The position numbers were made by a program, and so were the translations under genes. Under the pieces are notes generated by a model that did no database searches, was not told the origin of the DNA, and saw nothing but the letters and a program-made list of their open reading frames with translations. A DNA stretch of 64,000 nucleotides from NCBI GenBank assembly GCA_016189025.1, contig JACPGS010000018.1, positions 6,921 through 70,920 on the forward strand. The letters are read 5' to 3'. Every line of letters begins with the position of its first letter. Within the stretch, counting starts at the first letter, position 1. The stretch comes from Candidatus Magasanikiibacteriota bacterium. GTDB taxonomy: Bacteria > Patescibacteriota > Patescibacteriia > Magasanikbacterales > GWA2-37-8. Shown here one piece after another: positions 1-64,000 of this stretch.

Positions 1-335
1 CGGGAGCAGGTGACCTGTATGTGCGCGTGCACGTGCGGCCCTCCAAAATTTTTCACCGCGAGGGGTTTGACGTGTATACGGAAAGTGAAATTAATTTTGT
101 CCAAGCCACGCTCGGCGATACCATCCCGGTGGAAACGCTGGAAGGTACCGTGCAGGTAGTAGTGCCCGCGGGTACCGAATCCGGACAGCTCATTCGGCTG
201 CGGGGCAAGGGCATTCCCCAGCTGGGGCGCGGCGCCGGGCGCGGCGATCATTATCTGCGGGTAAAAATCCAGGTGCCGAAAAAAGTAAGCCGGAGCGCGC
301 GGAAATTACTAGAGGAGTTGCGCGCCGAGCTATAG
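1..335 (+). CDS. dnaJ: Chaperone DnaJ, C-terminal fragment (5' end outside window)
   Basis: ORF 21..335 translates to a DnaJ C-terminal client-binding/dimerisation region (…GKGIPQLGRGAGRGDHYLRVKIQVP…). The frame is open back to the window start. Confidence 0.7.
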   Translation, partial: GAGDLYVRVHVRPSKIFHREGFDVYTESEINFVQATLGDTIPVETLEGTVQVVVPAGTESGQLIRLRGKGIPQLGRGAGRGDHYLRVKIQVPKKVSRSARKLLEELRAEL

Positions 336-339
336 CATT

Positions 340-442
340 GTCATTCCCGTGTAAACGGGAATCTAGTCAATAAGACATTCGGCTTAAAAGCTGGATTCCT
401 ACTGGAGTTTACCCTCGCGAAAGCGGGGGCGGGAATGACATT
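340..442. repeat. Palindromic element (PE family) copy between dnaJ and the sigma-factor gene
   Basis: gtcattcccgtgtaaacgggaatc hairpin plus ggattcc…cgcgaaagcggggg…gggaatgac. Termini gtcatTCCCG…CGGGAatgac match the other PE copies. Confidence 0.6.
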
Positions 443-481
443 CCTTGCGTCGGCATACCAATATGGTATGCTGATTTTGTT

Positions 482-1003
482 ATGGCCTCGGGTGCTAAAA
501 ATTTTGAGCAGTTCTATACTCAACACTTTGGCAAAGTGTTCCGCTTTGTGTTTTTCCGTTGTAACGGCGATCGGGCGCTGGCCGAAGATTTAGTGTCGGA
601 AATTTTTCTGAAAGCGCTGAATCATTTTGCCGCTTACGACGAAGCGCGCAGCCGGAGCGCCTGGATTATGACGATTACCCGCCATCACCTGGCGAATTTC
701 TGGCGCGATCGCAAACCCACCGTCGCGCTGGATGCGTTCGGCGGCAGCGAGGCGGAGGGAGAGGGAACACCGGCTGAACCTTGGTCAGTGGCGACTTCCC
801 GTCTGGCGCAAGAACAAAAAGCAGCCACTCTAGAGGCGCAGGAATTTTTGGCTAAGCTTGCCCCCAACGAGCGGGAAATTGTAACTTTGCACTATTTGGC
901 GGGGTATAGTTATGCAGAAATTGCGGAGCTGGTCGGGAGTACTGCGGGCGCGGTCAAAGTGGCGGCGCATCGGGCGATCAAGCGGCTCCGTGATTTCTTG
1001 TAG
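482..1003 (+). CDS. ECF-family RNA polymerase sigma-70 factor
   Basis: Sigma-70 region 2 (DLVSEIFLKALNHFAAYDE…SAWIMTITRHHLANFWRDRK) and region 4 HTH (EREIVTLHYLAGYSYAEIAELVGSTAGAVKVAAHRAIKRL). Confidence 0.85.
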   Translation: MASGAKNFEQFYTQHFGKVFRFVFFRCNGDRALAEDLVSEIFLKALNHFAAYDEARSRSAWIMTITRHHLANFWRDRKPTVALDAFGGSEAEGEGTPAEPWSVATSRLAQEQKAATLEAQEFLAKLAPNEREIVTLHYLAGYSYAEIAELVGSTAGAVKVAAHRAIKRLRDFL

Positions 1004-1157
1004 ATAGGGCTGGCGCGTTTGGCGCATTTCGGCGTTGTCACCTGCGCTACTCACTCGCCGTATTATTAAATACGTCTCGTTCCGTTGCTCGGTGCCGCCT
1101 TGAACTGCATCCAAACGCACCAGCCCTAATAGATTTTAGTACGGATTAATTAAAGAT

Positions 1158-2120
1158 ATGTCCTGGCGCGTGCGCTATTATTTGTGGCAAGAACGGCGGC
1201 GGTTGGCCCCCCGGCCGCGTTTTCAGCGTGCGCTAAAGGAGCGGCTGGCGGTAGTGGCAAGGGAGCGTTACGGCGAGAGACCGCGCTGGCGGTGGCGGTA
1301 TCGCCTGGTGCGCCTGGCCTCCGGGGCGCTCGCCGGGGTGATTGGCGTAGCTAGTGTTTCCACCGGCGCCTATGCCTATGTCAGCCCGGAGGTAACGCCA
1401 GCCTCGGCGCTCTACCCGGTGAAGCACGCTTTGGAGCGGGTGGCCGAACGCTGGCCGCGCTCGGATGAGAAACAGGCGCGTTTTTATGCGCGCCAACTAG
1501 AGCGCCGCGAAGCCGAAGCGCAGGTAGCGGCGATGCGGGGAGAATCGTCCGAGAGAATCGCCGAGCGGATCGAGCAGATTGAGCAGCGTCTGGTAGCAAT
1601 TGCCGAGAAATTAGCCGCTACCCAGAAACCGTTACCAGTGCCAGCACGCGTACGTCTAGAGCGTAAGCAAGAACGCCTGGAAAAGAAATACCAGCAATTG
1701 TTAGATCGGCAATCAGGGCCTGTTTCAATACCAGGAACGGCTAAGGCGGGGGCGACCACTGCTACTCCTGCCACCACCGAACGCACGCTACCCTCATCGG
1801 CTCGCTCCGTTCCCTGGCGGAAAAATAATAAACCGGATTCCGATTTGATACTTCCCCCGGCGGAGTCAGCCGCAGCGTTGCGATTGGGCGCGCCGGCAGA
1901 AAAAGTAAAACCATCTTCTCCCGATCAATCCACTAAAGCAAATCAGAGCCGACCAGATCAAGAAAAACCTGCCGCTCCTTCACTAGTGCCCACCTCTTCA
2001 GTTGAGCTCAATTCAGTAAACCTACCCGATTCGGTTGCCTCGGACCGGCGGGTAGCGCGTCCGCGTCTTAAACCAGCCGGCCGCCATGATGACACTGCTA
2101 AACAGATAAAGAAACCGTGA
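1158..2120 (+). CDS. Putative anti-sigma factor / membrane protein, Arg-rich N-terminus, one TM segment, Pro/Ala-rich C-terminus
   Basis: Sits directly downstream of the ECF sigma gene. Single hydrophobic segment LASGALAGVIGVASVSTGAYAY. Function inferred from position only. Confidence 0.35.
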   Translation: MSWRVRYYLWQERRRLAPRPRFQRALKERLAVVARERYGERPRWRWRYRLVRLASGALAGVIGVASVSTGAYAYVSPEVTPASALYPVKHALERVAERWPRSDEKQARFYARQLERREAEAQVAAMRGESSERIAERIEQIEQRLVAIAEKLAATQKPLPVPARVRLERKQERLEKKYQQLLDRQSGPVSIPGTAKAGATTATPATTERTLPSSARSVPWRKNNKPDSDLILPPAESAAALRLGAPAEKVKPSSPDQSTKANQSRPDQEKPAAPSLVPTSSVELNSVNLPDSVASDRRVARPRLKPAGRHDDTAKQIKKP

Positions 2121-2126
2121 GCGGAC

Positions 2127-2528
2127 TTATGCCTGTTTGTCTAGCACCTTATTTACCTCGGCGTCCGCGGCGCGATTATTATGGCGCAAGGTGTGGCGGT
2201 AACTGACCTGCTTAAAAGCGGCCGCCGCGTTGAATACCGCCACGAATAATTTTTGCAAGGTTGGCTCTTTCACCCGATATTTGCCCAGCAGCTGCTTAAC
2301 CACCAGTTCGCTGTCCAAAATGCATTCCACTTCGGTTGCCCCGAGGTGCTTTGCTTTTTTGAGTCCGGAAAGCAAGGCGGAATACTCAGCAAAATTATTT
2401 GTCTGAATGCCCAGATATTCGCCGTAAGCGGCCAGAGTTTTACCGGCCGTATTTTTTATTACCACGCCCGTGGCCGCCGGACCGGGGTTGCCCCGGGCGC
2501 CGCCGTCGGTGTGAATGATTACTTTCAT
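2127..2528 (-). CDS. rnhA: Ribonuclease HI
   Basis: MKVIIHTDGGARGNPGPAATGVVI… matches the RNase H type-1 N-terminal motif, and NNFAEYSALLSGLKKA is the conserved central helix. Confidence 0.8.
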   Translation of the reverse strand: MKVIIHTDGGARGNPGPAATGVVIKNTAGKTLAAYGEYLGIQTNNFAEYSALLSGLKKAKHLGATEVECILDSELVVKQLLGKYRVKEPTLQKLFVAVFNAAAAFKQVSYRHTLRHNNRAADAEVNKVLDKQA

Positions 2529-2597
2529 AATCGCAATTGATGACGCCGGTTATTGGGCTAAAATATATCAATTTTCTCGCGGTCAAACTCCTTCACA

Positions 2598-3959
2598 TCA
2601 ATAATTCAATTCCCACAGCCCCTCCTGGTTTTGGTAAATTCCGGCAAAGAACAGGCGCCGGCGTTTGGGGTCAGCCGCTAATCGGCGCACTACGGCCGGA
2701 ATAAAATCATGGCTGACCTGATAATAGGGAAAGAAGGCGGTAACTCGATCCGGCAACACCAGCGCCAGCGTATTGTATTCATCCAGGGGAACGGCATCGG
2801 CATACGGCTCGCCCGAGCGCAACAGCAGCGTCGGCGCCGCGCCGTGGCGGTATTCCCTTAATTCCCAGGGGCTTCCCAATAGCCACCAGTCGTTAAACGG
2901 CGAGCGGCGGAAATAACTCCCTGGTATAGTAAATTCTGCGGCGGCGGTCAACAGGCGGCGCTCCGGCCCCGGCCGCTCCACCAGCACGCTGTCGGGGGCA
3001 GCCTGCACCAGGCGCCAGGGAAAACGCCGGGCATTATTATCGGCCGGTAAAGTTTTCCAGAGGGAACGGAACCCCAGCGCATTGCGGATTAATTCCCAGC
3101 GGTTAGCAGCCGGCGCCAGCCGCAGCAGCCATAACCCATTGGCGCTGGCCTGCCAGTCAGCGCCCGCGAGTTCTGTCAGCCGCAGCATTTTTCGGGTAGT
3201 AGGCGACCACTGGAAGAGTGTGGTGGAAGTGCTAAGATACAATATCGTTTCTTCCGGCAGCCATTGCCATTTGGTAATCGCGGCGCTGGTCGGGGTATTC
3301 AGTATGGTCGGCGGGCCGGGTTCTTTGGCGTTAATCAGCGCCAGCTGGCTGCTGGAGGGAGTAGTAATCGAGAGAATACCATATGGCTCGCGTTCCGCCC
3401 AGCGCCAATCAACTTCCGTTTCCCGGGCAAGGGCAGTTAACAGGGTAAGCTCTTCCTTTTTCAGGTCAGTGAGCCAGATTTCCTGCCGGTTCTGATTTTG
3501 GTTTACGGTGATCAGGTAATTGCCTCCCGGCGACAAAAATAGTTGGTCAATCCGGCCGCGCCGCCGCCGCCGCGGCGTTTGGTTTTTCAGCAGGCCGATG
3601 TCTTTAAAATAAATCGTTTGTTGATTATGCAGAGTTACCGCGGTTTGCCAGCGGTGGTAGCCGGTGGCATCCAGCACCAGGCTGTACTGGCGGGGCGTCA
3701 GATTATTAAGGCGATAAGGCATTTTCCCTTTGGCGGCCACGCCGTTGAGGATAAGTTTAGCGGTGGCGGGTTCAATATCCACGCTGATGCTGCCGGTGGT
3801 GCGCCAGATACCGCGCCGCCAGTCCAGCTGATAGCCGGCGGTGGAAAGTATCACCAGAGGAGCGATAATGAGAAAGGCAATGATGAAGCCACCCAGCAGC
3901 AGCAAGCGCAGCGGGCGGGTAAACCGGGTGCCGGGGTATTCCATAGTAGAAATTAGCAA
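2598..3959 (-). CDS. Membrane-anchored PEGA-domain protein with putative beta-propeller region
   Basis: N-terminal TM segment (LLLLGGFIIAFLIIAPLVIL) followed by a PEGA-like segment (ISVDIEPATAKLILNGVAAKGKMPYRLNNLTPRQYSLVLDATGYH) and a W-rich repeat region. Confidence 0.45.
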   Translation of the reverse strand: MLISTMEYPGTRFTRPLRLLLLGGFIIAFLIIAPLVILSTAGYQLDWRRGIWRTTGSISVDIEPATAKLILNGVAAKGKMPYRLNNLTPRQYSLVLDATGYHRWQTAVTLHNQQTIYFKDIGLLKNQTPRRRRRGRIDQLFLSPGGNYLITVNQNQNRQEIWLTDLKKEELTLLTALARETEVDWRWAEREPYGILSITTPSSSQLALINAKEPGPPTILNTPTSAAITKWQWLPEETILYLSTSTTLFQWSPTTRKMLRLTELAGADWQASANGLWLLRLAPAANRWELIRNALGFRSLWKTLPADNNARRFPWRLVQAAPDSVLVERPGPERRLLTAAAEFTIPGSYFRRSPFNDWWLLGSPWELREYRHGAAPTLLLRSGEPYADAVPLDEYNTLALVLPDRVTAFFPYYQVSHDFIPAVVRRLAADPKRRRLFFAGIYQNQEGLWELNY

Positions 3960-3989
3960 TTAGCAATTAGCAGCTTTGTTAATTGTTCA

Positions 3990-4018
3990 TTGCTAATTAT
4001 TAAATATCGGTATATACT
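3990..4018 (+). promoter_or_regulatory. Candidate sigma-70-type promoter for murA (TTGCTA-17-TATACT)
   Basis: -35 TTGCTA at 3990-3995, a 17-nt AT-rich spacer, and -10 TATACT at 4013-4018. It sits about 50 nt upstream of the murA ATG. Confidence 0.4.
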
Positions 4019-4068
4019 ATTCAAACTCATCTCATCATACTCTAGCGCTTGTTTATCGTCAAAGTTGT

Positions 4069-5373
4069 ATGTCTTACCTGGTAATTAACGGCGGGAAACC
4101 GCTCCGCGGGAGCGTTACGGTGCAAGCCAATAAAAATTCAGCGCTCTCCATTATTGCGGCTAGTCTCTTGATTCGGGGGCGCACGGTTTTGCGCGACGTG
4201 CCGGTGATTGATGACGTGGAGCATTTATTGACGTTGTTGGTATCCCTGGGGGTGAAGGTGAAGCGGCAGGGACGCCGGGTGGTAATTGATGCGAAAGGTC
4301 CGCTTAAACTGTCAGCCTTAAGCAAACCCGCCGCGGGCGCCACGCGGGCGGCGCTTCTGCTCTGGGGGGCGCTGGCCTCCCGCGCCAGGCAGTATCGCCT
4401 GTATCGCGCCGGCGGGTGCCACCTGGGCGAGCGCACGGTGCGGCCGCATCTTTATGCTCTGGCTAAATTAGGTTTGCAGATTGCGGCGCAAGGCAATTAT
4501 TATACGGTGCGGGCGCCGGCCCGGTTGCGGGGGGCGTCCGTGGTGATGTACGAATCCGGCGATACCGCGACGGAAAATGTTATTCTGGCGGCGGTGCTGG
4601 CGCGGGGCACGACGATTGTTAAATTCGCCTCGGCCAATTATATGGTGCAGGATTTGTGTTATTTTTTACAGGCGGCCGGCGCCCAGATTGAAGGCATCGG
4701 CACCACCACGCTTACCATTCGCGGCGTCAGCGCGCTCCGGCCGGTGCAGAATTATCCTATCATGCCCGATCCGATTGTGGCGATGACTTTGCTCTCGGCC
4801 GGCATCGCTACCGGCTCACGCTTGACGGTGCGTAATTGTCCGTTGGAGTTTTTAGAGTTGGAGTTGGAGAAGTTGGCGGTGATGGGGCAGCGTTTTACCG
4901 TCAGCCACGGTCGCCCGTCGGGGAACGGCCAGTTCATGATCGGCGACATTACGATATTCCCCGGCCGTCTGCGGGCCCTGCCGGACAAAATTTACGGCCG
5001 TCCTTTCCCCGGTCTTAACATTGATAATCTGGTGCTGTTTATTCCCATTCTGGCCCGGGCCGCGGGCCGCACTCTGGTGCACGACTGGGCTTACGAAAAT
5101 CGCGCCCTGTACAGTCTGGAGCTGCAGAAGCTGGGAGTGCAGGTAACCCTGCTTGATCCGCATCGGTTGTTTGTAGAAGGCCCCACTAAATTTGAGCCGA
5201 ATGAAATCATCTGCCCGCCGGCGCTCCGGCCCGCGGTAAATATTTTAATCGGGATGCTGGCGGCGCCGGGTCGCTCGATTCTGCGTAATCACAGCATTAT
5301 TGACCGGGGTTACGAAAATTTATATGCGCTCTTGAATTCTTTGGGGGCCGATGTTACAATAGTTCGTAGTTAG
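4069..5373 (+). CDS. murA: UDP-N-acetylglucosamine 1-carboxyvinyltransferase
   Basis: EPSP-synthase/MurA fold. Contains the catalytic-Cys loop (RAGGCHLGERTVRPHL, cf. GGCAIGARPVDLH) and the N-terminal VTVQANKNSALSIIAASLL segment. Confidence 0.85.
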   Translation: MSYLVINGGKPLRGSVTVQANKNSALSIIAASLLIRGRTVLRDVPVIDDVEHLLTLLVSLGVKVKRQGRRVVIDAKGPLKLSALSKPAAGATRAALLLWGALASRARQYRLYRAGGCHLGERTVRPHLYALAKLGLQIAAQGNYYTVRAPARLRGASVVMYESGDTATENVILAAVLARGTTIVKFASANYMVQDLCYFLQAAGAQIEGIGTTTLTIRGVSALRPVQNYPIMPDPIVAMTLLSAGIATGSRLTVRNCPLEFLELELEKLAVMGQRFTVSHGRPSGNGQFMIGDITIFPGRLRALPDKIYGRPFPGLNIDNLVLFIPILARAAGRTLVHDWAYENRALYSLELQKLGVQVTLLDPHRLFVEGPTKFEPNEIICPPALRPAVNILIGMLAAPGRSILRNHSIIDRGYENLYALLNSLGADVTIVRS

Positions 5374-5398
5374 TAATTTATTTATTAGGGATTTTACT

Positions 5399-6640
5399 AT
5401 GCAGGCACGCACTACCCGCCGTCGGGTAAATTTTTCCCTGGGCATTTTGTTGTTTGTGGTTGCTTTCGGGTCGGGAGTATTGCTCGGCCAAGTAATGTAC
5501 GTGCGCGGCGGCACCGTAGCGGCCGTGGCAGAGGCCGAAGCGCCGACCCAGGTTTTTATTATTGATCGGCTGACCAACCGGTCGCCGGTAGTGGATTTTA
5601 ATCAATTTTGGTCAGTGTGGGATCGCGTCAAGTCAAAATTTGTCAAAACTGACGTGAAAGATGTTGATTTATTCTACGGCGCGGTGCAGGGAATGGTTTA
5701 TGCCTTAAATGATCCTTATTCCAGTTATTTCCCTCCTCAACCGGCAGCGGAATTTACCAAAAGTTTAGCCGGCGAATTCAGCGGCATCGGCATTGAAATC
5801 GGCATGAAGCAGAATCAGATTTTAGTAATTGCGCCCCTTCCCAATACGCCGGCAGAACGGGCGGGACTGCGGCCAGCCGATAAAATTATGGCGATAAACA
5901 AGCGGCCTACCGTGGGGATGGATTTGAACACGGCGGTAAACCTGATCCGGGGGCCAGAGGGCACCACCACCACGCTCACCATCGGGCGCGAAGGCTGGGC
6001 CAAACCGCGCGATTTTATCATCACCCGCAGCAAAATCAACGTGCCGGCGCTGATCTATTCGGTTAAGCCCGGCCGCGTCGGATATTTGCGGGTGATGCAG
6101 TTTAACGAGGATACCATGCGCGAGTTTGACCGCGTGGTGCGCCGGATTAAGCGCGACGGAATAACCGGCCTGATTGTTGACGTGCGCAATAACCCAGGGG
6201 GATTCCTGGATGCGGCGATTCAACTCTCTAGCGAATGGGTGCCCGAAGGGCGGATTGTCAGCGAACGTTTTCGCGATGGCCGCGAAAACGTGCACCAGAG
6301 CGTCGGGTTGCATCGCCTCTACGGGGTGCCGACCGTGGTGTTAGTGAACGGCGGTTCGGCTTCGGCTTCGGAAATTCTGGCCGGCGCCCTGGGCGACCAG
6401 GGGGCGGCTAAAATAATCGGCGAAAAAACTTACGGCAAGGGTTCGGTGCAGGATTTTGAAACTTTCCCAGACGGGTCGGCGCTCAAGCTGACGGTAGCCG
6501 AGTGGTATACGCCTAAAGGCACTAATATCAACGAGAAGGGAATTACGCCCGATATTGTGATGAAAATAGATTACGATAAAGAAAAAATCGGTACTGACGC
6601 CATGATTAACCGGGCGTTGCAGGAGCTGCGGAAGAAATAA
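5399..6640 (+). CDS. ctpA: Carboxyl-terminal processing protease (S41 family) with PDZ domain
   Basis: N-terminal TM segment, PDZ region (GIGIEIGMKQNQILVIAPLPNTPAERAGLRPADKIMAIN) and the S41 catalytic motif VLVNGGSASASEILAGAL. Confidence 0.85.
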   Translation: MQARTTRRRVNFSLGILLFVVAFGSGVLLGQVMYVRGGTVAAVAEAEAPTQVFIIDRLTNRSPVVDFNQFWSVWDRVKSKFVKTDVKDVDLFYGAVQGMVYALNDPYSSYFPPQPAAEFTKSLAGEFSGIGIEIGMKQNQILVIAPLPNTPAERAGLRPADKIMAINKRPTVGMDLNTAVNLIRGPEGTTTTLTIGREGWAKPRDFIITRSKINVPALIYSVKPGRVGYLRVMQFNEDTMREFDRVVRRIKRDGITGLIVDVRNNPGGFLDAAIQLSSEWVPEGRIVSERFRDGRENVHQSVGLHRLYGVPTVVLVNGGSASASEILAGALGDQGAAKIIGEKTYGKGSVQDFETFPDGSALKLTVAEWYTPKGTNINEKGITPDIVMKIDYDKEKIGTDAMINRALQELRKK

Positions 6641-6643
6641 GAT

Positions 6644-6675
6644 AAAAGCCCCCCGACTAAGTCGGGGGGCTTTAG
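6644..6675. terminator. Bidirectional rho-independent terminator between ctpA and era
   Basis: aaaagCCCCCCGACTAAGTCGGGGGGcttt is a perfect GC-rich hairpin with A/T tracts on both sides. Confidence 0.7.
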
Positions 6676-7560
6676 TTAAACTCGCTCCGGCCAATGGCGG
6701 TCTACTTCCACCTCCAGCTCCAGGTAGACTTTTTTACCCAGCGCCTGTTCCAGTTCGCGCCGCGCCGCCTGGCCGATTTCTTTAATCGCCCGTCCGCCGG
6801 CGCCGATGATCATTTGTTTATAGCGTTTATCGTTGGTCAGCACTTGCGCTTTAATCACGAAAATATCGGGTTTTTCTTCAATGCTTTCGGTCTCCACGGT
6901 GGTGGAATAGGGCACTTCTTTGCGCAGGGCCAGAAAAATTTTTTCCCGGATTAATTCCGCTACCCAGAATTCTTTGTCCACGTTGGTTAATTGCTCGGGC
7001 GGGTAAAGCGGTTCGCCGACGGGCAAAAGCGCAAAGACGCGGGCGATCAGCGGCTGAATATGGCGCGCCCGCAGCGCCGACAATTCAAACACGCCGTCAA
7101 ATTCCGGGACGAGCGCCCGGTAATCGGCCAGCCACTCTTTTTCCCCTTCGGGCAGGTCGCTTTTGTTAATCACCAGCAGTTTGGGAATTTTCAGTTTGCG
7201 CACCAGGGAGAGCAGGTATCTTTCTTCCGGGCCCAGGCTGCGCGTGGGGTCCGCGACATAAATAATCAAGTCAATTTCCTGCAGGGCTTCGTGCACTCGC
7301 GCTTCCAGCGTCCCGGACAGCGCGGTGCGGCGCTCTTTGAAGATGCCCGGCGTGTCAATAAATACGGCCTGGCCCGCCGGGTGGTTAAGCACGCCGTGAA
7401 TCAGGTGGCGGGTAGTCTGCGGTTTATGGGTAACGGCCGCGATTTTGGTGCCAATCAAGGTATTCAGCAGGGTGGATTTGCCGACGTTGGAGCGGCCGAC
7501 CAGGGTAACCAGGCCGGATTTAAGAGGAGCGGCAGCGGTGGATTTTGGCAAGGAGGGCAT
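6676..7560 (-). CDS. era: GTPase Era
   Basis: G1 motif LVGRSNVGKSTLLN, G2 TTR, G3 DTPG, G4 NKSD and a C-terminal KH domain. Confidence 0.9.
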   Translation of the reverse strand: MPSLPKSTAAAPLKSGLVTLVGRSNVGKSTLLNTLIGTKIAAVTHKPQTTRHLIHGVLNHPAGQAVFIDTPGIFKERRTALSGTLEARVHEALQEIDLIIYVADPTRSLGPEERYLLSLVRKLKIPKLLVINKSDLPEGEKEWLADYRALVPEFDGVFELSALRARHIQPLIARVFALLPVGEPLYPPEQLTNVDKEFWVAELIREKIFLALRKEVPYSTTVETESIEEKPDIFVIKAQVLTNDKRYKQMIIGAGGRAIKEIGQAARRELEQALGKKVYLELEVEVDRHWPERV

Positions 7561-7584
7561 AGATCAAGGTCAATTTTTAGCGGC

Positions 7585-7613
7585 TTGGCTAATTTTAGAG
7601 TATGTACTATAAT
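7585..7613 (+). promoter_or_regulatory. Candidate promoter for rplI (TTGGCT-17-TATAAT)
   Basis: -35 TTGGCT at 7585-7590, 17-nt spacer, -10 TATAAT at 7608-7613. Confidence 0.4.
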
Positions 7614-7645
7614 ATATCAAACCTGTTTAAGGCAAGAGCTAAGAT

Positions 7646-8086
7646 ATGAAAGTCATTCTCTTACAGCCAGTAGCCGGTTTAGGCGAATCAGATGAAATTA
7701 AGGAAGTAGCCGATGGTTATGCCCGGAATTTTTTGTTCCCGCGGCATCTGGCGGTACTGGCGTCGGAGCAGGCGGTGCAGGATTTAGCGGCGCGCCAAAA
7801 AAAAGCGGCCCGCGAGGCCGAGCGCGATTTGCGCGAGCAGCAGCAGCTGGCGGGGAAGGTGGATGGAGAAGAAATTGAAATTAGCGAGCGCGCCAGCGCC
7901 AAAGGCCAGTTGTATGCGGCAGTGGGTCCGGCCCGCGTTGCCCAGGCGCTCGCCGAGCGGAATTTGCCGGTTGCCCCCGAACAGATTGCAATGAAGCCGA
8001 TTAAGGAAGCCGGCACTTATCCGGTAAAAATTAAATTCCGCCACGGGCTGGAGGCGGAGGTGATAGTCATTATCAACACCGTCTGA
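7646..8086 (+). CDS. rplI: 50S ribosomal protein L9
   Basis: [37 protein letters not shown] is a typical L9 N-domain, followed by a long connecting helix and a C-domain. Confidence 0.85.
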
Positions 8087-8221
8087 TAATTTTAAGGTTT
8101 ACCTTTACCATTTGGTCCGCTTGATATTTATTTAGTTATCAGCAATCAGCAGATTCAGCAGATTCAGCCAACAATCAATTACTGATTACTGAATTTGCTG
8201 ATTTCTGAATCTGCTATCATT

Positions 8222-9856
8222 ATGCTTCGCACTAAATACCTCTTTGTGGTCGGCGGCGTGCTGTCGGGGGTGGGGAAGGGGATTACCGCTGCTTCCATCG
8301 GCCGGATGCTCGCGAACCGCGGGCTGAAAGTGTCGGCGATTAAAATTGACCCCTACATCAACGTGGACGCCGGCACCATGAATCCGGTGGAGCACGGCGA
8401 GGTATTTGTCACCGACGACGGCGACGAAACCGACCAGGATATCGGCAATTATGAGCGTTTTTTGGATACGGACATTACTTCCGTCAATTACCTGACCACC
8501 GGCCGGGTGTACCAGTCGGTAATTCAGAAAGAGCGCAGCATGAAGTATCGCGGCCACTGCGTGCAGGTGGTGCCCCACATACCTTTGGAAGTAGTGGAGC
8601 GCATTAAAGCCGCGGCGGCGGCTACCCGCGCCCAGCTCGTGATTGTGGAAGTCGGGGGCACGGTCGGCGAATACGAAAACATTTTGTTTCTGGAGGCGGC
8701 GCGAATGATGAAGCTGGCTACCCCCGACGACGTGGGGTTTGTCTTAGTCAGCTACCTGCCAATCCCCAGCCACCTCGGCGAAATGAAGACCAAGCCCACC
8801 CAGCATGCGGTGCGCGCGCTTAACAACAGCGGCGTGCAGCCGGATTTTATTGTCGCCCGCGGCAAAGATGAGCTGGATAAACCGCGGCGGGAAAAACTGG
8901 CGTATTTCTGCTCGTTGCGCTCGGAGGATGACGTAATCGCGGCGCCGGATGTGGGCAGCATCTACGAAGTGCCGGCCTTGTTTGAACGGCAGCATTTTCC
9001 CGAGCTGTTGGCGAAGCGCTTGAAGCTGCGTTTGCGCGACAAGAAAAACCGGCAGTGGCATCACTTCCTGCAGCGTCTGCACGGCGCCGCCACGCCGGTG
9101 AAGATCGCGGTGGTCGGCAAGTATTTTGGTTCTGGCAATTATACCCTGGCGGATTCTTACATCTCGGTGATTGAGGCTATTAAACATGCGGCTTGGAGCT
9201 TGGGCGCGCGGCCGGAGTTAACCTGGATTGATTCGGAAGAGTTTGAAGCGAACAGCGGCCGGGTGCGGGAGCTGAAAAATTACCAGGCGGTGATTGTGCC
9301 CGGCGGATTTGGCACGCGTGGGATTGAAGGCATTATCAGCGCCATTAAATTTATCCGCGAACAGAGCATTCCCTATCTGGGGCTCTGCTACGGCATGCAG
9401 CTCGCCTGTATTGAGTTTGCCCGCCATGTTCTGCATTTTGAGGGCGCCCATACCGTGGAGTGCCGTCCGGATAGTCCATATCTCGTGATTAATGTCAATC
9501 CGGCGCAAGCCAAAAACATCCGCGAAGATCGTTACGGCGGCACCATGCGCCTGGGGGCTTACCGTTGCCAGCTAAAACCAAAGACTAAAGTACAAAAATT
9601 GTACCGCGCCACCGAAGTCAGCGAGCGCCATCGCCACCGCTACGAATTCAATAATGATTTTCGGACGAAAATGGAGGAGGCCGGGTTCGGGGTCGTCGGC
9701 GTTAATCCCGAAGCCAATTTAGTGGAGATTATTGAGCTCGCTAATCATCCCTATTTTGTCGGTACCCAATTCCACCCGGAATTCAAATCGCGCCCGCTGC
9801 ATCCGCATCCTCTGTTTGTGGGTTTGATTAAAGCAGCCTTGGTACGTCAGCAGTGA
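8222..9856 (+). CDS. pyrG: CTP synthase
   Basis: KYLFVVGGVLSGVGKGITAASIGRML P-loop-like N-terminus and the glutamine amidotransferase motif GLCYGMQL…H…E. Start placed at the internal ATG 8222 (MLRTKY…) rather than ORF-track 8195. Confidence 0.9.
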   Translation: MLRTKYLFVVGGVLSGVGKGITAASIGRMLANRGLKVSAIKIDPYINVDAGTMNPVEHGEVFVTDDGDETDQDIGNYERFLDTDITSVNYLTTGRVYQSVIQKERSMKYRGHCVQVVPHIPLEVVERIKAAAAATRAQLVIVEVGGTVGEYENILFLEAARMMKLATPDDVGFVLVSYLPIPSHLGEMKTKPTQHAVRALNNSGVQPDFIVARGKDELDKPRREKLAYFCSLRSEDDVIAAPDVGSIYEVPALFERQHFPELLAKRLKLRLRDKKNRQWHHFLQRLHGAATPVKIAVVGKYFGSGNYTLADSYISVIEAIKHAAWSLGARPELTWIDSEEFEANSGRVRELKNYQAVIVPGGFGTRGIEGIISAIKFIREQSIPYLGLCYGMQLACIEFARHVLHFEGAHTVECRPDSPYLVINVNPAQAKNIREDRYGGTMRLGAYRCQLKPKTKVQKLYRATEVSERHRHRYEFNNDFRTKMEEAGFGVVGVNPEANLVEIIELANHPYFVGTQFHPEFKSRPLHPHPLFVGLIKAALVRQQ

Positions 9857-9864
9857 TATTATGA

Positions 9865-9974
9865 GACTGTAGAAGAATACCGACGATAATCGTTATCCGC
9901 CTGGTCGCTGTCGCTATTGTTAGGATTGCCTGGTCGGTCGCCCCGACTTAGTCGGGGCGCCCTGATGCTAACTG
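9865..9974. repeat. Family-B MITE-like repeat, truncated copy (left TIR only)
   Basis: gactgtagaagaatacc TIR, then ctggtcgctgtcgctattg…ggtcggtcgCCCCGACTTAGTCGGGGcgccctgatgctaac. It lacks the large outer stem of full copies. Confidence 0.5.
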
Positions 9975-10000
9975 ATTTTTTTCATCCTCATCCCTAGTAC

Positions 10001-11383
10001 TTATCTCCCGGCCAAACGCACTAAAATGTTAAAGGTGCGCAGCACAATGGCCAGGTCAAGCAGGAAGCTGCGATTTTTGATATAGTACAGATCGTATTGC
10101 AGCTTGAACAGATTTTCTTCCAGGGTGCCGTAGTAGGCGCGGTGCAGCTGCGCCCAGCCGGTGAGTCCGGGTTTAATCAAATGCCGCAGCTGATAATAGG
10201 GCATTTGTTTGGTCAGTTCCGCTACAAATTCTGGCCGTTCGGGGCGCGGCCCTACCAGCCCCATTTCCCCGCGCAGAATGTTAATAAATTGGGGTAGCTC
10301 ATCCAGCCGGGTGCGGCGTAAGAAGCGCCCCACGGTGGTAATACGGGTATCCCCTTGTTGTGCAAACTGCGGCCCGGCAGTTTCGGCGCTGCCGTCGGGG
10401 GCAAGCGCCCGCATCGTGCGGTATTTATACAGCATAAACGGCCGGCCGCCGCGCCCCACCCGCTCCTGGCGGAAGAAAACCGGGCCGCGCGAGGTGAGGG
10501 CAACACCCAGGGCAATTAAGGGCAGGGTGGCCAGCCATACTGCCCCCATCAGGAGCGCCACCAGATAATCCGCCAGAATCCGCAGGCGGTCGTAAACCCT
10601 TTTTTCCTGCTCTTTAAGGTGGGCGACAAAATACGATTCCGAAAAAGTAAACGCCGGGACGCGGCCAAAAATATCTTCATAGAATTTTTCCAGGCTGGCA
10701 ATGCTGGCTTGCCGGAAGAGCGCCTGATATAAATCCTTCAGCAGCAATTCGTTATTGGCTGATTCCGGGGCAATCACGATAATATTAGGATAGCGGCCGA
10801 GAGCGCTCACTAAATCAGCCAGACGTTCGGCCCGCGGGTAAGCGGCCAGCGCCGCCGGCAGCGTCTCAGCCGTAGGCAGCAGCAAGCCTGCCACGGCAAA
10901 ACCGTGCTCCGGTTGTCTAGCCAGATAGTTCACCAATTCTTCTACCTCGCCGCGATATCCGGCAAATACCAGGTTCGTTTGCCAGATAGTTCGTGCTAAG
11001 AAGCGGTTATAGACGGCGCGCCACAGGGCCAGCAGGGTCCAGCCGCTGGCGGTAATTAACGCCAAAGTGGTCTTGGGAGTAACAATGGTGCGCGGGTTGG
11101 CGTAGAAGTAAAGAACGCCGATCGCTAGCCACGTACCGCTCCCAATCAGAAGTTTTTGGAAGAAAGTCCAGGAGTTTTTGGTCCGGCCAACGTCGTAGAG
11201 TCCGGCGACGAATAAAATCACCACTGCTGCCAGGAACAACAAAGTAAGCGGACCTGCTAGTAGCGCCAAGGTTCGCTCGGGGGCGGGCCACTGCCAGTGC
11301 CGGAGAGCGACTCCCAGATAGAGTCCGGCGTAGAGGCAAACCAGGTCGCCGAAGAGCAGCGTCAGTTGTTTCAGGCGGTACAT
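10001..11383 (-). CDS. Polyprenyl-phosphate hexose-1-phosphate transferase (WbaP/CpsE-type initiating sugar transferase)
   Basis: The C-terminal bacterial sugar-transferase domain (RPFMLYKYRTMRA…DTRITTVGRFLRRTRLDELPQFINILRGEMGLVGPRPERPEF) is preceded by several TM helices. Confidence 0.8.
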   Translation of the reverse strand: MYRLKQLTLLFGDLVCLYAGLYLGVALRHWQWPAPERTLALLAGPLTLLFLAAVVILFVAGLYDVGRTKNSWTFFQKLLIGSGTWLAIGVLYFYANPRTIVTPKTTLALITASGWTLLALWRAVYNRFLARTIWQTNLVFAGYRGEVEELVNYLARQPEHGFAVAGLLLPTAETLPAALAAYPRAERLADLVSALGRYPNIIVIAPESANNELLLKDLYQALFRQASIASLEKFYEDIFGRVPAFTFSESYFVAHLKEQEKRVYDRLRILADYLVALLMGAVWLATLPLIALGVALTSRGPVFFRQERVGRGGRPFMLYKYRTMRALAPDGSAETAGPQFAQQGDTRITTVGRFLRRTRLDELPQFINILRGEMGLVGPRPERPEFVAELTKQMPYYQLRHLIKPGLTGWAQLHRAYYGTLEENLFKLQYDLYYIKNRSFLLDLAIVLRTFNILVRLAGR

Positions 11384-11477
11384 ACCCTTTAATGCTACCC
11401 TAAAGTCAGCTAAAAATCAATCCCCTTTCCCCATTGCCAATGATTTGCCAGAGTAGTATAATATCAGGGAAATTATT

Positions 11478-12506
11478 ATGCCTACCACCCCCATTTTTGA
11501 AAAAAAGAACGTGCTGGTAACCGGCGGCGCCGGGTTCCTGGGCAGCCATCTGTGCGAGGAATTGCTGGCCGAAGCCAAAGTAATCTGCGTGGATGATTTT
11601 TCCAATTCTCATCCGCATAATATTGAGCACCTGCTGCAGTATCCTGATTTTGAATTTATCAAGCACGATGTTAACCGGCCGCTGGATTTATCGGGTTTTG
11701 CCGAACTGGACAAATTCAAAGTTAAGTTCCAAGGGATTCAGGAAATTTACCACCTGGCCTGCCCCACCAGTCCGCGGCGGTTTGACGAGCAGAAGCAGCA
11801 GATTTTGCTGTCTAATTCTGCCGCGGTGATTAACACCCTGGAGCTGGCGGTAAAGCACCGCGCCCGGTATTTGTTAGCTTCCAGCGCCGTGGTGTACGGC
11901 GATGATATCGGCGAGCGGGATCGGGTGCCGGAAACTGATCTCGGTGCCGTGAACCAGCTTTCCCCGCGCGCTTGCTACGACGAGGGCAAGCGGTTTGCCG
12001 AGGCCTGTGTGGCCACTTATCGCGAGCGATTACAGATTGACGCCAAAATTGCCCGGCTGTTTACTGCCTATGGCCCGCGCCAGCGGTTGTTTGAGCATCA
12101 GCTGATTCCGGATTTTATTATCAACGCCCTGGAGGGGCGGGAGCTGGTAATTTTCGGCGATGAGCAATTTTCCACTTCGCTTTGCTATATTACCGACCTG
12201 GTGGACGGCGTGCGCCGACTGCAGGCCGCGGCGACAAACACCTGGGTAGTGAATTTGGGCGGCGAAGAGCGGGTGCGCTACCGCGCGGTAGCCGAAATCA
12301 TTAAAAAAATGACCGGCTCCCAATCGGCGATAGTGTTCAAAGAGCCGCTTACTTTTTTGACCCGCAAAGGCACGCCGGACATTACCCGCGCCAAAGAAGA
12401 GTTGGGTTGGTTCCCTCTGGTCAGGCTGGAAGACGGCCTGCGCAAGACCATTGATTATGTATTAGCGCACAAAGAAGCATTGCTGATTAACAATCGGAAT
12501 ACTTAA
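11478..12506 (+). CDS. NAD-dependent sugar-nucleotide epimerase/dehydratase (extended SDR)
   Basis: Rossmann motif VLVTGGAGFLGSHLCEEL and a catalytic YxxxK-containing region (CYDEGKRFAEA). Confidence 0.8.
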   Translation: MPTTPIFEKKNVLVTGGAGFLGSHLCEELLAEAKVICVDDFSNSHPHNIEHLLQYPDFEFIKHDVNRPLDLSGFAELDKFKVKFQGIQEIYHLACPTSPRRFDEQKQQILLSNSAAVINTLELAVKHRARYLLASSAVVYGDDIGERDRVPETDLGAVNQLSPRACYDEGKRFAEACVATYRERLQIDAKIARLFTAYGPRQRLFEHQLIPDFIINALEGRELVIFGDEQFSTSLCYITDLVDGVRRLQAAATNTWVVNLGGEERVRYRAVAEIIKKMTGSQSAIVFKEPLTFLTRKGTPDITRAKEELGWFPLVRLEDGLRKTIDYVLAHKEALLINNRNT

Positions 12507-12575
12507 TCCTTGCGTTGAATTGCGAAATTGCCCTCTTCTGGTCGCTCGGTCGTGGTATACATTCTTGGCAATGTT

Positions 12576-13268
12576 ATGCACCTGGTCATCATTGTGCCAG
12601 CCTATAACGAAACTCAACACCTTGGTCGCGTCTGTCGCGGCCTTTTTGAACAAAACTCAAGATTAACTGAATTAGGGTTTAAGAGAATTACGACAGTAGT
12701 GGTGGATGATGGCTCCACTGATGCCACCGCCGAGATTGCCCGGTGCGAGGGCGCGGTGGTAATCCGACATCCGCTTAACCGCGGGCAGGGGGCGGCCTTG
12801 GAAACCGGCGATGAATATGCGCGCGTTATTGGCGCGGATGTAGCGGTGCATTTTGACGCGGACGGCCAGTTTAATCCGGGGGATGTGGCGCCGGCGGTGC
12901 AAGCGCTGTTAACGTCAGGGAAAGAGGTAATTTTGGGCTCGCGTTGGTTAGGCCGCCCGGCGCGGGGGGTTCCCTTCGTTAAGCGTATTTTATTGCGCAC
13001 CGTCGGCCGCTGGTTTACTTATCTGCAGACCGGCGTTTGGCTGACGGATTTTCATAACGGCTTTCGCGTGTTTAACCGGCGGGCGCTCTCGCTCATCCGG
13101 CTGACCCACGACGGCATGGCGCATAATGCGGAAATTATCGCCGCGCTCCGGCGCCACCGGCTGACTTTTGCCGAATGGCCGGTGGAGGTTACTTACCACG
13201 AATACGGCCAGGGCGTGCGCGGCGGCGCCAAAATTTTTTGGGATTTATTGTGGGAAAATTTTCGTTAG
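12576..13268 (+). CDS. Family-2 glycosyltransferase (DPM1/GtrB-like)
   Basis: HLVIIVPAYNETQHL…VVVDDGSTDAT… carries the DxD-type GT-A signatures. Start moved to the internal ATG 12576. Confidence 0.8.
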   Translation: MHLVIIVPAYNETQHLGRVCRGLFEQNSRLTELGFKRITTVVVDDGSTDATAEIARCEGAVVIRHPLNRGQGAALETGDEYARVIGADVAVHFDADGQFNPGDVAPAVQALLTSGKEVILGSRWLGRPARGVPFVKRILLRTVGRWFTYLQTGVWLTDFHNGFRVFNRRALSLIRLTHDGMAHNAEIIAALRRHRLTFAEWPVEVTYHEYGQGVRGGAKIFWDLLWENFR

Positions 13269-13271
13269 TGT

Positions 13272-13628
13272 ATGTTGCTGATCCAAATTCTGTTAGTGGC
13301 GTTTTTTCTCTACGCCATCTATAAGGCAGGGGCGCGGCGGCGGGCCGGCGATTTGACTGCGCCGGGCGCGGTTTTTTGGCTGGTGTTTTGGACCGCCGGG
13401 ATTGCAGTAGTAATCTTCCCGGTGCCGATTACCTTTTATTTTGCCCGGCGGTTGGGCGTGGGGCGGGGCGCTGACCTGGTAGTGTATGCGGCTTTGGCGC
13501 TGTTATTTTTTTTGGTATTTAATCTGATGGTGCGGAGCGAGCGGCTGAACCGCGAAGTTACTAAACTGACCAGAACCATTGCCCTGGCGGAGGCCTTAAA
13601 GAAAAAAGAAGAAGACGTAAATCTGTGA
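13272..13628 (+). CDS. Small polytopic membrane protein, tightly coupled to the GT2 gene (DUF2304-like pattern)
   Basis: Three or four hydrophobic helices and a charged C-terminal tail. The assignment comes from position and topology only. Confidence 0.35.
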   Translation: MLLIQILLVAFFLYAIYKAGARRRAGDLTAPGAVFWLVFWTAGIAVVIFPVPITFYFARRLGVGRGADLVVYAALALLFFLVFNLMVRSERLNREVTKLTRTIALAEALKKKEEDVNL

Positions 13629-14764
13629 AGATTGCTCATGTAGTCGGCACTTTTCCGCCGCATCCGGGCGGCATGGGGCAGGTGGCGCTAGATGAGTGCC
13701 GGGAATTAGCAGCGCGCGGGCATCACGTTACGGTATTTACCATGCGCTATCCCGGCGCCAGTTATCAGCTGTCCTCCGGAGAGCCGTTTTCCGTAGTGCG
13801 GCTTCATCCCTGGCTTAAAGCGGGCGATGCGGGCGCGGTGCCGCAACTGTTATTCCGTTTGGCCGGGTTTGATCTGGTTCATCTCCATTATCCCTGGTAC
13901 GGCGGGGCCGAGTGGGTGTGGCTCGCTAAATGGTTGCGCCGGCAGCGCTATTTGGTTACTTATCATTTGTCGGCGCAGCCGGTAGGCTGGTTTAAGCGGG
14001 CGGTGCAAATAGGGTATGATTTAATTTGGGCGCGGACAATTTTAGGCAACGCGGAAAAATTATTAGTGGTAGACCAAGAATACTTTGCCAACTCTCCCTG
14101 GGGTTTAGCGTCTTGGCCGGCAAAAATTGTGGAATTGCCTAATGGCGTGGATACCGCGGTGTTTCAGCCGGCTAGCCGGACTGTGTCAGCCGAGAAGGGG
14201 GAGCGGACCATTTTATTTGTCGGCAATCTGATGCCGGTGAAGCGATTGGATTTATTGCTTTTAGCAATGCGGCAGTTGTCGCCGGATAACGTCAAATTAG
14301 TGGTGGTAGGCGGCGGGTATGATGAGAAGAAGTATCAAAAATTGACGGCAGACTACGGATTACAGACCGCCGTTCAATTTGCGGGGCGGTGTGATGACCG
14401 GGAAAAGCTCGCCGAATATTATCAGCAGGCGACTTGTCTAGTGGTGCCATCCGAGGCCGAATCATTTTCGTTAGTGGCGCTGGAGGCCATGGCCTGCGGC
14501 TGCCCGGTAATTGCCGCGGATATTCCCGGCCTGCGCGCTCGAATTATCGCGGGTCAAGATGGTTTTTTGTTCACCCCCGGCTCGGTGGCCGATTTAGTTG
14601 CCAAAATTAAATTGCTGTTAAGTTTAAGCGCCGCCGAGCGGCGGCAAATGGGAGAGCGCGGCCGGCAAAAAGTTTTGGCACAATACAGTTTAGAGCAGCA
14701 CGTTAACAGGCTAGAGGAAGTTTATCATCTGTTTCTTCAAACTGGGAAATCTGAATCGATTTAA
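13625..14764 (+). CDS. Family-1 (GT4-type) glycosyltransferase
   Basis: C-terminal motif EAESFSLVALEAMACGCPVIAADIPG, the typical GT4 E-x7-E region. Confidence 0.8.
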   Translation: MKIAHVVGTFPPHPGGMGQVALDECRELAARGHHVTVFTMRYPGASYQLSSGEPFSVVRLHPWLKAGDAGAVPQLLFRLAGFDLVHLHYPWYGGAEWVWLAKWLRRQRYLVTYHLSAQPVGWFKRAVQIGYDLIWARTILGNAEKLLVVDQEYFANSPWGLASWPAKIVELPNGVDTAVFQPASRTVSAEKGERTILFVGNLMPVKRLDLLLLAMRQLSPDNVKLVVVGGGYDEKKYQKLTADYGLQTAVQFAGRCDDREKLAEYYQQATCLVVPSEAESFSLVALEAMACGCPVIAADIPGLRARIIAGQDGFLFTPGSVADLVAKIKLLLSLSAAERRQMGERGRQKVLAQYSLEQHVNRLEEVYHLFLQTGKSESI

Positions 14765-14767
14765 ATT

Positions 14768-14863
14768 ACGCAACGAGCGAGGGAGTGGTAGACGGGTTCC
14801 CTACGCGCGCACCCCCGCGTAGGCGGGGGGAGCACGGAGGGTGTCTACCACGACCGAGCGACT
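14768..14863. repeat. Family-A structured repeat, inverted orientation
   Basis: It is the reverse complement of the consensus ctggtcgctcggtcgTGGTAGAC…GTCTACCActccctcgctc, with inner hairpin ccccgcgtaggcgggggg. Confidence 0.55.
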
Positions 14864-14881
14864 ATGCCATAGTTAAATACT

Positions 14882-15700
14882 GTGTTTGATTACGAGCAAT
14901 CTATCTGGGGCCGGGGAGAGGCGAGCAAGCGGTGGAGCGATCCGACGAGTTTCCGTCTGCGGCAGGCTTTGGCGGCCTTGCGCCGTCTCCCGGCCGGTTC
15001 CTTGGTGCTGGAGGTCGGGTGCGGAGCAGGGCAATTTATCCGGGCGATTAAGCAGGCGCGGCCGGAGTTAAATTGCCACGGCTCTGATATCAGCCAGGCC
15101 GCTATTACCCGGGCGCAAGAACAGCGGGATGGCGCTAGTTATGCTGTCAGCGCGCCTTACCAGCTGCCGCACCCGAGCGCCACTTTTGACGCCATAGTGT
15201 TTTTTGACGTGTTGGAGCACGTAGACAATCCGGCGCGGCTGCTGCAGGAAATCAGGCGGGTCCTTAAACCATCAGGCCTTCTCTACGGATTTGTTCCGTG
15301 CGAGGGCGACTGGACATCGCTGTGGTACTGGTTGGATAAATTCCAGCTAAAAAAAGATTTGACCAAAAAGTACGCCGGTCATCTGCAGTATTTTTCCCGC
15401 GCGGCGCTCCGGCAACTGTTAGCCGATAACGGTTGGCGCATTATCCGGCGCCGCTACAGCGAACATTTAGTAGGACAACTGGCAGGAGTAATAACATTTT
15501 TTTTAATGAATCGCCTGGCGAAACAGCAGGGCCTGGCGCAATTGAACAACGAACAATTTTTTGCTCCCGTAGGCAGTGGTTCTGCTTTCAGCCGATTTAA
15601 GCGCCTAGCCAATGTCATCATTTTTTGCGAATCCAGTTTATTACGTTTCCTCCCCTCGCCCAATGTTCATTTGGCAGCAGTGAAACAAAAATCCGCGTAA
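14882..15700 (+). CDS. Class I SAM-dependent methyltransferase
   Basis: Motif I LVLEVGCGAGQF, motif II DAIVFFDVLEHV, and post-I acidic D. Confidence 0.75.
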   Translation: MFDYEQSIWGRGEASKRWSDPTSFRLRQALAALRRLPAGSLVLEVGCGAGQFIRAIKQARPELNCHGSDISQAAITRAQEQRDGASYAVSAPYQLPHPSATFDAIVFFDVLEHVDNPARLLQEIRRVLKPSGLLYGFVPCEGDWTSLWYWLDKFQLKKDLTKKYAGHLQYFSRAALRQLLADNGWRIIRRRYSEHLVGQLAGVITFFLMNRLAKQQGLAQLNNEQFFAPVGSGSAFSRFKRLANVIIFCESSLLRFLPSPNVHLAAVKQKSA

Positions 15701-15727
15701 TTCTCAATAATCTGGGTAATCCGTGTT

Positions 15728-16363
15728 ATGAAAGTGCTCCACCTCATTCCCGCGGCGTTTGATTATTTTGCCGATATTGAAGCCGGCGCTTTCCGCCTGG
15801 TAGAAGAGCTGTCCAAATTGGGAGTGGGAGCCGAGGCGTTTACCGTGCAGTTTGCCAAACCGCCGCGCGAGGTGACGCGGGAAAAAGCGCCGCCCGGGCT
15901 GCCGCCGCCGCACTACCGGGGCGCCGTTACCGTGTCGGAAGTAGAAACTCGGTTGGCAGAATTTGATCTGCTGCATGTCCATACTCCGCTCTTCGGCGCG
16001 GCCGGCCGGGTACTGCGCTGGCAGCAGCAGCACCCCCAGTTGCCGCTAGTGGTTACTTGGCACCGGGCACTGCCTACGCCGGATGCTTTTGCCCTGCTGA
16101 TTAAAATCTATAATCTGTATTATTTGCCTAAACTTTTTGCCGCCGCAGCGGTAATCGCCTGCCCCTCGCGCCAAGTATTTGGTAATTACTTTTGGCAGCG
16201 CGCCGGGCGTTATCAAAATAAAATCCAGGAAATTAACGAAACGCCGCCCTTTGGGGTGGGGGAACCAGAAGCCGAGAGCGAGTTGCCTTTGGCGGGACCG
16301 GAGCGACTGGCGTATCGGTACTTTTTGGTGTATACTGATTTAGTGGAAAAAGGTCAGCAATGA
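15728..16363 (+). CDS. Hypothetical protein, possibly a degenerate GT4 N-terminal domain
   Basis: MKVLHLIPAAFDYFADIE…LLHVHTPLFG resembles a glycosyltransferase-4 N-domain. There is no C-terminal catalytic half. Confidence 0.3.
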   Translation: MKVLHLIPAAFDYFADIEAGAFRLVEELSKLGVGAEAFTVQFAKPPREVTREKAPPGLPPPHYRGAVTVSEVETRLAEFDLLHVHTPLFGAAGRVLRWQQQHPQLPLVVTWHRALPTPDAFALLIKIYNLYYLPKLFAAAAVIACPSRQVFGNYFWQRAGRYQNKIQEINETPPFGVGEPEAESELPLAGPERLAYRYFLVYTDLVEKGQQ

Positions 16364-16390
16364 ATCCCGATTAGGAAATACATTATTTGA

Positions 16391-16516
16391 CTGGTCGCTG
16401 TCGCTAGTGCTTAAAATCCGCTGGGTCGGTCGCGGCAGACACTCTTTGGGTGCTCTCCCGACTTGAGATCGGGATGCGCGCCCAAAGACACTCGTCTGCC
16501 GCGCCCTGATTCTAAC
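16391..16516. repeat. Family-B MITE-like repeat without clear TIRs
   Basis: ctggtcgctgtcgctagtg…GGCAGACACTCTTTGGGtgctcTCCCGACTTGAGATCGGGAtgcgcgCCCAAAGACACTCGTCTGCCgcgccctgattctaac. Confidence 0.55.
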
Positions 16517-16570
16517 TAGTTAAGCCTCTTTATATGGTTTTTAACCGTTAATTCTTGTTAATCACGGTAT

Positions 16571-16879
16571 ATGGGTCGCTTTAAAAAAGGTCTATTTTTA
16601 GGGGGGCTGTTGGGAGCGGCGTTGATGTGGCTGAACGCCACCCCGCGGGGCAAGGAAATGCGGGCCAAACTCCTGCTCCATCTGGAGCCGCTCTACAACG
16701 AGCTAAAGGAGAGCGTGAAAAAACTGGAGGGGCCCACCCGCGAGATGTACGAAGCGCTGGTGGAGCGCGCCGTGGAAGAATATGCCGAGCGCCGCGCCTT
16801 GGCGGCCGAGTTCAAGCAGATGCTAGCGCGGGAGCTGAAGAAGAAGTGGGTAGAGCTGGAGCGGGAGCTGCGGAAGTAG
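16571..16879 (+). CDS. YtxH-like small membrane-anchored protein
   Basis: N-terminal GLFLGGLLGAALMWL… followed by a charged coiled-coil tail, the typical YtxH/DUF948 layout. Confidence 0.45.
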   Translation: MGRFKKGLFLGGLLGAALMWLNATPRGKEMRAKLLLHLEPLYNELKESVKKLEGPTREMYEALVERAVEEYAERRALAAEFKQMLARELKKKWVELERELRK

Positions 16880-18656
16880 GCGAGGGAGTTAACGCTAGAT
16901 CGCGCACTAACAGCTCCAGTTCGCGGTTGCCGTTCCATTCATTGACGCCGACAGAAAAGACCAGGTCAATGGTAACTCCGGGCCGTAAAATTGTTTTCCA
17001 GTCGCGGGGGTGCTTGGCAGTATCGCCGAACCCGAAGGCGATGGTTTTGCGCACTACGCTGGAGCGGTGCGATACCATAATGCGCAAATGTTTGCCGTCG
17101 CTGCCTACCGGCTCCCTGCCTTTAACCGTCAGGCCGCGGGCGGCGTACACCGGTTCCGGGTTGCCCACGCCGAAGGGGGCGAATTTTTCCAGTAAGTCAG
17201 CCAGTTTCCAGTTAATGTCGTCGAGGTCAACCTCGGCGTCAATTTTTAATTGCGGCGTTAAATCTAGTTCCATTTCCCGAGCGGCCACCGCGGCGCGCAG
17301 GCGCTGCCGCAGCTCGCCGAGGACTGTTTCGTCGGTCAGAGTAAAACCGCAGGCCTGGGGATGTCCGCCGAATTTAGTAAACAGCTCCGGCATGGTTTGG
17401 AGCGTGGCGATCAGATTAAAACCAGGGACGCTGCGACCCGAACCATTCAGCCCGTTGGCCGTGCGGCTGACGACGACTGTCGGTTTGCCGAATTCTTCGC
17501 GGATTTTTCCGGCAATCAGGCCTAAGAGTCCAGTCGGCCATTGGTCGCCGACCACGCAAATCAGCGGCTCCTCTTCCTGCGCTTCTTTTACCACCTGGTA
17601 GCGGGCGGCGGTTACCAGTTTATCGGTTAGGCGCTGGCGGTCGCTGTTATTTTTTTCCAGTTGGGCGGCCAGACGCTCGGCCTCGGCGGCAGTATCCGCC
17701 ATTAGCAGAGCATAGGCAACGTTGGCATGATCCATGCGCCCGGCGGCATTAATCCGGGGAGCGATTTTATAGGCAATGGTATCGGCGGTAAAAGAGCCGC
17801 GGCGCGGCCGCCCCTGTTCATCGGTTAAACCGGCGGAAGCCAGCAAGGCGCGCAGGCCGAGGTTCTGGGTTTTCCCCAGCACTACCAGCCCGTAGCGGGC
17901 CAGGGTGCGCGATTCGCCAAGGAGAGGCACCATATCGGCGACCGTAGAAATGGCCACCCGATCCAGCAGCCATTTTTCCCAGCCTTCCTGGGTTTGGCCG
18001 TGGGGCAGAGCCGGATTTTGTTCCCGGTGTTTTTTCAGCAGTGCCTGCGCCAGTTTAAATGCCACCCCGCCGCCGGAGAGCGTTTTATCAGGATAGCGTT
18101 CGCCGGGGCGTAGCGGGTGGAGGATGGCGTCGGCCGGCGGGAGTTCTGGCGGCAGCGTGTGATGGTCAGTAACAATTACCTGCATTCCCAGTTCTTTAGC
18201 GCGGTTAATTTCTTCCCGGTTGCTGATGCCGCAATCGCAGGTAATAATCAGGCGGGCGCCTTGCTGGTGCAGGTAGTCAATAGTTTTTAAGTTAAGCCCG
18301 TAGCCGTCTCGTTCGCGGTGGGGGATAAAAACATCAGCCCTGGCCCCCAGTTCCCGCAGGGTAGATACTAAAAGGGCGGCGGCGCAGACGCCGTCCGCAT
18401 CGTAATCGCCGTGCACGATAATCAATCGCTCCTGCCCGATGCAGTCAAAAATAATTGCCACGGCCCGCGCCATGTCGTTAAACAAAAACGGGTCGGGAAC
18501 ATCCTGCGAATAATCCGGGTTGAGGAATTCGTCAATTGCTTCCTGGGTGGTGAGGCCGCGGTTATAGAGCAGCTGGGCAACCAGCGGGGGGAGTTCCGGG
18601 TGGTTGGCCAAAAATGCCGGCGGCGCCGGCAGGGAAACCAGCCATGGTGAGGGCAC
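16812..18656 (-). CDS. recJ: Single-stranded-DNA-specific exonuclease RecJ
   Basis: DHH motifs (IIVHGDYDADGVCAAALLV…ITCDCGI…VIVTDHH) and a DHHA1 region. Its 3' end overlaps the ytxH-like gene by about 68 nt. Confidence 0.85.
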   Translation of the reverse strand: MPSPWLVSLPAPPAFLANHPELPPLVAQLLYNRGLTTQEAIDEFLNPDYSQDVPDPFLFNDMARAVAIIFDCIGQERLIIVHGDYDADGVCAAALLVSTLRELGARADVFIPHRERDGYGLNLKTIDYLHQQGARLIITCDCGISNREEINRAKELGMQVIVTDHHTLPPELPPADAILHPLRPGERYPDKTLSGGGVAFKLAQALLKKHREQNPALPHGQTQEGWEKWLLDRVAISTVADMVPLLGESRTLARYGLVVLGKTQNLGLRALLASAGLTDEQGRPRRGSFTADTIAYKIAPRINAAGRMDHANVAYALLMADTAAEAERLAAQLEKNNSDRQRLTDKLVTAARYQVVKEAQEEEPLICVVGDQWPTGLLGLIAGKIREEFGKPTVVVSRTANGLNGSGRSVPGFNLIATLQTMPELFTKFGGHPQACGFTLTDETVLGELRQRLRAAVAAREMELDLTPQLKIDAEVDLDDINWKLADLLEKFAPFGVGNPEPVYAARGLTVKGREPVGSDGKHLRIMVSHRSSVVRKTIAFGFGDTAKHPRDWKTILRPGVTIDLVFSVGVNEWNGNRELELLVRDLALTPSPTSAAPAPALPTSSSAPALASA

Positions 18657-18787
18657 AGATTTTGAGATAAATTAATACTGCAACGCCGGCAGGATAGTGA
18701 AGAACAGCATCGCCAGAATGCCGATAATCGCCACCAGCACCCAGAGGGATTTAATGGTTTTGTGCTTCATAACACAGATTACGCAGA

Positions 18788-19180
18788 TTATTTATGATAG
18801 TAAACAACTCTTTGAAATTCAAGACTTGGGTTACCGAAGTTAAGAATTAATCCAACCTCGATGCCGGAAGCTTTTAAATAGGATATTAACTGAGCCTGAA
18901 ATATCTTTGGCATTTTTCCAGCGATCGCTTTAGTTTCAATAATGACTTTTTTGTTTACAATTAAGTCGGTTCTGAAATTTCCGATTTTGATCTTTTTCCA
19001 ATATACTATAAATGGTTTTTCAATTTCGATGTCATAGTTCATTTCCTTGGGTGATAGTATTATGCCTTTCTGGTAAATATTTTCTTTGAATCCAGGTCCT
19101 AACTCACGATGCAGCCTCATGGCAGCTCCAATGATACCCTCGGTTAAGCTTCCTTCTTTGAACATAATCTGCGAAATCAT
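18788..19180 (-). CDS. GxxExxY-family protein (PD-(D/E)xK nuclease-like), in a low-G+C islet
   Basis: TEGIIGAAMRLHRELGPGFKENIYQKG matches the GxxExxY signature. The probable start is the internal Met at 19165. Local sequence is markedly AT-rich compared with its neighbours. Confidence 0.55.
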   Translation of the reverse strand: MISQIMFKEGSLTEGIIGAAMRLHRELGPGFKENIYQKGIILSPKEMNYDIEIEKPFIVYWKKIKIGNFRTDLIVNKKVIIETKAIAGKMPKIFQAQLISYLKASGIEVGLILNFGNPSLEFQRVVYYHK

Positions 19181-19203
19181 GCATCACGTCTGCGTAATCT
19201 GTA

Positions 19204-21012
19204 TTATCGTTTCAGCACTGCCAGGTAGGCCTCGGGGGGAATGGCTATTTTGCCCCGCGCCTGCATTTTCTTTTTGCCTTTCTTTTGCTTCTTCAGCAGC
19301 TTCATTTTGCGCGTTACGTCGCCGCCGCTCATTTTGGCCAGCACATCTTTGCGCAGAGCCGGCAGACGTTCGGCAGCGATAATTTTACCGCCGATCGCCG
19401 CCTGAATTTTTAATTCAAACTGCTGGCGGGGAAGCGTTTCTTTAAGCGACGCAACGATTTTTTTGCCGGCTGCGTAGGCGCTATCGCGCCAGACCAGCAT
19501 CGCCAGGGCCTCTACCGGCTCTTCGGCCACCAGAATATCCAGCCGCACCACGTCGGTCGGCTCATATTCTTTCAGTTCATAATTCATGGAGCCGTAGCCG
19601 GAAGTGACGGTTTTTAGTTTATCATAAAAATCGGTTACCAGCGAGGCCAGGGGGATTTGGTAATGCAGCAGCGCGCGCTGATCGGCGCCGGCGCTTAAAT
19701 ACTCGGTATTTAGGTAGCGGCCTTTGCGTTCGGAGGCCAGCCCCATAACGGGGCCGACAAATTCCTTGGGCGCGATAATATCCAGCGCCATCCAGGGTTC
19801 GGCGATCGCGGCAAGATAATTTGACTCGGGCAGCTCTTGGGGGCTGCGCACCACCAGCTCCTCTCCCTTTTGGTTGGTTACCCGATAGGCGACGCTCGGC
19901 ACGGTAATGGTAATCGCCAGGCCGAACTCGCGGCGCAGCCGCTCCTGGAAAATGTCCAGGTGCAGCATTCCCAAAAATCCGCAGCGAAAGCCAAAACCCA
20001 GGGCCGGCGAATGTTCCGGCTCATAAATCAGCGCCGCGTCATTCAGTTTGAGTTTATTCAGGGCCTCGCGCAGTTCCTGGTAGGCATCGCCTTCCCGGGG
20101 GAAGACGCCGGCAAATACCATCGGTTTGACTTCGCGATAGCCGGGAAGCGGAGAGCGGGCGGGGTTAGCTGTTTGGGTAATAGTATCGCCCACCCGGCAC
20201 TCCGGCACATTTTTTAAGCCGGTCATCACATAGCCAATTTCGCCGTTCTGGAGTTTTCCGGCTGGGGTAAATTTAGGGGTATAGTACCCCAGCTCCAGAA
20301 TTTCTGCCATGGCGCCGGTCGCCATCAGGACAATCCGGTCGCCTTTGTTCAGCCCCCCGTCTACCACCCGCACCGAAGTTACCACCCCCTTATACTCATT
20401 AAACTGTGAGTCAAAAATCAGGGCGCGGGCGGGTTGGCTGCCGTGATCCGGCGGCGCAGGCACGCGTTCAATTACCGCTTGTAAAATATCGGCCACCCCG
20501 GCCCCGGTTTTTCCCGACGCCAAAATAATTTCTTCCGGCCGGCAGCCGAGCAGGTTAACTATTTCTTCTTTAGTTTTTTCCACGTTGGCAATCGCCAGAT
20601 CAATTTTGTTGATGACCGGAATAATCGTTAAATTTTGTTCCAGCGCCAGGTAGAGGTTGCCGATGGTTTGCGCCTGCACGCCCTGGGTGGCATCCACTAA
20701 AAGTATGGCGCCCTCTACCGCAGCCAGCGACCGAGATACTTCGTAGTTGAAGTCTACGTGTCCGGGAGTGTCAATTAAGTTTAAAATGTAGTCAGTTGTC
20801 ATTCCCGCTTGATATTTCATTCTTACCGGCGCTAGTTTAATGGTAATGCCGCGCTCCCGCTCCAGATCCATGGAATTCAACAGCTGTTCTTTCATTTCGC
20901 GCTTGGCCACCGTGCCGGTAATTTCCAAAAAACGATCAGCCAGGGTGGATTTGCCGTGGTCAATATGGGCAATGATGCAGAAGTTTCGGATGTGTTCAGT
21001 GGCGCTTGACAT
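19204..21012 (-). CDS. lepA: Elongation factor 4 (LepA)
   Basis: IRNFCIIAHIDHGKSTLADR G1 motif, DTPGHVDF, NKID and the LepA-specific C-terminal domain. Confidence 0.9.
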   Translation of the reverse strand: MSSATEHIRNFCIIAHIDHGKSTLADRFLEITGTVAKREMKEQLLNSMDLERERGITIKLAPVRMKYQAGMTTDYILNLIDTPGHVDFNYEVSRSLAAVEGAILLVDATQGVQAQTIGNLYLALEQNLTIIPVINKIDLAIANVEKTKEEIVNLLGCRPEEIILASGKTGAGVADILQAVIERVPAPPDHGSQPARALIFDSQFNEYKGVVTSVRVVDGGLNKGDRIVLMATGAMAEILELGYYTPKFTPAGKLQNGEIGYVMTGLKNVPECRVGDTITQTANPARSPLPGYREVKPMVFAGVFPREGDAYQELREALNKLKLNDAALIYEPEHSPALGFGFRCGFLGMLHLDIFQERLRREFGLAITITVPSVAYRVTNQKGEELVVRSPQELPESNYLAAIAEPWMALDIIAPKEFVGPVMGLASERKGRYLNTEYLSAGADQRALLHYQIPLASLVTDFYDKLKTVTSGYGSMNYELKEYEPTDVVRLDILVAEEPVEALAMLVWRDSAYAAGKKIVASLKETLPRQQFELKIQAAIGGKIIAAERLPALRKDVLAKMSGGDVTRKMKLLKKQKKGKKKMQARGKIAIPPEAYLAVLKR

Positions 21013-21075
21013 AAAGCGATAATAGCGGTAGGATGTAAGTTTCTAGGAGGAAAACCAAGAAAGAGGAGGGGACCA

Positions 21076-21645
21076 ATGGCCCGCAAAAGAAAGGTATTTC
21101 CGGTATTCAGGCAAGATACTCGCCAGCTGGAGGCAGTAAAACCTAGAGGGAAGCAGGCCAGGCGGGCATTCAGAGCTCGATACAAACGGGTACGACGGGA
21201 TCTTAAGTCTGCTCTGAATTCGCTGCCGTCGCCTCCGGCAGCAGTCGGTTCTCGTTCCGCACCGCCGCTCCCATCCGCTCCCCAGCCGCCCGTAGCAGCC
21301 CCGCCTCCGCCGCCGGTGGCTTCCCGCGCACCGCGTTCCCCGGCGCTTCCCGCCTCCGCCATCCGCCCACTGGAACTGCCTGGGGAAACCGGCGTAGTTT
21401 GGTGGGGGCGCGAGGTTCCCTGGTGGTTGGCGGCGTATGCCATTACAGCAGCAGCAGCAGTATGTAGCCTGGTTTTGGTCGTCGTATCCTATGCCCATCC
21501 CTGGGCCGGGTACTTCGGCCTCGGCCCGGTCAGCGGACTGGCCGCTACCTGGGCAGCGGTTTATTCCTTGGTTTGGATCGGCAAGCGCCGGGTCCGGGCC
21601 AGAAAAACCGTTGCCCGCAGTAAACCGCGTTCTCGGCGTATCTGA
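21076..21645 (+). CDS. Hypothetical basic, Pro-rich membrane protein (G+C-rich islet, strong SD)
   Basis: AGGAGG-type SD 8 nt upstream. Basic N-terminus, a PPxP tract and two hydrophobic helices. Confidence 0.4.
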   Translation: MARKRKVFPVFRQDTRQLEAVKPRGKQARRAFRARYKRVRRDLKSALNSLPSPPAAVGSRSAPPLPSAPQPPVAAPPPPPVASRAPRSPALPASAIRPLELPGETGVVWWGREVPWWLAAYAITAAAAVCSLVLVVVSYAHPWAGYFGLGPVSGLAATWAAVYSLVWIGKRRVRARKTVARSKPRSRRI

Positions 21646-21682
21646 CCGCCGAGACCAGGTTTATCCCTTTTATGCCGGCGTT

Positions 21683-21717
21683 CGCGAATCATGCGGACGC
21701 CGGCGTTCTCGTTTTGG
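21683..21717 (+). terminator. Rho-independent terminator
   Basis: GCCGGCGttcgcgaatcatgcggaCGCCGGCgttctcgtttt. Confidence 0.5.
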
Positions 21718-21771
21718 TTTGACTTTCTAAACCTATATGGTAGGGTTAAGCATAACAAGGAGGAGGTATCC

Positions 21772-21903
21772 ATGGCAACCTGGCGCGAATGGATTTTGGA
21801 CATCATCGCCCGGCGGGCCAGTTGGCCAGCGGGGTTCCTGGGGCTCATGGTGGCCACCGTGCTGTGGGCGCTCAACCCGCAGCGGGGAAAATTCCCCTGG
21901 TAG
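21772..21903 (+). CDS. Small hydrophobic peptide (43 aa) with strong SD
   Basis: aaGGAGGAGgtatccATG; peptide MATWREWILDIIARRASWPAGFLGLMVATVLWALNPQRGKFPW. Confidence 0.35.
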   Translation: MATWREWILDIIARRASWPAGFLGLMVATVLWALNPQRGKFPW

Positions 21904-21915
21904 GAGGGAGGAAAG

Positions 21916-22032
21916 ATGGCGATCATCGATCTGCTGATCGGTCTGGCCGAAGTCTTGCTCGGCCTTATCCGCGCCTGGTTCTATGCGGCCCGAGCGTGGG
22001 CGAATGAACCAGTGGTTTGGCGACCTGCCTAG
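21916..22032 (+). CDS. Small hydrophobic peptide (38 aa) with strong SD
   Basis: taGGAGGGAGGaaagATG; peptide MAIIDLLIGLAEVLLGLIRAWFYAARAWANEPVVWRPA. Confidence 0.3.
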   Translation: MAIIDLLIGLAEVLLGLIRAWFYAARAWANEPVVWRPA

Positions 22033-22058
22033 AGCTGCGTCGCAAAAAGGAGAACGAG

Positions 22059-22172
22059 ATGGAAACGCTCCAGGAGTTATTGCAGACTAAGTTCATTGTA
22101 GTCACCCTGGTCATGTTGGTGATCGTGGGGATCATCTTCTTCTGGCCCCGGAGCGACCGGCGCATGAAGTGA
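22059..22172 (+). CDS. Small hydrophobic peptide (37 aa) with strong SD
   Basis: aaAAGGAGaacgagATG; peptide METLQELLQTKFIVVTLVMLVIVGIIFFWPRSDRRMK, a single TM helix with a basic tail. Confidence 0.35.
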   Translation: METLQELLQTKFIVVTLVMLVIVGIIFFWPRSDRRMK

Positions 22173-22263
22173 TCCTGGCGATCGGCAAGAAGGGGGACCA
22201 GCGCCCGAAAGGCGCCGCCGGCGTTCGTGATGTTCACGGGCGCCGGCAAGCTTTTTAAGCTGG

Positions 22264-23910
22264 CTATATTTGTTCCGCTTCGTCAATTCCCGCCGGCACC
22301 TGCCATAGCCGCAGCCAGCGCCGCTTTAAGCTCGCCTGCAACTGAATCATTTCTTCCAGTTTTAATATCCGGCACAGCAGAGCGTAAACAGCCAGGCCGC
22401 CGCTGCCGGCAAGCAATCCCCACCAGAATACGCCGGTCCAGCGCGTGGTATTCAGCAGGTAAGACAGCAGATATTTTAATAACTGGACCGTGAGGGCCAT
22501 TCCCAGTCCGGCGCCGGTAATTTTATACAACAAAGTAATTAATTTATCTTCCGCCAGCTCGCCGCGCTCCAGGCGCAGTCCGGCATAGAGTAGCACCGCA
22601 TTAATAATCGCGCCGAGGCTTCCCGCTAGCGCCAGCCCGGCCACTCCCAGCCGCCGCATCAGAAATACCGCGGCGGTGATGCTCCCGGCTTCGGCAATTA
22701 AACCCATCAGGAACGGAGTGCGGGTGTTGGCGAGGGCGTAAAAGGCGCGGGCCAGGAGCGGAATGAGTCCTTGGGCAAACAGTCCCAGGGCAAAAAACGC
22801 CAGGGCGTCGGCCGTGGCGATGGTGGCGTCCCAGTTAAATTGGCCGCTGCCCAAAACCACCCGCACAATTTGGGCGCGCAACAGGAGCAGCAGAATAGTG
22901 GCCGGAGCAGTAAGGAATAAAATTTGCCGGATGGTGCGGGCCAGATGCTCGCCGAAAGCGGCGCGGTCGCCCCCGGCGGCGGTTTGCGAGAGCAGAGGGA
23001 ACACGGCGAGAGCAAAAGGAATGGCAATTAAGCCGGTAGCCACGGCCTGCAGGTTATTGGCGAAGTTATATACGGCAACACTGCCGGAAGTCAAAAGTGA
23101 AGCCAAAAAGGTGATAATCACCGCATTGAACTGGGTCATTGCCAGGCCCAGGGTGCGCGGCAGCATCAGGCGCCCCACCCGGCGAGTAGCCGAATCGTAT
23201 AAATTAACAATTCCCTGCCAGCGCCAACCCACCCGCCAGGCGCCGTAGATTTGGCTTAACGCATGGAGGCTGGCGCCGCCCACCACCCCCCAGCCGAGCG
23301 CTACCGGCGCGAGCCGGAATTCGCCCACCAGCATGGCACCGGCAATAATTCCCAGATTATAAAGTACGGGCGCCAGCGAATAGATAACAAACCGGCGCAG
23401 CGACTGCAAAACCCCTCCCATTACCATGGCAATGCCGAATAAAATAGGGGAGAGCAGCATCAGGCGGGTCAGCTGGATGGTTAAGTTTTTGGTAGATTCG
23501 GCAAATCCCGGGGCGAGGAGCGGCACGAAGAGAGGCGCGGCAATCGCGGCAATTGCCGCGAGGATAATCAAAATCAAAACGCCCAGATTAAGGACGTTAT
23601 TCGCCAGCCGCCAGGCCGGCATTTTATTCGCGCCGGCGTAGAAGAGTTTAGTGAAAGTGGGGATGAAGCCGGCGGTGAGCGCGCCGACAATCAGCAGATT
23701 ATAGAGGAGATCAGGGATTTTGAAGGCGGCGTAGTAGGCGTCCAGTACGGGCCCGGCGCCGAAGTAATGGGCCAGCGCTCGGTCGCGCAGCAGCCCCACC
23801 AGGCGGCTCGCCAAGGTAGCGCCGCTAATTACCACCGCGGCGCCGGTAACGGACTTTGATTCGGCCGAAAGAAACTTCAACACAAATTTTTCACCTCGGC
23901 ACCTGTACAA
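22264..23910 (-). CDS. murJ: Lipid II flippase MurJ
   Basis: The N-terminal segment …VISGATLASRLVGLLRDRALAHYFGAGPVLDAYYAAFKIPDLLYNLL is a typical MurJ/MviN start, followed by about 14 TM helices. The true start is possibly non-ATG. Confidence 0.85.
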   Translation of the reverse strand: MYRCRGEKFVLKFLSAESKSVTGAAVVISGATLASRLVGLLRDRALAHYFGAGPVLDAYYAAFKIPDLLYNLLIVGALTAGFIPTFTKLFYAGANKMPAWRLANNVLNLGVLILIILAAIAAIAAPLFVPLLAPGFAESTKNLTIQLTRLMLLSPILFGIAMVMGGVLQSLRRFVIYSLAPVLYNLGIIAGAMLVGEFRLAPVALGWGVVGGASLHALSQIYGAWRVGWRWQGIVNLYDSATRRVGRLMLPRTLGLAMTQFNAVIITFLASLLTSGSVAVYNFANNLQAVATGLIAIPFALAVFPLLSQTAAGGDRAAFGEHLARTIRQILFLTAPATILLLLLRAQIVRVVLGSGQFNWDATIATADALAFFALGLFAQGLIPLLARAFYALANTRTPFLMGLIAEAGSITAAVFLMRRLGVAGLALAGSLGAIINAVLLYAGLRLERGELAEDKLITLLYKITGAGLGMALTVQLLKYLLSYLLNTTRWTGVFWWGLLAGSGGLAVYALLCRILKLEEMIQLQASLKRRWLRLWQVPAGIDEAEQI

Positions 23911-24514
23911 TTAGCGTGGCGCGGGGGGTAAAAGTAGCGCGCTTTACTCCTTCCACGGTCAGCATGCCGGCGCCGCCGCCCGGGCGTTTGAAGGTAAGCT
24001 TGCGTGAGGGGCCCTTTTTTTCTGTTACTTCTACGGTATAATTGGCGCCGGTCAGATTTTTTTCGTAGTAAGAGAAAACAAAATCAGGATCCGCGGTCAT
24101 ATTTTTCCATTCAATGCGGATGGTGTCGGGGTATCCGGGCAGCGCCGGCCAATCCGGATCAAGCGTCAGCGCCGGCGCCACAAAAAATTGGGTAAACAGC
24201 GAGTGGAGCGGCGCGGGGAGGAGATTAGCAATCAACTGGGTGCGGTAGCGGTAAACCCCGGAAGTAAAAACAACGCGGCTGATGGAGTCGCGGTCATAGA
24301 GGGGGATAGTGCTGGGGAAGGCAGTAGGCGGATTGCGCGTAATTACTGCGCCCTTCCCAATAAACAGGCGGAGGCCGAGGGCCGCGGCCGCCGCCGAAAT
24401 AATCAGGCCGACCAAACCCAACAACAACCCTCTGGTCCAGGGGCGGTTGCGCTTGGTGAGCTCCTGAATCGGCGGCTCCACGATTTGCACTTTTTCTAAA
24501 TTCGGTTTTTTCAC
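23891..24514 (-). CDS. Hypothetical membrane-anchored protein
   Basis: N-terminal signal anchor (LLLGLVGLIISAAAAALGL) and a soluble C-domain with no recognised motifs. Confidence 0.4.
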   Translation of the reverse strand: MKKPNLEKVQIVEPPIQELTKRNRPWTRGLLLGLVGLIISAAAAALGLRLFIGKGAVITRNPPTAFPSTIPLYDRDSISRVVFTSGVYRYRTQLIANLLPAPLHSLFTQFFVAPALTLDPDWPALPGYPDTIRIEWKNMTADPDFVFSYYEKNLTGANYTVEVTEKKGPSRKLTFKRPGGGAGMLTVEGVKRATFTPRATLIVQVPR

Positions 24515-24542
24515 AGATTTTAATTACGGAACTACTATATTT

Positions 24543-24652
24543 CTGGTCGCTCGGTTGTGGTAGACACCCCCCCGTGCTCCCCCCGCCTACGCGAGGGTGC
24601 GCGCGCAGGGAACCCGTCTACCACTCCCTCGCTCGGTTTCGTAATTCAAAGT
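24543..24652. repeat. Family-A structured repeat with partial TIRs
   Basis: ctggtcgctcggttGTGGTAGACaccccc…ccccgcctacgcgaggg…GTCTACCActccctcgctcggtttcgtaattcaaag. The left flank carries taattacggaac. Confidence 0.55.
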
Positions 24653-24715
24653 AATGATACTCATTACGTTCACATATTCTAGCAGATGCCTGGCGGTTTG
24701 GCTAGAGGGCAAACA

Positions 24716-24743
24716 AAAAATCCCGACTTAATCGGGATTTTTT
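24716..24743. terminator. Rho-independent terminator
   Basis: aaaaaaTCCCGACTTAATCGGGAttttttg. Confidence 0.6.
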
Positions 24744-24877
24744 GTGCTCATTCAGACCGTCTCGCTACTGTCATTCCCATCAAAATGGGAATCCATCGGA
24801 CAGTCGGAAAATTGCGTGCCGGGGAGAGTTTGTTGCTCGAGCCTCCCCCCGGCAGGCGGCTCGGCGCTGGCCAGGCG

Positions 24878-25606
24878 CTAATGCTTGGCCGTCTTTTTCT
24901 CCTTTGCTCCTTTGGGCACGGGGCAGAGCTCGGGCACGCTCACCCCGTTCACGGCATCGTAGCTGTTGTTGAAGTTCATTGCCCAGTCGGTGTGGTGCCA
25001 GTCCGTGGCCAGGTGCTTCTTGTGGAAGTAGATGACCACGTACTGTCCTGCGTGCTCTTCTCCATCCTCGCGGGCCGGTTCCACGGTCTGGACCAGACCG
25101 TTGGGAAGCTCGGCGAGCACCGGGAAGATACCGGCGTCGTAGGTGGTACCGTTCCAGACCCTGGCTTCGGCATCCAGGAAGGCCATCGCGTTGTAGCGCG
25201 CGACGTATCGGCACTTGACCTTGCTGCCCCGGTACTTCAGAACTTCGTCGCGCGTCAGGTACGTCTTGGCCGCTCTCTCTTCGATCTGGCTCGGCATCCC
25301 GAAGGCCGCGCGAAATTCCTCCTTCAGGTTGTCGCCGTCGAGCGTCGCGGTCTGCACCTCGCCGGTATTCGGATTCACGACCGCGAGGTTCACGCCGCCT
25401 GCGGGCGCCGGCTGTTCCGGGGCGGCCTGGAGCGCGCTGGCGTCCGGCGGCGTCCGGATCCGCGCCGCCTCGGGGATGCCCACGTTGCCGTTGCCCGAGA
25501 CCACCGGCGCCTGGGCGCACCTGCTGTCGAGGGCGAGCGCGAGGTACAGCATGAAGCCGCCCAGCACCAGCGTCGCCACGAACGGAGGCCAATTTGTCTT
25601 CTTCAT
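24878..25606 (-). CDS. Hypothetical secreted/membrane-anchored protein in a G+C-rich segment with strong SD
   Basis: Start MKKTNWPPFVATLVLGGFMLYLALA (signal anchor) is preceded by AAAGGAGAAC. It has a normal amino-acid composition, unlike the two overlapping Arg/Gly/Pro-rich shadow ORFs. Confidence 0.5.
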   Translation of the reverse strand: MKKTNWPPFVATLVLGGFMLYLALALDSRCAQAPVVSGNGNVGIPEAARIRTPPDASALQAAPEQPAPAGGVNLAVVNPNTGEVQTATLDGDNLKEEFRAAFGMPSQIEERAAKTYLTRDEVLKYRGSKVKCRYVARYNAMAFLDAEARVWNGTTYDAGIFPVLAELPNGLVQTVEPAREDGEEHAGQYVVIYFHKKHLATDWHHTDWAMNFNNSYDAVNGVSVPELCPVPKGAKEKKTAKH

Positions 25607-25727
25607 TGAAGTTCTCCTTTTTCTCCGGATTCCTTTCCGGTAGCAAGAAGCCACTGGACTTCCTCTTACCGGAGGGGAATGCCGGAATTGGCTAAAAAGA
25701 ACAATAACAGCCTAGTTTAGCATAAAA

Positions 25728-25756
25728 TTGCCTATTTGTCAAGCCCCTGGTACAAT
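25728..25756 (+). promoter_or_regulatory. Candidate promoter TTGCCT-17-TACAAT with TTGTCAAG in the spacer; near-leaderless
   Basis: The -10 ends 9 nt before the ATG at 25765. The spacer begins aTTTGTCAAG, as at 57641 and 59901. Confidence 0.4.
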
Positions 25757-25764
25757 GATCCGGT

Positions 25765-27210
25765 ATGTTTCTTACGTTTTACGGAGCGGCGCGGGAGGTG
25801 ACCGGGTCTTGCACTTTGGTTGAGGTAGGGGATAAGCGGTTTTTGGTAGACTGCGGCATGTTCCAGGGCGGGCATTTTAACGAGGTCAAAAACGCCGAGC
25901 CGTTTCCTTTTGATCCGGCGTCGTTAGACGCGGTTTTTGTTACTCACGCTCACCTTGACCATATCGGACGTTTGCCGCTACTCGTCAAGCAGGGATTCCG
26001 CGGCACGATCTATGCTACTGCCCCCACCATTGATCTCTTGGAGCTTATTTTAGAAGACGCCCATGCGGTGATGGAGTATGATCATCGCAAACTGGGTCAC
26101 CCGGTGCTTTATGAACGCGAGGATATTGCGCAAGTGCGCGGAGCCTGCCGGAAGGTGGAGTACGGCACTCCAGTTGTCATTCCTGCCCCCGATTTGTCAT
26201 CCCCGCGCAAGCGGGGATCCAGACGAGGGCAGGCTGCAGTAGGGATTTCATTGCTGGATTCCCGCTTACGCGGGAATGACATCAAAGTCGTCTTTCACGA
26301 CGTCGGCCACATCCTTGGTTCCGCTTTTATTGAGATTAGGGCCAACGGCAAACGCGTGGTATTTTCCGGCGATATCGGCAATGCTAATGCCCCCATTGTG
26401 CGCGATACCGAACCGCTGCCGCCGGAGCTGGATGCGCTGGTTTGCGAATCCACCTACGGCAATCGCATTCACGAGTCGGGGAGTCTGCGCCAGGAAATTA
26501 TTGAACGCGAGGTGCTGGCGGCTTTGCGCCGGGGCGGAGTATTGATGATTCCTTCGTTTTCGCTGGAACGCACGCAAGAGCTGATTTATGAACTCAATAA
26601 TTTAATTGATCGCGAGCATCGCCTGCCGGTGGTGCCGATTTTTCTGGATAGCCCCCTGGCTATCGGCGCCCTTAAAGTTTATCGCCAATATCATCAGTAT
26701 TATGATGAGGAGGCCACGCGTTTGTTCCAGGGCGGCGACGACCTGTTCCAATTCCCCGGACTGCAGCTGACCGCCACTACCGAGGAATCCAAACGCATCA
26801 ACCAAGTGCCGGCCCCCAAAATTATTATTGCCGGCGCCGGGATGATGAACGGCGGGCGCATCGTGCATCATGCGCTGCGCTATTTGTCGGATCCTAAAAG
26901 CACGCTCCTTATTATCGGCTACCAGGCCGCCGGGACTTTGGGGCGGGAAATTTTAGAGGGCAATTCGCCGGTGACGGTAATGGGGGAACGCGTTCCCGTA
27001 CGTTGTAGAGTGCGGGCAATCGGCGCCCTGTCGGCCCACGCTGACCAGGAAAAACTACTGGACTGGATCGGCGGCGGTCTGGCCACCCCCAAAAAAGTTT
27101 ATTTGAATCACGGCGAACCGCCTGCCAGCGAGGCGCTCGCCAAACGTCTGACCGCGGAGCTTGGCATTAAGGCGACGGTGGTGAACCATGGTCTTAAAGT
27201 GGAGGTGTAG
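25765..27210 (+). CDS. Beta-CASP metallo-beta-lactamase-fold ribonuclease (RNase J / CPSF-like)
   Basis: MBL motifs (GSCTLVEVGDKRFLVDCGMFQG…THAHLDHIGRLP) and C-terminal beta-CASP and RMMBL regions. Carries an in-frame PE insertion. Confidence 0.8.
   Translation: MFLTFYGAAREVTGSCTLVEVGDKRFLVDCGMFQGGHFNEVKNAEPFPFDPASLDAVFVTHAHLDHIGRLPLLVKQGFRGTIYATAPTIDLLELILEDAHAVMEYDHRKLGHPVLYEREDIAQVRGACRKVEYGTPVVIPAPDLSSPRKRGSRRGQAAVGISLLDSRLRGNDIKVVFHDVGHILGSAFIEIRANGKRVVFSGDIGNANAPIVRDTEPLPPELDALVCESTYGNRIHESGSLRQEIIEREVLAALRRGGVLMIPSFSLERTQELIYELNNLIDREHRLPVVPIFLDSPLAIGALKVYRQYHQYYDEEATRLFQGGDDLFQFPGLQLTATTEESKRINQVPAPKIIIAGAGMMNGGRIVHHALRYLSDPKSTLLIIGYQAAGTLGREILEGNSPVTVMGERVPVRCRVRAIGALSAHADQEKLLDWIGGGLATPKKVYLNHGEPPASEALAKRLTAELGIKATVVNHGLKVEV
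26196..26280. repeat. PE palindromic element inserted in-frame in the RNase gene
   Basis: gtcatCCCCGCGcaaGCGGGGatcc…ggattCCCGCttaCGCGGGaatgac. Translated in frame as …LSSPRKRGSRRGQAAVGISLLDSRLRGNDIKV…. Confidence 0.6.
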
Positions 27211-27270
27211 GGTATTGACAAGTATTTTTGGGATGGTAAGATAAAATAGTCTTTTGAATATTTTTTAAGT

Positions 27271-27519
27271 ATGGATGAAGATAAGGTAATTTTAAAATTA
27301 TTGGAACACGATGATCGATTGGAGCGGATTGAGCAGCGGATGGCGACGAAGGATGATATTAGAGAGGTCATGAAAACTCTAGAGGTTGTTGTGACCGAAA
27401 TTAAACGAATCCGTGAGGATCATGTTTTTGCTATTGAATGGCTTAAACGTCTGCCATCGCAGGTGGAGCGGCAAGAAGATGATATCCGTCAGATTAAGTT
27501 GAAATTAGCGATGGCTTAA
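27271..27519 (+). CDS. Small charged coiled-coil protein (82 aa)
   Basis: Heptad-rich, highly charged sequence. A weak terminator hairpin (CCCGACcaaGTCGGG + T-run) follows at about 27534-27560. Confidence 0.4.
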   Translation: MDEDKVILKLLEHDDRLERIEQRMATKDDIREVMKTLEVVVTEIKRIREDHVFAIEWLKRLPSQVERQEDDIRQIKLKLAMA

Positions 27520-27712
27520 GGGTAGTTATCCACAGTCCCGACCAAGTCGGGGCTTTTTTGTTTTGGTTGAGCGAAAAATAAAGTGGGGGGAGGTGGTTGA
27601 CGCGGTTATAGAAGTGGTGTAAAATGGATATTAGTGGGGAATTGTGGTGAAATGGTAAAAATGCTTGTCTTACCATACTTGCCTCGCCGTTGCGGCTAGG
27701 CGTTTTTCCCCT

Positions 27713-28144
27713 ATGTTCATTGGCGAATACACTCACAATCGGGACGAAAAAGGGCGGGTGGCGATACCCGTTAAATTTCGCGCCGCTTTGCAAAAAGGGG
27801 CAGTGATCACCCGCGGCCTGGACAGCTGTTTGTTTCTCTTCACTAAATCCGAGTGGGAGAAACTGGCAGGTAAATTGGCTGCCCTGCCCTTAAGCCAGGC
27901 TAACAGCCGCGCTTTCGCCCGTTTAATGCTCGCCGGCGCCATGGCGGTTGAGGCGGATCGCCAGGGGCGGGTGATGCTGCCCGAGTACCTGCGTGACTTT
28001 GCGCGCCTCGGCAAGCAGGTAGTGATTGCCGGCTTGTACACGCGGCTGGAGATTTGGGATGCCGCCGCCTGGCAGCGGTATAAAGCAGAGACCGAAGCCG
28101 AGAGCGGACCGATTGCCGAGCAATTGGCAGAGCTGGGGGTATAG
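27713..28144 (+). CDS. mraZ: Transcriptional regulator MraZ
   Basis: MFIGEYTHNRDEKGRVAIPVKFR… and a second MraZ half (…ADRQGRVMLPEYLRDFA…). Start placed at the internal ATG. An upstream TTGACG-17-TAAAAT promoter is visible at about 27601-27630. Confidence 0.85.
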   Translation: MFIGEYTHNRDEKGRVAIPVKFRAALQKGAVITRGLDSCLFLFTKSEWEKLAGKLAALPLSQANSRAFARLMLAGAMAVEADRQGRVMLPEYLRDFARLGKQVVIAGLYTRLEIWDAAAWQRYKAETEAESGPIAEQLAELGV

Positions 28145-28149
28145 TTTTT

Positions 28150-29073
28150 ATGCCTCATGTGCCGGTCTTGGCGAGCGAAGTGATTACCGCGTTACAACTT
28201 TGCTCCGGGATGCTGGTAGTGGATTGTACTCTGGGAGACGGCGGACACGCCGAGGCAATTCTGGAAGCGATCGGCCCTAACGGGAAATTGCTGGGATTAG
28301 ATGCGGATGCCGAATCGTTAGCGCGCGCCGGCAAGCGGTTAGCGCGTTTCCGCAAGCAAATAACTTTGGTAAACGATAATTTTGCTCATTTAGAGAAGAT
28401 AATTCAGCAACAAAAATTCGGCCCGGTCAACGCTATCCTGATGGATTTGGGCTGGTCCTCTACCCAGTTTGCGGAGAGTGGTCGCGGGTTCAGTTTCCAG
28501 GGCGATGAGCCGCTGGATATGAGATATGATCCGGGAATGACACGAGAGACGGCGGCGGAGATTGTGAACCGATTCAGCGAGCCGGAGTTGATGAAAATTT
28601 TTAAACAGTACGGCGAGGAGAAGTTTAGCCAAGCCATTGCCGCGGCGATTGTAAAGGAACGTCAACGCCTCCCGATCGCGCGCACCGGGCAGCTAACAGA
28701 AATTATTTTGGCGGTTTATCGGAACCAATTAAAGAGTAAAAAAGAAGTTCCCTGGGTGGGCGGGTTGCATCCGGCAACTAAGATATTCCAGGCTTTGCGG
28801 ATTGCGGTGAACCACGAGCTGGAGGCGCTCCGACAAGCATTACCTCCAGCCGTGGCCGCGCTCGCCCCCTCGGGACGGCTGGCAATCATTACCTTTCATT
28901 CATTAGAAGATCGGATTGTAAAGCAATGGTTTGCCGCGGCGGCGCGGCGGGAAGAAGTGAAATTGATTACTAAAAAGCCGCTGGTGCCGAGCGCGGCAGA
29001 AATCGCCGCCAACCCTCGCGCCCGGAGCGCCAAATTGCGAGTAGTGGAGAAAGTTGTCGCTCGGTCGCGGTAG
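28150..29073 (+). CDS. rsmH: 16S rRNA (cytosine1402-N4)-methyltransferase RsmH
   Basis: HVPVLASEVITAL…VDCTLGDGGHAEAIL… and the FHSLEDRIVK motif. Its stop codon lies inside the family-A repeat. Confidence 0.9.
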   Translation: MPHVPVLASEVITALQLCSGMLVVDCTLGDGGHAEAILEAIGPNGKLLGLDADAESLARAGKRLARFRKQITLVNDNFAHLEKIIQQQKFGPVNAILMDLGWSSTQFAESGRGFSFQGDEPLDMRYDPGMTRETAAEIVNRFSEPELMKIFKQYGEEKFSQAIAAAIVKERQRLPIARTGQLTEIILAVYRNQLKSKKEVPWVGGLHPATKIFQALRIAVNHELEALRQALPPAVAALAPSGRLAIITFHSLEDRIVKQWFAAAARREEVKLITKKPLVPSAAEIAANPRARSAKLRVVEKVVARSR

Positions 29074-29160
29074 ACACCCTCCGTGCTCTCCCGACTTGAG
29101 ATCGGGATGCGCGCGTAGGGAACCCGTCTACCACTCCCTCGCTCATTGCGTAATTCAGAG
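29053..29160. repeat. Family-A structured repeat overlapping the 3' end of rsmH
   Basis: gtcgctcggtcgcGGTAGACaccctccgtgctcTCCCGACTTGAGATCGGGAtgcgcgcgtagggaacccGTCTACCActccctcgctcattgcgtaattc. Confidence 0.55.
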
Positions 29161-29179
29161 TTATTACAAACTCAACGAT

Positions 29180-29542
29180 ATGACTTTTAGGCTCCGCCTA
29201 AAATATCAGCGCCGCGCCCTGCAGACTGCCTGGCATTCTTTAGGGATATTCCGTCTCCTAGGCGGCGCGAACGGCCGCGCCGGTTTGTTGCTCGCCATCA
29301 TTATGCTGACGGCTGGATACGTTTGGAAAACTAGCCAGCTTTCCACCGGCGGCTTTATTGCCCAAAAGCTGGAGCGCGAAATTAAAGAGGCCGGCCGCGC
29401 CGTGCAGGCAATGGAGAGCGAAGCAGCGCAGCTGCAGTCGCTTACCAGCATTGAGGAGCGCCTGCAGGGGACCAATTTAGTCGCGGTTACCAACATTCGT
29501 TATCTCAAAGCAGCGCCGTTGACGGCTCTCGCCGGTCGGTAA
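29180..29542 (+). CDS. FtsL-like cell-division protein (single TM helix + coiled coil)
   Basis: Position after mraZ-rsmH. TM segment LLLAIIMLTAGYVW followed by a coiled coil. The ORF-track start at 29054 lies inside repeat A; the internal ATG 29180 was preferred. Confidence 0.5.
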   Translation: MTFRLRLKYQRRALQTAWHSLGIFRLLGGANGRAGLLLAIIMLTAGYVWKTSQLSTGGFIAQKLEREIKEAGRAVQAMESEAAQLQSLTSIEERLQGTNLVAVTNIRYLKAAPLTALAGR

Positions 29543-29620
29543 AATCGGCCTTTAATCTGGCATACCAGAAACTGGTATGTTTTTTTATTTATTGCTATAA
29601 TGAGGGGGTAATTTCTTCCT

Positions 29621-29971
29621 ATGTTTCTAATTGTCTTAGAGCGCCTGGCGATTGAAGCAATTTTGGATTTATTTTATTTTCCCCTTTGGTGGTACAGCGG
29701 GGGGCTTAACTGGGCCGGACTGCAGTGCCTGGGATTATTGCGGCGCGGCAATCGGCGGCTCGCTCCCGGGCTGTGGCTGCGCAATATTTTCGTGCCGATG
29801 TACGGGCAGTACGACTGGCAGGGGCGGGCGATCAGCATTTTTATGCGTCTGGTAAATGTCATCGGCCGCAGCATTGCGCTGCTCGGCTGGCTAGTGGTAT
29901 GTTGGGGATTATTTTTAGTCTGGCTGCTTTTGCCGGCGGCGGCGATACTAGGTATTATTGGTAAATTTTGA
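29621..29971 (+). CDS. Hypothetical small membrane protein
   Basis: Three hydrophobic helices and a W-rich sequence. Confidence 0.35.
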   Translation: MFLIVLERLAIEAILDLFYFPLWWYSGGLNWAGLQCLGLLRRGNRRLAPGLWLRNIFVPMYGQYDWQGRAISIFMRLVNVIGRSIALLGWLVVCWGLFLVWLLLPAAAILGIIGKF

Positions 29972-29985
29972 AGATAAAACTGTAA

Positions 29986-30158
29986 AATAATTACTCAACC
30001 AGGTAGCATCAGGGCGCGGCAGACGAGTGTCTTTGGGCGCGCACCCCGATTAAATAGGGGGAGCGCCCTATGAGTGTCTGCCGCGACCGACCAGGCAGGC
30101 CGGGCAAGAGCGACAGCGCCCTGACGAATAATAGTATTGTCGGCATTCTTTTCCAGCC
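29986..30158. repeat. Family-B MITE-like repeat, inverted orientation, degenerate TIRs
   Basis: Reverse complement of …GGCAGACACTC…CCCAAAGACACTCGTCTGCCgcgccctgatgcta…, flanked by aaactgtaaaataat and cattcttttccag. Confidence 0.5.
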
Positions 30159-30190
30159 TCAAAATATGTTAACTTCATTCGCAGTCACTT

Positions 30191-32953
30191 ATGTTATTTG
30201 AAAAACAACCTTCCCTGCCTTTGCTCGTCTGCGCTACCTGTCGCGGGGTGGGGCAGCTGCGCTTCCGGCGCTGCCCCGAGTGCCGGGGGCTGGCCGCTGT
30301 TTATGCGCCGCGGGGCCGCTTGCTGTTTTGGCACTACCCGCTGGAGCGGTATCATTTGGCGCTCGTGGGGGCACGCCGGGTATTCAATATCGTGCGCCTA
30401 ATCATCGTCGCGGTGGTAGGCGCCAATTTTTGGTTTTGGGCCGCGATGATTTTTTACCGGCGTCTCGGCGTCCTGGCCAACGTCAGTGTTAGTAGTCTGG
30501 CCAGCGCCCTGCGCAAATCCGACGACGTATCAGTATTATTCTGGCTGGGCTTATTAACTCTGCTTTATTTAGTCAGCCGGTTGATTCGGGAGCGGCAGCA
30601 CCCGGCAGTGGTAGAGCCTTACCACTACGGCAAAGAGCGGGAAGAGAAACGCCTGGCCGCCGAAAGCTGGAGCGCGGCGCGGCGGGTACCAAGCCGCCGG
30701 CGCCTGAATATCGCCCTCACCTTTACCGATGAGGCGCGCGCTGCCCTAGGGGCGGCCTATCGCTTGGCGGATCGCTATACTTATAATCAGGTTACCGCCC
30801 TCCATCTAATTTATGCGTTATTATCCTTCAACCGCATCAGCAACATCTTTATCCGGTTAGGCATTCCGGCGCGTTCCTTAGCCGAGGCGTTAAAGCCGTT
30901 ATTATCCCGCCGCACTACCACCACCGGCGGCCGCCATACGGCGCCGATAGCGGGCGAAGAATTTTTCCAGATTTTGTTTGCGGCGTATGAAGAAGCCTAT
31001 GCGGCGCGCCAGGACTATGTAAGCGTTACCGAACTTTTGGTCGCCGCCATCAAAGCCTCGTCCGAGATTCAGGAAATTCTTTACGATCTGAACGTAGTAA
31101 AACAGAGATTGCTGAACGTGGTGGAGTGGGCCAGAATCCGCGAGCGGCTGTGGCGCCAGTATCGCGAATTCCGCAAAGTGGCGCGCCGGCGCTCGGCTAA
31201 AGGAATGGACCGGGCAATGACGGCGGTGGCGACTCCGTACCTTAATCAATTCAGCGAGGACTTAACTTTGCTCGCTCAATTCGGCCACACCGAACCCTGT
31301 ATTGCCCGCGAGCGCGAGATTGAAGAAATTTTTCGCGTGGTGGAGGGCGGCCAGCAAAGCGTGCTATTGGTCGGCGATTACGGCACTGGCAAGCGCAGCG
31401 TGATTGAAGGGATTGCCGAGTTGATGGTGGCGGGCAAAGTGCCCGGGCGGTTGCGCGACAAGCGTTTGGTGCGCTTGAGCATCTCCACTTTGCTTTCCGG
31501 CACTACGCCCGCCGGCGCGGTAGAGCGGCTGATCAGAATAATGAACGAAATCGCCCGGGCGCGCAATATCATTTTGTTTATTCATAATCTGCACGAGCTG
31601 GTGGGGGTATCAGCCGGGGGGAAACAAAGTTTGGATGTGGCCGGCACGCTCGGCGAATACTTAAGCGGCGGCCGGTGGCTAACCCTTGCTACTACTTCTA
31701 CCGAGGCCTATGCCCAGCTGATTGCCCACACCCAGCTTGGTACCGTATTTACCAAAGTGGAAATTCCGGAAATGGACGAGAATCAGGCCATCCGCGTTTT
31801 GGAATCCAAGGTGGGTTATGTAGAACACAAACACCAGGTATTTTTTTCCTATGATGCGATTGAACGAGCCGCCACCCTGGCGCGTAAATTCCTGCGCGAC
31901 GTAACGCTGCCGGGGAGCGCCCTGGAACTGATGACCGAAGCCGCCAGTTTTACCCGCAGCCAGAAAGGAGCTAATTCTTTGGTAGCGGGCGAAGCAGTGG
32001 CCGCGGTGGTGGCGCAGAAAACCGGCATTCCCGTAACTAGCGTCGGCGCCGACGAAACCGCCAAACTCCTGGATTTGGAGCGCGAATTACACCGTCGCGT
32101 GGTAGGTCAGGACGAGGCGGTTACTTTAGTGGCCAATGCCCTGCGCCGGGCGCGGGCGGAAATCCGCTCCACCAGCCGCCCCATTGCCAACTTCCTTTTT
32201 CTGGGGCCGACAGGCGTCGGGAAGACAGAGCTCGCCAAGACCATTGCCGCCGTGTATTTTGGCGGCGAGGAGCGGATGATCCGGCTGGATATGAGCGAAT
32301 ACCAGGATAAGAGCAGCATTTACCGCTTAATTGGCGCGCCCGGGGAAAAAGGCACCGGAATTTTGACCGAAGCCGTGCGGGCGCGCCCGTTTGCCCTGCT
32401 TTTGCTGGATGAAATTGAAAAAGCGGATAAGGACGTGCTTAATTTGTTTCTGCAGGTGATGGACGACGGCCGCTTAACCGACAGCAGCGGCCGGGCAGTG
32501 GATTTTACCAATGTCATTCTGATTGCCACTTCCAATGCCGGCACCCAGTATGTGTTAGAGCAGCTGCGCCAGGGCGTGGCGACCGAAGCGATTAAAGAAA
32601 AATTGTTGCACGGGGAGCTGGCGCAATACTTCCGGCCGGAGTGGCTGAACCGGTTTGACGGCATTGTGCTGTTTAAATCGTTAAGCCGCGAGGATATTAG
32701 GCAGGTGGCGGGCCTGATGCTAAAGCGTCTGGCGCGCGATCTGGAGACTAAAGGCATTGAGTTGGTAGTGACCGACGCGGCGCTGGATTTTCTCTCCGAG
32801 GTGGGTTGGGATCCGGAATTCGGGGCGCGGCCGATGCGCCGGGCGCTGCAGGAGAAAGTAGAAAACGAGATTGCCGCTCTCTTGCTCGCCGGCAAACTAA
32901 AACGCCGCGATACGGTGGAATTGGGCGCGGGCGGCAAAATCGCCGTGCAGTAA
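30191..32953 (+). CDS. ClpA/ClpB/ClpC-family AAA+ ATPase with N-terminal zinc-ribbon and TM segments
   Basis: CATCRGVGQLRFRRCPECRG at the N-terminus, two hydrophobic helices, two Clp_N repeats, a D1 domain (VLLVGDYGTGKRSVIEGIAELM) and a D2 domain (FLFLGPTGVGKTELAKTIA…LLLDEIEKA…). Confidence 0.75.
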   Translation: MLFEKQPSLPLLVCATCRGVGQLRFRRCPECRGLAAVYAPRGRLLFWHYPLERYHLALVGARRVFNIVRLIIVAVVGANFWFWAAMIFYRRLGVLANVSVSSLASALRKSDDVSVLFWLGLLTLLYLVSRLIRERQHPAVVEPYHYGKEREEKRLAAESWSAARRVPSRRRLNIALTFTDEARAALGAAYRLADRYTYNQVTALHLIYALLSFNRISNIFIRLGIPARSLAEALKPLLSRRTTTTGGRHTAPIAGEEFFQILFAAYEEAYAARQDYVSVTELLVAAIKASSEIQEILYDLNVVKQRLLNVVEWARIRERLWRQYREFRKVARRRSAKGMDRAMTAVATPYLNQFSEDLTLLAQFGHTEPCIAREREIEEIFRVVEGGQQSVLLVGDYGTGKRSVIEGIAELMVAGKVPGRLRDKRLVRLSISTLLSGTTPAGAVERLIRIMNEIARARNIILFIHNLHELVGVSAGGKQSLDVAGTLGEYLSGGRWLTLATTSTEAYAQLIAHTQLGTVFTKVEIPEMDENQAIRVLESKVGYVEHKHQVFFSYDAIERAATLARKFLRDVTLPGSALELMTEAASFTRSQKGANSLVAGEAVAAVVAQKTGIPVTSVGADETAKLLDLERELHRRVVGQDEAVTLVANALRRARAEIRSTSRPIANFLFLGPTGVGKTELAKTIAAVYFGGEERMIRLDMSEYQDKSSIYRLIGAPGEKGTGILTEAVRARPFALLLLDEIEKADKDVLNLFLQVMDDGRLTDSSGRAVDFTNVILIATSNAGTQYVLEQLRQGVATEAIKEKLLHGELAQYFRPEWLNRFDGIVLFKSLSREDIRQVAGLMLKRLARDLETKGIELVVTDAALDFLSEVGWDPEFGARPMRRALQEKVENEIAALLLAGKLKRRDTVELGAGGKIAVQ

Positions 32954-32955
32954 AT

Positions 32956-33972
32956 ATGGCCTGGTATTTTGTTGCCTCCCTGGCGTTGTCCGCTTTGTTT
33001 ACTTATGTTGTTAAGGGAATAGCGGCGCGGCGGCAGATTGTTGACCGCCCGGATGCCGCGCGCAAGCAGCACCCGGCGCCGGTGCCGCTGTGGGGCGGCC
33101 TTGCCATCTGGTTGTCATTTTGGCTGCCGACGGTTTATCTGTTATGGCGTCCCCTGCTGGGGGTAGAATTAGTGGCCGGGAAATTATGGGCGGCGCTCCT
33201 CGCCAGCGCCATAATTATCGTGCTTGGAGCGATTGATGATATTAAGCCGTTATCAATCCGGCGGCGCTTAGCAGTTACCGCCGTGGCGGCCGGGGGGGCC
33301 GTGGTATTAGGTTTAGGATTAGAGCGGATTAATGTTCCGGGCGGAGTCTGGCTGCTGCCCTCGGCGGTGGGCGGCGGCATCGTCTTCAGCTGGCTGATGG
33401 GAATGATGTATACCACCAAAATTTTGGACGGTCTGGATGGTTTGGCGACGGGGATTGTTACGATTGGAGCATTAGCAATTTTTTTATTTACCCAGACCGC
33501 GCGCTATTATCAGCCCAATGTGGCGCTCCTCGCTTTAATCCTCGCCGGCAGCTGCCTGGGGTTTTTAGTGTGGAATTTTTATCCGGCGAAAATTTTTTTG
33601 GGAGAAGCCGGGAGTTTGTTTATTGGTTTTATGCTGGGGGTATTGGCGGTAATCTCGGGCGGCAAACTGGCGATTGCCGCGCTGGTAATGGCCGTGCCGG
33701 GGCTGGATTTGCTGCGGGTAATCTGGCGTCGGCACCAGCGCGGGCAGTCTATTTTTCAGGGCGATCGCGAGCATCTGCATTTTCAGCTGGTGGACCGGGG
33801 GTTCTCAGTTCGGCAAGCGGTTTTCCTCCTTTATGCGATCGCGGCGGCGCTGGGCGCTTTCACCTTGTTTCTTCAGAGTCAGGGGAAGGTGGCGCTCCTT
33901 TTGGTGGTGGTGATATTGATGGCTTTGGTGGGCTGGAGGCTGGAGCGCACGAAACCCGTGGCCAGTAGTTAG
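32956..33972 (+). CDS. Polyprenyl-phosphate N-acetylhexosamine-1-phosphate transferase (WecA/TagO/MraY family)
   Basis: DRPDAARKQHPAPVPLWGGLAI (WecA-type) and TKILDGLDGLATG motifs with about 10 TM helices. Start placed at the internal ATG 32956. Confidence 0.7.
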   Translation: MAWYFVASLALSALFTYVVKGIAARRQIVDRPDAARKQHPAPVPLWGGLAIWLSFWLPTVYLLWRPLLGVELVAGKLWAALLASAIIIVLGAIDDIKPLSIRRRLAVTAVAAGGAVVLGLGLERINVPGGVWLLPSAVGGGIVFSWLMGMMYTTKILDGLDGLATGIVTIGALAIFLFTQTARYYQPNVALLALILAGSCLGFLVWNFYPAKIFLGEAGSLFIGFMLGVLAVISGGKLAIAALVMAVPGLDLLRVIWRRHQRGQSIFQGDREHLHFQLVDRGFSVRQAVFLLYAIAAALGAFTLFLQSQGKVALLLVVVILMALVGWRLERTKPVASS

Positions 33973-33988
33973 TAGCTTTCACCTTTTT

Positions 33989-34456
33989 ATGTCCTCGGAA
34001 CGCGAACTTAAACATTGGCACCTGGTGGTGCTGGCCATAATCATCGGCATCGCGCTGATTTATCGGGTGTATCAATCAGTTTGGCCTAAAGCAACGGTGG
34101 AGATTGGGGGGGCTACCCGGCGCGTTTTGGTGGCGGATAACTACCAGCGGCGATACCAAGGCTGGAGTAACCGCGATAGTATGGGGCGCTGGGGAGGGAT
34201 GCTGTTTTTATTCCCCGATCGCGGCGATCACCCCTTGGTGATGCGCGCCATGCAGTTTCCCCTGGATATTATCTGGCTGGATGGGAACACGGTAGTGGGG
34301 CTCGCGGAGCGGGCGCTGCCCGAAGCCGGGCGGCGCGAAGAGGATTTAACCGTATATCGCGCCGGCGCCCCCTCTGATGCAGTATTGGAATTGCCGGCTG
34401 GGTTTGTGGCGCGACAGGGAGTAAAGATTGGCGATCGGGTAAAGGTTGAGGATTAA
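33989..34456 (+). CDS. DUF192-domain protein
   Basis: …LFLFPDRGDHPLVMRAMQFPLDIIWLDGNTVVG… is the typical DUF192/COG1430 core. It has a signal anchor. Confidence 0.55.
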   Translation: MSSERELKHWHLVVLAIIIGIALIYRVYQSVWPKATVEIGGATRRVLVADNYQRRYQGWSNRDSMGRWGGMLFLFPDRGDHPLVMRAMQFPLDIIWLDGNTVVGLAERALPEAGRREEDLTVYRAGAPSDAVLELPAGFVARQGVKIGDRVKVED

Positions 34457-34517
34457 TGCCCTTGACTATTTGTTTAGGATGGTTCATAATCTACCCTGAT
34501 TAGAATTGCCTTAGTTA

Positions 34518-34606
34518 AGTCGCTCGGTCGTGGTAGACACTCTACGTGCTCTCCCGACTTAGTCGGGATGCGCGCGTAGAGTTCTCGTCTACCACTCCCT
34601 CGCTCA
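34518..34606. repeat. Family-A structured repeat
   Basis: gtcgctcggtcGTGGTAGACactctacgtgctcTCCCGACTTAGTCGGGAtgcgcgcgtagagttctcGTCTACCActccctcgctca. Confidence 0.55.
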
Positions 34607-34638
34607 GAGTCTCGTTCATAGTTTTTTCCTTATCCCTT

Positions 34639-34944
34639 ATGCTCGCTGTCATCGCCACCGGAGGCAAGCAATATCTGGTAAAAACCGGCAATATCCTAAA
34701 AATAGAAAAACTGCCCGCGGCGGCGGGAGCTTCGGCTACTTTTGATCAGGTATTATTGACTGCCAATGATGAGGGGGGCGAAGTTAAGGTGGGCACTCCT
34801 TATTTAGCAGGAGTAACCGTAGCGGGGAAAGTCCTGGCCCAGGGACGGGCAAAAAAAATGCGGGTGGAAAAGTTCAAGCGGAAGATCCGTTATCATAAAG
34901 TTTACGGTCATCGCCAGCCCTTCACCCAGGTACAGATTGTTTAA
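34639..34944 (+). CDS. rplU: 50S ribosomal protein L21
   Basis: MLAVIATGGKQYLVKTGNILKIEKL…HRQPFTQVQI. Start placed at the ATG 34639 after the repeat. Confidence 0.85.
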   Translation: MLAVIATGGKQYLVKTGNILKIEKLPAAAGASATFDQVLLTANDEGGEVKVGTPYLAGVTVAGKVLAQGRAKKMRVEKFKRKIRYHKVYGHRQPFTQVQIV

Positions 34945-34972
34945 GAAAAAAGACGCCCGCTCGGGCGTCTTT

Positions 34973-35584
34973 TTAACGGGTAATGCGATGGCTTAAAGCA
35001 TTGCCGAGCGTGATATCATCGGCATAGCGCAGATCGGCGCCGAGCGGCAGGCCGCGGGCCAGGCGGGTGATGATTAGCTGGGGGTTGATCCGCTTTAATT
35101 CGCGCTCCAAGTAAAGCATGGTGGTTTCGCCCGGCAAGTCCGGATTCAGCGCCAGCACTACTTCGGAAATTTTGGTTTTCCCTTCGCCCGTTTTGACGCG
35201 GGCCAGCAGCTCTTTGATTTTAAGTTTGGGCAGATTTTCCGCCTCGGTGGCGTCAATTACGCCGCGCAGCACATGGTAGAGCCCGCGCCAGGCGCCGGTG
35301 CGCTCCAGGGCCGCGAGATCGGCCGGTTCAGCTACCACGCACACGGTGGTGCGGTCGCGTTTAGCATCGCGGCAAATCGGGCAAGGGGAAGCATCGCTAA
35401 AATTCCAGCAGCGCTCGCAACTCTTTACCGTTTCCATCAGTTTCTTCAGCGCCAGCACCAGTTCGCCCACTTCGCGCTTGCCGGATTTAAGCCAGTGGAA
35501 GATATAGCGCTCGGCCGTATGCGCTCCGACGCCGGGGAGTTTTTTCAGGGCAGTAAGGAGGCGTTCAATGGAGGGAGAGTACAT
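34973..35584 (-). CDS. recR: Recombination protein RecR
   Basis: HhH (LTALKKLPGVGAHTAERYIF), C4 zinc finger (CERCWNFSDASPCPIC) and Toprim (TVCVVAEPADLAALE). Confidence 0.9.
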   Translation of the reverse strand: MYSPSIERLLTALKKLPGVGAHTAERYIFHWLKSGKREVGELVLALKKLMETVKSCERCWNFSDASPCPICRDAKRDRTTVCVVAEPADLAALERTGAWRGLYHVLRGVIDATEAENLPKLKIKELLARVKTGEGKTKISEVVLALNPDLPGETTMLYLERELKRINPQLIITRLARGLPLGADLRYADDITLGNALSHRITR

Positions 35585-35591
35585 AAGCTGA

Positions 35592-35777
35592 AACTGCAGA
35601 AGAATGCTAACTGTATAGTTGTTCGCCCGGTCGCTATCGCTATTGCTAAATTTAACCTGGTTGGTCGCGGCAGACACTCTTTGGGTGCTCCCCCCGCCTA
35701 CGCGGGGGCTGCGCGCCCAAAGACACTCGTCTGCCGCGCCCTGATGCTAACTGGTTATTTCTATTCTTCTACAGTCT
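35592..35777. mobile_element. Family-B MITE-like element, full length with terminal inverted repeats
   Basis: Left TIR aactgcagaagaatgc, right TIR tattcttctacagtc. The internal stem is GGCAGACACTCTTTGGG…CCCAAAGACACTCGTCTGCC, with inner hairpin CCCCCCGCCTACGCGGGGG. Confidence 0.6.
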
Positions 35778-35784
35778 TAAACTC

Positions 35785-36102
35785 CTAACTCATCCCGGGC
35801 AATTTGAAATCTCCGCTTTGCTGCATTTTGCCGGCCACCATCCGCTGCACCTTTTTCAGCGCTTCGTTGTGGGCGTCTTTAATCGCCGTTTCCAGCCGGG
35901 TTTTTTCCGCCGGCGCCAATAGCCCCGGGTCAATGGCAATGCCGCTCATCGCCAGGTTGCCGTCCAGGGTAATTACCACTTTATTGCCGGCGGCCTGGCC
36001 GGTGGCGGCCACCCCTTGCAGCAGACCCTGCATTTTTTTGCCCTGCTGGCGCAGGTCCTTGAATTGTTTGAGTTTGGTGACGAGAGACATAGATAAAAAC
36101 AT
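35785..36102 (-). CDS. ybaB: Nucleoid-associated protein YbaB/EbfC
   Basis: …GKKMQGLLQGVAATGQAAGNKVVITLDGNLAMSGIAIDPGLL… is the YbaB fold signature. Confidence 0.85.
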   Translation of the reverse strand: MFLSMSLVTKLKQFKDLRQQGKKMQGLLQGVAATGQAAGNKVVITLDGNLAMSGIAIDPGLLAPAEKTRLETAIKDAHNEALKKVQRMVAGKMQQSGDFKLPGMS

Positions 36103-36122
36103 TGGTAAATAATCTTGCCGTA

Positions 36123-36779
36123 TTATTTTTCTTTTATTAAGGCAACTCTAAATCCAGCTTTAAGCGCCTGCTCCTTAGAAATTATTTGACCATCGGCAAA
36201 TTCACAGTTAGTCAGAGGGGACGCGGACAAAAGCTTGGCGGCTGGATAAACTTTAACTAAAATTTTATGACCCAACGTTGGGTTGTAGGCAAAACATAAA
36301 AACGATCTGTTTACCGCCGGCGCCTCTATGTCGGCATGCAGAATAAAATTAATAATTGGCGGTTTTTCCATTGCCGCCCTGGTAGTCCTTGGGTGTTCAC
36401 GCCTAACTACTGTTAATTTTACGTCTTCCGGCAAAGCTGCGACCTCGGCACTACCGTCATAACCCGGTATGCTCGCTTCAAATACTTGCCAATCATCGTA
36501 GCCCTCGCCCCCCTTATCTCGATTGCTAAAAGCATTGGGAAACGGCAACTCTTGCCATTTGGCTCTCCTCACCTCTTCTACTGTGACTGGTTTAGAAAAG
36601 GACCAGGGTTTTGGCCTTTGACTATAACCAGTTTGGTCAAGTACTCGCTGTATCCCCTCATCACTTTCTCTAGCTAATCCCTCGTGCGCGTTATGATAAA
36701 AATCGTTGGGTCGGTTTCGCTGCGGCGGTTGGTCCCGCTTGCCTACCCACGAAAAAAACCTATGCAGTGTGTCGCTCAT
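36123..36779 (-). CDS. Hypothetical protein (lower G+C than flanks)
   Basis: A 218-aa ORF between ybaB and dnaB with no recognised motifs. Confidence 0.4.
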   Translation of the reverse strand: MSDTLHRFFSWVGKRDQPPQRNRPNDFYHNAHEGLARESDEGIQRVLDQTGYSQRPKPWSFSKPVTVEEVRRAKWQELPFPNAFSNRDKGGEGYDDWQVFEASIPGYDGSAEVAALPEDVKLTVVRREHPRTTRAAMEKPPIINFILHADIEAPAVNRSFLCFAYNPTLGHKILVKVYPAAKLLSASPLTNCEFADGQIISKEQALKAGFRVALIKEK

Positions 36780-36802
36780 ATTTGGAGGTTAATGTGTTAA
36801 TA

Positions 36803-38239
36803 CTAAAACTGCGGTTTGCCACCCCAGCGCGAGCCGGTTTCTGCCGGGGCCGGCGGCGGGGCCGAGGGCAGGGGCGCAAAAGTGCTGTCCAGATTGCGGA
36901 AAGAAACGTAGTTTTCGTTAAACGATAATTTCACCAGGCCGGTGGGGCCGTTGCGGTGCTTGGCAATGTGGATTTCGGCGACCGTGCGCTCGTCCGGCGC
37001 CACGTCTTCCAGGCGATAATTGCGGTCCGCGGCCTTGCGGTAAATGAACAGCACCACGTCCGCATCCTGCTCAATGGAGCCGGACTCGCGCAGGTGCGAC
37101 AGTTTGGGAATGGCGGGTTTGCTCTGTTCCACCACGCGCGCGAGCTGGGAAAGCGCGATTACCGGGATATTCAGTTCGCGGGCAATGCCCTTTAATCCGC
37201 GGGTGATTTGCGCCACCTCCTGCACGCGGTTCTCAAAACTAGTCTGCGATTCCATCAGTTGCAGGTAGTCCACTACAATCATCCCCAGGCCGTGTTCCAC
37301 CTGCAGCCGGCGCGCTTTGGTGCGAATCTGCATAATGGTGATATTGGGCGTGTCATCAATAAAAATCGGCGCTTCCGAGAGTATGCCAATCGCGTGGCCG
37401 ATGCGGGGGAAGTCGTCATCTTCGGGGCGGTCCGAAAGCCGCCCGGTGCGCATTTTCCACAAATCCACGTTGGCTTCGGCACACAACAGCCGGTCTACCA
37501 GCTGTTCTTTGCTCATTTCCAGGGAAAACAGCCCTACCGGCTGCTGCTCGCGCACCGCCACCTGGCGGACAATATCCAGGGCAAGCGAAGTTTTGCCGAC
37601 CGAAGGCCGGGCCGCAATAATTATCAAGTCCGAGCGCTGCAGGCCGGCCAGCAGATTATCGAGCGCCGCAAACCCGCTGGCAATGCCGCGCAGTTTGCCG
37701 CGGTGGCGGTGCAGCTCGTCAATGCGGTCGAATGCTTCGGTCAGTACGCCGCGAATGGGAATAAAACCTTGCTTGAAGTAAACCTGGGAAACCCCGAATA
37801 TCTGGCGTTGCGCTTCGTCCAGCACCTGCTCAATATCCTCGGTGGTTTCTTCAAAGGAAATTTTAGTGATTTCTTGCGCCGCGCCCAGCAGGCGCCGGCG
37901 GGTGGCTTTGCGGTGGACAATGTAGGCATAGTGCGCCACATTGGAGGCGGTGGGCACCGTATTGGTAAGCTCGGCCAGGTAGGTGCGCCCGCCAATGGCC
38001 GCCAGTTCGTTTTTTTCTTCCAGGCGGGTGCTTAAGGTAAGCAAATCAATGGGTTGGTTTTTTTCAAATAGCTCCAGAATCACTTCATAAATTTTAGTGT
38101 GGGCGTCTTTGTAAAAATCTTCCGGCCGCACGATGTCGGCGATTTTCAAGAGGGCGTCTTTATCAATCAAAAGCGAGCCGAGGAGCGACATTTCCGCTTC
38201 CAGGCTTTGGGGAGGGATTTTGCCGAGGTCGTCTGGCAT
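36803..38239 (-). CDS. dnaB: Replicative DNA helicase DnaB
   Basis: Walker A (IIIAARPSVGKTSLALDI), Walker B, and the N-terminal DnaB domain. Confidence 0.9.
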   Translation of the reverse strand: MPDDLGKIPPQSLEAEMSLLGSLLIDKDALLKIADIVRPEDFYKDAHTKIYEVILELFEKNQPIDLLTLSTRLEEKNELAAIGGRTYLAELTNTVPTASNVAHYAYIVHRKATRRRLLGAAQEITKISFEETTEDIEQVLDEAQRQIFGVSQVYFKQGFIPIRGVLTEAFDRIDELHRHRGKLRGIASGFAALDNLLAGLQRSDLIIIAARPSVGKTSLALDIVRQVAVREQQPVGLFSLEMSKEQLVDRLLCAEANVDLWKMRTGRLSDRPEDDDFPRIGHAIGILSEAPIFIDDTPNITIMQIRTKARRLQVEHGLGMIVVDYLQLMESQTSFENRVQEVAQITRGLKGIARELNIPVIALSQLARVVEQSKPAIPKLSHLRESGSIEQDADVVLFIYRKAADRNYRLEDVAPDERTVAEIHIAKHRNGPTGLVKLSFNENYVSFRNLDSTFAPLPSAPPPAPAETGSRWGGKPQF

Positions 38240-38456
38240 AGGGTGAGGATAGTAGGACGGTAGGAAAGTAGGATTGTAGAATGGTGTAAGACGGCAGGAG
38301 AGGCGGATATAGAGTAACCCAGAAGGGGCAGAACAGCAAGGGTGTACGATGGGGAGAAAATGTGGGCAGAATCAGGCGCTTCTTTTTTTGCCGCTCCTCG
38401 CGTATACTATTGGCTAGTATTCCCTTATGAGCTGTGAATTACGAAACTGCCATAAC

Positions 38457-38566
38457 CTGGTCGCTCGGTCGTGGTAGACACCCTCCGTGCTCGATCCCGA
38501 CTTCGTCGGGACTGCGCGCGTAGGGAACCCGTCTACCACTCCCTCGCTCAGTTTAGTAATTCAAAG
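38457..38566. repeat. Family-A structured repeat with TIR-like flanks
   Basis: gaattacgaaac…ctggtcgctcggtcGTGGTAGAC…cgatCCCGACTTCGTCGGGAct…GTCTACCActccctcgctcagtttagtaattc. Confidence 0.55.
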
Positions 38567-38569
38567 CTT

Positions 38570-40459
38570 ATGAGATTGTTGCGTTTAGTGGCCGCGGTCT
38601 ACCTGGTGTTGCTCGCAGCCGGTTTTTACCTCTTGGCGATTTCCCGCACCGGAGAATCAGTCGCTTCGCCCTGGCAGACCATCCGCCCGGCCTATCTTTA
38701 TGTATTTTTCGCCGCTACCCTGGCGCTCGGGGCATTGGTAATTTGGGGGCGGGGGAGAGTAAAGTGGCTGTTAGCGGCGCTGATTTTCTATTCCCTATTG
38801 CTCCACAGCTATTTGCCGTTGACTCATGAATTAGTGTACGGCGCGGATCAGTGGCGGCATATGGCGGTGGAGGCGCGTTTGGTGGCCGGGCAGCCGCTCT
38901 TAAAGCCGATGTTGCGGCAAGGTGTCAGCAGCTGGTTGAGCATCGGCGATTTTGCTTATAGCGGGCTTTGGAGTATCAGCGCGCTTCTTGCTAAGGCGTT
39001 TTCCGGCCGGGCGTATTTCTTGGTAAATTATAGCCTAATTCACATCAGCAAATGGCTGGTGCCGATTATCTGGTCGGCTGCTTTTCCTTTGCTGTTGTTT
39101 TATTTGGGCCGGAGTTTAGAGTGGAGCAATCGCCGCTCGTTATTTTTAGTCTGGTTAAGCGCCCTGCCTTTTGCTCTGCAGGCCACCGGCTCGCTGACGC
39201 TCCCCAGTAGCCTAGGATTTCTCTGGTGGCTGGGGGGGTTGGTGATTTTAGTCCGGCATTTTGCCCAGCCGACGCGGCGCCAGCTTTGGGCGCTCGGCGG
39301 CATTGGCTTGGTTTTGATTTTTAATCATACGCTTTATTTGATTCTTTTTATCTTAATTTGGGCGCTGGCAGAAATTCTGCGCTGGCGGGTGGCGGGAAAA
39401 TTTTTGCCGGCCTCGGTGATTATTCTTACTTTAGCGGTAGCGGTTACTTTACCAGCAGTGGAATGGGGGGCCGGTTATTTAGAGCAGGGGAGTGGCCGCC
39501 CGGCGTTTGCTTCCGTCAAACAGCTGCTAGGCAATTTGACTGCGGTCTATTTGGCGTCTGGCCCGCGGCCGCACGACATTGCTATCGGCAATATCCTATT
39601 TAATCAAATACCCGGCGGGGCTTTCGTGGCCAATTTTTTTACGGCCTGGCGCTGGTGGCTGCCGGTATTCGCCCTGTTGTTTTGGGCCGGGGTAATTTAT
39701 GGTTTGATAATTGCCTGGCGCAGTCAGCGGCGAGAATTATTATTAGTAATGATTTTGACAATGGGATTAAGTATCAGTTATGTTGCCGCCCGCTATTGGT
39801 TAGACGGCGAACAGATACTCAATCGCCGCCTGGATCCGGTGCTGGCATTTTTGTCTGTGGTTAGCATTATCATTGCGCTGCCGGCAGTAGCACAACGTTT
39901 TCCTTGGCGGCGTCAGCGAGCCGCCGGATTGGTCGGCTTAGTGATATTATCCAGCGCGATTACTGCCTCGTATTCGCTGGGCCCTGACCTGCCCACCGTC
40001 AGCCGCGATGAGTATCGCGCCATGCAGTATGTGGGGCAGCAGGAGGAGGGTAGTAAGCGCCATTGTGTGATTGCCGACACGATGCCGCTCTTGGCTTTAG
40101 AGGCGATTTCTGGGCGGGAAGTTATCGGGGGAGGATTCCCGATTGATCAATACTTTGCCCAGCCGGAGTTGGCGCGTTTTCGAGCGCAGCTGGATAAAGG
40201 ATTTTTTGAGTGGGATAGCGAAACCGCCTATCAGCTTACCGGCAGCCAGCAGTGTTGGTGGGTTAAAACTGATGCTAAAATGGCGGCCGGACTGGCGCGC
40301 GGCCCGGGGCCGGTTACTAACGTCAAAATATTTGGCAAAACCGTGGTTGTGCGCTATACTCAAGCCAACGCTTCCTACGCGCCGCCGGCGCCCCAAGATT
40401 TTTGGCCGGGGATTGTGCCGCTGGAGGTTGACGGACGCTCGATAAAAAGTAGTTTTTAG
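38570..40459 (+). CDS. Large polytopic membrane protein (putative membrane glycosyltransferase-like / YfhO-like)
   Basis: More than 12 predicted TM helices and a C-terminal soluble domain. Start placed at the ATG 38570 after repeat A. Confidence 0.4.
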   Translation: MRLLRLVAAVYLVLLAAGFYLLAISRTGESVASPWQTIRPAYLYVFFAATLALGALVIWGRGRVKWLLAALIFYSLLLHSYLPLTHELVYGADQWRHMAVEARLVAGQPLLKPMLRQGVSSWLSIGDFAYSGLWSISALLAKAFSGRAYFLVNYSLIHISKWLVPIIWSAAFPLLLFYLGRSLEWSNRRSLFLVWLSALPFALQATGSLTLPSSLGFLWWLGGLVILVRHFAQPTRRQLWALGGIGLVLIFNHTLYLILFILIWALAEILRWRVAGKFLPASVIILTLAVAVTLPAVEWGAGYLEQGSGRPAFASVKQLLGNLTAVYLASGPRPHDIAIGNILFNQIPGGAFVANFFTAWRWWLPVFALLFWAGVIYGLIIAWRSQRRELLLVMILTMGLSISYVAARYWLDGEQILNRRLDPVLAFLSVVSIIIALPAVAQRFPWRRQRAAGLVGLVILSSAITASYSLGPDLPTVSRDEYRAMQYVGQQEEGSKRHCVIADTMPLLALEAISGREVIGGGFPIDQYFAQPELARFRAQLDKGFFEWDSETAYQLTGSQQCWWVKTDAKMAAGLARGPGPVTNVKIFGKTVVVRYTQANASYAPPAPQDFWPGIVPLEVDGRSIKSSF

Positions 40460-40479
40460 CTGACCTCAACTAATGCCTT

Positions 40480-40968
40480 ATGAAAATCAGAATATTCGTA
40501 ACCGGCGGGACTTTTGATAAAGAGTATAACGAGCTTGACGGTTTACTCTTTTTTAAAGATACCCACCTGCCGGAAATGCTTGCCTTAGGGCGGTCTCGCG
40601 TCCCGGTAGATATTCGCACTTTAATGATGATTGACAGTCTGGAAATGACCGACGCGGAACGAGAAATTATCGCCCAAAACTGTATTAAAACCGATGAAAA
40701 TAAAATTATCATCACCCATGGCACTGATACTATAGTGGAAACCGCCCGGGTGCTCGCGGCCGGGGTTATCGGCAAGACGGTCGTGTTGGTCGGTGCGATG
40801 ATTCCCTATAAATTTGGCAGTTCCGACGGCCTGTTTAATCTGGGTAGTGCGCTCGCCTTTGTCCAAATCTTACCGGCCGGCGTGTATATCGCCATGAACG
40901 GGCGCTACTTTACTTGGGACAATTGCCGCAAGAATAAAAAAACCGGAGAATTTGAGGAAATCAAGTAA
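40480..40968 (+). CDS. Asparaginase-family N-terminal-domain protein (single domain, 162 aa)
   Basis: IRIFVTGGTFD (cf. TGGTIA) and ITHGTDTIVETA (cf. HGTDTM) match asparaginase N-domain motifs. There is no C-domain. Confidence 0.5.
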   Translation: MKIRIFVTGGTFDKEYNELDGLLFFKDTHLPEMLALGRSRVPVDIRTLMMIDSLEMTDAEREIIAQNCIKTDENKIIITHGTDTIVETARVLAAGVIGKTVVLVGAMIPYKFGSSDGLFNLGSALAFVQILPAGVYIAMNGRYFTWDNCRKNKKTGEFEEIK

Positions 40969-40977
40969 ATCATTTTT

Positions 40978-41388
40978 ATGCCCCCAGCTGATTGTCTTTT
41001 TTGTAAAATCATTGCCGGAGAAATTCCTAATTATACTGTGTATGAGGATACCCAGGTGCTGGCGTTTTTAGACATTAATCCTTGCGCTAAAGGTCATACC
41101 GTGATTGTGCCGAAAAAACACCTGGCGACCCTGATTGAAATGACCGAAACCCAGTGGCGCGCTACGTTAGAAGGCGTGCGCCAGGCCTTGCGGCGGGTAG
41201 AGGCGGCCTTGCAGCCCGATGGTTTTAACATCGGCATCAACGATCGGCCGGCCGGCGGCCAGGTAGTGCCGCACGTGCACTGGCACATTATTCCCCGCTG
41301 GCAGGGCGACGGCGGCGGCTCCATCCACTCTATCATTAAGGGCAAAGATGCGGGGGACGTTAAAGAGACAGCAAAGTTGTTTAAGTGA
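40978..41388 (+). CDS. HIT-family (histidine triad) hydrolase
   Basis: HTVIVPKKH…HVHWHIIPR histidine triad. Confidence 0.85.
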   Translation: MPPADCLFCKIIAGEIPNYTVYEDTQVLAFLDINPCAKGHTVIVPKKHLATLIEMTETQWRATLEGVRQALRRVEAALQPDGFNIGINDRPAGGQVVPHVHWHIIPRWQGDGGGSIHSIIKGKDAGDVKETAKLFK

Positions 41389-41410
41389 AATTACGGCTTT
41401 CGCGTCTTCT

Positions 41411-41528
41411 GTCATCCCGAGCGAAGCCCTGACTAAGTCGGGGCGAAGCCGAGGGATCCCTTGACAATTGGTGTAAGGGATTCCTCCGCTCCCCCGTACC
41501 ATTCTGGTACAGGGTCGGTCGGAATGAC
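41411..41528. repeat. PE palindromic element, intergenic full-length copy
   Basis: gtcatcccgagcgaagccCTGACTAAGTCGGGgcgaagccgagggatccc…gggattcctccgctcccc…ggtcggtcggaatgac. Confidence 0.55.
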
Positions 41529-41545
41529 AGTTGAATGACAATAGT

Positions 41546-41572
41546 AACAACCTCGTGGAGGTTGTTTTTTTA
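41546..41572 (+). terminator. Rho-independent terminator after the HIT gene
   Basis: AACAACCTCgtgGAGGTTGTTttttttt. Confidence 0.55.
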
Positions 41573-41598
41573 GGTTAAGCGCGCTATAATAAGCATAT

Positions 41599-43695
41599 AT
41601 GGATACAACAGATGCCAGCAAAGCCGCCCTGGCCGAGGCCGCGGCAGCGCCCGCGACCCCGCCCGGCAATCCGGAAATCAATTTTTTTGCCCTCACCAAT
41701 TACCGCAACCAAAACCGGCGGTTTGGCATTAAATTGGACGACCGGCGGCGGCACGTGTACGTGGTCGGCAAAACCGGGATGGGCAAAACCACCATGCTGG
41801 AAAACATGATTTTAAACGATATTTATGCTGGGCACGGCGTAGGCGTGGTGGACCCCCACGGCGATTTGGCCGAAAAAATCCTGGATTTTATTCCTCCCCA
41901 GCGCATCAATGACATTGTCTATTTTAACCCTTCGGACATTGATTATCCCATCGGCTTCAATATCCTGGAAACTATCCGTCCCGAGCAGAAGCACCTGGTG
42001 GCGTCGGGGCTGATGGGCGTCTTCAAAAAAATCTGGCCGGACGTGTGGAGCGCGCGTATGGAATATATCCTCAATAACACTATTCTCGCGCTGTTAGATT
42101 TCCCCGGCACCACGCTCCTCGGCATCAACCGGCTGCTCGCCGACCCCGATTACCGGCGCCGCGTAGTCAACAACGTCAAGGATCCCGTGATCAAGGCGTT
42201 CTGGGTTACCGAGTTCGCCAATTACCAGGACAAATTTCGCACCGAAGCGGTGGCGCCGATTCAGAACAAAATCGGGCAATTTTTATCTGCCTCGGTAATC
42301 CGCAATATCGTCGCCCAGGTGCGCTCGCGCATCAACATCCGCGAAATCATGGACAACAAAAAAATCTTTATCATGAATCTGTCTAAAGGGCGCATTGGCG
42401 AGGACAATTCGCGGCTCTTGGGCGGCATGCTCGTTACCCGCATCCAGCTCGCCGCCATGGAGCGGGTGGATATTCTGGAGCCGGCGCGCCAGGATTTCTT
42501 TTTGTATGTGGATGAGTTCCAGAATTTTGCCACCGAGAGTTTTGCCAACATTCTTTCCGAAGCGCGCAAATACCGCCTTAACCTGATTATGGCGCACCAG
42601 TACATGGAGCAGCTGGACGAAGAAGTGCTGGCCGCCGTAATCGGCAACGTGGGCACTTCCGTAGTATTCCGGGTAGGTTCTACCGACGCCGAGATTTTAG
42701 CCAAAGAGTTTATGCCGACCTTTGTGGAAGAGGATTTGGTGAATCTGCCTAAGTTTCATATTTATCTGAAATTGATGATTGACGGCGTGGCGTCGCGTCC
42801 GTTTTCCGCCACTACACTGCCGCCTTTGGCGCAAGTTACCGGGAGCGCCGCCAAAGTTATCCGCGTGTCGCGCGAGCGTTATGCTACGGCCCGCGATAAA
42901 ATTGAAGATAAAATTATGCGCTGGAGCGGGTTGGTGCCGATGGGAGCGGATGAGGCAGCCAGCCTAGAGGTGGACGAAGAGACGGCGCGCTATGTTACCA
43001 GCCGCCCGGCGCCTAGCTCCGAGCGTAGTCGAGGGGCGCCGGCGCCTAAACCAATTCCTCGCGCCAGCCCGCCGGCGGGGGCCAGGATGGCAACCAGAGG
43101 TCAGCCGTCTGCTACCACCGCGCTCCGAGTCAGTGCGCCGGCTACGCCGATGGTTCAGCCGAAACGCCAGGTAATAGCGTCGGATCAGGCGGCGCGCTTG
43201 CCGGCAGTAACGCCGGGGGCGGAGTTGCCGGCCTCGCCGGCGCCGCTGTCTTTAACCAAGCTATCCTCCCCGCCTGCTCCTTGGGGAGAGCAAAGAAGGA
43301 GAAAGAAAAAACGCCGGCGCGGCGGCTTAATTCCGCCGGGCGCGGTGGCGCCGGTGGTACGGGGCGAGCCGGGCGCGCGGGGAATGTCGCTTAGCGAGCT
43401 GGCGCCAAAATCTGCTCCCCCGGCAACTCGCCCCCCGGTAATTCCTCCGCCGGCAACCCGAATGCCTCCACCCGCCCCCGCCAGCCATCCTGCTCCGCCG
43501 CCAGTTTCTGTTCCCTCGTCTCCTCCCGCCCCATCTGCTCCGGCGAATGTCAGTCCGTCTCCCTCTCCTCTTGATTTAGGTTTTTTGCCTGCCCCGAATG
43601 CAGTCAAAGTGCCGCCTTCTCCTCCTCCCGCTGCCCCGCCTGCCAGGATCTCTCCCAAAACCATCCCGCCGGATCAGGTGATTGAGATTGAGTAA
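41599..43695 (+). CDS. VirD4/TraD/TraG-like P-loop ATPase (type-IV coupling-protein family) with Pro-rich low-complexity C-terminal tail
   Basis: Walker A VVGKTGMGKTTML, Walker B FFLYVDEFQNF. About 230 aa of P/A/S-rich tail. Confidence 0.5.
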   Translation: MDTTDASKAALAEAAAAPATPPGNPEINFFALTNYRNQNRRFGIKLDDRRRHVYVVGKTGMGKTTMLENMILNDIYAGHGVGVVDPHGDLAEKILDFIPPQRINDIVYFNPSDIDYPIGFNILETIRPEQKHLVASGLMGVFKKIWPDVWSARMEYILNNTILALLDFPGTTLLGINRLLADPDYRRRVVNNVKDPVIKAFWVTEFANYQDKFRTEAVAPIQNKIGQFLSASVIRNIVAQVRSRINIREIMDNKKIFIMNLSKGRIGEDNSRLLGGMLVTRIQLAAMERVDILEPARQDFFLYVDEFQNFATESFANILSEARKYRLNLIMAHQYMEQLDEEVLAAVIGNVGTSVVFRVGSTDAEILAKEFMPTFVEEDLVNLPKFHIYLKLMIDGVASRPFSATTLPPLAQVTGSAAKVIRVSRERYATARDKIEDKIMRWSGLVPMGADEAASLEVDEETARYVTSRPAPSSERSRGAPAPKPIPRASPPAGARMATRGQPSATTALRVSAPATPMVQPKRQVIASDQAARLPAVTPGAELPASPAPLSLTKLSSPPAPWGEQRRRKKKRRRGGLIPPGAVAPVVRGEPGARGMSLSELAPKSAPPATRPPVIPPPATRMPPPAPASHPAPPPVSVPSSPPAPSAPANVSPSPSPLDLGFLPAPNAVKVPPSPPPAAPPARISPKTIPPDQVIEIE

Positions 43696-43705
43696 TTTGA
43701 ATTGA

Positions 43706-43889
43706 AACTGTAGAAGAATACCAGCAAACTTGCTGTTTGGCTGGTCGCTATCGCTATTGCGGTAACTCACTTGGTTGGTCGCGGCAGACACTCTTTGGGT
43801 GCTCCCCCCGCTTACGCGGGGGTGCGCGCCCAAAGACACTCGTCTGCCGCTCCCTGATGCTAACTAGTTGTTCCTATTCTTTTACAGTC
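43706..43889. mobile_element. Family-B MITE-like element, full length with TIRs
   Basis: Left TIR aactgtagaagaatacc, right TIR tattcttttacagtc. The internal structure is almost identical to the 35592..35777 copy. Confidence 0.6.
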
Positions 43890-43898
43890 TTAATATCT

Positions 43899-44705
43899 AT
43901 GCCTCCTGGCGTTCACGTCGTTCTTTTTTGTTTGCGTCAGTTGCACCGCCCGGCGCCGGAGAGCCACAAAGGCGACAACGGACGTCTCTTAATTATCGCC
44001 GGATCCAAAAAATATCACGGCTCGGTGGTGCTCGCCGCTACTATGGCGAGTAAATTGGTGGATTTAGTATACCTGGCCACCACGCCGGATAATTTTTCCC
44101 TGATTAAAAAAGTCCGGGAGCGTCTGGCCGAGTTTATTTACATTGCGCCCCGCGAGCTCCCCGCTACTCTTACCGAAGTTGACGCCGTGCTCATCGGCCC
44201 TGGGTTGTTACCCAACGCGGCCACGCGCCGCCTGGTGCAACGTCTGCTGCGCCAGTGGCCCGACAAAAAAATCATTCTGGACGCCGCGGCCCTGCGCGTG
44301 CTTGACCCGCGCTGGCTTCCTCGGCAGTGTATTATCACCCCCCACGCCGGCGAATTTCGCGCCTTGTTTCGCCTTGCCCCTACTCCCCCAAATGTCCAGG
44401 CGCTCTCGCGGCGTTACCCCGGCGTTATTGTCCTAAAAGGACGCGTAGATTATCTTGCTCAAGGCGGCCGGCTCTGGTATAACACTGCCGGCAATGCGGG
44501 AATGACCAAGGGCGGCACCGGCGATGTGCTGGCCGGTTTAATCGCGGCACTTGCCACAAAAAACGACCCGCTCCTCGCGGCGCAGGCCGGAGTGTATGTA
44601 AACGGCTTAGCGGGGGATAAGTTGTATAAAAAAGTTGGCTATCATTATAGCGCTTCGGAGTTAATGCCGGAAATTCGGAAAATTTTATCACGCTTTGATT
44701 ATTGA
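43899..44705 (+). CDS. nnr: ADP/ATP-dependent (S)-NAD(P)H-hydrate dehydratase (YjeF C-terminal / carbohydrate-kinase fold)
   Basis: HKGDNGRLLIIAGSKKYHGSVVLAA… and GGTGDVLAGLIAALA motifs. Start placed at the ATG 43899 beyond the MITE. Confidence 0.8.
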   Translation: MPPGVHVVLFCLRQLHRPAPESHKGDNGRLLIIAGSKKYHGSVVLAATMASKLVDLVYLATTPDNFSLIKKVRERLAEFIYIAPRELPATLTEVDAVLIGPGLLPNAATRRLVQRLLRQWPDKKIILDAAALRVLDPRWLPRQCIITPHAGEFRALFRLAPTPPNVQALSRRYPGVIVLKGRVDYLAQGGRLWYNTAGNAGMTKGGTGDVLAGLIAALATKNDPLLAAQAGVYVNGLAGDKLYKKVGYHYSASELMPEIRKILSRFDY

Positions 44706-44751
44706 TAGTAATCGGAGAAGCAGTGATGATTATCATTAATGTCGAGTAATT

Positions 44752-46200
44752 ATGAAGAAGTTAGCTATTCGAGACCCATTTTTGTTCGGCGAATGGTTTG
44801 ACCTAGGATGGTTTCACAGCTGTCATATCTATGGCCATACGATCACCATCAAGGAACGGCTTGGCTATGGGTTAAGTCAGGAAGTGGTAGAACAGGCAGG
44901 CACCATAGAGCGAATTTATTTTTCTCGCTCGGAGTGGACCAGAATTGGTAAGAAATACTTAAGCGAAGTTATCGCCAAACCTGCCAAGTTAAAAAAATTG
45001 CTCTCCGACCTGCGACGCGCTTCGAATCAGCTGCTGGTTTTCTCGCAAAAATTATTCACGGCTGATCCCGCCACCTTTTCCGGACAGCGGTTGGTACGCC
45101 TATTTGAGGCTTATCACGCGCGCCATCACGCGGTGTGGGCGATCGGTCAGGTGCCAAATGTATTGGAATTTCAAAATGCTTTCCTTACTGATTACCTTAA
45201 ACATTGGCTCGCCGGGCAGTCCCTTGCCGGAGCGGAACCGGTTAAAGTTTTTCAAACCTTGGTCACCCCCCGCGAACTTTCGGCCGCCCAGCAAGAGGAG
45301 CGCGCTATGCTGCGTCTGGCAGCGCAAAAAAATCCGGCGGTCGCTTTGCGCAAACATTGGCGCCAATTCAAGTGGCTGCAATTCGGCTGGACCGGCCCTG
45401 ATTTAACCCCGGAGTATTTTATTGACGTGCATCAGCGACTCTATAATGAAGGCCGGGTAAAATCAATTTTAAGCAAAACTTTACTAGCTGACCGGCAATT
45501 GGTGCGCGATAAAGAGCGACTAACAAAACAATTGCACTGCCCGCCTAAGATTAAGACTTTATTCCGCTTGCTGGAAGAACTGCTGTTCCTCAAATCGCAT
45601 CGGATGGATGCTCTCTACACTAGCTATAGCGCTATCCAGCCCTATTTAAAGCACCTGGCCCGCCGACATTATCTGGCGCTGCCGCAGTTATATAATCTTT
45701 ATCTGCCGGAATTAATCGCTATGTTGCGGCAGGGAGCAATTGATGCGGACTATCTTAATAATTTAGCCAAGTATTCGGTACGTTATTACGATGGCAAGCG
45801 TTGGTATTTACTCTTTGGTCAGGAAGCACGGCAAATAACCGAGGCAATCAAGCGTCGTCTGCCGCCTACCCCACTGCTCTCGGAACTTAAGGGAGAATGC
45901 GCCTATCCGGGCAAAGTTACCGGCAAGGTCTATATTATCAATCGGGCCGGGGAAATGGGCAAGTTTGAGTCGGGAGCAATTTTAGTTTCTAATATTACCG
46001 ACCCCTCGCTGTTGCCGGCCATGAAGCGGGCGGCAGCTTTCGTTACCAATACCGGCGGACTCACCTGCCACGCGGCGATTGTGGCGCGTGAGGTGCAAAT
46101 ACCCGGCGTCATCGGCACCAAAATTGCCACGCAAGCGCTCCGGGATGGCGATTTGGTAGAGGTAGACGCGACGGCGGGAGTGGTAAGGAAAATTAACTAA
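44752..46200 (+). CDS. PEP-utilising-enzyme phosphohistidine (swivel) domain protein, paralog 1; divergent N-domain, no ATP-binding domain
   Basis: C-terminus GECAYPGKVTGKVYII…ILVSNITDPSLLPAMKRAAAFVTNTGGLTCHAAIVAREVQIPGVIG…GDLVEVDA has the canonical PEP-utilizers mobile-domain His motif. Confidence 0.8.
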   Translation: MKKLAIRDPFLFGEWFDLGWFHSCHIYGHTITIKERLGYGLSQEVVEQAGTIERIYFSRSEWTRIGKKYLSEVIAKPAKLKKLLSDLRRASNQLLVFSQKLFTADPATFSGQRLVRLFEAYHARHHAVWAIGQVPNVLEFQNAFLTDYLKHWLAGQSLAGAEPVKVFQTLVTPRELSAAQQEERAMLRLAAQKNPAVALRKHWRQFKWLQFGWTGPDLTPEYFIDVHQRLYNEGRVKSILSKTLLADRQLVRDKERLTKQLHCPPKIKTLFRLLEELLFLKSHRMDALYTSYSAIQPYLKHLARRHYLALPQLYNLYLPELIAMLRQGAIDADYLNNLAKYSVRYYDGKRWYLLFGQEARQITEAIKRRLPPTPLLSELKGECAYPGKVTGKVYIINRAGEMGKFESGAILVSNITDPSLLPAMKRAAAFVTNTGGLTCHAAIVAREVQIPGVIGTKIATQALRDGDLVEVDATAGVVRKIN

Positions 46201-46203
46201 ACT

Positions 46204-47277
46204 ATGCTGGACACGGAAGTAGAAAAAATTGTGGCGGCCCTTGACTGGGAAAAACGCTGGATGGAGCGTTTTACCCTTTTTGCCACATCATTAATCGGCG
46301 ACGTCTATTTTTTTGGCTGTCAGGAGCAATTGGGAGTGGCATTCAACCGGATGTTCTTTGTTTACCAGGAAGGGATGGTTACGTGTTATCAGCTGATTTC
46401 AGAAAATACGGTCTTTGGCAACGCGCTGGCGCGCCGTTTGGAGGCGGATCACCATCTGGTTGATGGGTGGAACCGGGAAGTTAAAGATAAAGTTGATGAG
46501 GTTCTTAGTTTGGTTGCCGCCTACGAAGGCACCCTTTTTGAAGAGTCACACTACCTGGCTTTTGAGCACGCTTTTCGCGCACTGCAGCCACCCTTCGTTC
46601 GCTTAACCAGAGTCGCCAATTATCTGGCGCCGTCTTGGCACAATACTTTGTTGCCGCCACTGAATGCCATGCGTCTGGCCACGGAAACGGTATACGGCCG
46701 CGTTGATTCGTTTGTGCAGCGATCATTACGGCAATTAGCCGGCCAGATTGGCCGCGATCCTGATTTGGTAGAACTATTATATCATTATGAAGTGAGGGAA
46801 TTTGTTAAGCAGGGCACTTTGCCACCGGATGCCGAATTAAGAAGCCGTGCGCCGGTTAGCGGATTATATTTTGAAAACGGACGGCAATTCTTTTGTGATA
46901 GTAAAGAAGTTGGCTTATTTCAACGCCTGGTTGCCGATAAATTTGGCTCCCAGGATGGTATTGTTCGCGGGGTCACTGCGGTTCCCGGATATGTGAAGGG
47001 TACGGCGCGAATAATTTTTGACCCCCAAAAACCGGGTGTCTTTAATGACGGCGATATTCTGGTGACTAACATGACGTATCCGGAGTTTGTGCCCCTGATG
47101 AAAAAAGCCGGGGCGATTGTTACCGATGGCGGCGGCATTTTGTGCCACGCGGCCATTGTTGCTCGAGAATTGGGCAAACCCTGCCTGATCAATACCCAGG
47201 TAGCCACCTCGACTTTTCACGATGGTGAGCAGGTGGAGGTAGATGCGACGCAAGGAACAATCAAGAGAGCGGCATAG
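46204..47277 (+). CDS. PEP-utilising-enzyme swivel-domain protein, paralog 2 (shorter, distinct N-domain)
   Basis: …GVTAVPGYVKGTARII…ILVTNMTYPEFVPLMKKAGAIVTDGGGILCHAAIVARELGKPCLIN…GEQVEVDA. Confidence 0.8.
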   Translation: MLDTEVEKIVAALDWEKRWMERFTLFATSLIGDVYFFGCQEQLGVAFNRMFFVYQEGMVTCYQLISENTVFGNALARRLEADHHLVDGWNREVKDKVDEVLSLVAAYEGTLFEESHYLAFEHAFRALQPPFVRLTRVANYLAPSWHNTLLPPLNAMRLATETVYGRVDSFVQRSLRQLAGQIGRDPDLVELLYHYEVREFVKQGTLPPDAELRSRAPVSGLYFENGRQFFCDSKEVGLFQRLVADKFGSQDGIVRGVTAVPGYVKGTARIIFDPQKPGVFNDGDILVTNMTYPEFVPLMKKAGAIVTDGGGILCHAAIVARELGKPCLINTQVATSTFHDGEQVEVDATQGTIKRAA

Positions 47278-47280
47278 CCT

Positions 47281-48804
47281 ATGGAGCCTAAATACCTGCA
47301 CGACAACGACCCCTGGCTGCTCGCCGAGGACATCCCCGGCAGCGATTTGTTTTTCTTTCAAATTCCCTTTTGGTGTTTTGCCAACCGTTTCGGGGAACAA
47401 ACCGGACGAGCGTATAAAAAAGTTTTGGCTCATTTTTCCGGGTATCAGATGTGGTTTTATTTTGGCGAGCAGGATTCTTATGAAGTAGGGGAACATATCG
47501 TTAATCGGATTGTGGAACAGCCAGGCTATGGGGCGGATATTAACCAAAATATCATAGCGATAGCCGACAAATTACGCGCTTGGTGCGCCACCATTCCCGT
47601 GGAAAAACTCAATAATCTTTCCGACGCCGAGTTGTGGGAAATATATCACACGCATTACCAGCTCCATTGCGAATTTTACACCTGGGTATGGATCGGCAAT
47701 GCGACGGACATGTTCCATGCTAATTTTACCAACCGGCTAAAGGCTTACTTAAAACAAATCGGCGTGGTAGAAGACAAGATTAATGAGTATCTGGTTACTC
47801 TGACTACTCCCACCGCGCGAACGCCGGTCTTTGTGGAACAGCAGGATTTGTTGTTGATTGCGGAGCAAATATACCAGGATCAGGCGATCAGGCAGTTGTG
47901 CGCTACTTCCACTCCGCTGGTATACGAAGACCTCCCGCGCCGCCTGCAAACAATGATCCAACAGCACTGGGAGAAGTATCACTATACCAAATTTATTTTT
48001 GTGGAGGGCGAATATACCATTAATGATTATCTCCGGCAGCTGCAAGATATATTGCGCGGCGAAACTGCGCCGCGGGCGATTATTGAGGGACAAATAGAAG
48101 CGCTGCAGGCGGCGGAAGAAAAAAAGCGAATTCTTTTGGCGCAGTTGCCCGTTGCCCCGGAGTGGCAGGAGATATTTGCGGTTTTTGGCGACTTCATGGT
48201 AACCAAAATTTATCGTCGTTATGCCCAGCTTTTTGCCTTGCATCGCATGGATAAAGTTCTTAAGGAAATTGCCCGGCGCAAGCAGCTTTCCCTGAAACAG
48301 GTAAAATTCATGTTGAAAAGTGAAGTAGAGCGGTTGCTCCTCAAAAATTCCTGTGATCCGGAACTGTTGCGGGAACGCGCAAAGCAGTGCGTGTATTATG
48401 TGGAAAAAGATGGCGAGGCAGTATACGTCGGCCCGGCAGCCGAGGCCCTTATTGCAAAAACCGTTCGCACTATTGATGCCTCAATCAGTGAATTGAAGGG
48501 CGAAGTCGGGTGCACGGGTTATGCCCAGGGACGAGTAAAAATTGTTATTCGCGCCGAAGAGATGGCCAAGATGAACGACGGCGATATTTTGGTTTCTATC
48601 GCCACTGACCCGGACATTGTGCCGGCGATGAAAAAAGCCGCGGCGATTGTTACCGAACAGGGCGGCGTTACCAGCCACGCCGCCATTGTCAGCCGCGAGC
48701 TTGGCATCCCTTGCGTCATCGGCACCAAAATCGCCACCAAAATATTTAAGGACGGGGATTTGGTGGAAGTAGATGCGAATAGGGGAGTGGTGAGAAAAAT
48801 ATGA
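47281..48804 (+). CDS. PEP-utilising-enzyme swivel-domain protein, paralog 3
   Basis: …GEVGCTGYAQGRVKIV…ILVSIATDPDIVPAMKKAAAIVTEQGGVTSHAAIVSRELGIPCVIGTKIATKIFKDGDLVEVDA. Confidence 0.8.
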   Translation: MEPKYLHDNDPWLLAEDIPGSDLFFFQIPFWCFANRFGEQTGRAYKKVLAHFSGYQMWFYFGEQDSYEVGEHIVNRIVEQPGYGADINQNIIAIADKLRAWCATIPVEKLNNLSDAELWEIYHTHYQLHCEFYTWVWIGNATDMFHANFTNRLKAYLKQIGVVEDKINEYLVTLTTPTARTPVFVEQQDLLLIAEQIYQDQAIRQLCATSTPLVYEDLPRRLQTMIQQHWEKYHYTKFIFVEGEYTINDYLRQLQDILRGETAPRAIIEGQIEALQAAEEKKRILLAQLPVAPEWQEIFAVFGDFMVTKIYRRYAQLFALHRMDKVLKEIARRKQLSLKQVKFMLKSEVERLLLKNSCDPELLRERAKQCVYYVEKDGEAVYVGPAAEALIAKTVRTIDASISELKGEVGCTGYAQGRVKIVIRAEEMAKMNDGDILVSIATDPDIVPAMKKAAAIVTEQGGVTSHAAIVSRELGIPCVIGTKIATKIFKDGDLVEVDANRGVVRKI

Positions 48805-48865
48805 AGAAACGAATCTGGCGAAAAAATTTTGTTATCAGGAGCAGGGAATTTTTAGCCTGAATAAT

Positions 48866-50374
48866 ATGGCCCAGGACTACACCATCTTCGTCCGCGATTT
48901 TCAGACCAGCCTGTTTCCGCAGTATATTTTAACGCACTTGTGGAACACCAGCGGCGTGGTGAATACCAAAGCGCAGATTGGCATGGCGAATCGGAACAAA
49001 GTGCTGGAGTACATTATTCCGCCGGGCGATTGGGAACATTTGCAAACGCAGGTACATGAGCGAACTGCCGCCGACCGAAATTTTATTCCCCAGGCCGTGC
49101 GCCAGGCGCGGGCGGCCGTAGATGCACTTAATGAGTATACAGAACAGCAAATAGCGCAGAAAGATTTGACCTGCGCCAGCAACGAAGAATTAGCCGAGAT
49201 TTACCGGCGCTATTTTGAGCTGAACATTCCCTGTTATGGTTACGGCAACATCATTTTTATTATTGAATTCGGCGAGCGCGCTTATTTTAGCAATCAAATC
49301 AAGCAGCTCTTGGCCGCGCGTGCGCCGGAACAGCCGGCAGCGTATTTTACTTTACTGACCACTCCGGCGGAACCGCACATTTTTCAGGAGCAAAGTTTGG
49401 CTCTGCTCCAGCTGGCCAGCGCCATTGAATTGCAAACCGAGATTAAAGATTGGTTTTTGGCAAACGCCGGCGCGGGCATTGAACATCAGCTATTAGCGAA
49501 ATATCCGGCAGTGCTTGAGCAGTTCCAAAAACATCGCGCTGCCTACTACTGGCTGTTTTACAGCTGGGAAGGCCCGGCGCTGACGGTGGGCGATTTTGTG
49601 ATGTTTGCCGTGGATATTTTACGGCGCGGGTCGGCCGGCGCGCAGTTAGCAGAAAAAAAGGCAGAACAGGCCACGCTCGGCACGCGTCAGGAAAAGATTA
49701 TGCAGGAGCTGCACTTTTCCGAAGAAGAGCGCTGGTGGGTAAAAATGGCGCAACTATGCGCCGCGTTCCAGCCCTATCGCAAAGCGCGGCAATTCAAATC
49801 CTGCAGCCACATGGAAAAGTATTTCCGGGAGGTAGCGCGGCGATTATATATCAGTCTGGATCAGGCGCGGTATCTTACTCATTACGAAGTTGCCGAGGCG
49901 CTACGCAAGGGCGAAGTAGACACTAACCTGCTAAACGAACGCCGCAAATTTTTTGTGTATATTTTTGATAATAACCAGCCGCGGTGTCTTACCGGTTCCC
50001 CAGCCGAAGCGTGGTATCAAGAACACGTGGCACAAGAGATGCATCAATTTTCCGGAGAACTACGCGGCACGGTCGCCTGCCCGGGCCGGGCCACGGGAAA
50101 AGTGCGGATGGTGAACAGTTACGAAGAAGGCCAACAGTTTCAGCCAGGTGAAATTTTAGTTTCATTTTCTACTAACCCCACCCTTCTGCCGGCGATGCGC
50201 CTGGCCGCGGCGATTATTACCGAAGAAGGCGGGCTCACCTGCCACGCGGCCATCGTCAGCCGCGAGCTCAACATCCCTTGCGTGGTGGGAATTAAGGGGA
50301 TTGTTTCCGGACTGCAAACTGGCGAAACAATAGAAGTGGATGCGATAAAAGGGTTAGTTAAAAAATTATCCTGA
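48866..50374 (+). CDS. PEP-utilising-enzyme swivel-domain protein, paralog 4
   Basis: …GTVACPGRATGKVRMV…ILVSFSTNPTLLPAMRLAAAIITEEGGLTCHAAIVSRELNIPCVVG…GETIEVDA. Confidence 0.8.
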   Translation: MAQDYTIFVRDFQTSLFPQYILTHLWNTSGVVNTKAQIGMANRNKVLEYIIPPGDWEHLQTQVHERTAADRNFIPQAVRQARAAVDALNEYTEQQIAQKDLTCASNEELAEIYRRYFELNIPCYGYGNIIFIIEFGERAYFSNQIKQLLAARAPEQPAAYFTLLTTPAEPHIFQEQSLALLQLASAIELQTEIKDWFLANAGAGIEHQLLAKYPAVLEQFQKHRAAYYWLFYSWEGPALTVGDFVMFAVDILRRGSAGAQLAEKKAEQATLGTRQEKIMQELHFSEEERWWVKMAQLCAAFQPYRKARQFKSCSHMEKYFREVARRLYISLDQARYLTHYEVAEALRKGEVDTNLLNERRKFFVYIFDNNQPRCLTGSPAEAWYQEHVAQEMHQFSGELRGTVACPGRATGKVRMVNSYEEGQQFQPGEILVSFSTNPTLLPAMRLAAAIITEEGGLTCHAAIVSRELNIPCVVGIKGIVSGLQTGETIEVDAIKGLVKKLS

Positions 50375-50381
50375 TAACATT

Positions 50382-51947
50382 ATGGCGATGGCCAAGGCGC
50401 TACGGCGCGATCGCTGGATTGTCGGCAATGAAGAAGACGGCACTAATTTGTACGCGCTCGGTTTGTATACGCCGATGTTTATTGTTGATTTTCCCCGGCT
50501 GGCCCAAGCGCCGCCTTGCTATCACGTATTTGAATTCAAAGGCGGCCATATGCGCTGGCTGGTGCCGGAAAATCACTCGCTCGCAATCGCCCGGCTTTTG
50601 TTGGAGCGCGTCCTCCGGCGTCCTAATTATTTTGGCGAAATCAGGCAAAAATTGGCGCGCATTTGCCATCAGGCTTATGCTTTTGGCAGGCAAGTTTTGC
50701 GGCTGAAAGTAGGAACTATCAGCGACGCCAGGTTATTATCACTACTGATGCGTTTTCAAAAATTGCAACGCACCATTATCGCCTATGGCATGATTTCTAC
50801 TTTAGTTGAAATACCCCACAGCCAGTTTGTTAAGCACCTGGAGAATTTTCTGGCTGATCACGTCAGCAAAATTAGCGCGCCGCCTGGCGCCCCTGAATAT
50901 TTTAGTATTCTTTCGGCGATTCCCGAAGAGAGTAGGCAGCGCCAGGAAGCCAAAAGTTTGCTGCGGTTATTGCAGACGGTGAAAAAATCTAAAAAATTAT
51001 TTAACGCCGTCGCCTCACTTAAACCAGGGGAGGGTAGCAAAAAATTTTTACGGCCTCCAGGCGATCCGGCAATGTTATCCTTTTATCGGCAGCTCAATTA
51101 TCATGTCAAAGAATTCTGCTGGGCGTATTATGGCTACGAAGGACCGGCGTACGGTATTGACCGCCCCCTTTCCGAGCTTGCCCAACTGCTCTCCGATAAA
51201 GTAGACCCGGCGGCGGAGCTAAAGCGTTTAGCCCGGGAGCGGGCGCAAATCAGGCCGGCGACCAAAATAGCCGAGCGTACCCTGAAGCTATCGGCTTACG
51301 AGCGCGCCTTATTCCAGGCCCTGCGCGATACGGTGTTTATGAAGCTTTATCGCAAAGACGCCATGACTTTTGGGTTTTATTCCGCCGAGTCATTGCTTAA
51401 AGAATTGGCGCGCCGGGCCGGCATTGCTTTAGCCGCCGCTAAATGTTTGGCGCCGGGCGAATATGCGCGGGCATTGAGGCAGGACAAAAAATTGATTGCC
51501 GAACTCTATCGGCGGATTCCGTATGCCGTATATGCGGCGGATTCTCTTAAACCGCGGGTATTATCCGGTAGTCGCGCCCGCCGGTTTATTAAAAGTATTT
51601 ACCGCGAGGAAGCGGTCGGCGATGTCCGCGAGCTCAAAGGCCAGGTGGCCTGTTTAGGGCACGCTACCGGCGCGGTAAAAATTATCAACGTCGCGGCGGA
51701 AATGGGCAAAATGAATAAGGGCGATATTTTAGTGTCCATCGCCACGATTCCCGATATTGTGCCGGCGATGAAAAAGGCGGCCGCGATTGTTACCGAGCAG
51801 GGCGGCATTACCTCTCACGCCGCCATCGTCAGCCGCGAACTCGGCGTCCCCTGCGTCATCGGCACCAAAATAGCCACCAAAGTATTTAAGGACGGGGATT
51901 TGGTAGAGGTGGATGCCATTGAGGGAATTGTGTACAAGCTCAAGTGA
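50382..51947 (+). CDS. PEP-utilising-enzyme swivel-domain protein, paralog 5
   Basis: …GQVACLGHATGAVKII…ILVSIATIPDIVPAMKKAAAIVTEQGGITSHAAIVSRELGVPCVIGTKIATKVFKDGDLVEVDA. Confidence 0.8.
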   Translation: MAMAKALRRDRWIVGNEEDGTNLYALGLYTPMFIVDFPRLAQAPPCYHVFEFKGGHMRWLVPENHSLAIARLLLERVLRRPNYFGEIRQKLARICHQAYAFGRQVLRLKVGTISDARLLSLLMRFQKLQRTIIAYGMISTLVEIPHSQFVKHLENFLADHVSKISAPPGAPEYFSILSAIPEESRQRQEAKSLLRLLQTVKKSKKLFNAVASLKPGEGSKKFLRPPGDPAMLSFYRQLNYHVKEFCWAYYGYEGPAYGIDRPLSELAQLLSDKVDPAAELKRLARERAQIRPATKIAERTLKLSAYERALFQALRDTVFMKLYRKDAMTFGFYSAESLLKELARRAGIALAAAKCLAPGEYARALRQDKKLIAELYRRIPYAVYAADSLKPRVLSGSRARRFIKSIYREEAVGDVRELKGQVACLGHATGAVKIINVAAEMGKMNKGDILVSIATIPDIVPAMKKAAAIVTEQGGITSHAAIVSRELGVPCVIGTKIATKVFKDGDLVEVDAIEGIVYKLK

Positions 51948-51955
51948 TTTGTGTT

Positions 51956-52360
51956 ATGGAAAAAGCAGAGATGTGGTTAACTCGTTTTATTGCTTGGGCG
52001 AGAATTAAAACCAAAATTCATCTTGCCGAACGGGAAATATATTTTCGTGAGGGAGAAATTTGGTGGACTAGCTTAGGCGTGAACATTGGCCATGAGCAAG
52101 ATGGGAAGAATGAATATTTTGAACGGCCGGTATTGATTTTAAAGAAGTTTGGCAGGTATACTTTATGGGCTGTTCCTTTGTCGAGCCGCCTTAAGTATAG
52201 TCCTTATTATTTTCAATATACTTACCATGGGAGAAATTATTCTGCTTTACTTACCCAATTACGGTTGATTAGTAGTAAAAGGTTATTGAGAAAGGTTGGA
52301 GTGATTGATGTTATGGTATTTCGGGCTATTAAAGAAAAGATAAAAAAATTATTACAATAA
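51956..52360 (+). CDS. MazF/PemK-like endoribonuclease toxin-fold protein in a low-G+C insert
   Basis: REGEIWWTSLGVNIGHEQDGKNEYFERPVLILKKF…WAVPLSS compares with the PemK/MazF pattern RGDIYWVDFGPPVGSEQGGRRPALVVS…PLT. Confidence 0.45.
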   Translation: MEKAEMWLTRFIAWARIKTKIHLAEREIYFREGEIWWTSLGVNIGHEQDGKNEYFERPVLILKKFGRYTLWAVPLSSRLKYSPYYFQYTYHGRNYSALLTQLRLISSKRLLRKVGVIDVMVFRAIKEKIKKLLQ

Positions 52361-52540
52361 AAAACGATTCCCGCTCTTCTAGAGTGGGAATCTCGGAGCT
52401 TCTCTCGTAAAAGAGAAGCCATTTGACAGAAGCAGCTTACGCCACTTCGCCAGGTATATTACCAAAGTAAAAATATTTGTCAAGTAAACTATCCACATAG
52501 TCCAATCAAGGAATCTAAACTATAGTTTATAGTTCCTACT

Positions 52541-52822
52541 ATGGCACTGGGGCAGCTGACGTTAGCGGTATACGGCGACGTGCAGGGCGTGGGGTTCCGC
52601 TGGTTTGTGCAAGAGCAGGCGGTTAAGCTCGGTCTAGTCGGCTGGGTACGCAATAATCCGGATGGTACGGTCGGCGTCGTTGCCCAAGGAGTCGAGGAAA
52701 AGTTGCGTGAATTTTTGGCGCTCTGCCGCCACGGCCCGGGTTTTGCCCGCGTGCGCGAGGCGGTGGAAGAGTGGCAGGAAATTCCTAAACTGGACTTTGT
52801 CGATTTTGAGATTAAGTTTTGA
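52541..52822 (+). CDS. acyP: Acylphosphatase
   Basis: VYGDVQGVGFRWFVQEQAVKLGLVGWVRNNPDGTVGVVAQG is the canonical acylphosphatase signature (VxGxVQGVxFR … GWVxN). Confidence 0.85.
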   Translation: MALGQLTLAVYGDVQGVGFRWFVQEQAVKLGLVGWVRNNPDGTVGVVAQGVEEKLREFLALCRHGPGFARVREAVEEWQEIPKLDFVDFEIKF

Positions 52823-52834
52823 TAGTGTTGCCAT

Positions 52835-54370
52835 ATGAATCAGCGACAGTTTAAGAAATATTTGGGCGAGGCAGAGGCGCTGCATAGTGAATTCGGGGTA
52901 ACACCGCTGACGATTACACTAATTCAGCACGGTTTTCATCATCCTTTGTTAAAGAAGTATTTGCGTGAATGGTATTTGCCGACGTCGGTAGTTGAATGTA
53001 TCGGCGATAAAATTAATTGGTTTATTAGTGCCGATTTTTTGCGTGCCCAGGAACATTTTGTCGTTGATACCATCAAAAGAGATCGTTCTCTGGTAAAAAC
53101 CGTCATCCGCGAGTCAAGACGACAAGGGAAGGCCATTGATTTAATTGTTCGTAAGATTGACACAGCGTCCAGCAAGGGAGTTACTGCTAAGCGAGCTGCC
53201 CTCTTATTGATCAAGTTATTTGCGGCCATGGAGCAGCTTTGTGCGTATGGTTTTATTGCAGTTTTAAGTGATTTATATTATTTTACTTTCACTCGCGAAC
53301 TAACTACGCTAATAGAACAATATGCCGCTTCGCAAGGATCAGCGCAACCCGTCAAAGAATACGTGAGCATCTTGATAACTCCTACTGTAAAGACCGTTAC
53401 CTGGAAATATAAGCAGGCCTTGTTTCAATTAGCACTGAAGATAGCAAGATTAGGGATAACCCGTCCCGCTAATCCGCCCAAATTAATTATCAGTAACAAA
53501 ATATTGTTAAAGCAAGCTCAACAAATCGTTCGTGAATTTTATGCCGTAAATTATGGTCATCGCGGTCCGGCACTGACTCTTAAAGCAATAATTTCTGAAG
53601 TCGCCGATCTCGTTAGCAAAAATAAAGTGCATCGCGCCTATCGCGCCTTTATATCCGAACATACCGCTATCCGAGCCAAACAATGTCGTTATATTCGCCG
53701 GTTAAAACTTAGCAAACAAGCGGTATATTTACTAGAAGCTGCCAAACAGTTTATCTATATTAAAGGATTTCGTTTAGAAAAACTTTATCAATCCTATGCC
53801 GCCATTGATCGGTTATTGTCTCAAGTGACTGATCATAAAATATCGTTAGATAATCTTAAACGTTGTTCTAAGTTTGAAGTACTGCGCTTCTTAAAAGATG
53901 GCAAGCTGCCGACAGCCCGCGAGTTAACCAGACGTACAAGACACTTGACGTATACGGCTTGGCAACATACCAAAGCCAAAATTCGCACTGGCGCCGCCGC
54001 TGGTCGTTATCTTCAGACTTTCGTCGCTAAAACCAAAGATAATAAAGTACGTTTTTCCGTTCACGGTAACATTGCCTGCGCGGGACGAGCGACCGGCACG
54101 GCAAAAATTGTCCAAAGCGGCAAAGATATGCAAAAAGTACGTGAGGGAGATATTTTAGTGGCGGTGCAAACTATTCCTGAATTGCTACCGGCGATGAAAA
54201 AAGCCGCTGCTTTTGTTACTGATATTGGAGGCATCACCTCCCACGCAGCAATCGTTAGTCGCGAAATGGGCAAGCCCTGTGTAATTGGCACGCGAGTGGC
54301 TACCCAGGTGTTTAAAGACGGAGATTTAGTGGAAGTAGATGCCATTAAAGGTATCGTGCAAAAGATATAG
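52835..54370 (+). CDS. PEP-utilising-enzyme swivel-domain protein, paralog 6 (AT-richer, most divergent)
   Basis: …GNIACAGRATGTAKIV…ILVAVQTIPELLPAMKKAAAFVTDIGGITSHAAIVSREMGKPCVIG…GDLVEVDA. Confidence 0.8.
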   Translation: MNQRQFKKYLGEAEALHSEFGVTPLTITLIQHGFHHPLLKKYLREWYLPTSVVECIGDKINWFISADFLRAQEHFVVDTIKRDRSLVKTVIRESRRQGKAIDLIVRKIDTASSKGVTAKRAALLLIKLFAAMEQLCAYGFIAVLSDLYYFTFTRELTTLIEQYAASQGSAQPVKEYVSILITPTVKTVTWKYKQALFQLALKIARLGITRPANPPKLIISNKILLKQAQQIVREFYAVNYGHRGPALTLKAIISEVADLVSKNKVHRAYRAFISEHTAIRAKQCRYIRRLKLSKQAVYLLEAAKQFIYIKGFRLEKLYQSYAAIDRLLSQVTDHKISLDNLKRCSKFEVLRFLKDGKLPTARELTRRTRHLTYTAWQHTKAKIRTGAAAGRYLQTFVAKTKDNKVRFSVHGNIACAGRATGTAKIVQSGKDMQKVREGDILVAVQTIPELLPAMKKAAAFVTDIGGITSHAAIVSREMGKPCVIGTRVATQVFKDGDLVEVDAIKGIVQKI

Positions 54371-54377
54371 ATTTTCT

Positions 54378-54998
54378 ATGATTGCCAAAAAAAATATTAA
54401 ATTCATTATCTTTGACGCCTACGGCGTCTGCCTTACCGGCGGGTATCCGGATACCTGCCGGTATCTGGCCAAAAAGTTTAACCGCGATTGGCAAGATATT
54501 TACGCTGTCCTTTATACCAAATATTTCAATCAGGCCGCTACTAAGCAAATCACCCAACAGGCGGCCTGGGCCAAGGCGCTTAAAGAGCTTAATTTTCCCT
54601 TAACAGTGGCCGCGGTTAAGCGGATTCATTATCGTCTGATGGGTTTGAATTGGCCGGTACTGAAAATTGTGCAAAAAATAAGCGAAAAAGTTCCTGTTCT
54701 GTTGTTAAGCAAAAATACGCGGAGCCAATTCAAAGACATTAATAATAAATTTCCCCGGTTGAGGCAAATTTTTGGCCAGCACATTATTAATACCTGGGAG
54801 TATAACCTGCCTAAAGCCAGCCCGGAAACGCTAGCGATGATTTTTAAGCGATATCATATTACCGACCCGGCCACGGTAGTGAGCATTGATGACCAAGACA
54901 ATAATTTAGTGGCGGCGCGGGAATTGGGCGTTAATGCTATTTTGTATAGAAATTTTGGTCAATTCAAGCGCGAGCTTGCTCGGCTGATTAACATTTAG
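54378..54998 (+). CDS. HAD-superfamily phosphatase
   Basis: Motif I IIFDAYGV and motif IV SIDDQDNN. Start placed at the internal ATG 54378. Confidence 0.65.
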   Translation: MIAKKNIKFIIFDAYGVCLTGGYPDTCRYLAKKFNRDWQDIYAVLYTKYFNQAATKQITQQAAWAKALKELNFPLTVAAVKRIHYRLMGLNWPVLKIVQKISEKVPVLLLSKNTRSQFKDINNKFPRLRQIFGQHIINTWEYNLPKASPETLAMIFKRYHITDPATVVSIDDQDNNLVAARELGVNAILYRNFGQFKRELARLINI

Positions 54999-55002
54999 AG
55001 CT

Positions 55003-56529
55003 ATGCGCCAGAAATATCATCAGGGTGCATGGTCGCTCTTGTCGCAGCGCCAGCGAATGAGCCCGTTTCCCAATTACTTGTCCATGGAAGCGGTGTGCCG
55101 CGAGATGAAGCAGTTCGTCGGTATCGCGTTGCGCGACGTTATTTTATTTTTCCAGGGCAATATCATGTTTGCTTTTCAGCCTTTGCTGTCGCACCAGCGC
55201 GCGGCGCGCTTGATTGCCGACCGCGTGCAAAAAAATCCGCGCCTGTATGCTGGTTTGATTAAAAAACAACATGGCTACGGAAAAAATTTAGTAAACTTTG
55301 CCCGGCAGGCGGCGCGCCAGACTAGGCGGGGCAAGGCTTCTCCCCAGCAATTATGCGATTGGTTTACCGGCTACGCCCAGCGATATAAATTAGTTTATGC
55401 CTCGTACGGGTCGGTTTGGACAATGGAAGACGAGCTAGTCGGAGATCTTTATGCGCTGGTGGAAAAGCGAATAAAAGATCCGCTTGAGGCCAGCAATATC
55501 TTAAATACGCTCACCAAACAGCCGCTGGCGATGGTGGTCACCCGCGAACGCCAGGCATTATTGAAAATGGCAATGAGCATTGCTTTACATCAGGAATGGC
55601 AGCAGGCGGTGAGGGCCGGCGAGTGGTCAGGGATTAAAAAGTATCAGCCGCTCCTCCGACTGATTACCGCGCACCAGAAAAAATTTTACTGGATCACCCG
55701 CGATTATGAAGATCCAATTTTGACTAATGAAAAAATTATTGAGCGGCTGCGGCAGGTATTGGCAGGTGATGTTGCCCAAGAATATCGTCAATTAACAGAT
55801 GCTTTAGCCAATGACCTCGCGGCGAGAAAGCGCTATGAAAAAGAACTACGGCTCACGGCGGCAGAACGCCAACTCTTTGCCGCGATGCGCGATGCCGCCC
55901 ATCTTAAAGAGCTGCGCAAACAATATGTTTCATCATCGCTTTATCATTTTGATTCAGTACTGGCCGAGATCGGGAAACATTTGTATTTAAGCATCAAGCA
56001 AGTGCGCTTTATGCATACCGCAGATGTCGCCGCGGCCCTGCTTAAAGGTCGGGATTTAACCCGGGCGCTTAACGAGCGGATGAAACTATCAATGTGGCAT
56101 ACGGTGGATGGCCGCGATACCAAAGTCAGTGTCGGCCCGGAGGCCGCGGCAATGTTTGCCCGGTTTTGTACGGTGGATAAGAATACCAGAGAATTTACCG
56201 GCATGCCGGTTTCCCCTGGGTTGGCGCGCGGCCCTGCTAGGTTGGTGATGAATCCGGACGAGTGCGACAAGGTTCAGAAAGGTGATATTATTGTGAGCAT
56301 TCAGGTGGTGCCGAGTTTTTCCACCGCTATTATCAAATCCGCCGGCATGGTCTGCGACGGCGGGCACGGCATCACTTCGCACCCGGCCACCCTGGCCCGC
56401 GAAGCCAAAATACCCTGCGTTATCCAAACCCGCTTTGCGCGGGAGGTAGTGAAAGATGGTGATATTCTGGAGGTAGATGGGTATCAGGGTGTGGTACGAA
56501 TTATTGACAAAAAGGATGCCGGGAGATGA
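55003..56529 (+). CDS. PEP-utilising-enzyme swivel-domain protein, paralog 7
   Basis: …GMPVSPGLARGPARLV…IIVSIQVVPSFSTAIIKSAGMVCDGGHGITSHPATLAREAKIPCVIQ…GDILEVDG is a variant His motif (SHPATLARE). Confidence 0.75.
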   Translation: MRQKYHQGAWSLLSQRQRMSPFPNYLSMEAVCREMKQFVGIALRDVILFFQGNIMFAFQPLLSHQRAARLIADRVQKNPRLYAGLIKKQHGYGKNLVNFARQAARQTRRGKASPQQLCDWFTGYAQRYKLVYASYGSVWTMEDELVGDLYALVEKRIKDPLEASNILNTLTKQPLAMVVTRERQALLKMAMSIALHQEWQQAVRAGEWSGIKKYQPLLRLITAHQKKFYWITRDYEDPILTNEKIIERLRQVLAGDVAQEYRQLTDALANDLAARKRYEKELRLTAAERQLFAAMRDAAHLKELRKQYVSSSLYHFDSVLAEIGKHLYLSIKQVRFMHTADVAAALLKGRDLTRALNERMKLSMWHTVDGRDTKVSVGPEAAAMFARFCTVDKNTREFTGMPVSPGLARGPARLVMNPDECDKVQKGDIIVSIQVVPSFSTAIIKSAGMVCDGGHGITSHPATLAREAKIPCVIQTRFAREVVKDGDILEVDGYQGVVRIIDKKDAGR

Positions 56530-56545
56530 TTAATTATTGTGAATT

Positions 56546-56580
56546 AAAAAATCCGTTTGCCTAGACAAACGGATTTTTTA
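56546..56580. terminator. Bidirectional rho-independent terminator
   Basis: aaaaaATCCGTTTGcctagaCAAACGGATtttttag. Confidence 0.6.
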
Positions 56581-56708
56581 GTCATCTCACAATTCTTCAG
56601 AGAATAATCGTAAGACGAACCGGGCGACGTGATGACAGTACATTGTCATCACGCCGCCCGAGCTCTGGGGATGAGTTGCCCCGGGCGGGGCAGAGGAGGG
56701 GAGGGGGG

Positions 56709-57389
56709 CTACTTGGTGGGGGTGGGGAAGGTTGCCGGCGGCGTGAACTTCTGGACGCTGATGACGTTGCCACCGTCATCCAGAAAGAACAGGAAGGCCT
56801 GGCACTCCTCCAGGCCGAGGAGCTCCGGCTTGGCGCCCACCTGCGCCGCGTACAGGCTGATCGCCGGCTCGTGGTCGAAGGTGATCACCAGTCTGCCCTC
56901 CGGGAATGCGTTGCGGACGAAGTCCGTGGCGTTCGCGAGCGCCCGGGCAACCGGCTGCGGGCCGAAGAGGCTGGGGTCGGCCGCGAGTCGCCGGAGCATG
57001 TCGCTGACCGACAGGCCCTCGGCCTTCCAGTGGGCGTGCAAGTTGGGGTGCTTGCTGCCCGCAGGAGCGGGCGCTTTCTTGACGCTCGCGTCGAGGTTGA
57101 GGCGCGAATCACGGACGATCTGCTCCGCGTTGGTCACGAGGAAAGTCGTGAGGAGCGACCGCGGGTACTCGCTGCACGCGTACATGCACTGGTGGCCGAA
57201 CTGGCGCATGAGCGACCCACCGATGAGTACCGCGTACTCATTGCGCACCGCGACGCACAGCGCGGCACCGCTGCTCGTCAGCGTCCGCGTCTCGTTCGGC
57301 CCGTCCTGGACCGAATGCGAGTGGCGGCCGCGCACCACGCAGCGAACCGCGTCTTCGGGGATCTGGATTTCGGAAGCCTTGGTCGCCAT
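56709..57389 (-). CDS. Divergent histidine-phosphatase-superfamily (PGAM/SixA-like) protein in a G+C-rich segment with strong SD
   Basis: AAAGGAGGG lies 5 nt upstream of the ATG. VRGRHSHS…LTSSGAA resembles the RHGxx…LTxxG motif, and LVITFDHEPAISLYAA resembles the second His motif. The assignment is tentative. Confidence 0.4.
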   Translation of the reverse strand: MATKASEIQIPEDAVRCVVRGRHSHSVQDGPNETRTLTSSGAALCVAVRNEYAVLIGGSLMRQFGHQCMYACSEYPRSLLTTFLVTNAEQIVRDSRLNLDASVKKAPAPAGSKHPNLHAHWKAEGLSVSDMLRRLAADPSLFGPQPVARALANATDFVRNAFPEGRLVITFDHEPAISLYAAQVGAKPELLGLEECQAFLFFLDDGGNVISVQKFTPPATFPTPTK

Positions 57390-57634
57390 GGCGACCCTCC
57401 TTTTTTGTGGTTTCCCGGCCATTTGTGCCTGCTGCCGAATCATTTCGGTTCAGGTGTGCCTTGGCCAAAGGCGAATAGGTTCTCAAGAGAAATTACTATC
57501 TCCCCTGGGAACCTACCGCCTTTGACTTATGGTAGCCCTTGATTGTAAAAGTACTCATCCGTTATGACTCTAGGATAGCAGCGCGTTAAGCACTGCTTTT
57601 TCATCATCATAACGTCATATAATAGCACATTTTC

Positions 57635-57663
57635 TTGCTTTTGTCAAGAGGGTGTGCTATAGT
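57635..57663 (+). promoter_or_regulatory. Candidate promoter TTGCTT-17-TATAGT with TTGTCAAGAG in the spacer
   Basis: The spacer starts tTTGTCAAGAG, the same placement as at 59901 and 25734. Confidence 0.4.
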
Positions 57664-57727
57664 ATTTTGGCTAATTTCAGCAAAAATTTTATTCAATAAA
57701 ATGGCTTAAACTAGCCAAAATTTTTAT

Positions 57728-58600
57728 ATGCCTAGAGAATTATCAGCCGAACCACAACGGGAGCAAGAACGCCGGCCGGAAAATTTTATCACGGCCTATT
57801 ATATGCGCCACGGTGAAAGTTCATCTGATAAAAATGATCCGTTGCGCGGGTTAACCGATAAAGGGATAGAGCAGGTACGAAAGGCAGTAGAGCGGGTAGC
57901 GTCAGAAATTCCCGATAAGAATTCACAAATTCGGCTATATAGCAGTGGCAGCGAACGCACCCGGCAGCAGTGCATTGTGGCGGCTGCGGTGTTACGCGAT
58001 GCCAATTTTACCAATATCACGATTGATGCCAATTCTTTGCCCGAAAAGCGCGCCGAGTTAACCGGCAAGGGAGTGCGCTTCACCAAAATCCTTTCCGGCG
58101 ATGAATTAAAAGAAGCGCAGGCAGCGACGATTGCCCAGTTAGGTTTGCGCCAAGAGGGCCCCGGCATTGGCAAAAGAATCGCGGAACTCAAAGCGCCTAA
58201 AGAATATCCGACTAAACTTAGGGGGTTGGAGGCTGATACCGGGATTAGTGCGGTAGTCCATTGGCTAACGGATAAAGAAGTGCCGGCCGGAGCAGAATCG
58301 CGAGCGCAAAAAGCTGCCACGGTAGCTAAAGCAGTAGAGATTGCCAATCGCTGGGCAGAGCACATGCGCCGCGCTGCGGAAAAAGGCAAAGAAGTTAAGC
58401 CAATGGTGGCTTTAGCATTCGGTCATTCTTCGGCGCTCACTGCCTATGGCGCTGATGTTTTTGGCTGGCAAGGTGAAGAGTTGGCAGAGGTAGAAAACGC
58501 CGAAGGATTAAAAATAGATTTCTCTGGTATTGCCGACGAAACACCCCGTATTCAGCCATTCGGCGAGAAGATTGAGGCCAAGGTAAATCCTATCGGATAA
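57728..58600 (+). CDS. Histidine-phosphatase-superfamily protein (phosphoglycerate-mutase / SixA-like)
   Basis: FITAYYMRHGESSSDKNDPLRGLTDKGIEQ is the RHG catalytic motif, and VALAFGHSSALTAY is the second catalytic His. Confidence 0.8.
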   Translation: MPRELSAEPQREQERRPENFITAYYMRHGESSSDKNDPLRGLTDKGIEQVRKAVERVASEIPDKNSQIRLYSSGSERTRQQCIVAAAVLRDANFTNITIDANSLPEKRAELTGKGVRFTKILSGDELKEAQAATIAQLGLRQEGPGIGKRIAELKAPKEYPTKLRGLEADTGISAVVHWLTDKEVPAGAESRAQKAATVAKAVEIANRWAEHMRRAAEKGKEVKPMVALAFGHSSALTAYGADVFGWQGEELAEVENAEGLKIDFSGIADETPRIQPFGEKIEAKVNPIG

Positions 58601-58641
58601 TCAAAGAGATTGTATCCAAAAATTCCCTTGATATTTATAAA

Positions 58642-58672
58642 ACCCTGGACTTTTTGGTTCAGGGTCCTTTTT
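58642..58672 (+). terminator. Rho-independent terminator
   Basis: ACCCTGgactttttggttCAGGGTccttttt. Confidence 0.5.
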
Positions 58673-58705
58673 AATATCTCACTCGTGAGAAACTAAAGAG
58701 GGGTG

Positions 58706-58739
58706 CCGAGCGGGGGGAGATGAACTTCCCCCCGCTCGG
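58706..58739 (-). terminator. Hairpin terminator downstream of the minus-strand G+C-rich gene
   Basis: CCGAGCGGGGGGAgatgaacTTCCCCCCGCTCGG, a 13-bp perfect stem. Confidence 0.5.
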
Positions 58740-58756
58740 TAGATTGGGTGAGGTTG

Positions 58757-59662
58757 TTAGCGGGCGCCGTTGGTCGCGCCGGCGTCCGTGGCCCGACGGC
58801 CGTTGCCCTGACGCCTCCGGTTCGACGGGGTGATGCGCGGCGGGTTGGAGAACGACGTCGTGGCCGGCGCGGGCGTGGGCGTGGGCGTGGGCTCCTGCGG
58901 CGGCTCCGCCGGCGCTGCCTCCGGCGCGGGGACGACGGGCGCGGCGGCGGCGGGGATGCGCTCGTCATCGGGCGACGGGAGCGGATCACTGCTCGCGCGC
59001 ACCTCGGGCGGCGGGGTGGGCGGGGCGGTGGCGAACGGCTCGGTCGTCTCCGGCGCCTGGACCGCCGGCTCGGGGATCGCCTGGAAGGCGAGGTTGGGAT
59101 TGGCGATCGCCTCGGCGGGGCGGCTGGCCTCGGTCTCGGTCAGCATGACCACGAGCGGCGCGTCGAAGTGCGTCAGCCCGGGGAAGCCGAGCTTCAGCCG
59201 GTGGGCCGGCGCGATGACGACGAGCGCCTGGGCCCCGGCCTCGGCCGCCGACTTCACGGCCTCGCTGATGGCGGCGCGTACCGTCTGCTCGAGCTGTTTC
59301 CACACCTGCCCCAGCGCCCGCGCGTCGCTCGGCTCCAGGTAGGAGACGCGGCGCGCGTAGGCCTCGTTGAGCGAGCCGTCCTGCGCCAGCAGGTGCTGGA
59401 GCAGGTCGTTGCCGTACCGGTGGCAGGCGTTGAACCGCTGGTCGCCGGCCACGCCGTCGTGCTCCACCCAGATGGGGTGGAGCCCGCGGCCGAGGGCGGC
59501 GTTGACCGGCTCGCTCTCGGCGATGCCGGTCGGACCGGTCCAGCGCAGCTGGGCGATGCCCTGCTGGTCGCAGTGGTCGTAGATGCGGGCGCTCGCCGCC
59601 CGCAGGGTGGCGAAGTCGATGACTTCGCCGAGGAGGGGGAGGGGAACGAGGAAGAGTTTCAT
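58757..59662 (-). CDS. Hypothetical protein with Pro/Ala/Thr-rich low-complexity C-terminal tail; very G+C-rich
   Basis: The N-terminal ~170 aa have a normal composition and no recognised motif. The opposite-strand ORF is Arg/Gly junk. GGAGAT SD. Confidence 0.45.
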   Translation of the reverse strand: MKLFLVPLPLLGEVIDFATLRAASARIYDHCDQQGIAQLRWTGPTGIAESEPVNAALGRGLHPIWVEHDGVAGDQRFNACHRYGNDLLQHLLAQDGSLNEAYARRVSYLEPSDARALGQVWKQLEQTVRAAISEAVKSAAEAGAQALVVIAPAHRLKLGFPGLTHFDAPLVVMLTETEASRPAEAIANPNLAFQAIPEPAVQAPETTEPFATAPPTPPPEVRASSDPLPSPDDERIPAAAAPVVPAPEAAPAEPPQEPTPTPTPAPATTSFSNPPRITPSNRRRQGNGRRATDAGATNGAR

Positions 59663-59894
59663 TGGTATCTCCGCGCTTGGCCGTGGTATTGCTAGGTTCC
59701 TTCTCCGGCCGTTAAGAAGGTAGCTAGCCAGTGAAGATCTTCTTCACCGTTTAGCTACCTTCTTTAATCATTTTTTGGGGCGCTTTCGGAGTTAGGATGT
59801 CAAGGTACTCACCGGTTACGGCTGGCAGCCTAGCGCTTAAGTGGGGCGCCGGAATAGGCCGCACCGCCATAACTTTACAGCTTACCCCCTGCCT

Positions 59895-59922
59895 TTACTT
59901 TCGTCAAGAGCTTGAGTATAAT
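59895..59922 (+). promoter_or_regulatory. Candidate promoter TTTACT-16-TATAAT with tCGTCAAGAG in the spacer
   Basis: The GTCAAGAG octamer lies 3 nt after the -35 hexamer, identical to its placement at 57643. Confidence 0.4.
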
Positions 59923-59941
59923 GGCTTGTGCATAACTTAAT

Positions 59942-60955
59942 ATGTCGCATTTAAAATTTTTTCCCGATCTTACCAAAAAAGATGTGGCAATAGCCGGCGG
60001 CAAGGGCGCGTCGCTCGGCGAACTGACGCGAGCCGGAATTCCGGTGCCGCCCGGGTTTGTGGTGCTGGCGGCGGCTTGGGACAGATTTTTAGAAGAAACC
60101 GATCTTAATGCCGAAATTATGGCGCGACTCAAAGAGGTTAATCCGGCTGATACCAATTCAGTGGATCGGGCCAGCAATGTTTTGCGTGATGCGATTCATG
60201 ATCGGTCGCTGCCGGCTGATTTAGGCGAGGAGATTTTGGCGGCGTTTGACGAGTTAGGGAGTAAAAAGTCGGGGGCTCGGAATGACAGCGCGTGTTTGGT
60301 AGCGGTGCGATCGAGCGCGACCGCCGAGGACTCGGCAGTGGCGAGCTGGGCCGGTGAGCTGGAAACGTATTTGAACACCAGGCGGGAAAATGTTTTAGAG
60401 CGAGTGAAACTATGCTGGTCGTCGCTTTTTACCCCGCGCGCTATTTTTTATCGCCACGAAAAAAATCTGATTGATCATTATGTATCGGTCGCGGTAGTAG
60501 TGCAGCAAATGGTGCAATCAGAAATCTCCGGCATTGCTTTTACCGTGCATCCGGTAACCGAGGACCGGGACCAGATGATTATTGAAGCGGGATTTGGCCT
60601 CGGCGAAGCGATTGTCGGCGGCCAGATTACGCCGGACTCGTATGTAGTAAGCAAGAGCGAGATGAGTATTATTGATATTAATGTTAGTACCCAGACCAGA
60701 AAGTTAGTGAAAAAGGTAAAAGGGGGAAAGGGACAAACCGACGAGGAAAATAAGTCTAACGAATGGGTAGATTTGAGTGAAGCGGAAGGAGGCCGGCAAA
60801 AGTTAAGCGGCCAGCAGATTATTGAGCTGGCGGCGATTTGCCAGAGGATTGAAAAACATTACGGATTCCCCTGCGACATTGAGTGGGCGTATGAGGGGGG
60901 AAAATTCTACGTTACCCAAAGCCGGCCGATTACGACCTTAAAAATCCGCGGTTAA
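59942..60955 (+). CDS. Stand-alone PEP-synthase / pyruvate-phosphate-dikinase-type N-terminal ATP-binding (ATP-grasp) domain protein
   Basis: …DVAIAGGKGASLGELTRAGIPVPPGFVV…CLVAVRSSATAEDSAVASWAGELETYLN…SGIAFTVHPVT…QMIIEAGFGLGEAIVGG…GFPCDIEWAYEGGKFYVTQSRPIT matches PPDK_N motifs throughout. It ends without a His domain or a PEP-binding domain. Confidence 0.8.
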   Translation: MSHLKFFPDLTKKDVAIAGGKGASLGELTRAGIPVPPGFVVLAAAWDRFLEETDLNAEIMARLKEVNPADTNSVDRASNVLRDAIHDRSLPADLGEEILAAFDELGSKKSGARNDSACLVAVRSSATAEDSAVASWAGELETYLNTRRENVLERVKLCWSSLFTPRAIFYRHEKNLIDHYVSVAVVVQQMVQSEISGIAFTVHPVTEDRDQMIIEAGFGLGEAIVGGQITPDSYVVSKSEMSIIDINVSTQTRKLVKKVKGGKGQTDEENKSNEWVDLSEAEGGRQKLSGQQIIELAAICQRIEKHYGFPCDIEWAYEGGKFYVTQSRPITTLKIRG

Positions 60956-61031
60956 CAGCAATTGACACGTTGGTAATCAGTATTGTATTATTGAATAGTC
61001 GGGGAGGCTTAATTATTTAATTTTTTGCGGT

Positions 61032-61484
61032 ATGCCTCCAAGCAATACCAAACAGACAGCCGGGGAAAGTCAAACGCTCGGGGAGATTTTAGAAATCGTC
61101 CAATTTATTAAGGACAACGCGGCTAGCCAGGTTAGCGTGGATAAGTTAGACGAACGCGTTAGCTCTCTTGAGGACAAGGTGTCATCGCTTGACGATAAGG
61201 TGTCGTCACTTGATAGCAAGGTGTCATCGCTTGATAGCAGGGTGGCTGCTTTAGAAAATGCAGTAATCCAGGGATTTGCCGAAATGCACCGCCGTTTTTC
61301 TCAAGTGGATACGGAATTGGATTCTATTTATCGCGAATTGGAAACTATTAAAAAAGAATTACAGCAGTTAGATAAACGGGACGCCGAGGATGCCAATGCT
61401 TTGGCTCATGACGTGCTGACTTTAAGGGAGCGTTTGGAACAATTGGAACAGCGGCTGCGACAGCTGGAGTTAGCGCGTGCTTAG
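61032..61484 (+). CDS. Coiled-coil protein with 9-aa tandem repeats ((D/S)KVSSLD)x4
   Basis: …ERVSSLEDKVSSLDDKVSSLDSKVSSLDSRVAALEN… is encoded by about 27-bp tandem nucleotide repeats at 61155-61262. Confidence 0.5.
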   Translation: MPPSNTKQTAGESQTLGEILEIVQFIKDNAASQVSVDKLDERVSSLEDKVSSLDDKVSSLDSKVSSLDSRVAALENAVIQGFAEMHRRFSQVDTELDSIYRELETIKKELQQLDKRDAEDANALAHDVLTLRERLEQLEQRLRQLELARA

Positions 61485-61491
61485 GCTTCTC

Positions 61492-61521
61492 TTGACAGCC
61501 AGGGCAAAAGTATGTTATACT
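61492..61521 (+). promoter_or_regulatory. Candidate promoter TTGACA-18-TATACT followed by a ~125-nt structured leader
   Basis: Consensus -35 TTGACA. The leader contains the hairpin GGTTCCCAAAAaggtcgtttcactatagtcgttctcaaaccacaTTTTGGGAACC. Confidence 0.45.
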
Positions 61522-61644
61522 GTAGGTCAATATTGGGCAATCGCGTGGTAAATCAGCAAAAACCAAGCGTAGGTTCCCAAAAAGGTCGTTTCACTATAGT
61601 CGTTCTCAAACCACATTTTGGGAACCTAAACGCAAAAAAGAGTT

Positions 61645-61974
61645 ATGGCATTTGATTCTCCCCGGCAGATGTACCCGGTCAACGAGAAGTGCGCCGGTTG
61701 CGGCGTGGCGATTACCGAGCTGCCCTTCCAACCGACGGCGGGTCGCCCGGTGTACTGCACCGATTGCAATCGTCAGTATCGCGATCGGCGGCGCGGCGGT
61801 GGTGGCGGTGGCGGCGGCATGAGCCGCGGTCCGCGCCAGATGTACGCCGTAGACCTGCAATGCGCCGGCTGCGGCACGGCTATTACCGAGCTGCCGTTCC
61901 AGCCCACCGGCGATCGTCCGGTTTATTGCCGCACCTGCCTGGCCGCTAAACGCGGCAGCGCGATGGCAGCCTAA
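61645..61974 (+). CDS. Small protein with two tandem CxxC…CxxC zinc-ribbon repeats joined by a poly-Gly linker
   Basis: PRQMYPVNEKCAGCGVAITELPFQPTAGRPVYCTDCNRQY is repeated as PRQMYAVDLQCAGCGTAITELPFQPTGDRPVYCRTCLAAK, with RRRGGGGGGGGM between them. Confidence 0.55.
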   Translation: MAFDSPRQMYPVNEKCAGCGVAITELPFQPTAGRPVYCTDCNRQYRDRRRGGGGGGGGMSRGPRQMYAVDLQCAGCGTAITELPFQPTGDRPVYCRTCLAAKRGSAMAA

Positions 61975-62020
61975 AGTTGTCCATTGTCAAAAACAAAAGC
62001 CCGCGGTATAATTACGGCGG

Positions 62021-62088
62021 GTTTTTTGTTGTCATCCCCGCGTAAGCGGGGATCCATATTGAATTATGACTCTGGATTCCCGCTTTCG
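62021..62088. repeat. PE palindromic element immediately upstream of (and falsely extending) the HD-domain ORF
   Basis: gtcatCCCCGCGtaaGCGGGGatcc…ggattCCCGCtttCGCGGGaatgac has the same architecture as the copy at 26196..26280. Confidence 0.55.
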
Positions 62089-62119
62089 CGGGAATGACAG
62101 CGGTAGCGTCTTAATCATT

Positions 62120-62740
62120 ATGAGCACTCAAGAACAGCGTGCCTTAATCAGTTACACCAAACAAAAAGTAGCGCGGCATTTTCGCCATCATCGCGACCCC
62201 TCGCACGGCGCGGCGCATGCCGAGCGGGTGCGGCGATTGGCCGCCTATTTATCTGCCCGCGAGGGACAGCCGGCATTTTTAGCGGAACTCGCGGCGCTGC
62301 TGCACGACATCGGCCGTCGCGTAGAGCGCCGGCGCATTCCGCTAACGCACCACGAGCTTTCTTATCGGTTGTGTCGAGAGTGGCTTCGTGCCGATCGCCG
62401 GTTTGACGCGCTAACGCCGGCGCAAAAGCGCGAGGTGCTTTATGCCGTTCGTTATCACGGCAATGACGACGCCAACGATTACCGGAGCGCTGCTCTGGTG
62501 CGCGATGCCGATAAACTTGACGCCTTTGGTAAAATCGGGCTGCGGCGCTCGGTCATTCACTGCCAGACCTCGGAAGTTGCTTTGCCGCTTAACGTCAGTT
62601 TGCGCCTGCGCTACCATCTGCTGCATTTTTTTAAGACCGCGGCGGCGCGCCGTCTGGTGCGGCAGCGGCGCCTGATGGAGCCGATTGCCGATTATCTGCG
62701 CCGGCTGAATCGGAAATTGATTAAGCCGATCCGGTTGTAG
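62120..62740 (+). CDS. HD-domain phosphohydrolase
   Basis: HSHGAAHAERV…LLHDIGR (H…HD motif). Start placed at the ATG 62120 (MSTQEQ…) because the ORF-track start lies inside the PE repeat. Confidence 0.75.
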   Translation: MSTQEQRALISYTKQKVARHFRHHRDPSHGAAHAERVRRLAAYLSAREGQPAFLAELAALLHDIGRRVERRRIPLTHHELSYRLCREWLRADRRFDALTPAQKREVLYAVRYHGNDDANDYRSAALVRDADKLDAFGKIGLRRSVIHCQTSEVALPLNVSLRLRYHLLHFFKTAAARRLVRQRRLMEPIADYLRRLNRKLIKPIRL

Positions 62741-62752
62741 TCTGCCGCTGTT

Positions 62753-64000
62753 ATGGCGCCGCCCAAACGGATTAAAGTATTATGTGCCTTAAGCGGGGGG
62801 GTGGATTCCTCGGTCGCCGCGGCTTTATTGGTGCGCGCCGGTTACCGCGTCACGGCAGCCTTCATGGTGAATTATGACGACCAAGAACCCATTCGCTTCG
62901 CTCAGGGCAGGCAAGGAGCAATTAGCAATGAGCCGAGACCAGCGAGTTGTTGGCTGCCGGATTATCGCGATGCGGTGCGGGTGGCCGCCCGTCTGGAGAT
63001 CCCCATTATTAAATTAGATTTTACCAAAGAATACCGGAAGTTTGTTCTGAATTATTTATTCCGGGAATACGCCGCCGGGCGCACGCCGAATCCGGACATC
63101 TTATGCAATAAGTTTGTTAAATTCGGCGCCTGGCTTACTAAAGCGCGGGAATTAGGGTTTGATTATCTGGCGACGGGGCATTATGCGAAAGTCACTACGG
63201 TGAATAATTATTCGTCACCCCCGCGGAAGCGGGGGCCCAGAGAGGTAGATTTCCGCTGGCGCGGGAATGACGATAGGGCTGCCTTTCGTTTATTAGAAGC
63301 AAGAGATAAAAACAAAGACCAAACCTATTTTTTACACCAGCTTACTCAAGCGCAATTAGCGCCCGTGTTGTTTCCCCTCGGTGAATATACTAAACCAGAA
63401 GTGCGGCGGTTGGCCAAGCGTTGGGGATTGCCGACCGCGGAAAAAGAGGAGAGCATGGGTATTTGTTTTGTCGGCGAAGTGCCAATGAAGGAATTTTTGC
63501 AAACCAGAATCAAGCCGAAGCCCGGCAAAATTGTGCTAGCTGATGGTACGGTGGTGGGGAAGCACGACGGGTTGGCGTTTTACACGATCGGGCAACGCCA
63601 TTCTCTTAACCTGTCATCCCGAGCCGAGTCGAGGGATCCCATTCGGCAGGCTCAGGGCAGGCCCTCCGCTCCCCATTCGACTCGTCCTCCTACGGGGGAT
63701 TCGCTTCGGGGCGGTCGGGATGACGGTAAGCCATTATACGTTGTTGCTAAACGCTTGCCGGCTAACGAACTGGTGGTGGGCTACGAGAATGATCCGCTGT
63801 TGTATAAAAAAGAAACGGTGGTGGCCGAGGTGAATTGGATCAGTGGACACCCGCCTAAATTGCCGCTACAATGCTTAGTGCGGTTGAGGCACCGGCAGCC
63901 ACTCCAGCGATGCGTGGTTAGCTGTTATTCCAAGCGGAGCCTTTCCACTGCGCTCAGGGCAAACTCCGCGAAGTCGAGGAATCTCTTAACCGTTCGTTTT
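62753..64000 (+). CDS. mnmA: tRNA-specific 2-thiouridylase MnmA (3' end outside window) with multiple in-frame palindromic-element insertions
   Basis: IKVLCALSGGVDSSVAAALL PP-loop, …DILCNKFVKFGAWL…DYLATGHYA…QTYFLHQL…MGICFVGE… are conserved MnmA blocks. They are interrupted by the PE-derived segments listed below. The ORF is open to the window end. Confidence 0.8.
   Translation, partial: MAPPKRIKVLCALSGGVDSSVAAALLVRAGYRVTAAFMVNYDDQEPIRFAQGRQGAISNEPRPASCWLPDYRDAVRVAARLEIPIIKLDFTKEYRKFVLNYLFREYAAGRTPNPDILCNKFVKFGAWLTKARELGFDYLATGHYAKVTTVNNYSSPPRKRGPREVDFRWRGNDDRAAFRLLEARDKNKDQTYFLHQLTQAQLAPVLFPLGEYTKPEVRRLAKRWGLPTAEKEESMGICFVGEVPMKEFLQTRIKPKPGKIVLADGTVVGKHDGLAFYTIGQRHSLNLSSRAESRDPIRQAQGRPSAPHSTRPPTGDSLRGGRDDGKPLYVVAKRLPANELVVGYENDPLLYKKETVVAEVNWISGHPPKLPLQCLVRLRHRQPLQRCVVSCYSKRSLSTALRANSAKSRNLLTVRF
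63224..63282. repeat. PE palindromic element inside mnmA (second insertion)
   Basis: gtcaCCCCCGCGgaaGCGGGGGccc…gcgcgggaatgac, translated as NYSSPPRKRGPREVDFRWRGNDDRA. Confidence 0.55.
63613..63727. repeat. PE palindromic element inside mnmA (third insertion)
   Basis: gtcatcccgagccgagtcgagggatccc…gctcagggcaggcc…gggggattcgcttcggggcggtcgggatgac, translated as LSSRAESRDPIRQAQGRPSAPHSTRPPTGDSLRGGRDDGKP. Confidence 0.55.

Follow-up and report, generated by a model that had tools for sequence, protein, structure and literature searches.

An inverted dimer of CGTC-1-type palindromic repeats lies in frame in a TTHA0252-type ribonuclease gene of a patescibacterium

Repetitive extragenic palindromes (REPs) that carry a CGTC tag were defined as a class by Di Nocera, De Gregorio, and Rocco in 2013 (PMC3733652). 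Their CGTC-1 family comprises the Neisseria repeat dRS3 and the Rickettsia conorii element RPE-6, and its members share a common anatomy: each is a hairpin with a 4-nt loop and an 8-bp stem beginning with A-T, tagged CGTC or frequently TGTC, and with CCA as its tail. Copies are numerous, mainly intergenic, and mostly arranged as inverted dimers; where a dimer lies within a gene, it encodes 20 to 30 amino acids (PMC3733652). REPs are described in the same work as acting as RNA stability or termination elements, and the hosts listed there are Proteobacteria, Chlorobi, Bacteroidetes, Spirochaetes, and Thermotogae, Patescibacteria not being among them. More recently, the Neisseria repeat was redefined as a 28-nt sequence termed NTS, CGTCATTCCCGCGMAVGCGGGAATCYRG, which SsnA, a small GIY-YIG nuclease, cleaves as single-stranded DNA (Nat Commun 2025, PMC11893778). 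Matches to NTS were accepted in that study at no more than one mismatch to the consensus. Related motifs (SRM), with the pattern HGTCWYN(0-2)YYVSBRHN(0-5)WNVSBRGN(0-2)RNCYNB, flank ssn genes in many bacteria (PMC11893778). A third described system consists of the RPEs, palindromic selfish repeats found in frame in housekeeping genes that are unrelated to one another, at places that the fold of the protein can accommodate (Ogata et al. 2000, via PMC10969869).

The terms "Patescibacteria," "Candidatus," and "intragenic" do not occur in the main text of PMC11893778, and our literature searches found no work linking Patescibacteria with REPs or MITEs. Peptide signatures of the segment described here (RFRGND, VIPAKAGI, and others) returned no literature match; the Ssn paper (PMC11893778) was reached through the DNA string GTCATTCCCGCG. 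The two CGTC-1 REP hairpins of the segment form an inverted dimer. The class is known, as are in-frame intragenic copies in Rickettsia and others; what is new is the host group, Patescibacteria, and the recurrent use of one loop of one RNase.

The DNA analyzed here, called the window throughout, is a single 64-kb stretch from a patescibacterial genome. The features on which the argument depends are as follows.

25765..27210, plus strand: host gene, encoding a 481-amino-acid (aa) ribonuclease of the TTHA0252 type with MBL, beta-CASP, and RMMBL domains.
26176..26187, plus strand: stretch of ambiguous origin, GTCATTCCTGCC (VIPA), either host sequence mimicking the arm tag or an older outer-arm remnant.
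26188..26280, plus strand: the 31 codons (93 nt; aa 142 to 172, PDLSSPRKRGSRRGQAAVGISLLDSRLRGND) gained by comparison with the closest ortholog that lacks an insert.
26195..26222, plus strand: left arm, a CGTC-1-type REP hairpin, TGTC-ATCCCCGC-GCAA-GCGGGGAT-CCAG, with its stem formed by 26199-26206 and 26211-26218.
26223..26253, plus strand: spacer of 31 nt, not conserved among copies, containing GGGCAGG.
26254..26281, minus strand: right arm, an inverted hairpin, TGTCATTCCCGCGTAAGCGGGAATCCAG, the reverse complement of TGTC-ATTCCCGC-GTAA-GCGGGAAT-CCAG.
339..441, plus strand: dimer in the intergenic DNA that separates the 3' end of dnaJ from a sigma-factor gene.
24769..24795, plus strand: solo arm, TGTCATTCCCATCAAAATGGGAATCCA, which the likeliest gene map puts between genes.
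62030..62099, plus strand: intergenic dimer, left arm 62030-62057 (plus) and right arm 62072-62099 (minus), with a 14-nt spacer.
63213..63272, plus strand: degenerate in-frame dimer in mnmA (SSPPRKRGPREVDFRWRGND), sharing its reading frame with the beta-CASP copy.

Pfam recognizes Beta-Casp (2.8e-37), RMMBL, and Lactamase_B domains in the host protein. Its nearest solved relative is TTHA0252 of Thermus thermophilus (phmmer against the PDB, E 4.6e-97; PDB 2dkf and 3ie1), with which it has 38 to 39% identity, the MBL/beta-CASP architecture, and the motifs in common, and Foldseek comparison of the host-protein model with 3ie1/2dkf gave a TMt of 0.94. RNase J is absent from the solved-structure matches, and the CPSF-type proteins of archaea and eukaryotes are less closely related, so that the family named in the initial annotation of this DNA, RNase J/CPSF, gives way to the TTHA0252 type. 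The two proteins differ at the segment under study: the phmmer match is split there, with 35 residues of the window protein (136 to 170) standing opposite four in TTHA0252 (126 to 129). All close homologs of the host protein are from Patescibacteria, mostly annotated as Magasanikbacteria.

The two hairpins that the initial annotation had placed inside the open reading frame without interrupting it are indeed there, at 26195-26222 (plus) and 26254-26281 (minus). Together, positions 26195-26281 read TGTCATCCCCGCGCAAGCGGGGATCCAG, the 31-nt spacer, and CTGGATTCCCGCTTACGCGGGAATGACA, the 28-nt arms being inverted copies of one another. To set the limits of the insertion we used P0002, the closest insert-free ortholog, which is 68 to 72% identical to the host protein depending on the alignment and is encoded on contig L203 in a region syntenic with the window (LepA, MurJ, beta-CASP, MraZ, and RsmH in order). 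The best match among GTDB species representatives is only 64% identical, and there is therefore no same-species empty site for comparison. At the protein level (slashes marking the insertion point), the sister reads Y-YEELALPA/ARVI-FHD and the window Y-GTPVVIPA/31 aa/IKVV-FHD. The corresponding DNA is TAT TAC GAG GAG CTC GCC CTA CCC GCT / GCG CGC GTT ATT TTT CAC GAC at the empty site and TAC GGC ACT CCA GTT GTC ATT CCT GCC / 93 nt / ATC AAA GTC GTC TTT CAC GAC at the filled one. Placed by reference to the empty site of the sister, the insertion point lies eight residues past a conserved tyrosine (Y+8), and the junctions show no sign of a target-site duplication. The previously proposed addition of about 30 aa thus stands as a net gain of 31 codons with its boundaries corrected to 26188-26280, the residues IKV belonging to the host. 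The insert had also been thought to separate the MBL motifs from the beta-CASP region; its actual position is inside the MBL domain, between motif 2 (HAHLDH, aa 61 to 66) and motif 3 (H182).

The left boundary of the insert is ambiguous owing to an arm-like 8-nt sequence, GTCATTCC, which lies 12 nt upstream of the insertion point and matches the arm's opening 8 nt exactly. We initially read 26176-26280 (105 nt, 35 codons) as the whole element, a reading made less likely by the sister's empty site. To judge from the aligned sequences, the VIPA stretch is more likely host sequence that perhaps attracted the insertion, because it matches the sister's ALPA by position and gives a loop of the normal 12 aa. 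The alternative is that VIPA is a relic of an older outer arm in which the left hairpin is nested, four host codons having been lost. On the side of this alternative stand the 8-nt identity and a 7-bp stem, in which folding pairs CCTGCCC (26182-26188) with the spacer's GGGCAGG (26227-26233).

The arms are mostly open in translation. Direct translation of each arm encounters no stop in five of the six reading frames: the forward frames give VIPAxAGIQ, CHPRxSGDP, and SSPRKRGS, the reverse frames LDxRxRG(N/D)D, WIPAxAGMT, and GxPLxRx*, and only the last contains a stop. In the host gene, the left arm is read as SSPRKRGS and the right arm, on the plus strand, as LDSRLRGND; the insert, if translated, would give peptides such as GSRRGQAAVGISLLDSR. 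The reading frame at 25765..27210 remains open because five of six arm frames lack stops and because the added length is 93 nt. Since the arms are mostly open, a dimer that adds a whole number of codons has a fair prospect of sparing the gene it enters, and selection purges the others.

A less benign explanation for an intact frame could be that the gene is a young pseudogene, or that the hairpins serve as an internal site of RNA regulation or processing in a message whose protein matters little. The 136-nt region does fold strongly as RNA (-58 kcal/mol, z -4.75), and roles in RNA stability or termination are on record for REPs (PMC3733652). Against this, the open reading frame is full length, with neither frameshift nor stop, all residues invariant across the RNase family are kept, the fold modeled around the insert is predicted with confidence, and comparable inserts in many orthologs are also open. 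We therefore regard a decayed or RNA-only locus as highly improbable.

An AlphaFold2 model of the host protein, built on a 115-sequence alignment, had a mean pLDDT of 89 and a pTM of 0.89. In this model residues 140 to 172 form a coil with block-mean pLDDT values of 48 to 63, falling below 50 for residues 154 to 166, and the coil is flanked by strands 137-139 and 173-179, as the turn of a beta-hairpin. Outside the insert the protein is intact, all catalytic motifs included, and is modeled with high confidence. The model suggests that the insert is a fold-compatible decoration of a surface loop and is probably floppy. A basic, arginine-rich loop of this kind could alter how an RNase binds RNA, and one might suppose that it has been exapted from the repeat and selected as a segment that binds RNA or a partner. 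The composition of the peptide (SSPRKRGSRRGQ...RLRGND), rich in Arg and Lys and placed 10 residues ahead of the motif-3 histidine, would suit that role, and an identical allele occurs in a second data set: protein P0001 in an independent Logan assembly is 100% identical to the host protein, insert included. Yet the peptide is a mere translation of the arms in frame 3 and in a reverse frame, and unrelated genes and contigs contain it too. It is missing from the sister and from most orthologs, other orthologs have chemically unrelated inserts at the same place, and the segment itself is predicted to be disordered. An adaptive origin accordingly seems improbable to us.

The arms are repeated across the window. 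Allowing up to three mismatches, the arm motif has seven matches in the 64 kb versus 0.00 expected from shuffles; a strict scan for tag plus perfect stem finds six arms versus 0.13 in simulations; and the published SRM pattern finds six true arms plus one likely chance match versus 0.6 in shuffles. These make up five loci, four of them dimers. In all six perfect arms the stem is 8 bp, the loop 4 nt, and the tail CCA or CTA. The tag is TGTC at 26195, 26281 (minus), 62030, 62099 (minus), 339, and 24769 and CGTC at 63213. The second copy claimed by the initial annotation, at 62021..62088, exists, but its true span is 62030-62099, and the earlier coordinates cut the second hairpin; it is situated past a terminator-like hairpin and ahead of an HD-domain gene, with an RNA fold of -49.4 kcal/mol (z -7.9). 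The dimer at 339-441, which has an extra hairpin nested in the loop of its right arm and an RNA fold of -50.4 kcal/mol (z -5.6), the solo arm at 24769-24795, and the in-frame mnmA copy at 63213-63272 are additions to that annotation, as is recognition of the CGTC-1/dRS3/NTS class. Among the small ORFs of the window, Pfam recognized PDDEXK_3, treble-clef zinc finger, HD, and MazF-like domains.

A scan of the entire window with Rfam at gathering thresholds gave zero matches, so that no curated RNA family or intron accounts for the hairpins or for the other repeats. This bears on the idea that the segment is an intervening sequence, excised from the transcript as a mini-intron or from the protein as an intein. 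Such an origin would account for the interruption of a conserved protein and for nothing more. No Rfam family, introns included, matches anywhere in the window, intein motifs are lacking, and the same sequence also stands in intergenic DNA. Group I and group II introns and inteins are, moreover, far longer than 93 nt. We give this explanation next to no credence.

The host gene is not the only one in the window to be read through a dimer. The mnmA gene (62753 to beyond 64000) contains three segments without counterpart in solved MnmA structures. One of them, a 24-aa gap at aa 149 to 172, corresponds to the CGTC dimer at 63213-63272 and reads SSPPRKRGP...DFRWRGND; another, aa 289 to 322 (63612-63716), is a further GTCAT...ATGAC dimer with different stems. 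Beyond the window, the exact asymmetric dimer, with a ATCCCCGC stem followed by a ATTCCCGC stem, occurs on at least 120 metagenome contigs. In these contigs we classified 126 dimer copies: 85 fall between genes, 17 are at the ends of contigs, and the remaining 24 (~19%) are in stop-free frames, defined as at least 60 codons open on each side of the dimer, some of them within very long ORFs. Together with the empty site in the sister, the presence of the arms in intergenic DNA and on these contigs bears out the earlier proposal that the hairpins are copies of one element and not gene-specific sequence.

We then asked how the insertion site looks in other orthologs. The insert is missing in ~85% of the 120 closest orthologs and in all distant ones. 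In a MAFFT alignment, most of the 120 best homologs are 447 to 458 aa long and have 11 to 12 aa between Tyr133 and "FHD," versus 42 in the query, and a short turn of 2 to 4 aa occupies the insert site in 59 orthologs from many phyla. A homologous segment is thus not universal at this position; had it been, that would have told against an insertion. About 19 of 113 close orthologs (~1 in 6), on the other hand, have loops of at least 27 aa at the same turn. DNA was retrieved for several of these. Two groups, L001/L003 and L002, carry the same CGTC dimer in this loop (66 and 81 nt, respectively), inserted at Y+4 versus Y+8 in the window. In L204 and L205 the loop holds GTCAT...ATGAC elements whose stems differ, and in L206 and L005 it holds untagged GC-rich palindromes. 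In a neighbor-joining tree of the RNase orthologs built without the loop, insert-bearing sequences are interspersed among insert-free ones and fall into three separate clades.

We read the RNase loop as a permissive hot spot that has been colonized repeatedly and independently, because other palindromic inserts occur in the same loop at two or more insertion points. A single old insertion followed by many precise losses is the weaker alternative. In its fuller form, one ancient insertion in a Magasanikbacteria-like ancestor would have been inherited vertically and lost precisely in most descendants, with the arms homogenized by gene conversion or by a cognate enzyme. Consistent with this, the window copy, L001/L003, and L002 share the loop, the orientation of the dimer, and the frame of the right arm (DSR.RGND), and if 26176-26187 is taken as an arm remnant, all three begin at Y+4 in the VIPA frame. 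But each of the three clades of insert-bearers stands beside insert-free sequences, the spacers of the three copies are unrelated, and the insertion point in the window is Y+8, not Y+4, when the sister's empty site is the guide. At least five unrelated palindrome families in this one loop likewise point to repeated hits on a permissive site. We consider a single ancient event unlikely.

Taken together, it is very likely that a CGTC-1 dimer landed in the beta-hairpin turn of the MBL domain of a TTHA0252-type RNase, where it would be translated and tolerated; it probably spread via an Ssn-type GIY-YIG nuclease. The inverted dimer would be a small nonautonomous repeat whose insertion into this turn was neutral or nearly so, since only insertions in permissive loops survive selection; such a limit on survival would also explain the other palindromic inserts at the same loop in relatives. 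Spread would have taken place as a single-stranded DNA hairpin, the GTCAT tag being recognized and cut by a small Ssn-family nuclease whose gene lies in another part of the genome. The process would resemble the movement of REPINs by RAYT transposases, and the target site would not be duplicated.

The element is probably mobilized as single-stranded DNA hairpins by a GIY-YIG nuclease of the Ssn type. A regular-expression search, phmmer with YhbQ and CPR GIY-YIG ORFs, and Pfam on small ORFs found no GIY-YIG/Ssn gene in the 64-kb window, nor was another candidate mobilizing gene found there. Because the window lacks such a gene, the Ssn link draws on the literature and on one unrelated contig. 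That contig, L153, carries the identical dimer and encodes a 97-aa GIY-YIG protein (PF01541, 9e-14) with arms and half-arm arrays on both sides of the gene. In the sister genome, an 81-aa GIY-YIG protein is encoded 2.2 kb upstream of the RNase gene. Both genes are consistent with the Ssn link.

A broader proposition may be put forward tentatively, though we are more inclined to doubt it than to accept it: that Patescibacteria carry active, Ssn-associated CGTC/NTS dimers, along with other palindrome families, which repeatedly and independently colonize the same permissive loops of core proteins (the RNase, three sites in MnmA, and 1 in 6 of the close RNase orthologs). If this is true, CPR genomes are a second and much larger "Rickettsia-like" case of selfish DNA remodeling proteins, and the arm-like GTCATTCC beside the insertion point hints at targeting to mimics of the element's own cleavage tag. 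Likewise, if the link to an Ssn-type GIY-YIG nuclease is true, small and streamlined symbiont genomes are a good place to study how such repeats move. The locus matters in more immediate ways as well. It extends a known class of selfish hairpins (dRS3/NTS/RPE-6) to the Candidate Phyla Radiation. The repeats inflate and distort CPR protein predictions, putting low-complexity stretches such as SSPRKRGS...DSRFRGND into real enzymes and creating false start codons, as at 62066. Finally, the orthologs amount to a natural experiment on which loops of a conserved RNase tolerate 15 to 80 extra residues.

Among the described systems, a classical MITE was considered and set aside: the arms are inverted, but comparison with the empty site reveals no junction duplication, and no parent IS was seen in the window. 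REPINs resemble the window element in that their spreading unit is a pair of REP hairpins in inverted orientation, separated by a short spacer, and in that no target-site duplication is left. They differ in being GTAG tagged and tied to IS200/IS605-like tyrosine transposases (RAYT), whereas the window arms are (C/T)GTC tagged; no RAYT gene was noticed on the window gene map. RPEs offer a parallel at the level of the protein, since the window palindrome is likewise in frame in a conserved gene and absent from the sister and most orthologs, with mnmA as a second case. Classical RPE-1, however, is ~150 bp long with a conserved peptide, while the dimer described here is ~70 to 90 bp with 28-nt hairpins and a variable spacer; among RPEs, the CGTC type is limited to RPE-4 and RPE-6.

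In sequence, the arms resemble NTS and SRM. Mismatches to the Neisseria NTS consensus number one in the 62072-62099 arm, two in the 26254-26281 arm, and at least three in the left arms, which have the C-variant stem. The T-variant arms are thus one or two mismatches from the consensus, and the arms fit the SRM pattern. The window differs in having no ssn gene, and the limiting of transformation by NTS is specific to competent Neisseria and not implied here. With CGTC-1 the window arms share tag, stem, loop, and tail, as well as the arrangement in inverted dimers, the repetition, and the in-frame intragenic dimer. They depart from the described CGTC-1 family in that the host is a patescibacterium and in that the asymmetry of the dimer, with a ATCCCCGC stem in one arm and a ATTCCCGC stem in the other, is conserved.

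The HD-domain gene call at 62066-62740 is a case of CGTC repeats corrupting gene predictions: the longest ORF begins within the right arm (MTLDSRFRGNDSG...) of the intergenic dimer, and translation probably begins instead at the ATG at 62120. Long ORF calls also extend into copies of a second repeat family of the window, producing false N-termini (e.g., at 38471, 29054, and 43737). This family, which is abundant and unrelated to the CGTC arms, comprises two subtypes of about 100-150 nt and occupies intergenic DNA, mostly directly upstream of plus-strand genes. The hairpins into which the copies fold are long and imperfect (RNA z about -6) and are often capped by a small GC hairpin that varies. 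A scan of the window returned no Rfam match for the family.

Copies of the second repeat family in the window (minus strand where marked)
9893-9988
12516-12561
14764-14863, minus strand
16383-16524
24521-24655
29031-29165
29994-30131, minus strand
34494-34626
35619-35767
38435-38570
43733-43880

About seven paralogous genes of about 360-520 aa each form a tandem array at 44752-56529, six copies of which share a 258-nt segment (repeat family D1; 60-81% identity), and interspersed among them are small genes, including a MazF-like toxin ORF (51944-52360). The coiled-coil ORF at 61032-61484 (150 aa) contains three tandem 21-nt units (61164-61234) encoding SSLEDKV/SSLDDKV/SSLDSKV, and the adjoining ORF at 61645-61974 has an internally duplicated treble-clef zinc-finger motif (repeat family D9).

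At the junction of the beta-CASP insert, a lookalike of the arm tag, GTCATTCC, was found on the host side at 26176-26187, with the insertion point 12 nt downstream, and 26182-26188 is complementary over 7 bp to 26227-26233 in the spacer of the insert. Mimicry of the target could explain these features, as could an older, nested arm or coincidence. Arm loops themselves seem open to further insertions: in an intergenic dimer, the loop of the right arm (window 393-441) contains an additional hairpin, CCCTCGCGAAAGCGGGGG, and the left arm in L002, an ortholog with the CGTC dimer in the same RNase loop, contains a nested palindrome, CCTGCCTGCCGGCAGGCAGG.

Two other contigs carry GIY-YIG genes. In metagenome contig WNFR01337640.1 (L153, 500-1263), full dimers and tandem half-arm arrays (repeats of GCGCTTTCGCGGGAATGAC, separated by spacers about 20 nt long) lie on both sides of a 97-aa GIY-YIG gene. 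In L203, the sister-genome contig with the insert-free beta-CASP ortholog, an extra block (5738-9865; DUF3800, PDDEXK_1, an 81-aa GIY-YIG, PIF1 helicase, and NYN) separates the beta-CASP gene from the genes on the MurJ side; at this position (24686-25700), the window instead carries another gene, on the minus strand and about 258 aa long.

Compared with solved MnmA structures, the tRNA 2-thiouridylase gene mnmA (window 62753-64000) has three extra segments, the first and third of which share the motif CCCATTCG..GCTCAGGGCAGGC.

Segments of mnmA with no counterpart in solved MnmA structures
about 62882-62930, insert 1
about 63213-63272, insert 2, a CGTC dimer
about 63612-63716, insert 3, a GTCAT...ATGAC dimer with stems unlike those of the CGTC dimer (TGTCATCCCGAGCCGAGTCGAGGGATCC...GGGATGACG)

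What the first reader, a model, noticed from the sequence alone, without database searches (positions are those of the whole stretch)
43899..60955. Split, multi-paralog PEP-synthase / rifampin-phosphotransferase-like system: seven tandem 'substrate-domain + phosphohistidine swivel-domain' proteins plus one stand-alone ATP-binding domain
Seen: seven consecutive same-strand ORFs (44752, 46204, 47281, 48866, 50382, 52835, 55003) all end in the canonical PEP-utilising-enzyme mobile-domain His motif (GG(L/V/I)T(C/S)HAAIV(A/S)RE…P(C/G)V(I/V)G) preceded by the G-x-x-x-G-x-x-G linker. Each has a different ~250-400-aa N-terminal domain and none has an ATP-binding domain. 3.4 kb downstream (59942..60955) a separate gene encodes only the PPDK_N/PEP-synthase ATP-binding domain. 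Established: rifampin phosphotransferase and PEP synthase are single polypeptides in which the ATP-binding domain phosphorylates the swivel-domain His, which then transfers phosphate to a substrate bound by a third domain. In rifampin phosphotransferase that third domain binds the drug. Inference: this locus is a disassembled version in which one shared kinase module could charge seven different carrier/substrate-binding modules. That would be a combinatorial small-molecule (or macromolecule) phosphorylation or inactivation system. The divergent N-domains with conserved C-domains resemble a target-recognition repertoire, as seen in resistance or immunity loci. I know of no described system with this architecture.
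Basis: partly seen in the sequence, partly recalled or inferred. Interest (0 to 1): 0.9.

Follow-up and report, generated by a model that had tools for sequence, protein, structure and literature searches.

The report
One kinase engine, seven acceptor proteins
A tiny-genome (Candidate Phyla Radiation, CPR) bacterium carries seven diverged copies of the "substrate-pocket plus phosphate-carrying histidine" half of a rifampin-phosphotransferase-type kinase and only one copy of the ATP-binding half; this one-to-many version of a known split enzyme is common in such bacteria, and its substrates are unknown.

Summary
Seven same-strand genes (44752-56529) each end in a PF00391 phosphohistidine swivel domain. 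One gene (59942-60955) encodes only a complete PF01326 ATP-grasp domain.

The seven N-terminal parts are very diverged paralogs of one helical fold (12-23% identity), not unrelated domains. Structure models match only rifampin phosphotransferase over their whole length, through its drug-binding domain. No ATP-grasp is hidden in them.

The layout is not an accident of this genome:
- The ATP-grasp gene is stand-alone in 79 of 80 CPR species sampled.
- It usually sits just downstream of 1-6 swivel genes on the same strand.
- Rare natural fusions join one ATP-grasp to 2-4 acceptor modules in one protein.

Two-component dikinases (PpsAB, CreHI, HpeHI) are characterised, always as 1:1 pairs.

What appears new:
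- the one-to-many array;
- its spread across CPR, with the acceptor family also in DPANN archaea (at least 4,065 sequence clusters);
- recurrent embedded or fused HAD and histidine-phosphatase genes.

The resistance/immunity reading is not supported. Substrates remain unknown. This is a new variant of a known kind, of moderately high interest.

The parts
44752..46200 (+). W1, acceptor subunit (482 aa): RPH-like helical substrate domain plus C-terminal swivel domain, His440
   Evidence: PF00391 E 1.6e-23 at residues 405-476. N-domain profile E 3.7e-111. Ortholog at 50% identity in L001.
46204..47277 (+). W2, short-form acceptor subunit (357 aa), His315; swivel motif GGILCH
47281..48804 (+). W3, acceptor subunit (507 aa), the most widely conserved subfamily; His466; Arg312 invariant
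48866..50374 (+). W4, acceptor subunit (502 aa), His460
   Evidence: PF00391 E 9.5e-24. N-domain profile E 2.1e-120. NCBIfam RPH model aligns residues 330-499 to RPH 697-862.
50382..51947 (+). W5, acceptor subunit (521 aa), His479
   Evidence: PF00391 E 1.9e-24. N-domain profile E 1.4e-115. Its swivel is 80% identical in protein and 81% in DNA to that of W3.
52541..52823 (+). Acylphosphatase (93 aa), just upstream of W6; a possible accessory gene
   Evidence: PF00708 E 1.8e-25. A homolog lies near the ATP-grasp gene in only 3 of 80 loci, so the link is weak.
52835..54370 (+). W6, acceptor subunit (511 aa), His470
   Evidence: PF00391 E 2.4e-25. N-domain profile E 2.5e-103. Lies in a low-GC segment (0.43).
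54339..54998 (+). HAD-superfamily protein (219 aa), overlapping the 3' end of W6 by 32 nt; recurrent accessory gene
   Evidence: PF00702 E 3.5e-6. A homologous ~200-aa HAD family is found in 14 loci, and 14 of its 15 genes lie inside arrays. HAD is fused to an acceptor module in P0267 and P0174.
55003..56529 (+). W7, acceptor subunit (508 aa), His460, with the most deviant swivel (HGITSHPATLARE)
   Evidence: PF00391 E 3e-14. N-domain profile E 3.1e-118. Ortholog at 58% identity in L001. NCBIfam PRK06241.1-3 aligns residues 236-502 to model positions 618-890.
57728..58600 (+). Histidine-phosphatase-superfamily protein (290 aa, RHG motif) between the array and the ATP-grasp gene; recurrent accessory gene type
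   Evidence: PF00300 E 2.5e-6, above the gathering score. His_Phos_1 genes sit in the same position in L001 and L002. RHG-motif families occur in 14, 10 and 7 of the 80 loci, mostly inside the arrays.
59942..60955 (+). Stand-alone ATP-grasp (nucleotide-binding) subunit, 337 aa; the proposed shared phosphoryl donor for W1-W7
   Evidence: PF01326 E 1.8e-95. Aligns to PEP synthase 8a8e residues 6-363, to the RPH ATP-grasp construct 5hv6 residues 20-327, and to the 387-aa chain 9goj_A. Orthologs at 57-82% identity and 314-324 aa in L001, L003, L005 and L006. Promoter-like site at 59894-59922.

Best explanation
This is a one-to-many, two-component small-molecule dikinase system of the rifampin-phosphotransferase / phenylphosphate-synthase type.

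Proposed mechanism:
1. The 337-aa ATP-grasp protein (59942-60955) binds ATP.
2. The mobile swivel domain of any acceptor protein W1-W7 docks on it. Its conserved His attacks the beta-phosphate and, after loss of the gamma-phosphate as Pi, carries one phosphoryl group (ATP -> AMP + Pi + His~P).
3. The swivel swings back onto its own helical N-domain. There an invariant Arg (W3 R312, W2 R157) positions the phosphoryl group.
4. The phosphoryl group passes to a hydroxyl (or similar nucleophile) of a small molecule held in that paralog's pocket.

Because the pockets have diverged to 12-23% identity while the swivels stay at about 51%, each paralog probably phosphorylates a different compound with the same ATP engine. 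The embedded HAD, histidine-phosphatase-type and acylphosphatase genes probably process the phosphorylated products, as phosphatases or mutases, or reset the phospho-His.

The most likely biological role is housekeeping: phosphorylating, and so trapping or activating, several metabolites in an organism with a very small genome. It is unlikely to be drug resistance.

Shown computationally: domain content, folds, conserved His and Arg, synteny and gene fusions. Inferred: every chemical step, the sharing of the ATP-grasp protein, and the nature of the substrates.
For: - Domain division matches the characterised two-component dikinases. HpeI, PpsB and CreI are an ATP-grasp alone. HpeH, PpsA and CreH are a rifampin-binding-like domain plus swivel. 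His-to-Gln abolishes activity, and no stable complex forms (PMC12167813; PMC6114531).
- ATP-grasp. It is complete, ends at the canonical domain boundary, and is highly conserved (57-82%).
- Synteny, 80 species. The ATP-grasp gene is stand-alone in 79. Of 53 loci with at least 8 kb upstream, 45 carry 1-6 full-length swivel genes. Of 153 swivel genes, 147 lie upstream and 152 on the same strand. The median gap to the nearest one is 58 bp. Searches show the same.
- Fusions. P0122 is 3x(N+S) + PPDK_N + (N+S). P0241 is PPDK_N + 2x(N+S). The L085 ORF is ATP-grasp + N+S + N+S.
- Conserved Arg. It lies 154 residues (W3) and 158 residues (W2) upstream of the His. The essential Arg666 of RPH lies 159 residues upstream of His825 (PMC4844700).
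- Conservation pattern. The swivel is far more conserved than the N-domain, as expected if all paralogs must dock on one partner.
- Phosphatase link. HAD and His_Phos_1 are the only gene families recurrently found inside arrays, and HAD is fused to acceptor modules.
Against: - No biochemical data exist for any member of this family.
- In this window the ATP-grasp gene is 3.4 kb from the array, separated by three genes (two on the opposite strand), and probably has its own promoter.
- Eight of 53 loci with enough upstream sequence have no swivel gene within 10 kb.
- Two DPANN loci with acceptor genes have no ATP-grasp within 10 kb. The partnership is therefore not always encoded in cis, and another donor cannot be excluded there.
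- The N-domain has no sequence-level match to any solved structure, so the pocket and the Arg equivalence rest on models and spacing.
- Whether one ATP-grasp really charges all seven paralogs, or only some, is untested.
- I could not check that this genome has no second ATP-grasp gene outside the 64-kb window.
Confidence: 0.7

Rival explanations
1. Xenobiotic or antibiotic inactivation repertoire. The mechanism is the same, but the seven pockets recognise toxins or antibiotics from hosts or competitors, and phosphorylation inactivates them as in rifampin phosphotransferase.
For: - The only structural relative of the acceptor domain is the drug-binding domain of RPH.
- N-domains are extremely diverse: 162 proteins fall into 73 clusters at 33% identity or more, with 44 singletons including W2, W4, W5 and W6.
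- W6-HAD-W7 lie in a low-GC segment next to a MazF toxin gene, which hints at horizontal acquisition.
- A survey has counted rph-like genes in CPR genomes (PMC8651080).
Against: - The W3 subfamily is conserved at 44-56% identity across CPR phyla and into a Nanoarchaeote. W1, W7 and the W2 short form also have orthologs.
- Arrays sit among core genes: ribosomal proteins, pentose-phosphate enzymes, tRNA modification.
- Phosphatase-family genes are embedded in or fused to the arrays, and a phosphatase would undo an inactivating phosphorylation.
- There is no PADLOC hit.
- NCBIfam RPH models score 53-74 bits against a cutoff of 999.
Confidence: 0.12
2. Phosphorelay or regulatory system. The phospho-His is passed to proteins or serves as a signal rather than to small molecules. 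The histidine-phosphatase-family proteins would then act as SixA-like phospho-His phosphatases that reset the carriers.
For: - Free-standing 104-106 aa swivel-only proteins with the conserved His lie just upstream of the ATP-grasp gene in six loci.
- P0207 carries a response-regulator receiver domain between two acceptor modules.
- His_Phos_1 genes recur inside arrays.
- The swivel fold is shared with PTS Enzyme I.
Against: - Every full-length paralog keeps a large RPH-like pocket domain with an invariant Arg at the spacing of the catalytic Arg666 of RPH.
- The characterised relatives all phosphorylate small molecules.
- No HPr-like or EIIA-like acceptor gene is seen in the Pfam-annotated contexts.
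Confidence: 0.08
3. Not a system at all. The ATP-grasp ORF would be a fragment or remnant of a PEP synthase gene, and the swivel genes would be unrelated or decaying paralogs that happen to be nearby.
For: - Public annotations call the ATP-grasp protein 'phosphoenolpyruvate synthase' or 'pyruvate, water dikinase'.
- It lies 3.4 kb from the array, with opposite-strand ORFs between.
Against: - The ATP-grasp domain is complete.
- The 120 best homologs are all 318-413 aa with PPDK_N as their only Pfam domain.
- 79 of 80 species have it stand-alone, mostly directly abutting swivel genes.
- No PEP-utilizers_C TIM-barrel gene appears in any annotated context.
- All seven paralogs are intact ORFs with the catalytic His, and two of them gave AF2 models with pLDDT of 92 or more.
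- The fusion proteins link the two parts.
Confidence: 0.02

Closest known systems
Two-component small-molecule dikinases: phenylphosphate synthase PpsAB(C) of Thauera aromatica, CreHI of Corynebacterium glutamicum, HpeHI of Rhodococcus rhodochrous
   Same: - The gene-level split is identical: a ~40-kDa ATP-grasp-only subunit, plus a separate subunit with an RPH-like substrate-binding domain followed by a C-terminal swivel domain carrying the catalytic His.
- The mechanism is ATP -> AMP + Pi + substrate-phosphate through a (pyro)phospho-His.
[quoted passage not shown]
(PMC12167813; PMC6114531)
   Different: - Those systems are 1:1 pairs in aromatic-degrading Proteobacteria and Actinobacteria. 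Here seven acceptor genes accompany one ATP-grasp gene, in CPR.
- Acceptor subunits here are ~500 aa (short form 357 aa), against ~70 kDa.
- NCBIfam PRK08296-type models match only the swivel and linker (57-95 bits, cutoffs 578-730).
- The residue two before the His is Thr, as in PEP synthase, in six of seven paralogs. It is Met in HpeH, CreH and PpsA.
- The ATP-grasp is closer to PEP synthase (249 bits) than to 9goj_A (186 bits), a 387-aa ATP-grasp-only chain that I assume, without checking, is HpeI.
- No phenol-catabolic genes are nearby; phosphatase-family genes are.
Rifampin phosphotransferase (RPH; PDB 5HV1, 5FBS/T/U)
   Same: - It is the only solved structure that matches the acceptor proteins over their whole length (drug-binding domain plus swivel).
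- The ATP-grasp protein aligns end to end with the RPH ATP-grasp domain (E 3e-57).
- A conserved Arg lies ~155-159 residues upstream of the catalytic His, as does the essential Arg666.
   Different: - RPH is a single 867-aa chain ordered ATP-grasp, RIF-binding domain, swivel. Here the ATP-grasp is a separate gene.
- Identity is only 16-22% in structural alignments.
- The N-domain profile has no sequence hit to RPH.
- NCBIfam RPH models lie far below cutoff.
- There is no evidence for rifamycin as a substrate.
PEP synthase (pyruvate, water dikinase) and pyruvate phosphate dikinase
   Same: They are the best sequence matches for both the ATP-grasp (NF005057, 335 bits) and the swivel domains (65-129 bits), including the GGxT(S/C)H motif with the regulatory-type Thr.
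   Different: - No PEP/pyruvate-binding TIM barrel (PEP-utilizers_C) occurs anywhere in the window's eight proteins or in the annotated related loci.
- The third domain is the RPH-type helical domain, placed N-terminal to the swivel.
- All scores are far below the equivalog cutoffs (598 and 739.75).
- Database names such as 'phosphoenolpyruvate synthase' for these CPR proteins are therefore misleading.

Membership tests
Two-component small-molecule dikinases (PpsAB / CreHI / HpeHI type) | ATP-grasp (PPDK_N) domain encoded as a separate polypeptide without swivel or substrate domain | tested here: met
   The 59942-60955 product is PF01326 only and complete. It is stand-alone in 79 of 80 species, and all 120 best homologs are 318-413 aa.
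Two-component small-molecule dikinases (PpsAB / CreHI / HpeHI type) | Acceptor subunit = RPH rifampin-binding-like domain followed by a C-terminal swivel domain with the catalytic His | tested here: met
   AF2 models of W3 and W2 have RPH as their best or only whole-length match. PF00391 is C-terminal in all seven, and the His is present in all seven.
Two-component small-molecule dikinases (PpsAB / CreHI / HpeHI type) | Sequence-level membership of the acceptor subunit in the PpsA/CreH/HpeH clade (~45% mutual identity; ~600-aa PRK08296-type models) | tested here: not met
   NCBIfam PRK08296.1-x models match only residues ~350-505 (swivel and linker), at 57-95 bits against cutoffs of 578-730. 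That the PRK08296 models represent the PpsA clade is my assumption.
Two-component small-molecule dikinases (PpsAB / CreHI / HpeHI type) | One acceptor subunit per ATP-grasp subunit (1:1 gene pair) | tested here: not met
   Seven acceptor genes to one ATP-grasp gene in the window. Related CPR loci have 1-6 to one.
Two-component small-molecule dikinases (PpsAB / CreHI / HpeHI type) | ATP-dependent phosphorylation of a phenolic or small-molecule hydroxyl, yielding AMP + Pi, abolished by mutating the His | not testable with these tools
   Requires purified proteins. See the next steps.
Rifampin phosphotransferase (RPH) family | Single chain: ATP-grasp, then RIF-binding domain, then swivel; NCBIfam NF041857 at 999 bits or more | tested here: not met
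   The domains are on separate genes. Paralogs score 53-74 bits and the ATP-grasp 280 bits.
PEP synthase / PPDK | C-terminal PEP/pyruvate-binding TIM barrel (PEP-utilizers_C) and equivalog-level score | tested here: not met
   No such domain is found in any of the eight proteins. TIGR01418 gives at most 326 bits against a cutoff of 739.75.
Known anti-phage defence systems (PADLOC-DB 2.0) | Match of any component to a defence-system model | tested here: not met
   No hits for 10 proteins of the locus at E <= 0.01.

The most novel reading that the evidence does not exclude
CPR bacteria, and in dispersed form DPANN archaea, use a modular kinase platform: one ATP-grasp engine charges a genome-specific set of 1-7 exchangeable acceptor proteins. 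Each acceptor, often with its own HAD or histidine-phosphatase-type partner, captures or activates a different scavenged metabolite. The platform would stand in for conventional kinases that these reduced genomes lack and would explain part of how episymbionts feed on host-derived compounds. Free-standing swivel-only carriers and the short-form acceptors would be further modules of the same platform.
Probability: 0.3. Interest if true: 0.8.

Novelty: new variant of a known kind. Interest (0 to 1): 0.62.

Why it matters
- **Investment.** Genomes of this group are small (related assemblies here include a 977-kb complete chromosome). This one spends about 11 kb on eight genes of a single enzyme system. 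The acceptor family comprises at least 4,065 clusters at 50% identity, yet I found no paper on it in the searchable library.
- **Annotation.** Public records name these proteins 'phosphoenolpyruvate synthase', 'pyruvate, water dikinase' or 'PEP-utilizing enzyme'. Metabolic reconstructions of CPR and DPANN organisms may therefore wrongly credit them with PEP synthesis or gluconeogenesis.
- **Enzymology.** If one ATP-grasp subunit really charges several different acceptor subunits, this would be, as far as I could find, the first dikinase with a shared nucleotide-binding component. That would be a natural example of combinatorial enzyme modularity and a possible scaffold for engineering kinases for new small molecules.
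- **Physiology.** Identifying the substrates would fill gaps in the poorly understood metabolism of these mostly uncultivated lineages.

Tried and rejected
- **Cryptic ATP-grasp in the N-domains.** Rejected. The W3 model is all-helical over residues 63-368 and matches the RPH drug-binding domain.
- **ATP-grasp ORF as a gene fragment or assembly artefact.** Rejected.
- **Split PEP synthase.** Rejected. No TIM-barrel domain occurs in the window proteins or the related loci.
- **Known defence system.** No PADLOC hits.
- **Sequence link of the N-domain to any solved structure.** A 23-sequence N-domain profile found nothing in the PDB (best E 0.38, spurious). The link to RPH is by fold, plus short collinear NCBIfam extensions.
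- **Riboswitch or other RNA clue to the ligand.** No Rfam match in the window. Seven related loci gave only tRNAs. There are no tRNA genes in the window.
- **Foldseek against the AlphaFold database.** The library was unavailable.
- **ATP-grasp partner in DPANN archaea.** None within 10 kb in two loci, by Pfam labels and by tblastn. This is unresolved, not disproved.
- **Literature on this family in CPR/DPANN.** Six searches found only a resistome survey that counts rph-like hits.
- **Accessory genes by synteny.** VirD4-like, HIT, zf_Tbcl_2, HD and MnmA genes recur only at array edges in Magasanikbacteria-type loci, so I treat them as lineage synteny rather than parts of the system.
- **Not possible with these tools.** Complex prediction (AlphaFold-multimer) and a whole-genome count of ATP-grasp genes.

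Full report
**1. What is in the sequence**

The window carries seven same-strand ORFs, labelled here W1-W7:

| Label | Coordinates | Length |
|---|---|---|
| W1 | 44752-46200 | 482 aa |
| W2 | 46204-47277 | 357 aa |
| W3 | 47281-48804 | 507 aa |
| W4 | 48866-50374 | 502 aa |
| W5 | 50382-51947 | 521 aa |
| W6 | 52835-54370 | 511 aa |
| W7 | 55003-56529 | 508 aa |

- Each matches Pfam PF00391 (PEP-utilising enzyme, mobile domain) over its last ~72 residues (E 3e-14 to 4e-27) and matches no other Pfam family.
- The ORF at 59942-60955 (337 aa) matches only PF01326 PPDK_N (E 1.8e-95).
- A six-frame HMM scan of the whole 64-kb window finds exactly these seven swivel ORFs and this one ATP-grasp ORF.
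- W1-W5 are packed with gaps of 3, 3, 61 and 7 bp.
- A PemK/MazF-like ORF (51944-52360) and an acylphosphatase (52541-52823; PF00708, E 1.8e-25) separate W5 from W6. A HAD-family ORF (54339-54998) lies between W6 and W7.
- Three ORFs lie between W7 and the ATP-grasp gene. One (57728-58600) belongs to the histidine-phosphatase superfamily.
- The organism is a Candidatus Magasanikbacteria bacterium (CPR/Patescibacteria). W2, W3 and the ATP-grasp protein have 100%-identical database entries from such a genome assembly.

**2. The seven N-terminal parts are one fold, deeply diverged**

- They align with each other and all hit one N-domain profile (E 1e-103 to 1e-143; W2 only 3.5e-5).
- Pairwise identity is 12-23% (mean 18%) in the N-part, against 32-80% (mean 51%) in the swivel.
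- An AlphaFold2 model of W3, built on 50 sequences, is confident (pLDDT 92.4, pTM 0.88). Residues 63-368 are all helical, flanked by a small sheet made of N-terminal strands and strands 369-382.
- NCBIfam RPH-family models extend collinearly from the swivel into the preceding 70-270 residues.
- An N-domain-only profile has no sequence-level hit in the PDB.
- So the N-part corresponds to the RPH 'rifampin-binding' domain. It is not an ATP-grasp, and it is a very distant relative.
- One Arg is invariant in 23 N-domains (W3 R312). It lies 154 residues before the catalytic His. RPH Arg666, essential for the second phosphotransfer, lies 159 residues before His825 (PMC4844700). The equivalence is an inference from spacing.

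**3. The short form W2 is real**

- About 90 full-length homologs of 350-360 aa exist in CPR and in a Woesearchaeote.
- R157, E161, E196 and R215 are invariant. A Leu is invariant where the other paralogs have Thr (GGILCH).
- R157 lies 158 residues before His315.
- W2 looks like a minimised acceptor, not a pseudogene.

**4. The ATP-grasp gene is complete and normally stand-alone**

- It aligns from residue 4 to residue 334 with the ATP-grasp domains of PEP synthase (8a8e, 249 bits) and RPH (5hv6 construct, 197 bits), and with a 387-aa ATP-grasp-only chain (9goj_A, 186 bits). It ends at the canonical SRPITTLK boundary.
- The 120 best database homologs are all 318-413 aa with PPDK_N as their only Pfam domain.

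**5. The arrangement is conserved**

- Four CPR loci reached through W3 homologs carry 2-6 swivel genes plus one 314-324 aa PPDK_N gene.
- A scan of one genome per species, anchored on the ATP-grasp protein, returned 80 loci from different CPR assemblies: Magasanik-, Moran-, Doudna-, Falkow-, Buchanan-, Komeili- and Kuenenbacteria, and others.
- In 79 of them the ATP-grasp ORF is stand-alone.
- Of 53 loci with at least 8 kb of upstream sequence, 45 carry full-length swivel ORFs: one in 11 loci, two in 8, three in 7, four in 13, five in 3 and six in 3.
- Of 153 swivel ORFs, 147 lie upstream of the ATP-grasp gene and 152 are on the same strand. The median distance to the nearest one is 58 bp.
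- The window, with seven paralogs, has more than any of these sampled loci. Its ATP-grasp gene sits unusually far from the array (3.4 kb) and probably has its own promoter (TTTACT-17-TATAAT at 59894-59922).

**6. Gene fusions link the parts**

An N-domain-only profile built from the window's paralogs finds 4,065 cluster representatives (E <= 1e-3) among 1.84 billion proteins, mostly ~500 aa. The exceptions are informative (Pfam; N+S = N-domain plus swivel):

| Protein | Length | Architecture |
|---|---|---|
| P0121 | 1500 aa | three N+S modules |
| P0122 | 2309 aa | three N+S modules, PPDK_N, one more N+S |
| P0241 | 1306 aa | PPDK_N followed by two N+S |
| P0267 | 705 aa | HAD fused before N+S |
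| P0174 | 721 aa | HAD fused after N+S |
| P0207 | 1103 aa | receiver domain between two N+S modules |

In locus L085, one ORF runs ATP-grasp, N+S, N+S up to the contig end. One ATP-grasp domain with several acceptor modules in a single chain is direct comparative evidence for the one-to-many relationship.

**7. Accessory genes**

- I clustered every non-dikinase ORF in or next to the arrays of the 80 loci. The only families that recur inside arrays are phosphatase-type:
  - three histidine-phosphatase-like families with the RHG motif, in 14, 10 and 7 loci;
  - two HAD-like families, in 14 and 5 loci.
- The window has the same kinds: HAD, His_Phos_1 and an acylphosphatase.
- Recurrent edge genes (VirD4-like, HIT, zf_Tbcl_2, HD, MnmA) follow Magasanikbacteria synteny, and I do not count them as parts.
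- In a Parcubacteria locus and a Nanoarchaeote locus the arrays adjoin pentose-phosphate genes.

**8. Comparison with what is known**

- In phenylphosphate synthase, a 70-kDa alpha subunit carries the His and binds phenol. A 40-kDa beta subunit transfers a diphosphoryl group from ATP to that His (PMC6114531).
[quoted passage not shown] - HpeH is homologous to its rifampin-binding and swivel domains;
  - His-to-Gln abolishes activity;
  - the subunits form no stable complex.
- The CPR system has the same division of labour, but it is not a member of that clade by sequence:
  - PRK08296-type and RPH models match only the swivel region, far below their cutoffs;
  - both the ATP-grasp and the swivel are closest to PEP synthase;
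  - the regulatory-type Thr of PEP synthase is kept in six of seven paralogs, where HpeH, CreH and PpsA have Met.
- The known systems are 1:1 pairs. I found no description of a one-to-many array, or of this family in CPR or DPANN. One resistome survey merely counts rph-like hits. The search covers open-access papers and bioRxiv only.

**9. Most likely mechanism and role**

- By analogy with RPH and PpsAB, the ATP-grasp protein presents ATP. The swivel His of any paralog takes the beta-phosphoryl group, with the gamma-phosphate released as Pi and AMP as the other product.
- The swivel then returns to its own helical domain. There the conserved Arg positions the phosphoryl group for transfer to a bound small molecule.
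- The contrast between conserved swivels and diverged pockets fits several substrates served by one docking partner.
- I favour a housekeeping metabolic role, phosphorylating and so trapping or activating several compounds, over drug resistance, for four reasons:
  - W3-type proteins are conserved at 44-56% identity from CPR to a Nanoarchaeote;
  - W1, W2 and W7 have orthologs;
  - the arrays sit among core genes;
  - they are tied to phosphatase- or mutase-type enzymes.
- The N-domain diversity is nonetheless very large: 73 clusters among 162 proteins, with W2, W4, W5 and W6 as singletons at the 33% threshold. A partly adaptive, variable repertoire therefore cannot be excluded.
- The substrates are unknown, and every chemical step is inferred.

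**10. Caveats**

- Eight of 53 loci have no swivel gene near the ATP-grasp gene.
- Two DPANN loci have acceptor genes but no ATP-grasp within 10 kb.
- I could not count ATP-grasp genes across a whole genome or model the complex.
- No isolate name that I noticed appears twice among the 80 ATP-grasp loci. This is weakly consistent with one copy per genome.

**11. Verdict**

- The finding is a new variant (one-to-many, widespread in CPR, phosphatase-associated) of a known kind (two-component RPH-type dikinases).
- It is worth experimental follow-up, mainly because a very large uncharacterised and mis-annotated family sits in poorly understood, mostly uncultivated lineages.

Noticed in passing
L023:9623-9937, L026:514-834, L042:8772-9092, L050:5301-5618, L058:9684-9998, L061:9316-9630: Free-standing swivel-only proteins of 104-106 aa with the conserved HGG(I/V/L)TSH motif lie immediately upstream of the stand-alone ATP-grasp gene in six CPR loci. 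This is a third, fully separated module (phospho-His carrier alone). PF00391 E 9.5e-21 for the L058 example.
   Followed up: partly
window 48535-48792 and 51675-51932: The swivel-coding DNA of W3 and W5 is 81% identical over 258 nt (80% in protein), while their N-domains share 19% identity and the other paralogs' swivel DNA is 60-67% identical to W3's. This suggests gene conversion or a recent exchange of the swivel segment between paralogs.
   Followed up: partly
window 51944-52360: A PemK/MazF-like toxin ORF (PF02452, E 1.4e-11) overlaps the stop of W5 by 4 nt, in the middle of the array. No obvious antitoxin ORF was noticed. No homolog appears near the ATP-grasp gene in any of the 80 related loci.
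   Followed up: partly
window 52001-56000 versus 58001-60000: Composition is heterogeneous across the locus. GC is 0.43-0.47 over acylphosphatase, W6, HAD and the first part of W7, against 0.61 over the ORFs just upstream of the ATP-grasp gene. The window average is about 0.55. Part of the array may have been acquired separately.
   Followed up: no
window 56629-57542 and 58748-59695 (both strands): Long overlapping ORFs lie on both strands in the GC-rich stretch between W7 and the ATP-grasp gene. Examples are 56709-57443 (-, 244 aa) and 58757-59662 (-, 301 aa, with a Pro/Ala-rich tail). None has a Pfam hit, and at most one of the 80 related loci has a homolog. The numbering of the public locus tags implies three genes here. 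An 18-bp perfect hairpin lies at 56620-56661, just after W7.
   Followed up: partly
window 54339-54998: HAD motif I of the embedded HAD protein reads FDAYGV. The nucleophile Asp is present, but the Asp+2 general acid/base is replaced by Tyr (Thr in the L022 homolog, SDLTGV). It may therefore not be a canonical phosphatase.
   Followed up: no
window 41599-43695; L001:6313-8487; L006:6461-8422: A VirD4/TrwB-like coupling-protein homolog (PF10412) lies upstream of the array (directly adjacent in L001 and L006; an NAD(P)HX dehydratase gene intervenes in the window), preceded further upstream by HIT (and NUDIX in L001 and L006). The synteny is conserved in Magasanikbacteria-type loci (23 of 80 loci). 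A functional link to the dikinase genes is unknown.
   Followed up: partly
L003:587-7106 and L004:3608-10921: In a Parcubacteria locus and a Nanoarchaeote locus the swivel-gene arrays adjoin pentose-phosphate genes (G6PD/6PGD, transketolase, PGI, 6-phosphogluconolactonase-like). In the archaeon they also adjoin purine-synthesis genes, NUDIX and a low-molecular-weight phosphatase. This is a possible hint towards sugar or nucleotide substrates.
   Followed up: no
P0391-P0510 and P0050, P0305, P0383: Public records name the stand-alone ATP-grasp proteins 'Phosphoenolpyruvate synthase', 'pyruvate,water dikinase' or 'PEP/pyruvate-binding domain-containing protein'. Some acceptor proteins are named 'pyruvate, water dikinase'. 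None has a PEP/pyruvate-binding domain, so these names are likely systematic mis-annotations in CPR genomes.
   Followed up: partly

Follow-up and report, generated by a model that had tools for sequence, protein, structure and literature searches.

The window, a 64-kb stretch of the genome of a CPR bacterium (Candidatus Magasanikiibacteriota), carries on its plus strand a tandem array of seven paralogous genes: P1 (44752-46200; 482 aa), P2 (46204-47277; 357 aa, with a short N-domain), P3 (47281-48804; 507 aa), P4 (48866-50374; 502 aa), P5 (50382-51947; 521 aa), P6 (52835-54370; 511 aa) and P7 (55003-56529; 508 aa). A Pfam scan placed PF00391 (PEP-utilizers, mobile domain) at the C-terminus of all seven, and this was the sole Pfam family matched by any of them (E=4e-27 for P3, 1.9e-24 for P5 and 3e-14 for P7). 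P3 couples a substrate-binding region like that of rifampin phosphotransferase (RPH) to a C-terminal swivel His domain (aa 432-502, 48574-48786), and P5 has the same architecture (swivel domain aa 445-515, 51714-51926). The phospho-accepting histidine is invariant in 7/7 paralogs; TEQGGVTSH in P3 and TEQGGITSH in P5 fit the T/SxxGGxxxH motif as defined in PMC12167813, while P7 has a variant of it (CDGGHGITSHPA; CDGGHGITSH) that is retained in the orthologs L001_5718 and L006_11406.

Other plus-strand genes are interspersed with or follow the paralogs. An acylphosphatase gene (52541-52822; PF00708, E=1.8e-25) and a HAD-family hydrolase (54339-54998; PF00702), the latter in a position conserved in L001 and L006, lie within the array, and a gene of the histidine phosphatase superfamily (57728-58600; PF00300, E=2.5e-6), syntenic in the same two loci, lies between the array and a stand-alone ATP-grasp subunit of 337 aa (PPDK_N; 59942-60955; PF01326, E=1.8e-95). 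The product of this last gene matches the N-terminal domain of both PEP synthase and RPH, and orthologs of the gene come after arrays in L001 (74% identity), L009 and L003. No second ATP-grasp copy was found in the window by tblastn, so that, as a gene count, the common ATP-binding partner proposed in the initial annotation is borne out: one PPDK_N gene accompanies seven swivel genes.

From sequence and predicted structure, we infer that the paralogs are RPH-like substrate-binding and His-swivel subunits of two-component dikinases. The AF2 model of P3 (pLDDT 92.6) found its top Foldseek matches in rifampin phosphotransferase (5fbu, 5hv1 and 5fbt; E~1e-12, TMq 0.54-0.59), the best structural match (PDB 5FBU, 5HV1) extending across the substrate-binding and swivel domains over ~580 alignment columns, at a sequence identity between array paralogs and RPH of ~15%. 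Alignments of the NCBIfam RPH, PigC and RedH models cover the last 100-170 residues of the paralogs. Membership of the rifampin phosphotransferase equivalog NF041857 was rejected, as scores were 53-74 bits against a cut-off of 999 and only those C-terminal residues aligned; all NCBIfam family scores are far below their cut-offs, and nothing points to rifamycin as a substrate. RPH is, moreover, a single 860-aa chain with its ATP-grasp domain fused at the N-terminus, whereas here that domain is encoded by a separate gene. Database matches to P3 exceed 5000 proteins, although for many of them the similarity may be limited to the swivel domain, which is widely shared. The swivel and ATP-grasp domains are also homologous to those of PEP synthase and pyruvate phosphate dikinase (PPDK), and the best sequence matches of both are to PEP synthase, yet the N-domain of the paralogs is helical and RPH-like. 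Assignment to PEP synthase or PPDK was discarded because the TIM barrel PF02896 was found in 0/7 paralogs by Pfam scan and NCBIfam PEP synthase scores fell far below cut-off (for example, 129 versus 598 bits).

The closest organisational parallel is with HpeHI, CreHI and PpsAB (phenylphosphate synthase), two-component small-molecule dikinases that are homologues of RPH (PMC12167813). As in those systems, one protein combines an RPH-like substrate-binding domain with a C-terminal swivel bearing T/SxxGGxxxH, a separate ATP-grasp protein (PPDK_N) of ~340 aa is encoded nearby and the PEP/pyruvate TIM-barrel domain is absent. By analogy, the separate ATP-grasp protein would phosphorylate the swivel histidine, and the swivel would then carry the phosphate to the substrate bound by the N-domain, in a reaction that would turn ATP into AMP, Pi and a phospho-substrate and call for both components. 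HpeHI, CreHI and PpsAB are, however, 1:1 gene pairs from Actinobacteria and Proteobacteria with ~70-kDa His subunits acting on phenolics, whereas the array encodes seven His subunits of ~500 aa (one of 357 aa) that belong to different families and share a locus with one ATP-grasp gene in this CPR bacterium, with acylphosphatase, HAD and histidine phosphatase genes interspersed.

Within this array the initial annotation had reported near-identical 3' ends of P3 and P5. The match is real and is the strongest in the window: when the window was compared with itself by blastn, the top internal match paired 48535-48792 with 51675-51932 (81.9% over 260 nt, E=6e-67). Near-identity is an overstatement, as ungapped identity over 48590-48790 is 83.6%, with about one base in six differing, and reaches 89.8% (about one in ten differing) only in a 147-nt core, 48616-48762 versus 51756-51902. 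The second interval originally given, 51700-51905, was ~25-30 nt off, the true partner of 48590-48790 being 51730-51930. Four strings quoted in support each occur exactly twice in the window, at start pairs 48616/51756, 48646/51786, 48712/51852 and 48743/51883, that is, at a constant offset of 3140, and the longest exact runs are 20, 14, 20 and 22 nt. Both copies of the core encode the catalytic motif on the plus strand, the P3 copy spanning codons 446-494 within the swivel/His domain. Identity along the offset-3140 diagonal runs, in order, through 0.33, 0.53, 0.77, 0.87-0.93, 0.70 and 0.37; it is down to 0.5-0.6 on the 5' side of the core, and on the 3' side, over the final ~40 nt ahead of the stop codon and past it, it falls to 0.70 and then to 0.37. 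Because identity drops both upstream and downstream of the core, the tract is bounded on both sides, and a two-sided boundary sets conversion apart from a single crossover or a gene fusion. The C-terminal tail of P3, DANRGVVRKI, is identical to that of its ortholog and different from that of P5. The upstream 1.2-1.3 kb of the two genes are indeed unalignable as DNA, as had been claimed (identity about 0.37 in the codon alignment), but their proteins are homologous (tblastn E=4e-17; 21% identical residues across 427 aa).

Amino-acid constraint supplies most of the raw identity between P3 and P5. Codon identity was counted at residues identical in both proteins and set against expectation. In the swivel domain, codons were identical at 43/65 shared residues, against 24.8-26.9 expected from genome or N-domain usage (z 4.2-4.8), 29.8±3.3 when same-residue codons of the swivel domain were shuffled within each gene (0/3000 shuffles reached 43) and 28.4 under a model of codon given residue and next base (z 3.8). 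The N-domains, by contrast, shared 34/89 codons against 36.4 expected (z=-0.5), their synonymous sites being saturated. Codon bias alone is thus ruled out by nulls based on genome usage, N-domain usage, within-gene shuffling and next-base context. Scoring by the longest identical run, in the manner of GENECONV, was uninformative for an old tract whose exact runs do not exceed 22 nt, and the change-point method used in its place was a binomial scan on synonymous matches. The maximum-likelihood segment of raised codon identity held 35/45 identical codons versus 42/109 elsewhere in the pair (permutation p=0.0025), and the swivel domain outside the tract was at baseline (8/20). The initial annotation had taken uniform dS across domains as the outcome that would count against exchange; dS differs between the N- and swivel domains, being saturated in the former, 0.69 in the swivel as a whole and 0.35 in the core tract (core dN 0.046; NG86).

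Old gene conversion between the two paralogs is, in our judgement, probably the best explanation of this tract, and several alternatives need to be weighed against it. The one that survives best, although we consider it improbable, is that no exchange took place and that amino-acid constraint on a very conserved swivel, together with the codon preferences common to one genome, produced the likeness. Constraint does account for most of the raw identity, since the DNA of orthologous swivel domains retains 70-80% identity even though their synonymous sites are saturated. Furthermore, all eight P5 orthologs keep a closely P3-like swivel sequence (the TEQGG motif in five), so the protein likeness of P3 and P5 is ancient and family-wide, and GC3 is higher in the swivel (0.64 in P3 and 0.69 in P5) than in the N-domains (0.55 and 0.57). 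Yet a z of about 4 is left by three nulls that allow for residue, gene-specific codon usage and neighbouring base, and the excess is confined to the 147-nt segment. Nor does protein similarity of the same order bring codon sharing with it elsewhere. The swivel of P6 is identical to that of P5 at 57/77 residues (74%), yet the two share 27/56 codons against 21-23 expected; GC3 of P6 is 0.39-0.42 versus 0.49-0.69 in the other six paralogs. The P3 swivel and that of its ortholog L001_2005 are identical at 73/77 residues (95%) and at only 76.6% of nucleotides, and their codons agree at 28/71 positions against 26.6 expected, that is, at random. We therefore reject protein constraint alone on the strength of the P6 and ortholog controls.

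A between-genome replicate of the pair points the same way. Another genome carries members of both the P3 and the P5 family on a single contig (L006_1631 and L004_10001), and there they show no codon excess (z=1.3; dS 1.75-2.5). This replicate is n=1, as further scans gave no other genome with both families: the P5 family is rare (four orthologs in the protein database and four in JGI metagenomes), a scan of genome contigs with the P5 N-domain profile found no relative, and none of the four metagenomic orthologs, on contigs of 2.7-6.7 kb, has an adjacent P3 ortholog. The P3 swivel is nearest by protein to its ortholog and nearest by DNA to P5 of the same genome (0.818 versus 0.766 for the ortholog), although GC content shifts between the genomes, and dS of P3 or P5 against each own ortholog is saturated or above 2. 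GC is 54% in the window and 37-50% in relatives. Since this shift confounds comparisons between genomes, the argument rests mainly on the within-genome nulls, and four-taxon and third-position trees were dropped because the GC difference would artefactually group sequences from the same genome.

The initial annotation had read the similarity as concerted evolution of the swivel domain. In its fullest form this would be a continuing, array-wide process that keeps all swivels matched to the one ATP-grasp partner and of which the P3/P5 tract would simply be the most visible trace; we give this little credence. The presence of seven swivel genes beside one PPDK_N gene would suit it, as would further, weaker codon sharing in the swivel domains of P2 with P3 (z 3.9) and with P5 (z 3.1) and of P4 with P3 (z 3.5). 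This sharing is limited mostly to the contiguous genes P2-P5, and no codon excess was seen for P1 versus P3 or P5; the P2-P7 pair has a mild excess (z 2.1-2.9) that is not explained by adjacency. Against an array-wide process, P3, P6 and P7 each have a swivel domain whose closest counterparts at the protein level are orthologs in other genomes and not paralogs in their own, and these domains keep family-specific signatures across genomes: 'SIATDPDIV...TEQGGVTSH' in P3, 'AAFVTDIGGITSH...SREM.KPC' in P6 and 'CDGGHG.T.HPA' in P7. The arrays in L002, L005 and L004/L006 are essentially without within-genome codon excess; across 101 within-genome swivel pairs the mean z was 0.6, and outside the window a single pair reached z>=2.5. 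The claim of concerted evolution is thus not upheld, and the P3/P5 patch is best explained by an ordinary tandem-array process acting in one local event.

Selection on the nucleotide sequence itself, through an RNA structure, an internal regulatory site or an overlapping element, could also hold synonymous sites alike, but we regard this as very improbable. The P3 copy of the tract does fold better than shuffled sequences (z=-2.8), but the P5 copy (z=+0.2) and the P6 equivalent (z=+0.7) do not in the same test, and Rfam gave no match anywhere in the window; a shared RNA structure in the tract was rejected on these folding scores and the Rfam result. The sole antisense ORF under either copy is one of 42 aa over that of P5, with no equivalent in P3, and the synonymous conservation is absent in orthologs. 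Site-specific synonymous selection peculiar to this genome is a formally admissible alternative for the tract. A recent whole-gene duplication, followed by N-domains racing apart under diversifying selection while the swivel was held constant, would produce the contrast between ~21% identical N-domains and 87% identical swivel domains, but it would need dN/dS well above 1 over ~430 codons (N-domain dN 1.13 versus swivel dS 0.69) and is refuted by the ortholog data, leaving it practically no probability.

Indeed, each N-domain has its own ortholog set. That of P3 comprises more than 100 full-length proteins at 44-66% identity across Patescibacteria and Nanoarchaeota, and P5 orthologs are 35-52% identical; P1, P6 and P7 likewise have orthologs elsewhere. 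Because the families have separate orthologs and coexist in another organism, the split between P3 and P5 predates these lineages. The description of the N-domain as the diversifying module therefore does not hold: the N-domains are old, conserved and distinct families.

Under gene conversion, the starting point would be these two old families of substrate-binding and phosphohistidine swivel subunits, whose swivel domains are ~85% identical as protein in every genome sampled; this alone would bring DNA identity to roughly 70-77%, the codons being scrambled. After its split from all sampled relatives, the lineage of this genome would have undergone one short non-reciprocal homologous recombination (interlocus gene conversion) that copied ~150 nt of swivel-coding DNA from one to the other of the two sites, which lie on the same strand of the same tandem array and 3.1 kb apart; lineage specificity rests on n=1, there being one other genome found with both families. 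The tract would since have gained ~10% differences. Of the two options originally offered, recent recombination or very strong constraint, exchange fits best, but a dS of 0.35-0.7 marks it as old rather than recent. The placement of the two sites favours conversion, as do the exact runs of 14-22 nt, which could serve as recombination substrates, and the limitation of codon sharing mostly to P2-P5. On the other side, at 49 codons the tract is short, and it is also old, which explains why there is no long perfectly identical run. At the variable position of GG[I/V]TSH, P5 retains the family-typical Ile (ATT) and P3 has Val (GTT), so conversion must have been followed by a back-mutation, have left a mosaic tract or have run in the reverse direction. 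The weaker codon sharing among the P2, P3, P4 and P5 swivel regions suggests similar patches that are older or shorter.

Mosaic divergence through interlocus (ectopic) gene conversion between tandem paralogs has been documented for TLR1/TLR6 (PMC2077338) and for tandem copies of HMA4 (bioRxiv 10.1101/2025.10.29.685298). As in those cases, synonymous divergence between tandem same-strand paralogs is far lower in one bounded internal segment than in the remainder of the genes, and the conserved domain is homogenised while the part determining specificity is divergent. Unlike them, P3 and P5 are anciently diverged families and not young duplicates, and their tract is short, old and apparently a one-off rather than the product of recurrent homogenisation. 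It seems, therefore, that a textbook process has operated in an unusual setting, a streamlined CPR genome and anciently diverged gene families, where exact identity of only 14-22 nt may suffice for recombination of tandem paralogs. The case also calls for caution, since about three quarters of the DNA identity in the conserved domain is protein constraint and the exchange signal was revealed only by synonymous-site tests against orthologs.

The host system is a more valuable lead than the tract. Its split RPH-like dikinase subunits form a large and uncharacterised set, and in our literature searches these CPR arrays were nowhere described, leaving a trace only in a passing count of 'rph' matches in a CPR resistome screening (PMC8651080). 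It may be that the tract was kept because of the shared partnership with the ATP-grasp protein. A bolder proposal, 'one head, many arms', which we put forward as speculative and rather unlikely, is that the single ATP-grasp protein charges the swivel histidine of all seven RPH-like subunits, that swivel conversions are retained for compatibility with this partner, and that the arrangement, conserved in CPR bacteria as well as DPANN archaea, is coupled to phosphatases dedicated to it (acylphosphatase, HAD and histidine phosphatase). If true, ultra-small symbionts would organise small-molecule phosphorylation in a new, modular way, and the substrates of the split dikinases could bear on small-molecule scavenging or detoxification by these organisms. 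In Patescibacteria and Nanoarchaeota, such subunits are encoded in arrays that combine one ATP-grasp gene with several phosphatase genes.

The 3' ends of P3 and P5, two of the seven tandem paralogs (P1-P7) for predicted dikinase subunits, are alike at the DNA level, as the initial annotation had proposed: the four strings it quoted each occur exactly twice, the copies always 3140 nt apart, and 48535-48792 versus 51675-51932 (81.9% over 260 nt) is the top internal match when the entire window is compared with itself by blastn. Describing these ends as nearly identical was too strong, however, since without gaps 83.6% of bases match over 48590-48790 and 89.8% over 48616-48762, with exact runs of 14-22 nt in the tract region. 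The upstream parts, which that annotation could not align by eye, are indeed close to random in codon alignment (~37% identity), but protein homology remains (21%, E=4e-17). Recombination between paralogs is retained here in a different form from the recent exchange first suggested: an old, local gene-conversion event is the probable and best explanation of the P3/P5 tract.

Protein constraint accounts for much of the similarity. We compared ortholog contigs, three for P3 and two for P5. The swivel domains of P3 and its ortholog L001_2005 share 73/77 residues, yet their DNA is only 76.6% identical, and codons at shared residues are identical at 28/71 positions versus 26.6 expected; the swivel DNA of other orthologs is 71-76% identical. 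Constraint by itself therefore gives ~70-77% swivel DNA identity, and only the excess above this needs explanation. Between P3 and P5, 43 of the 65 degenerate codons at swivel residues identical in both are the same, against expectations of 26.9 from window-wide codon usage (z 4.2, the excess of identical codons at identical residues), 24.8 from N-domain codon usage (z 4.8) and 28.4 from a model conditioning codon on residue and next base (z 3.8). Shuffling swivel codons within each gene among same-residue positions gave 29.8 ± 3.3, and 0/3000 shuffles reached 43. The P3/P5 N-domains are at expectation by the same statistic (34/89 versus 36.4). As an internal control, P6 has 57/77 swivel residues in common with P5 and shows no excess (27/56 codons versus 21-23 expected). 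Swivel dS (NG86) is 0.69 between P3 and P5, while that of either gene against every ortholog is saturated or >2 and that of the corresponding P3/P5 pair in another organism is 1.75-2.5; dS is therefore not uniform across the domains.

The excess was localised with a binomial change-point scan that took in every identical-residue site of the gene pair; it picked alignment columns 491-540, that is, 48616-48762 in P3 and 51756-51902 in P5. Identical codons number 35/45 within this segment versus 42/109 outside (permutation p=0.0025), and elsewhere the swivel domain stays at baseline (8/20); in the core, dS is 0.35 and dN 0.046. Identity falls off on either side and the final ~13 codons differ (DANRGVVRKI in P3, the same as in its ortholog, versus DAIEGIVYKLK in P5), so the tract is internal, a position better suited to gene conversion than to a single crossover or a fusion.

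Concerted evolution of the swivel domain, as initially claimed, is not borne out across the array. Family-specific signatures travel with their N-domains across genomes (AAFVTDIGGITSH...SREM.KPC in P6, CDGGHG.T.HPA in P7, SIATDPDIV...TEQGGVTSH in P3), and the swivel proteins of P3, P6 and P7 are closest to their own orthologs. Mean z is 0.6 over 101 within-genome pairs, and only one pair from outside the window reaches 2.5. In the source genome, P2-P3, P2-P5 and P3-P4 do share codons above expectation (z 3.1-3.9), in best segments that are short and each weak alone (p 0.015-0.08), suggestive of further patches, older or shorter, within the contiguous run of four genes P2-P5. Nor are the N-domains a diversifying module, being old, conserved families. 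P3 and P5 are not a young duplicate pair: their N-domains belong to different ortholog groups, and a single contig of another organism carries members of both. RNA-structure constraint is not the explanation either, since the P3 tract folds with z=-2.8 but the P5 tract with z=+0.2, and no Rfam family matches anywhere in the window.

Beneath the conversion tract lies an older layer of similarity. In each of the eight P5-family orthologs identified, the swivel sequence closely resembles that of P3 (TEQGG is kept in 5/8, the rest reading AERGG or TEVGG), yet the P5 N-domain lies no nearer to P3 than to other families. The likeness of the two swivel families at the protein level is therefore ancient, the result of either early domain exchange or retention of a slow-evolving type, and it supplies the homology required by the later, lineage-specific 147-nt event.

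As a phenomenon the tract is commonplace, and more interest attaches to the CPR dikinase array around it. P1 (44752-46200), P2 (46204-47277), P3 (47281-48804), P4 (48866-50374), P5 (50382-51947), P6 (52835-54370) and P7 (55003-56529) lie on the same strand, all with a C-terminal PF00391 'PEP-utilizers mobile' (swivel, phosphohistidine) domain; their N-terminal parts (270-440 aa) have no Pfam match. By tblastn, swivel domains in the 64-kb window number exactly these seven, and there is one stand-alone ATP-grasp gene (59942-60955; PPDK_N, E=1.8e-95). For P3 modelled with AlphaFold2 from 60 orthologs (pLDDT 92.6), the top Foldseek PDB matches are to Listeria rifampin phosphotransferase (RPH; 5fbu, 5hv1, 5fbt; E~1e-12; TMq 0.54-0.59 over ~580 alignment columns), and those next in rank cover the swivel domain only. 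In several paralogs the final 100-170 residues align with the NCBIfam RPH, PigC and RedH models, at scores far under cut-off. In the two-component RPH homologues HpeHI, CreHI and PpsAB, the substrate-binding subunit is phosphorylated on its swivel His (motif T/SxxGGxxxH) by an ATP-grasp subunit and in turn phosphorylates a small molecule (PMC12167813). The array matches this architecture, with TEQGG[V/I]TSH in P3 and P5, but has seven His subunits per ATP-grasp gene. From the model and this analogy, P1-P7 are predicted to be two-component RPH-like dikinase subunits. A lone PPDK_N gene also follows the arrays of two related loci (L001, L009) and a solitary P3 ortholog in a third (L003); it is plausible that one putative ATP-grasp partner serves all seven His subunits, thereby shaping swivel-domain evolution. 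P3 is by far the most widespread family, and >100 full-length orthologs, 44-66% identical to it, occur in Patescibacteria and Nanoarchaeota. The one P3 ortholog in L003 (10001-12944) has no array around it; an OMP-decarboxylase gene comes next, with the ATP-grasp gene after it. Arrays may have grown from an ancestral core pair of P3 and the ATP-grasp.

Interspersed among the array genes are a MazF/PemK-like toxin gene (51944-52360), which overlaps the P5 stop codon, precedes P6 and has no obvious antitoxin gene upstream, and three kinds of phosphatase: a 93-aa acylphosphatase just upstream of P6 (52541-52822, + strand; PF00708, E=1.8e-25), a HAD hydrolase (54339-54998) and a histidine-phosphatase-family gene (57728-58600). 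The embedded phosphatases hint that the array products are phosphorylated, possibly acyl-phosphate, small molecules. With a GC3 of 0.39-0.42 versus 0.49-0.69 in the other six paralogs, P6 may differ from them in its past, perhaps as a later acquisition. Upstream of the dikinase genes, this window (41599-43695), L002 (2646-4883) and L003 (5869-7587) all carry a gene for a TrwB/VirD4-like (DUF87/HerA-type) ATPase, adjacent in some of the three loci and a gene or two off in others; it is a conserved neighbour without evident link to the dikinases. The deposited annotation is much shorter for P3 (HYV42_02885, 364 aa) and P5 (HYV42_02895, 399 aa), each spanning 72% of the query used. Full-length orthologs match the 507-aa P3 ORF along its entire length and P5 orthologs cover 98% of the P5 N-domain query, so these N-termini appear under-called.

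Elsewhere, the window holds a repeat family of at least nine copies (~85-105 nt, two subfamilies, 76-92% identical, both strands), at 14758-14864(-), 24546-24652, 29056-29162, 34519-34612, 38460-38568, 35655-35760, 43768-43872, 16410-16515, 29990-30095(-) and possibly 9856-9941, mostly intergenic or across mechanically called ORF starts. The family has no match in Rfam 15. By RNAalifold it folds into a long imperfect hairpin with 26 pairs, of which 8 show compensatory double changes (for example GUGGUAGAC/GUCUACCAC versus GCGGCAGAC/GUCUGCCGC). The repeat may be a REP/MITE-like element, or else a structured RNA or terminator repeat of the source genome. A 100-nt direct repeat (61659-61758 versus 61830-61929, 76% identity) lies downstream of a coiled-coil ORF (61032-61484).
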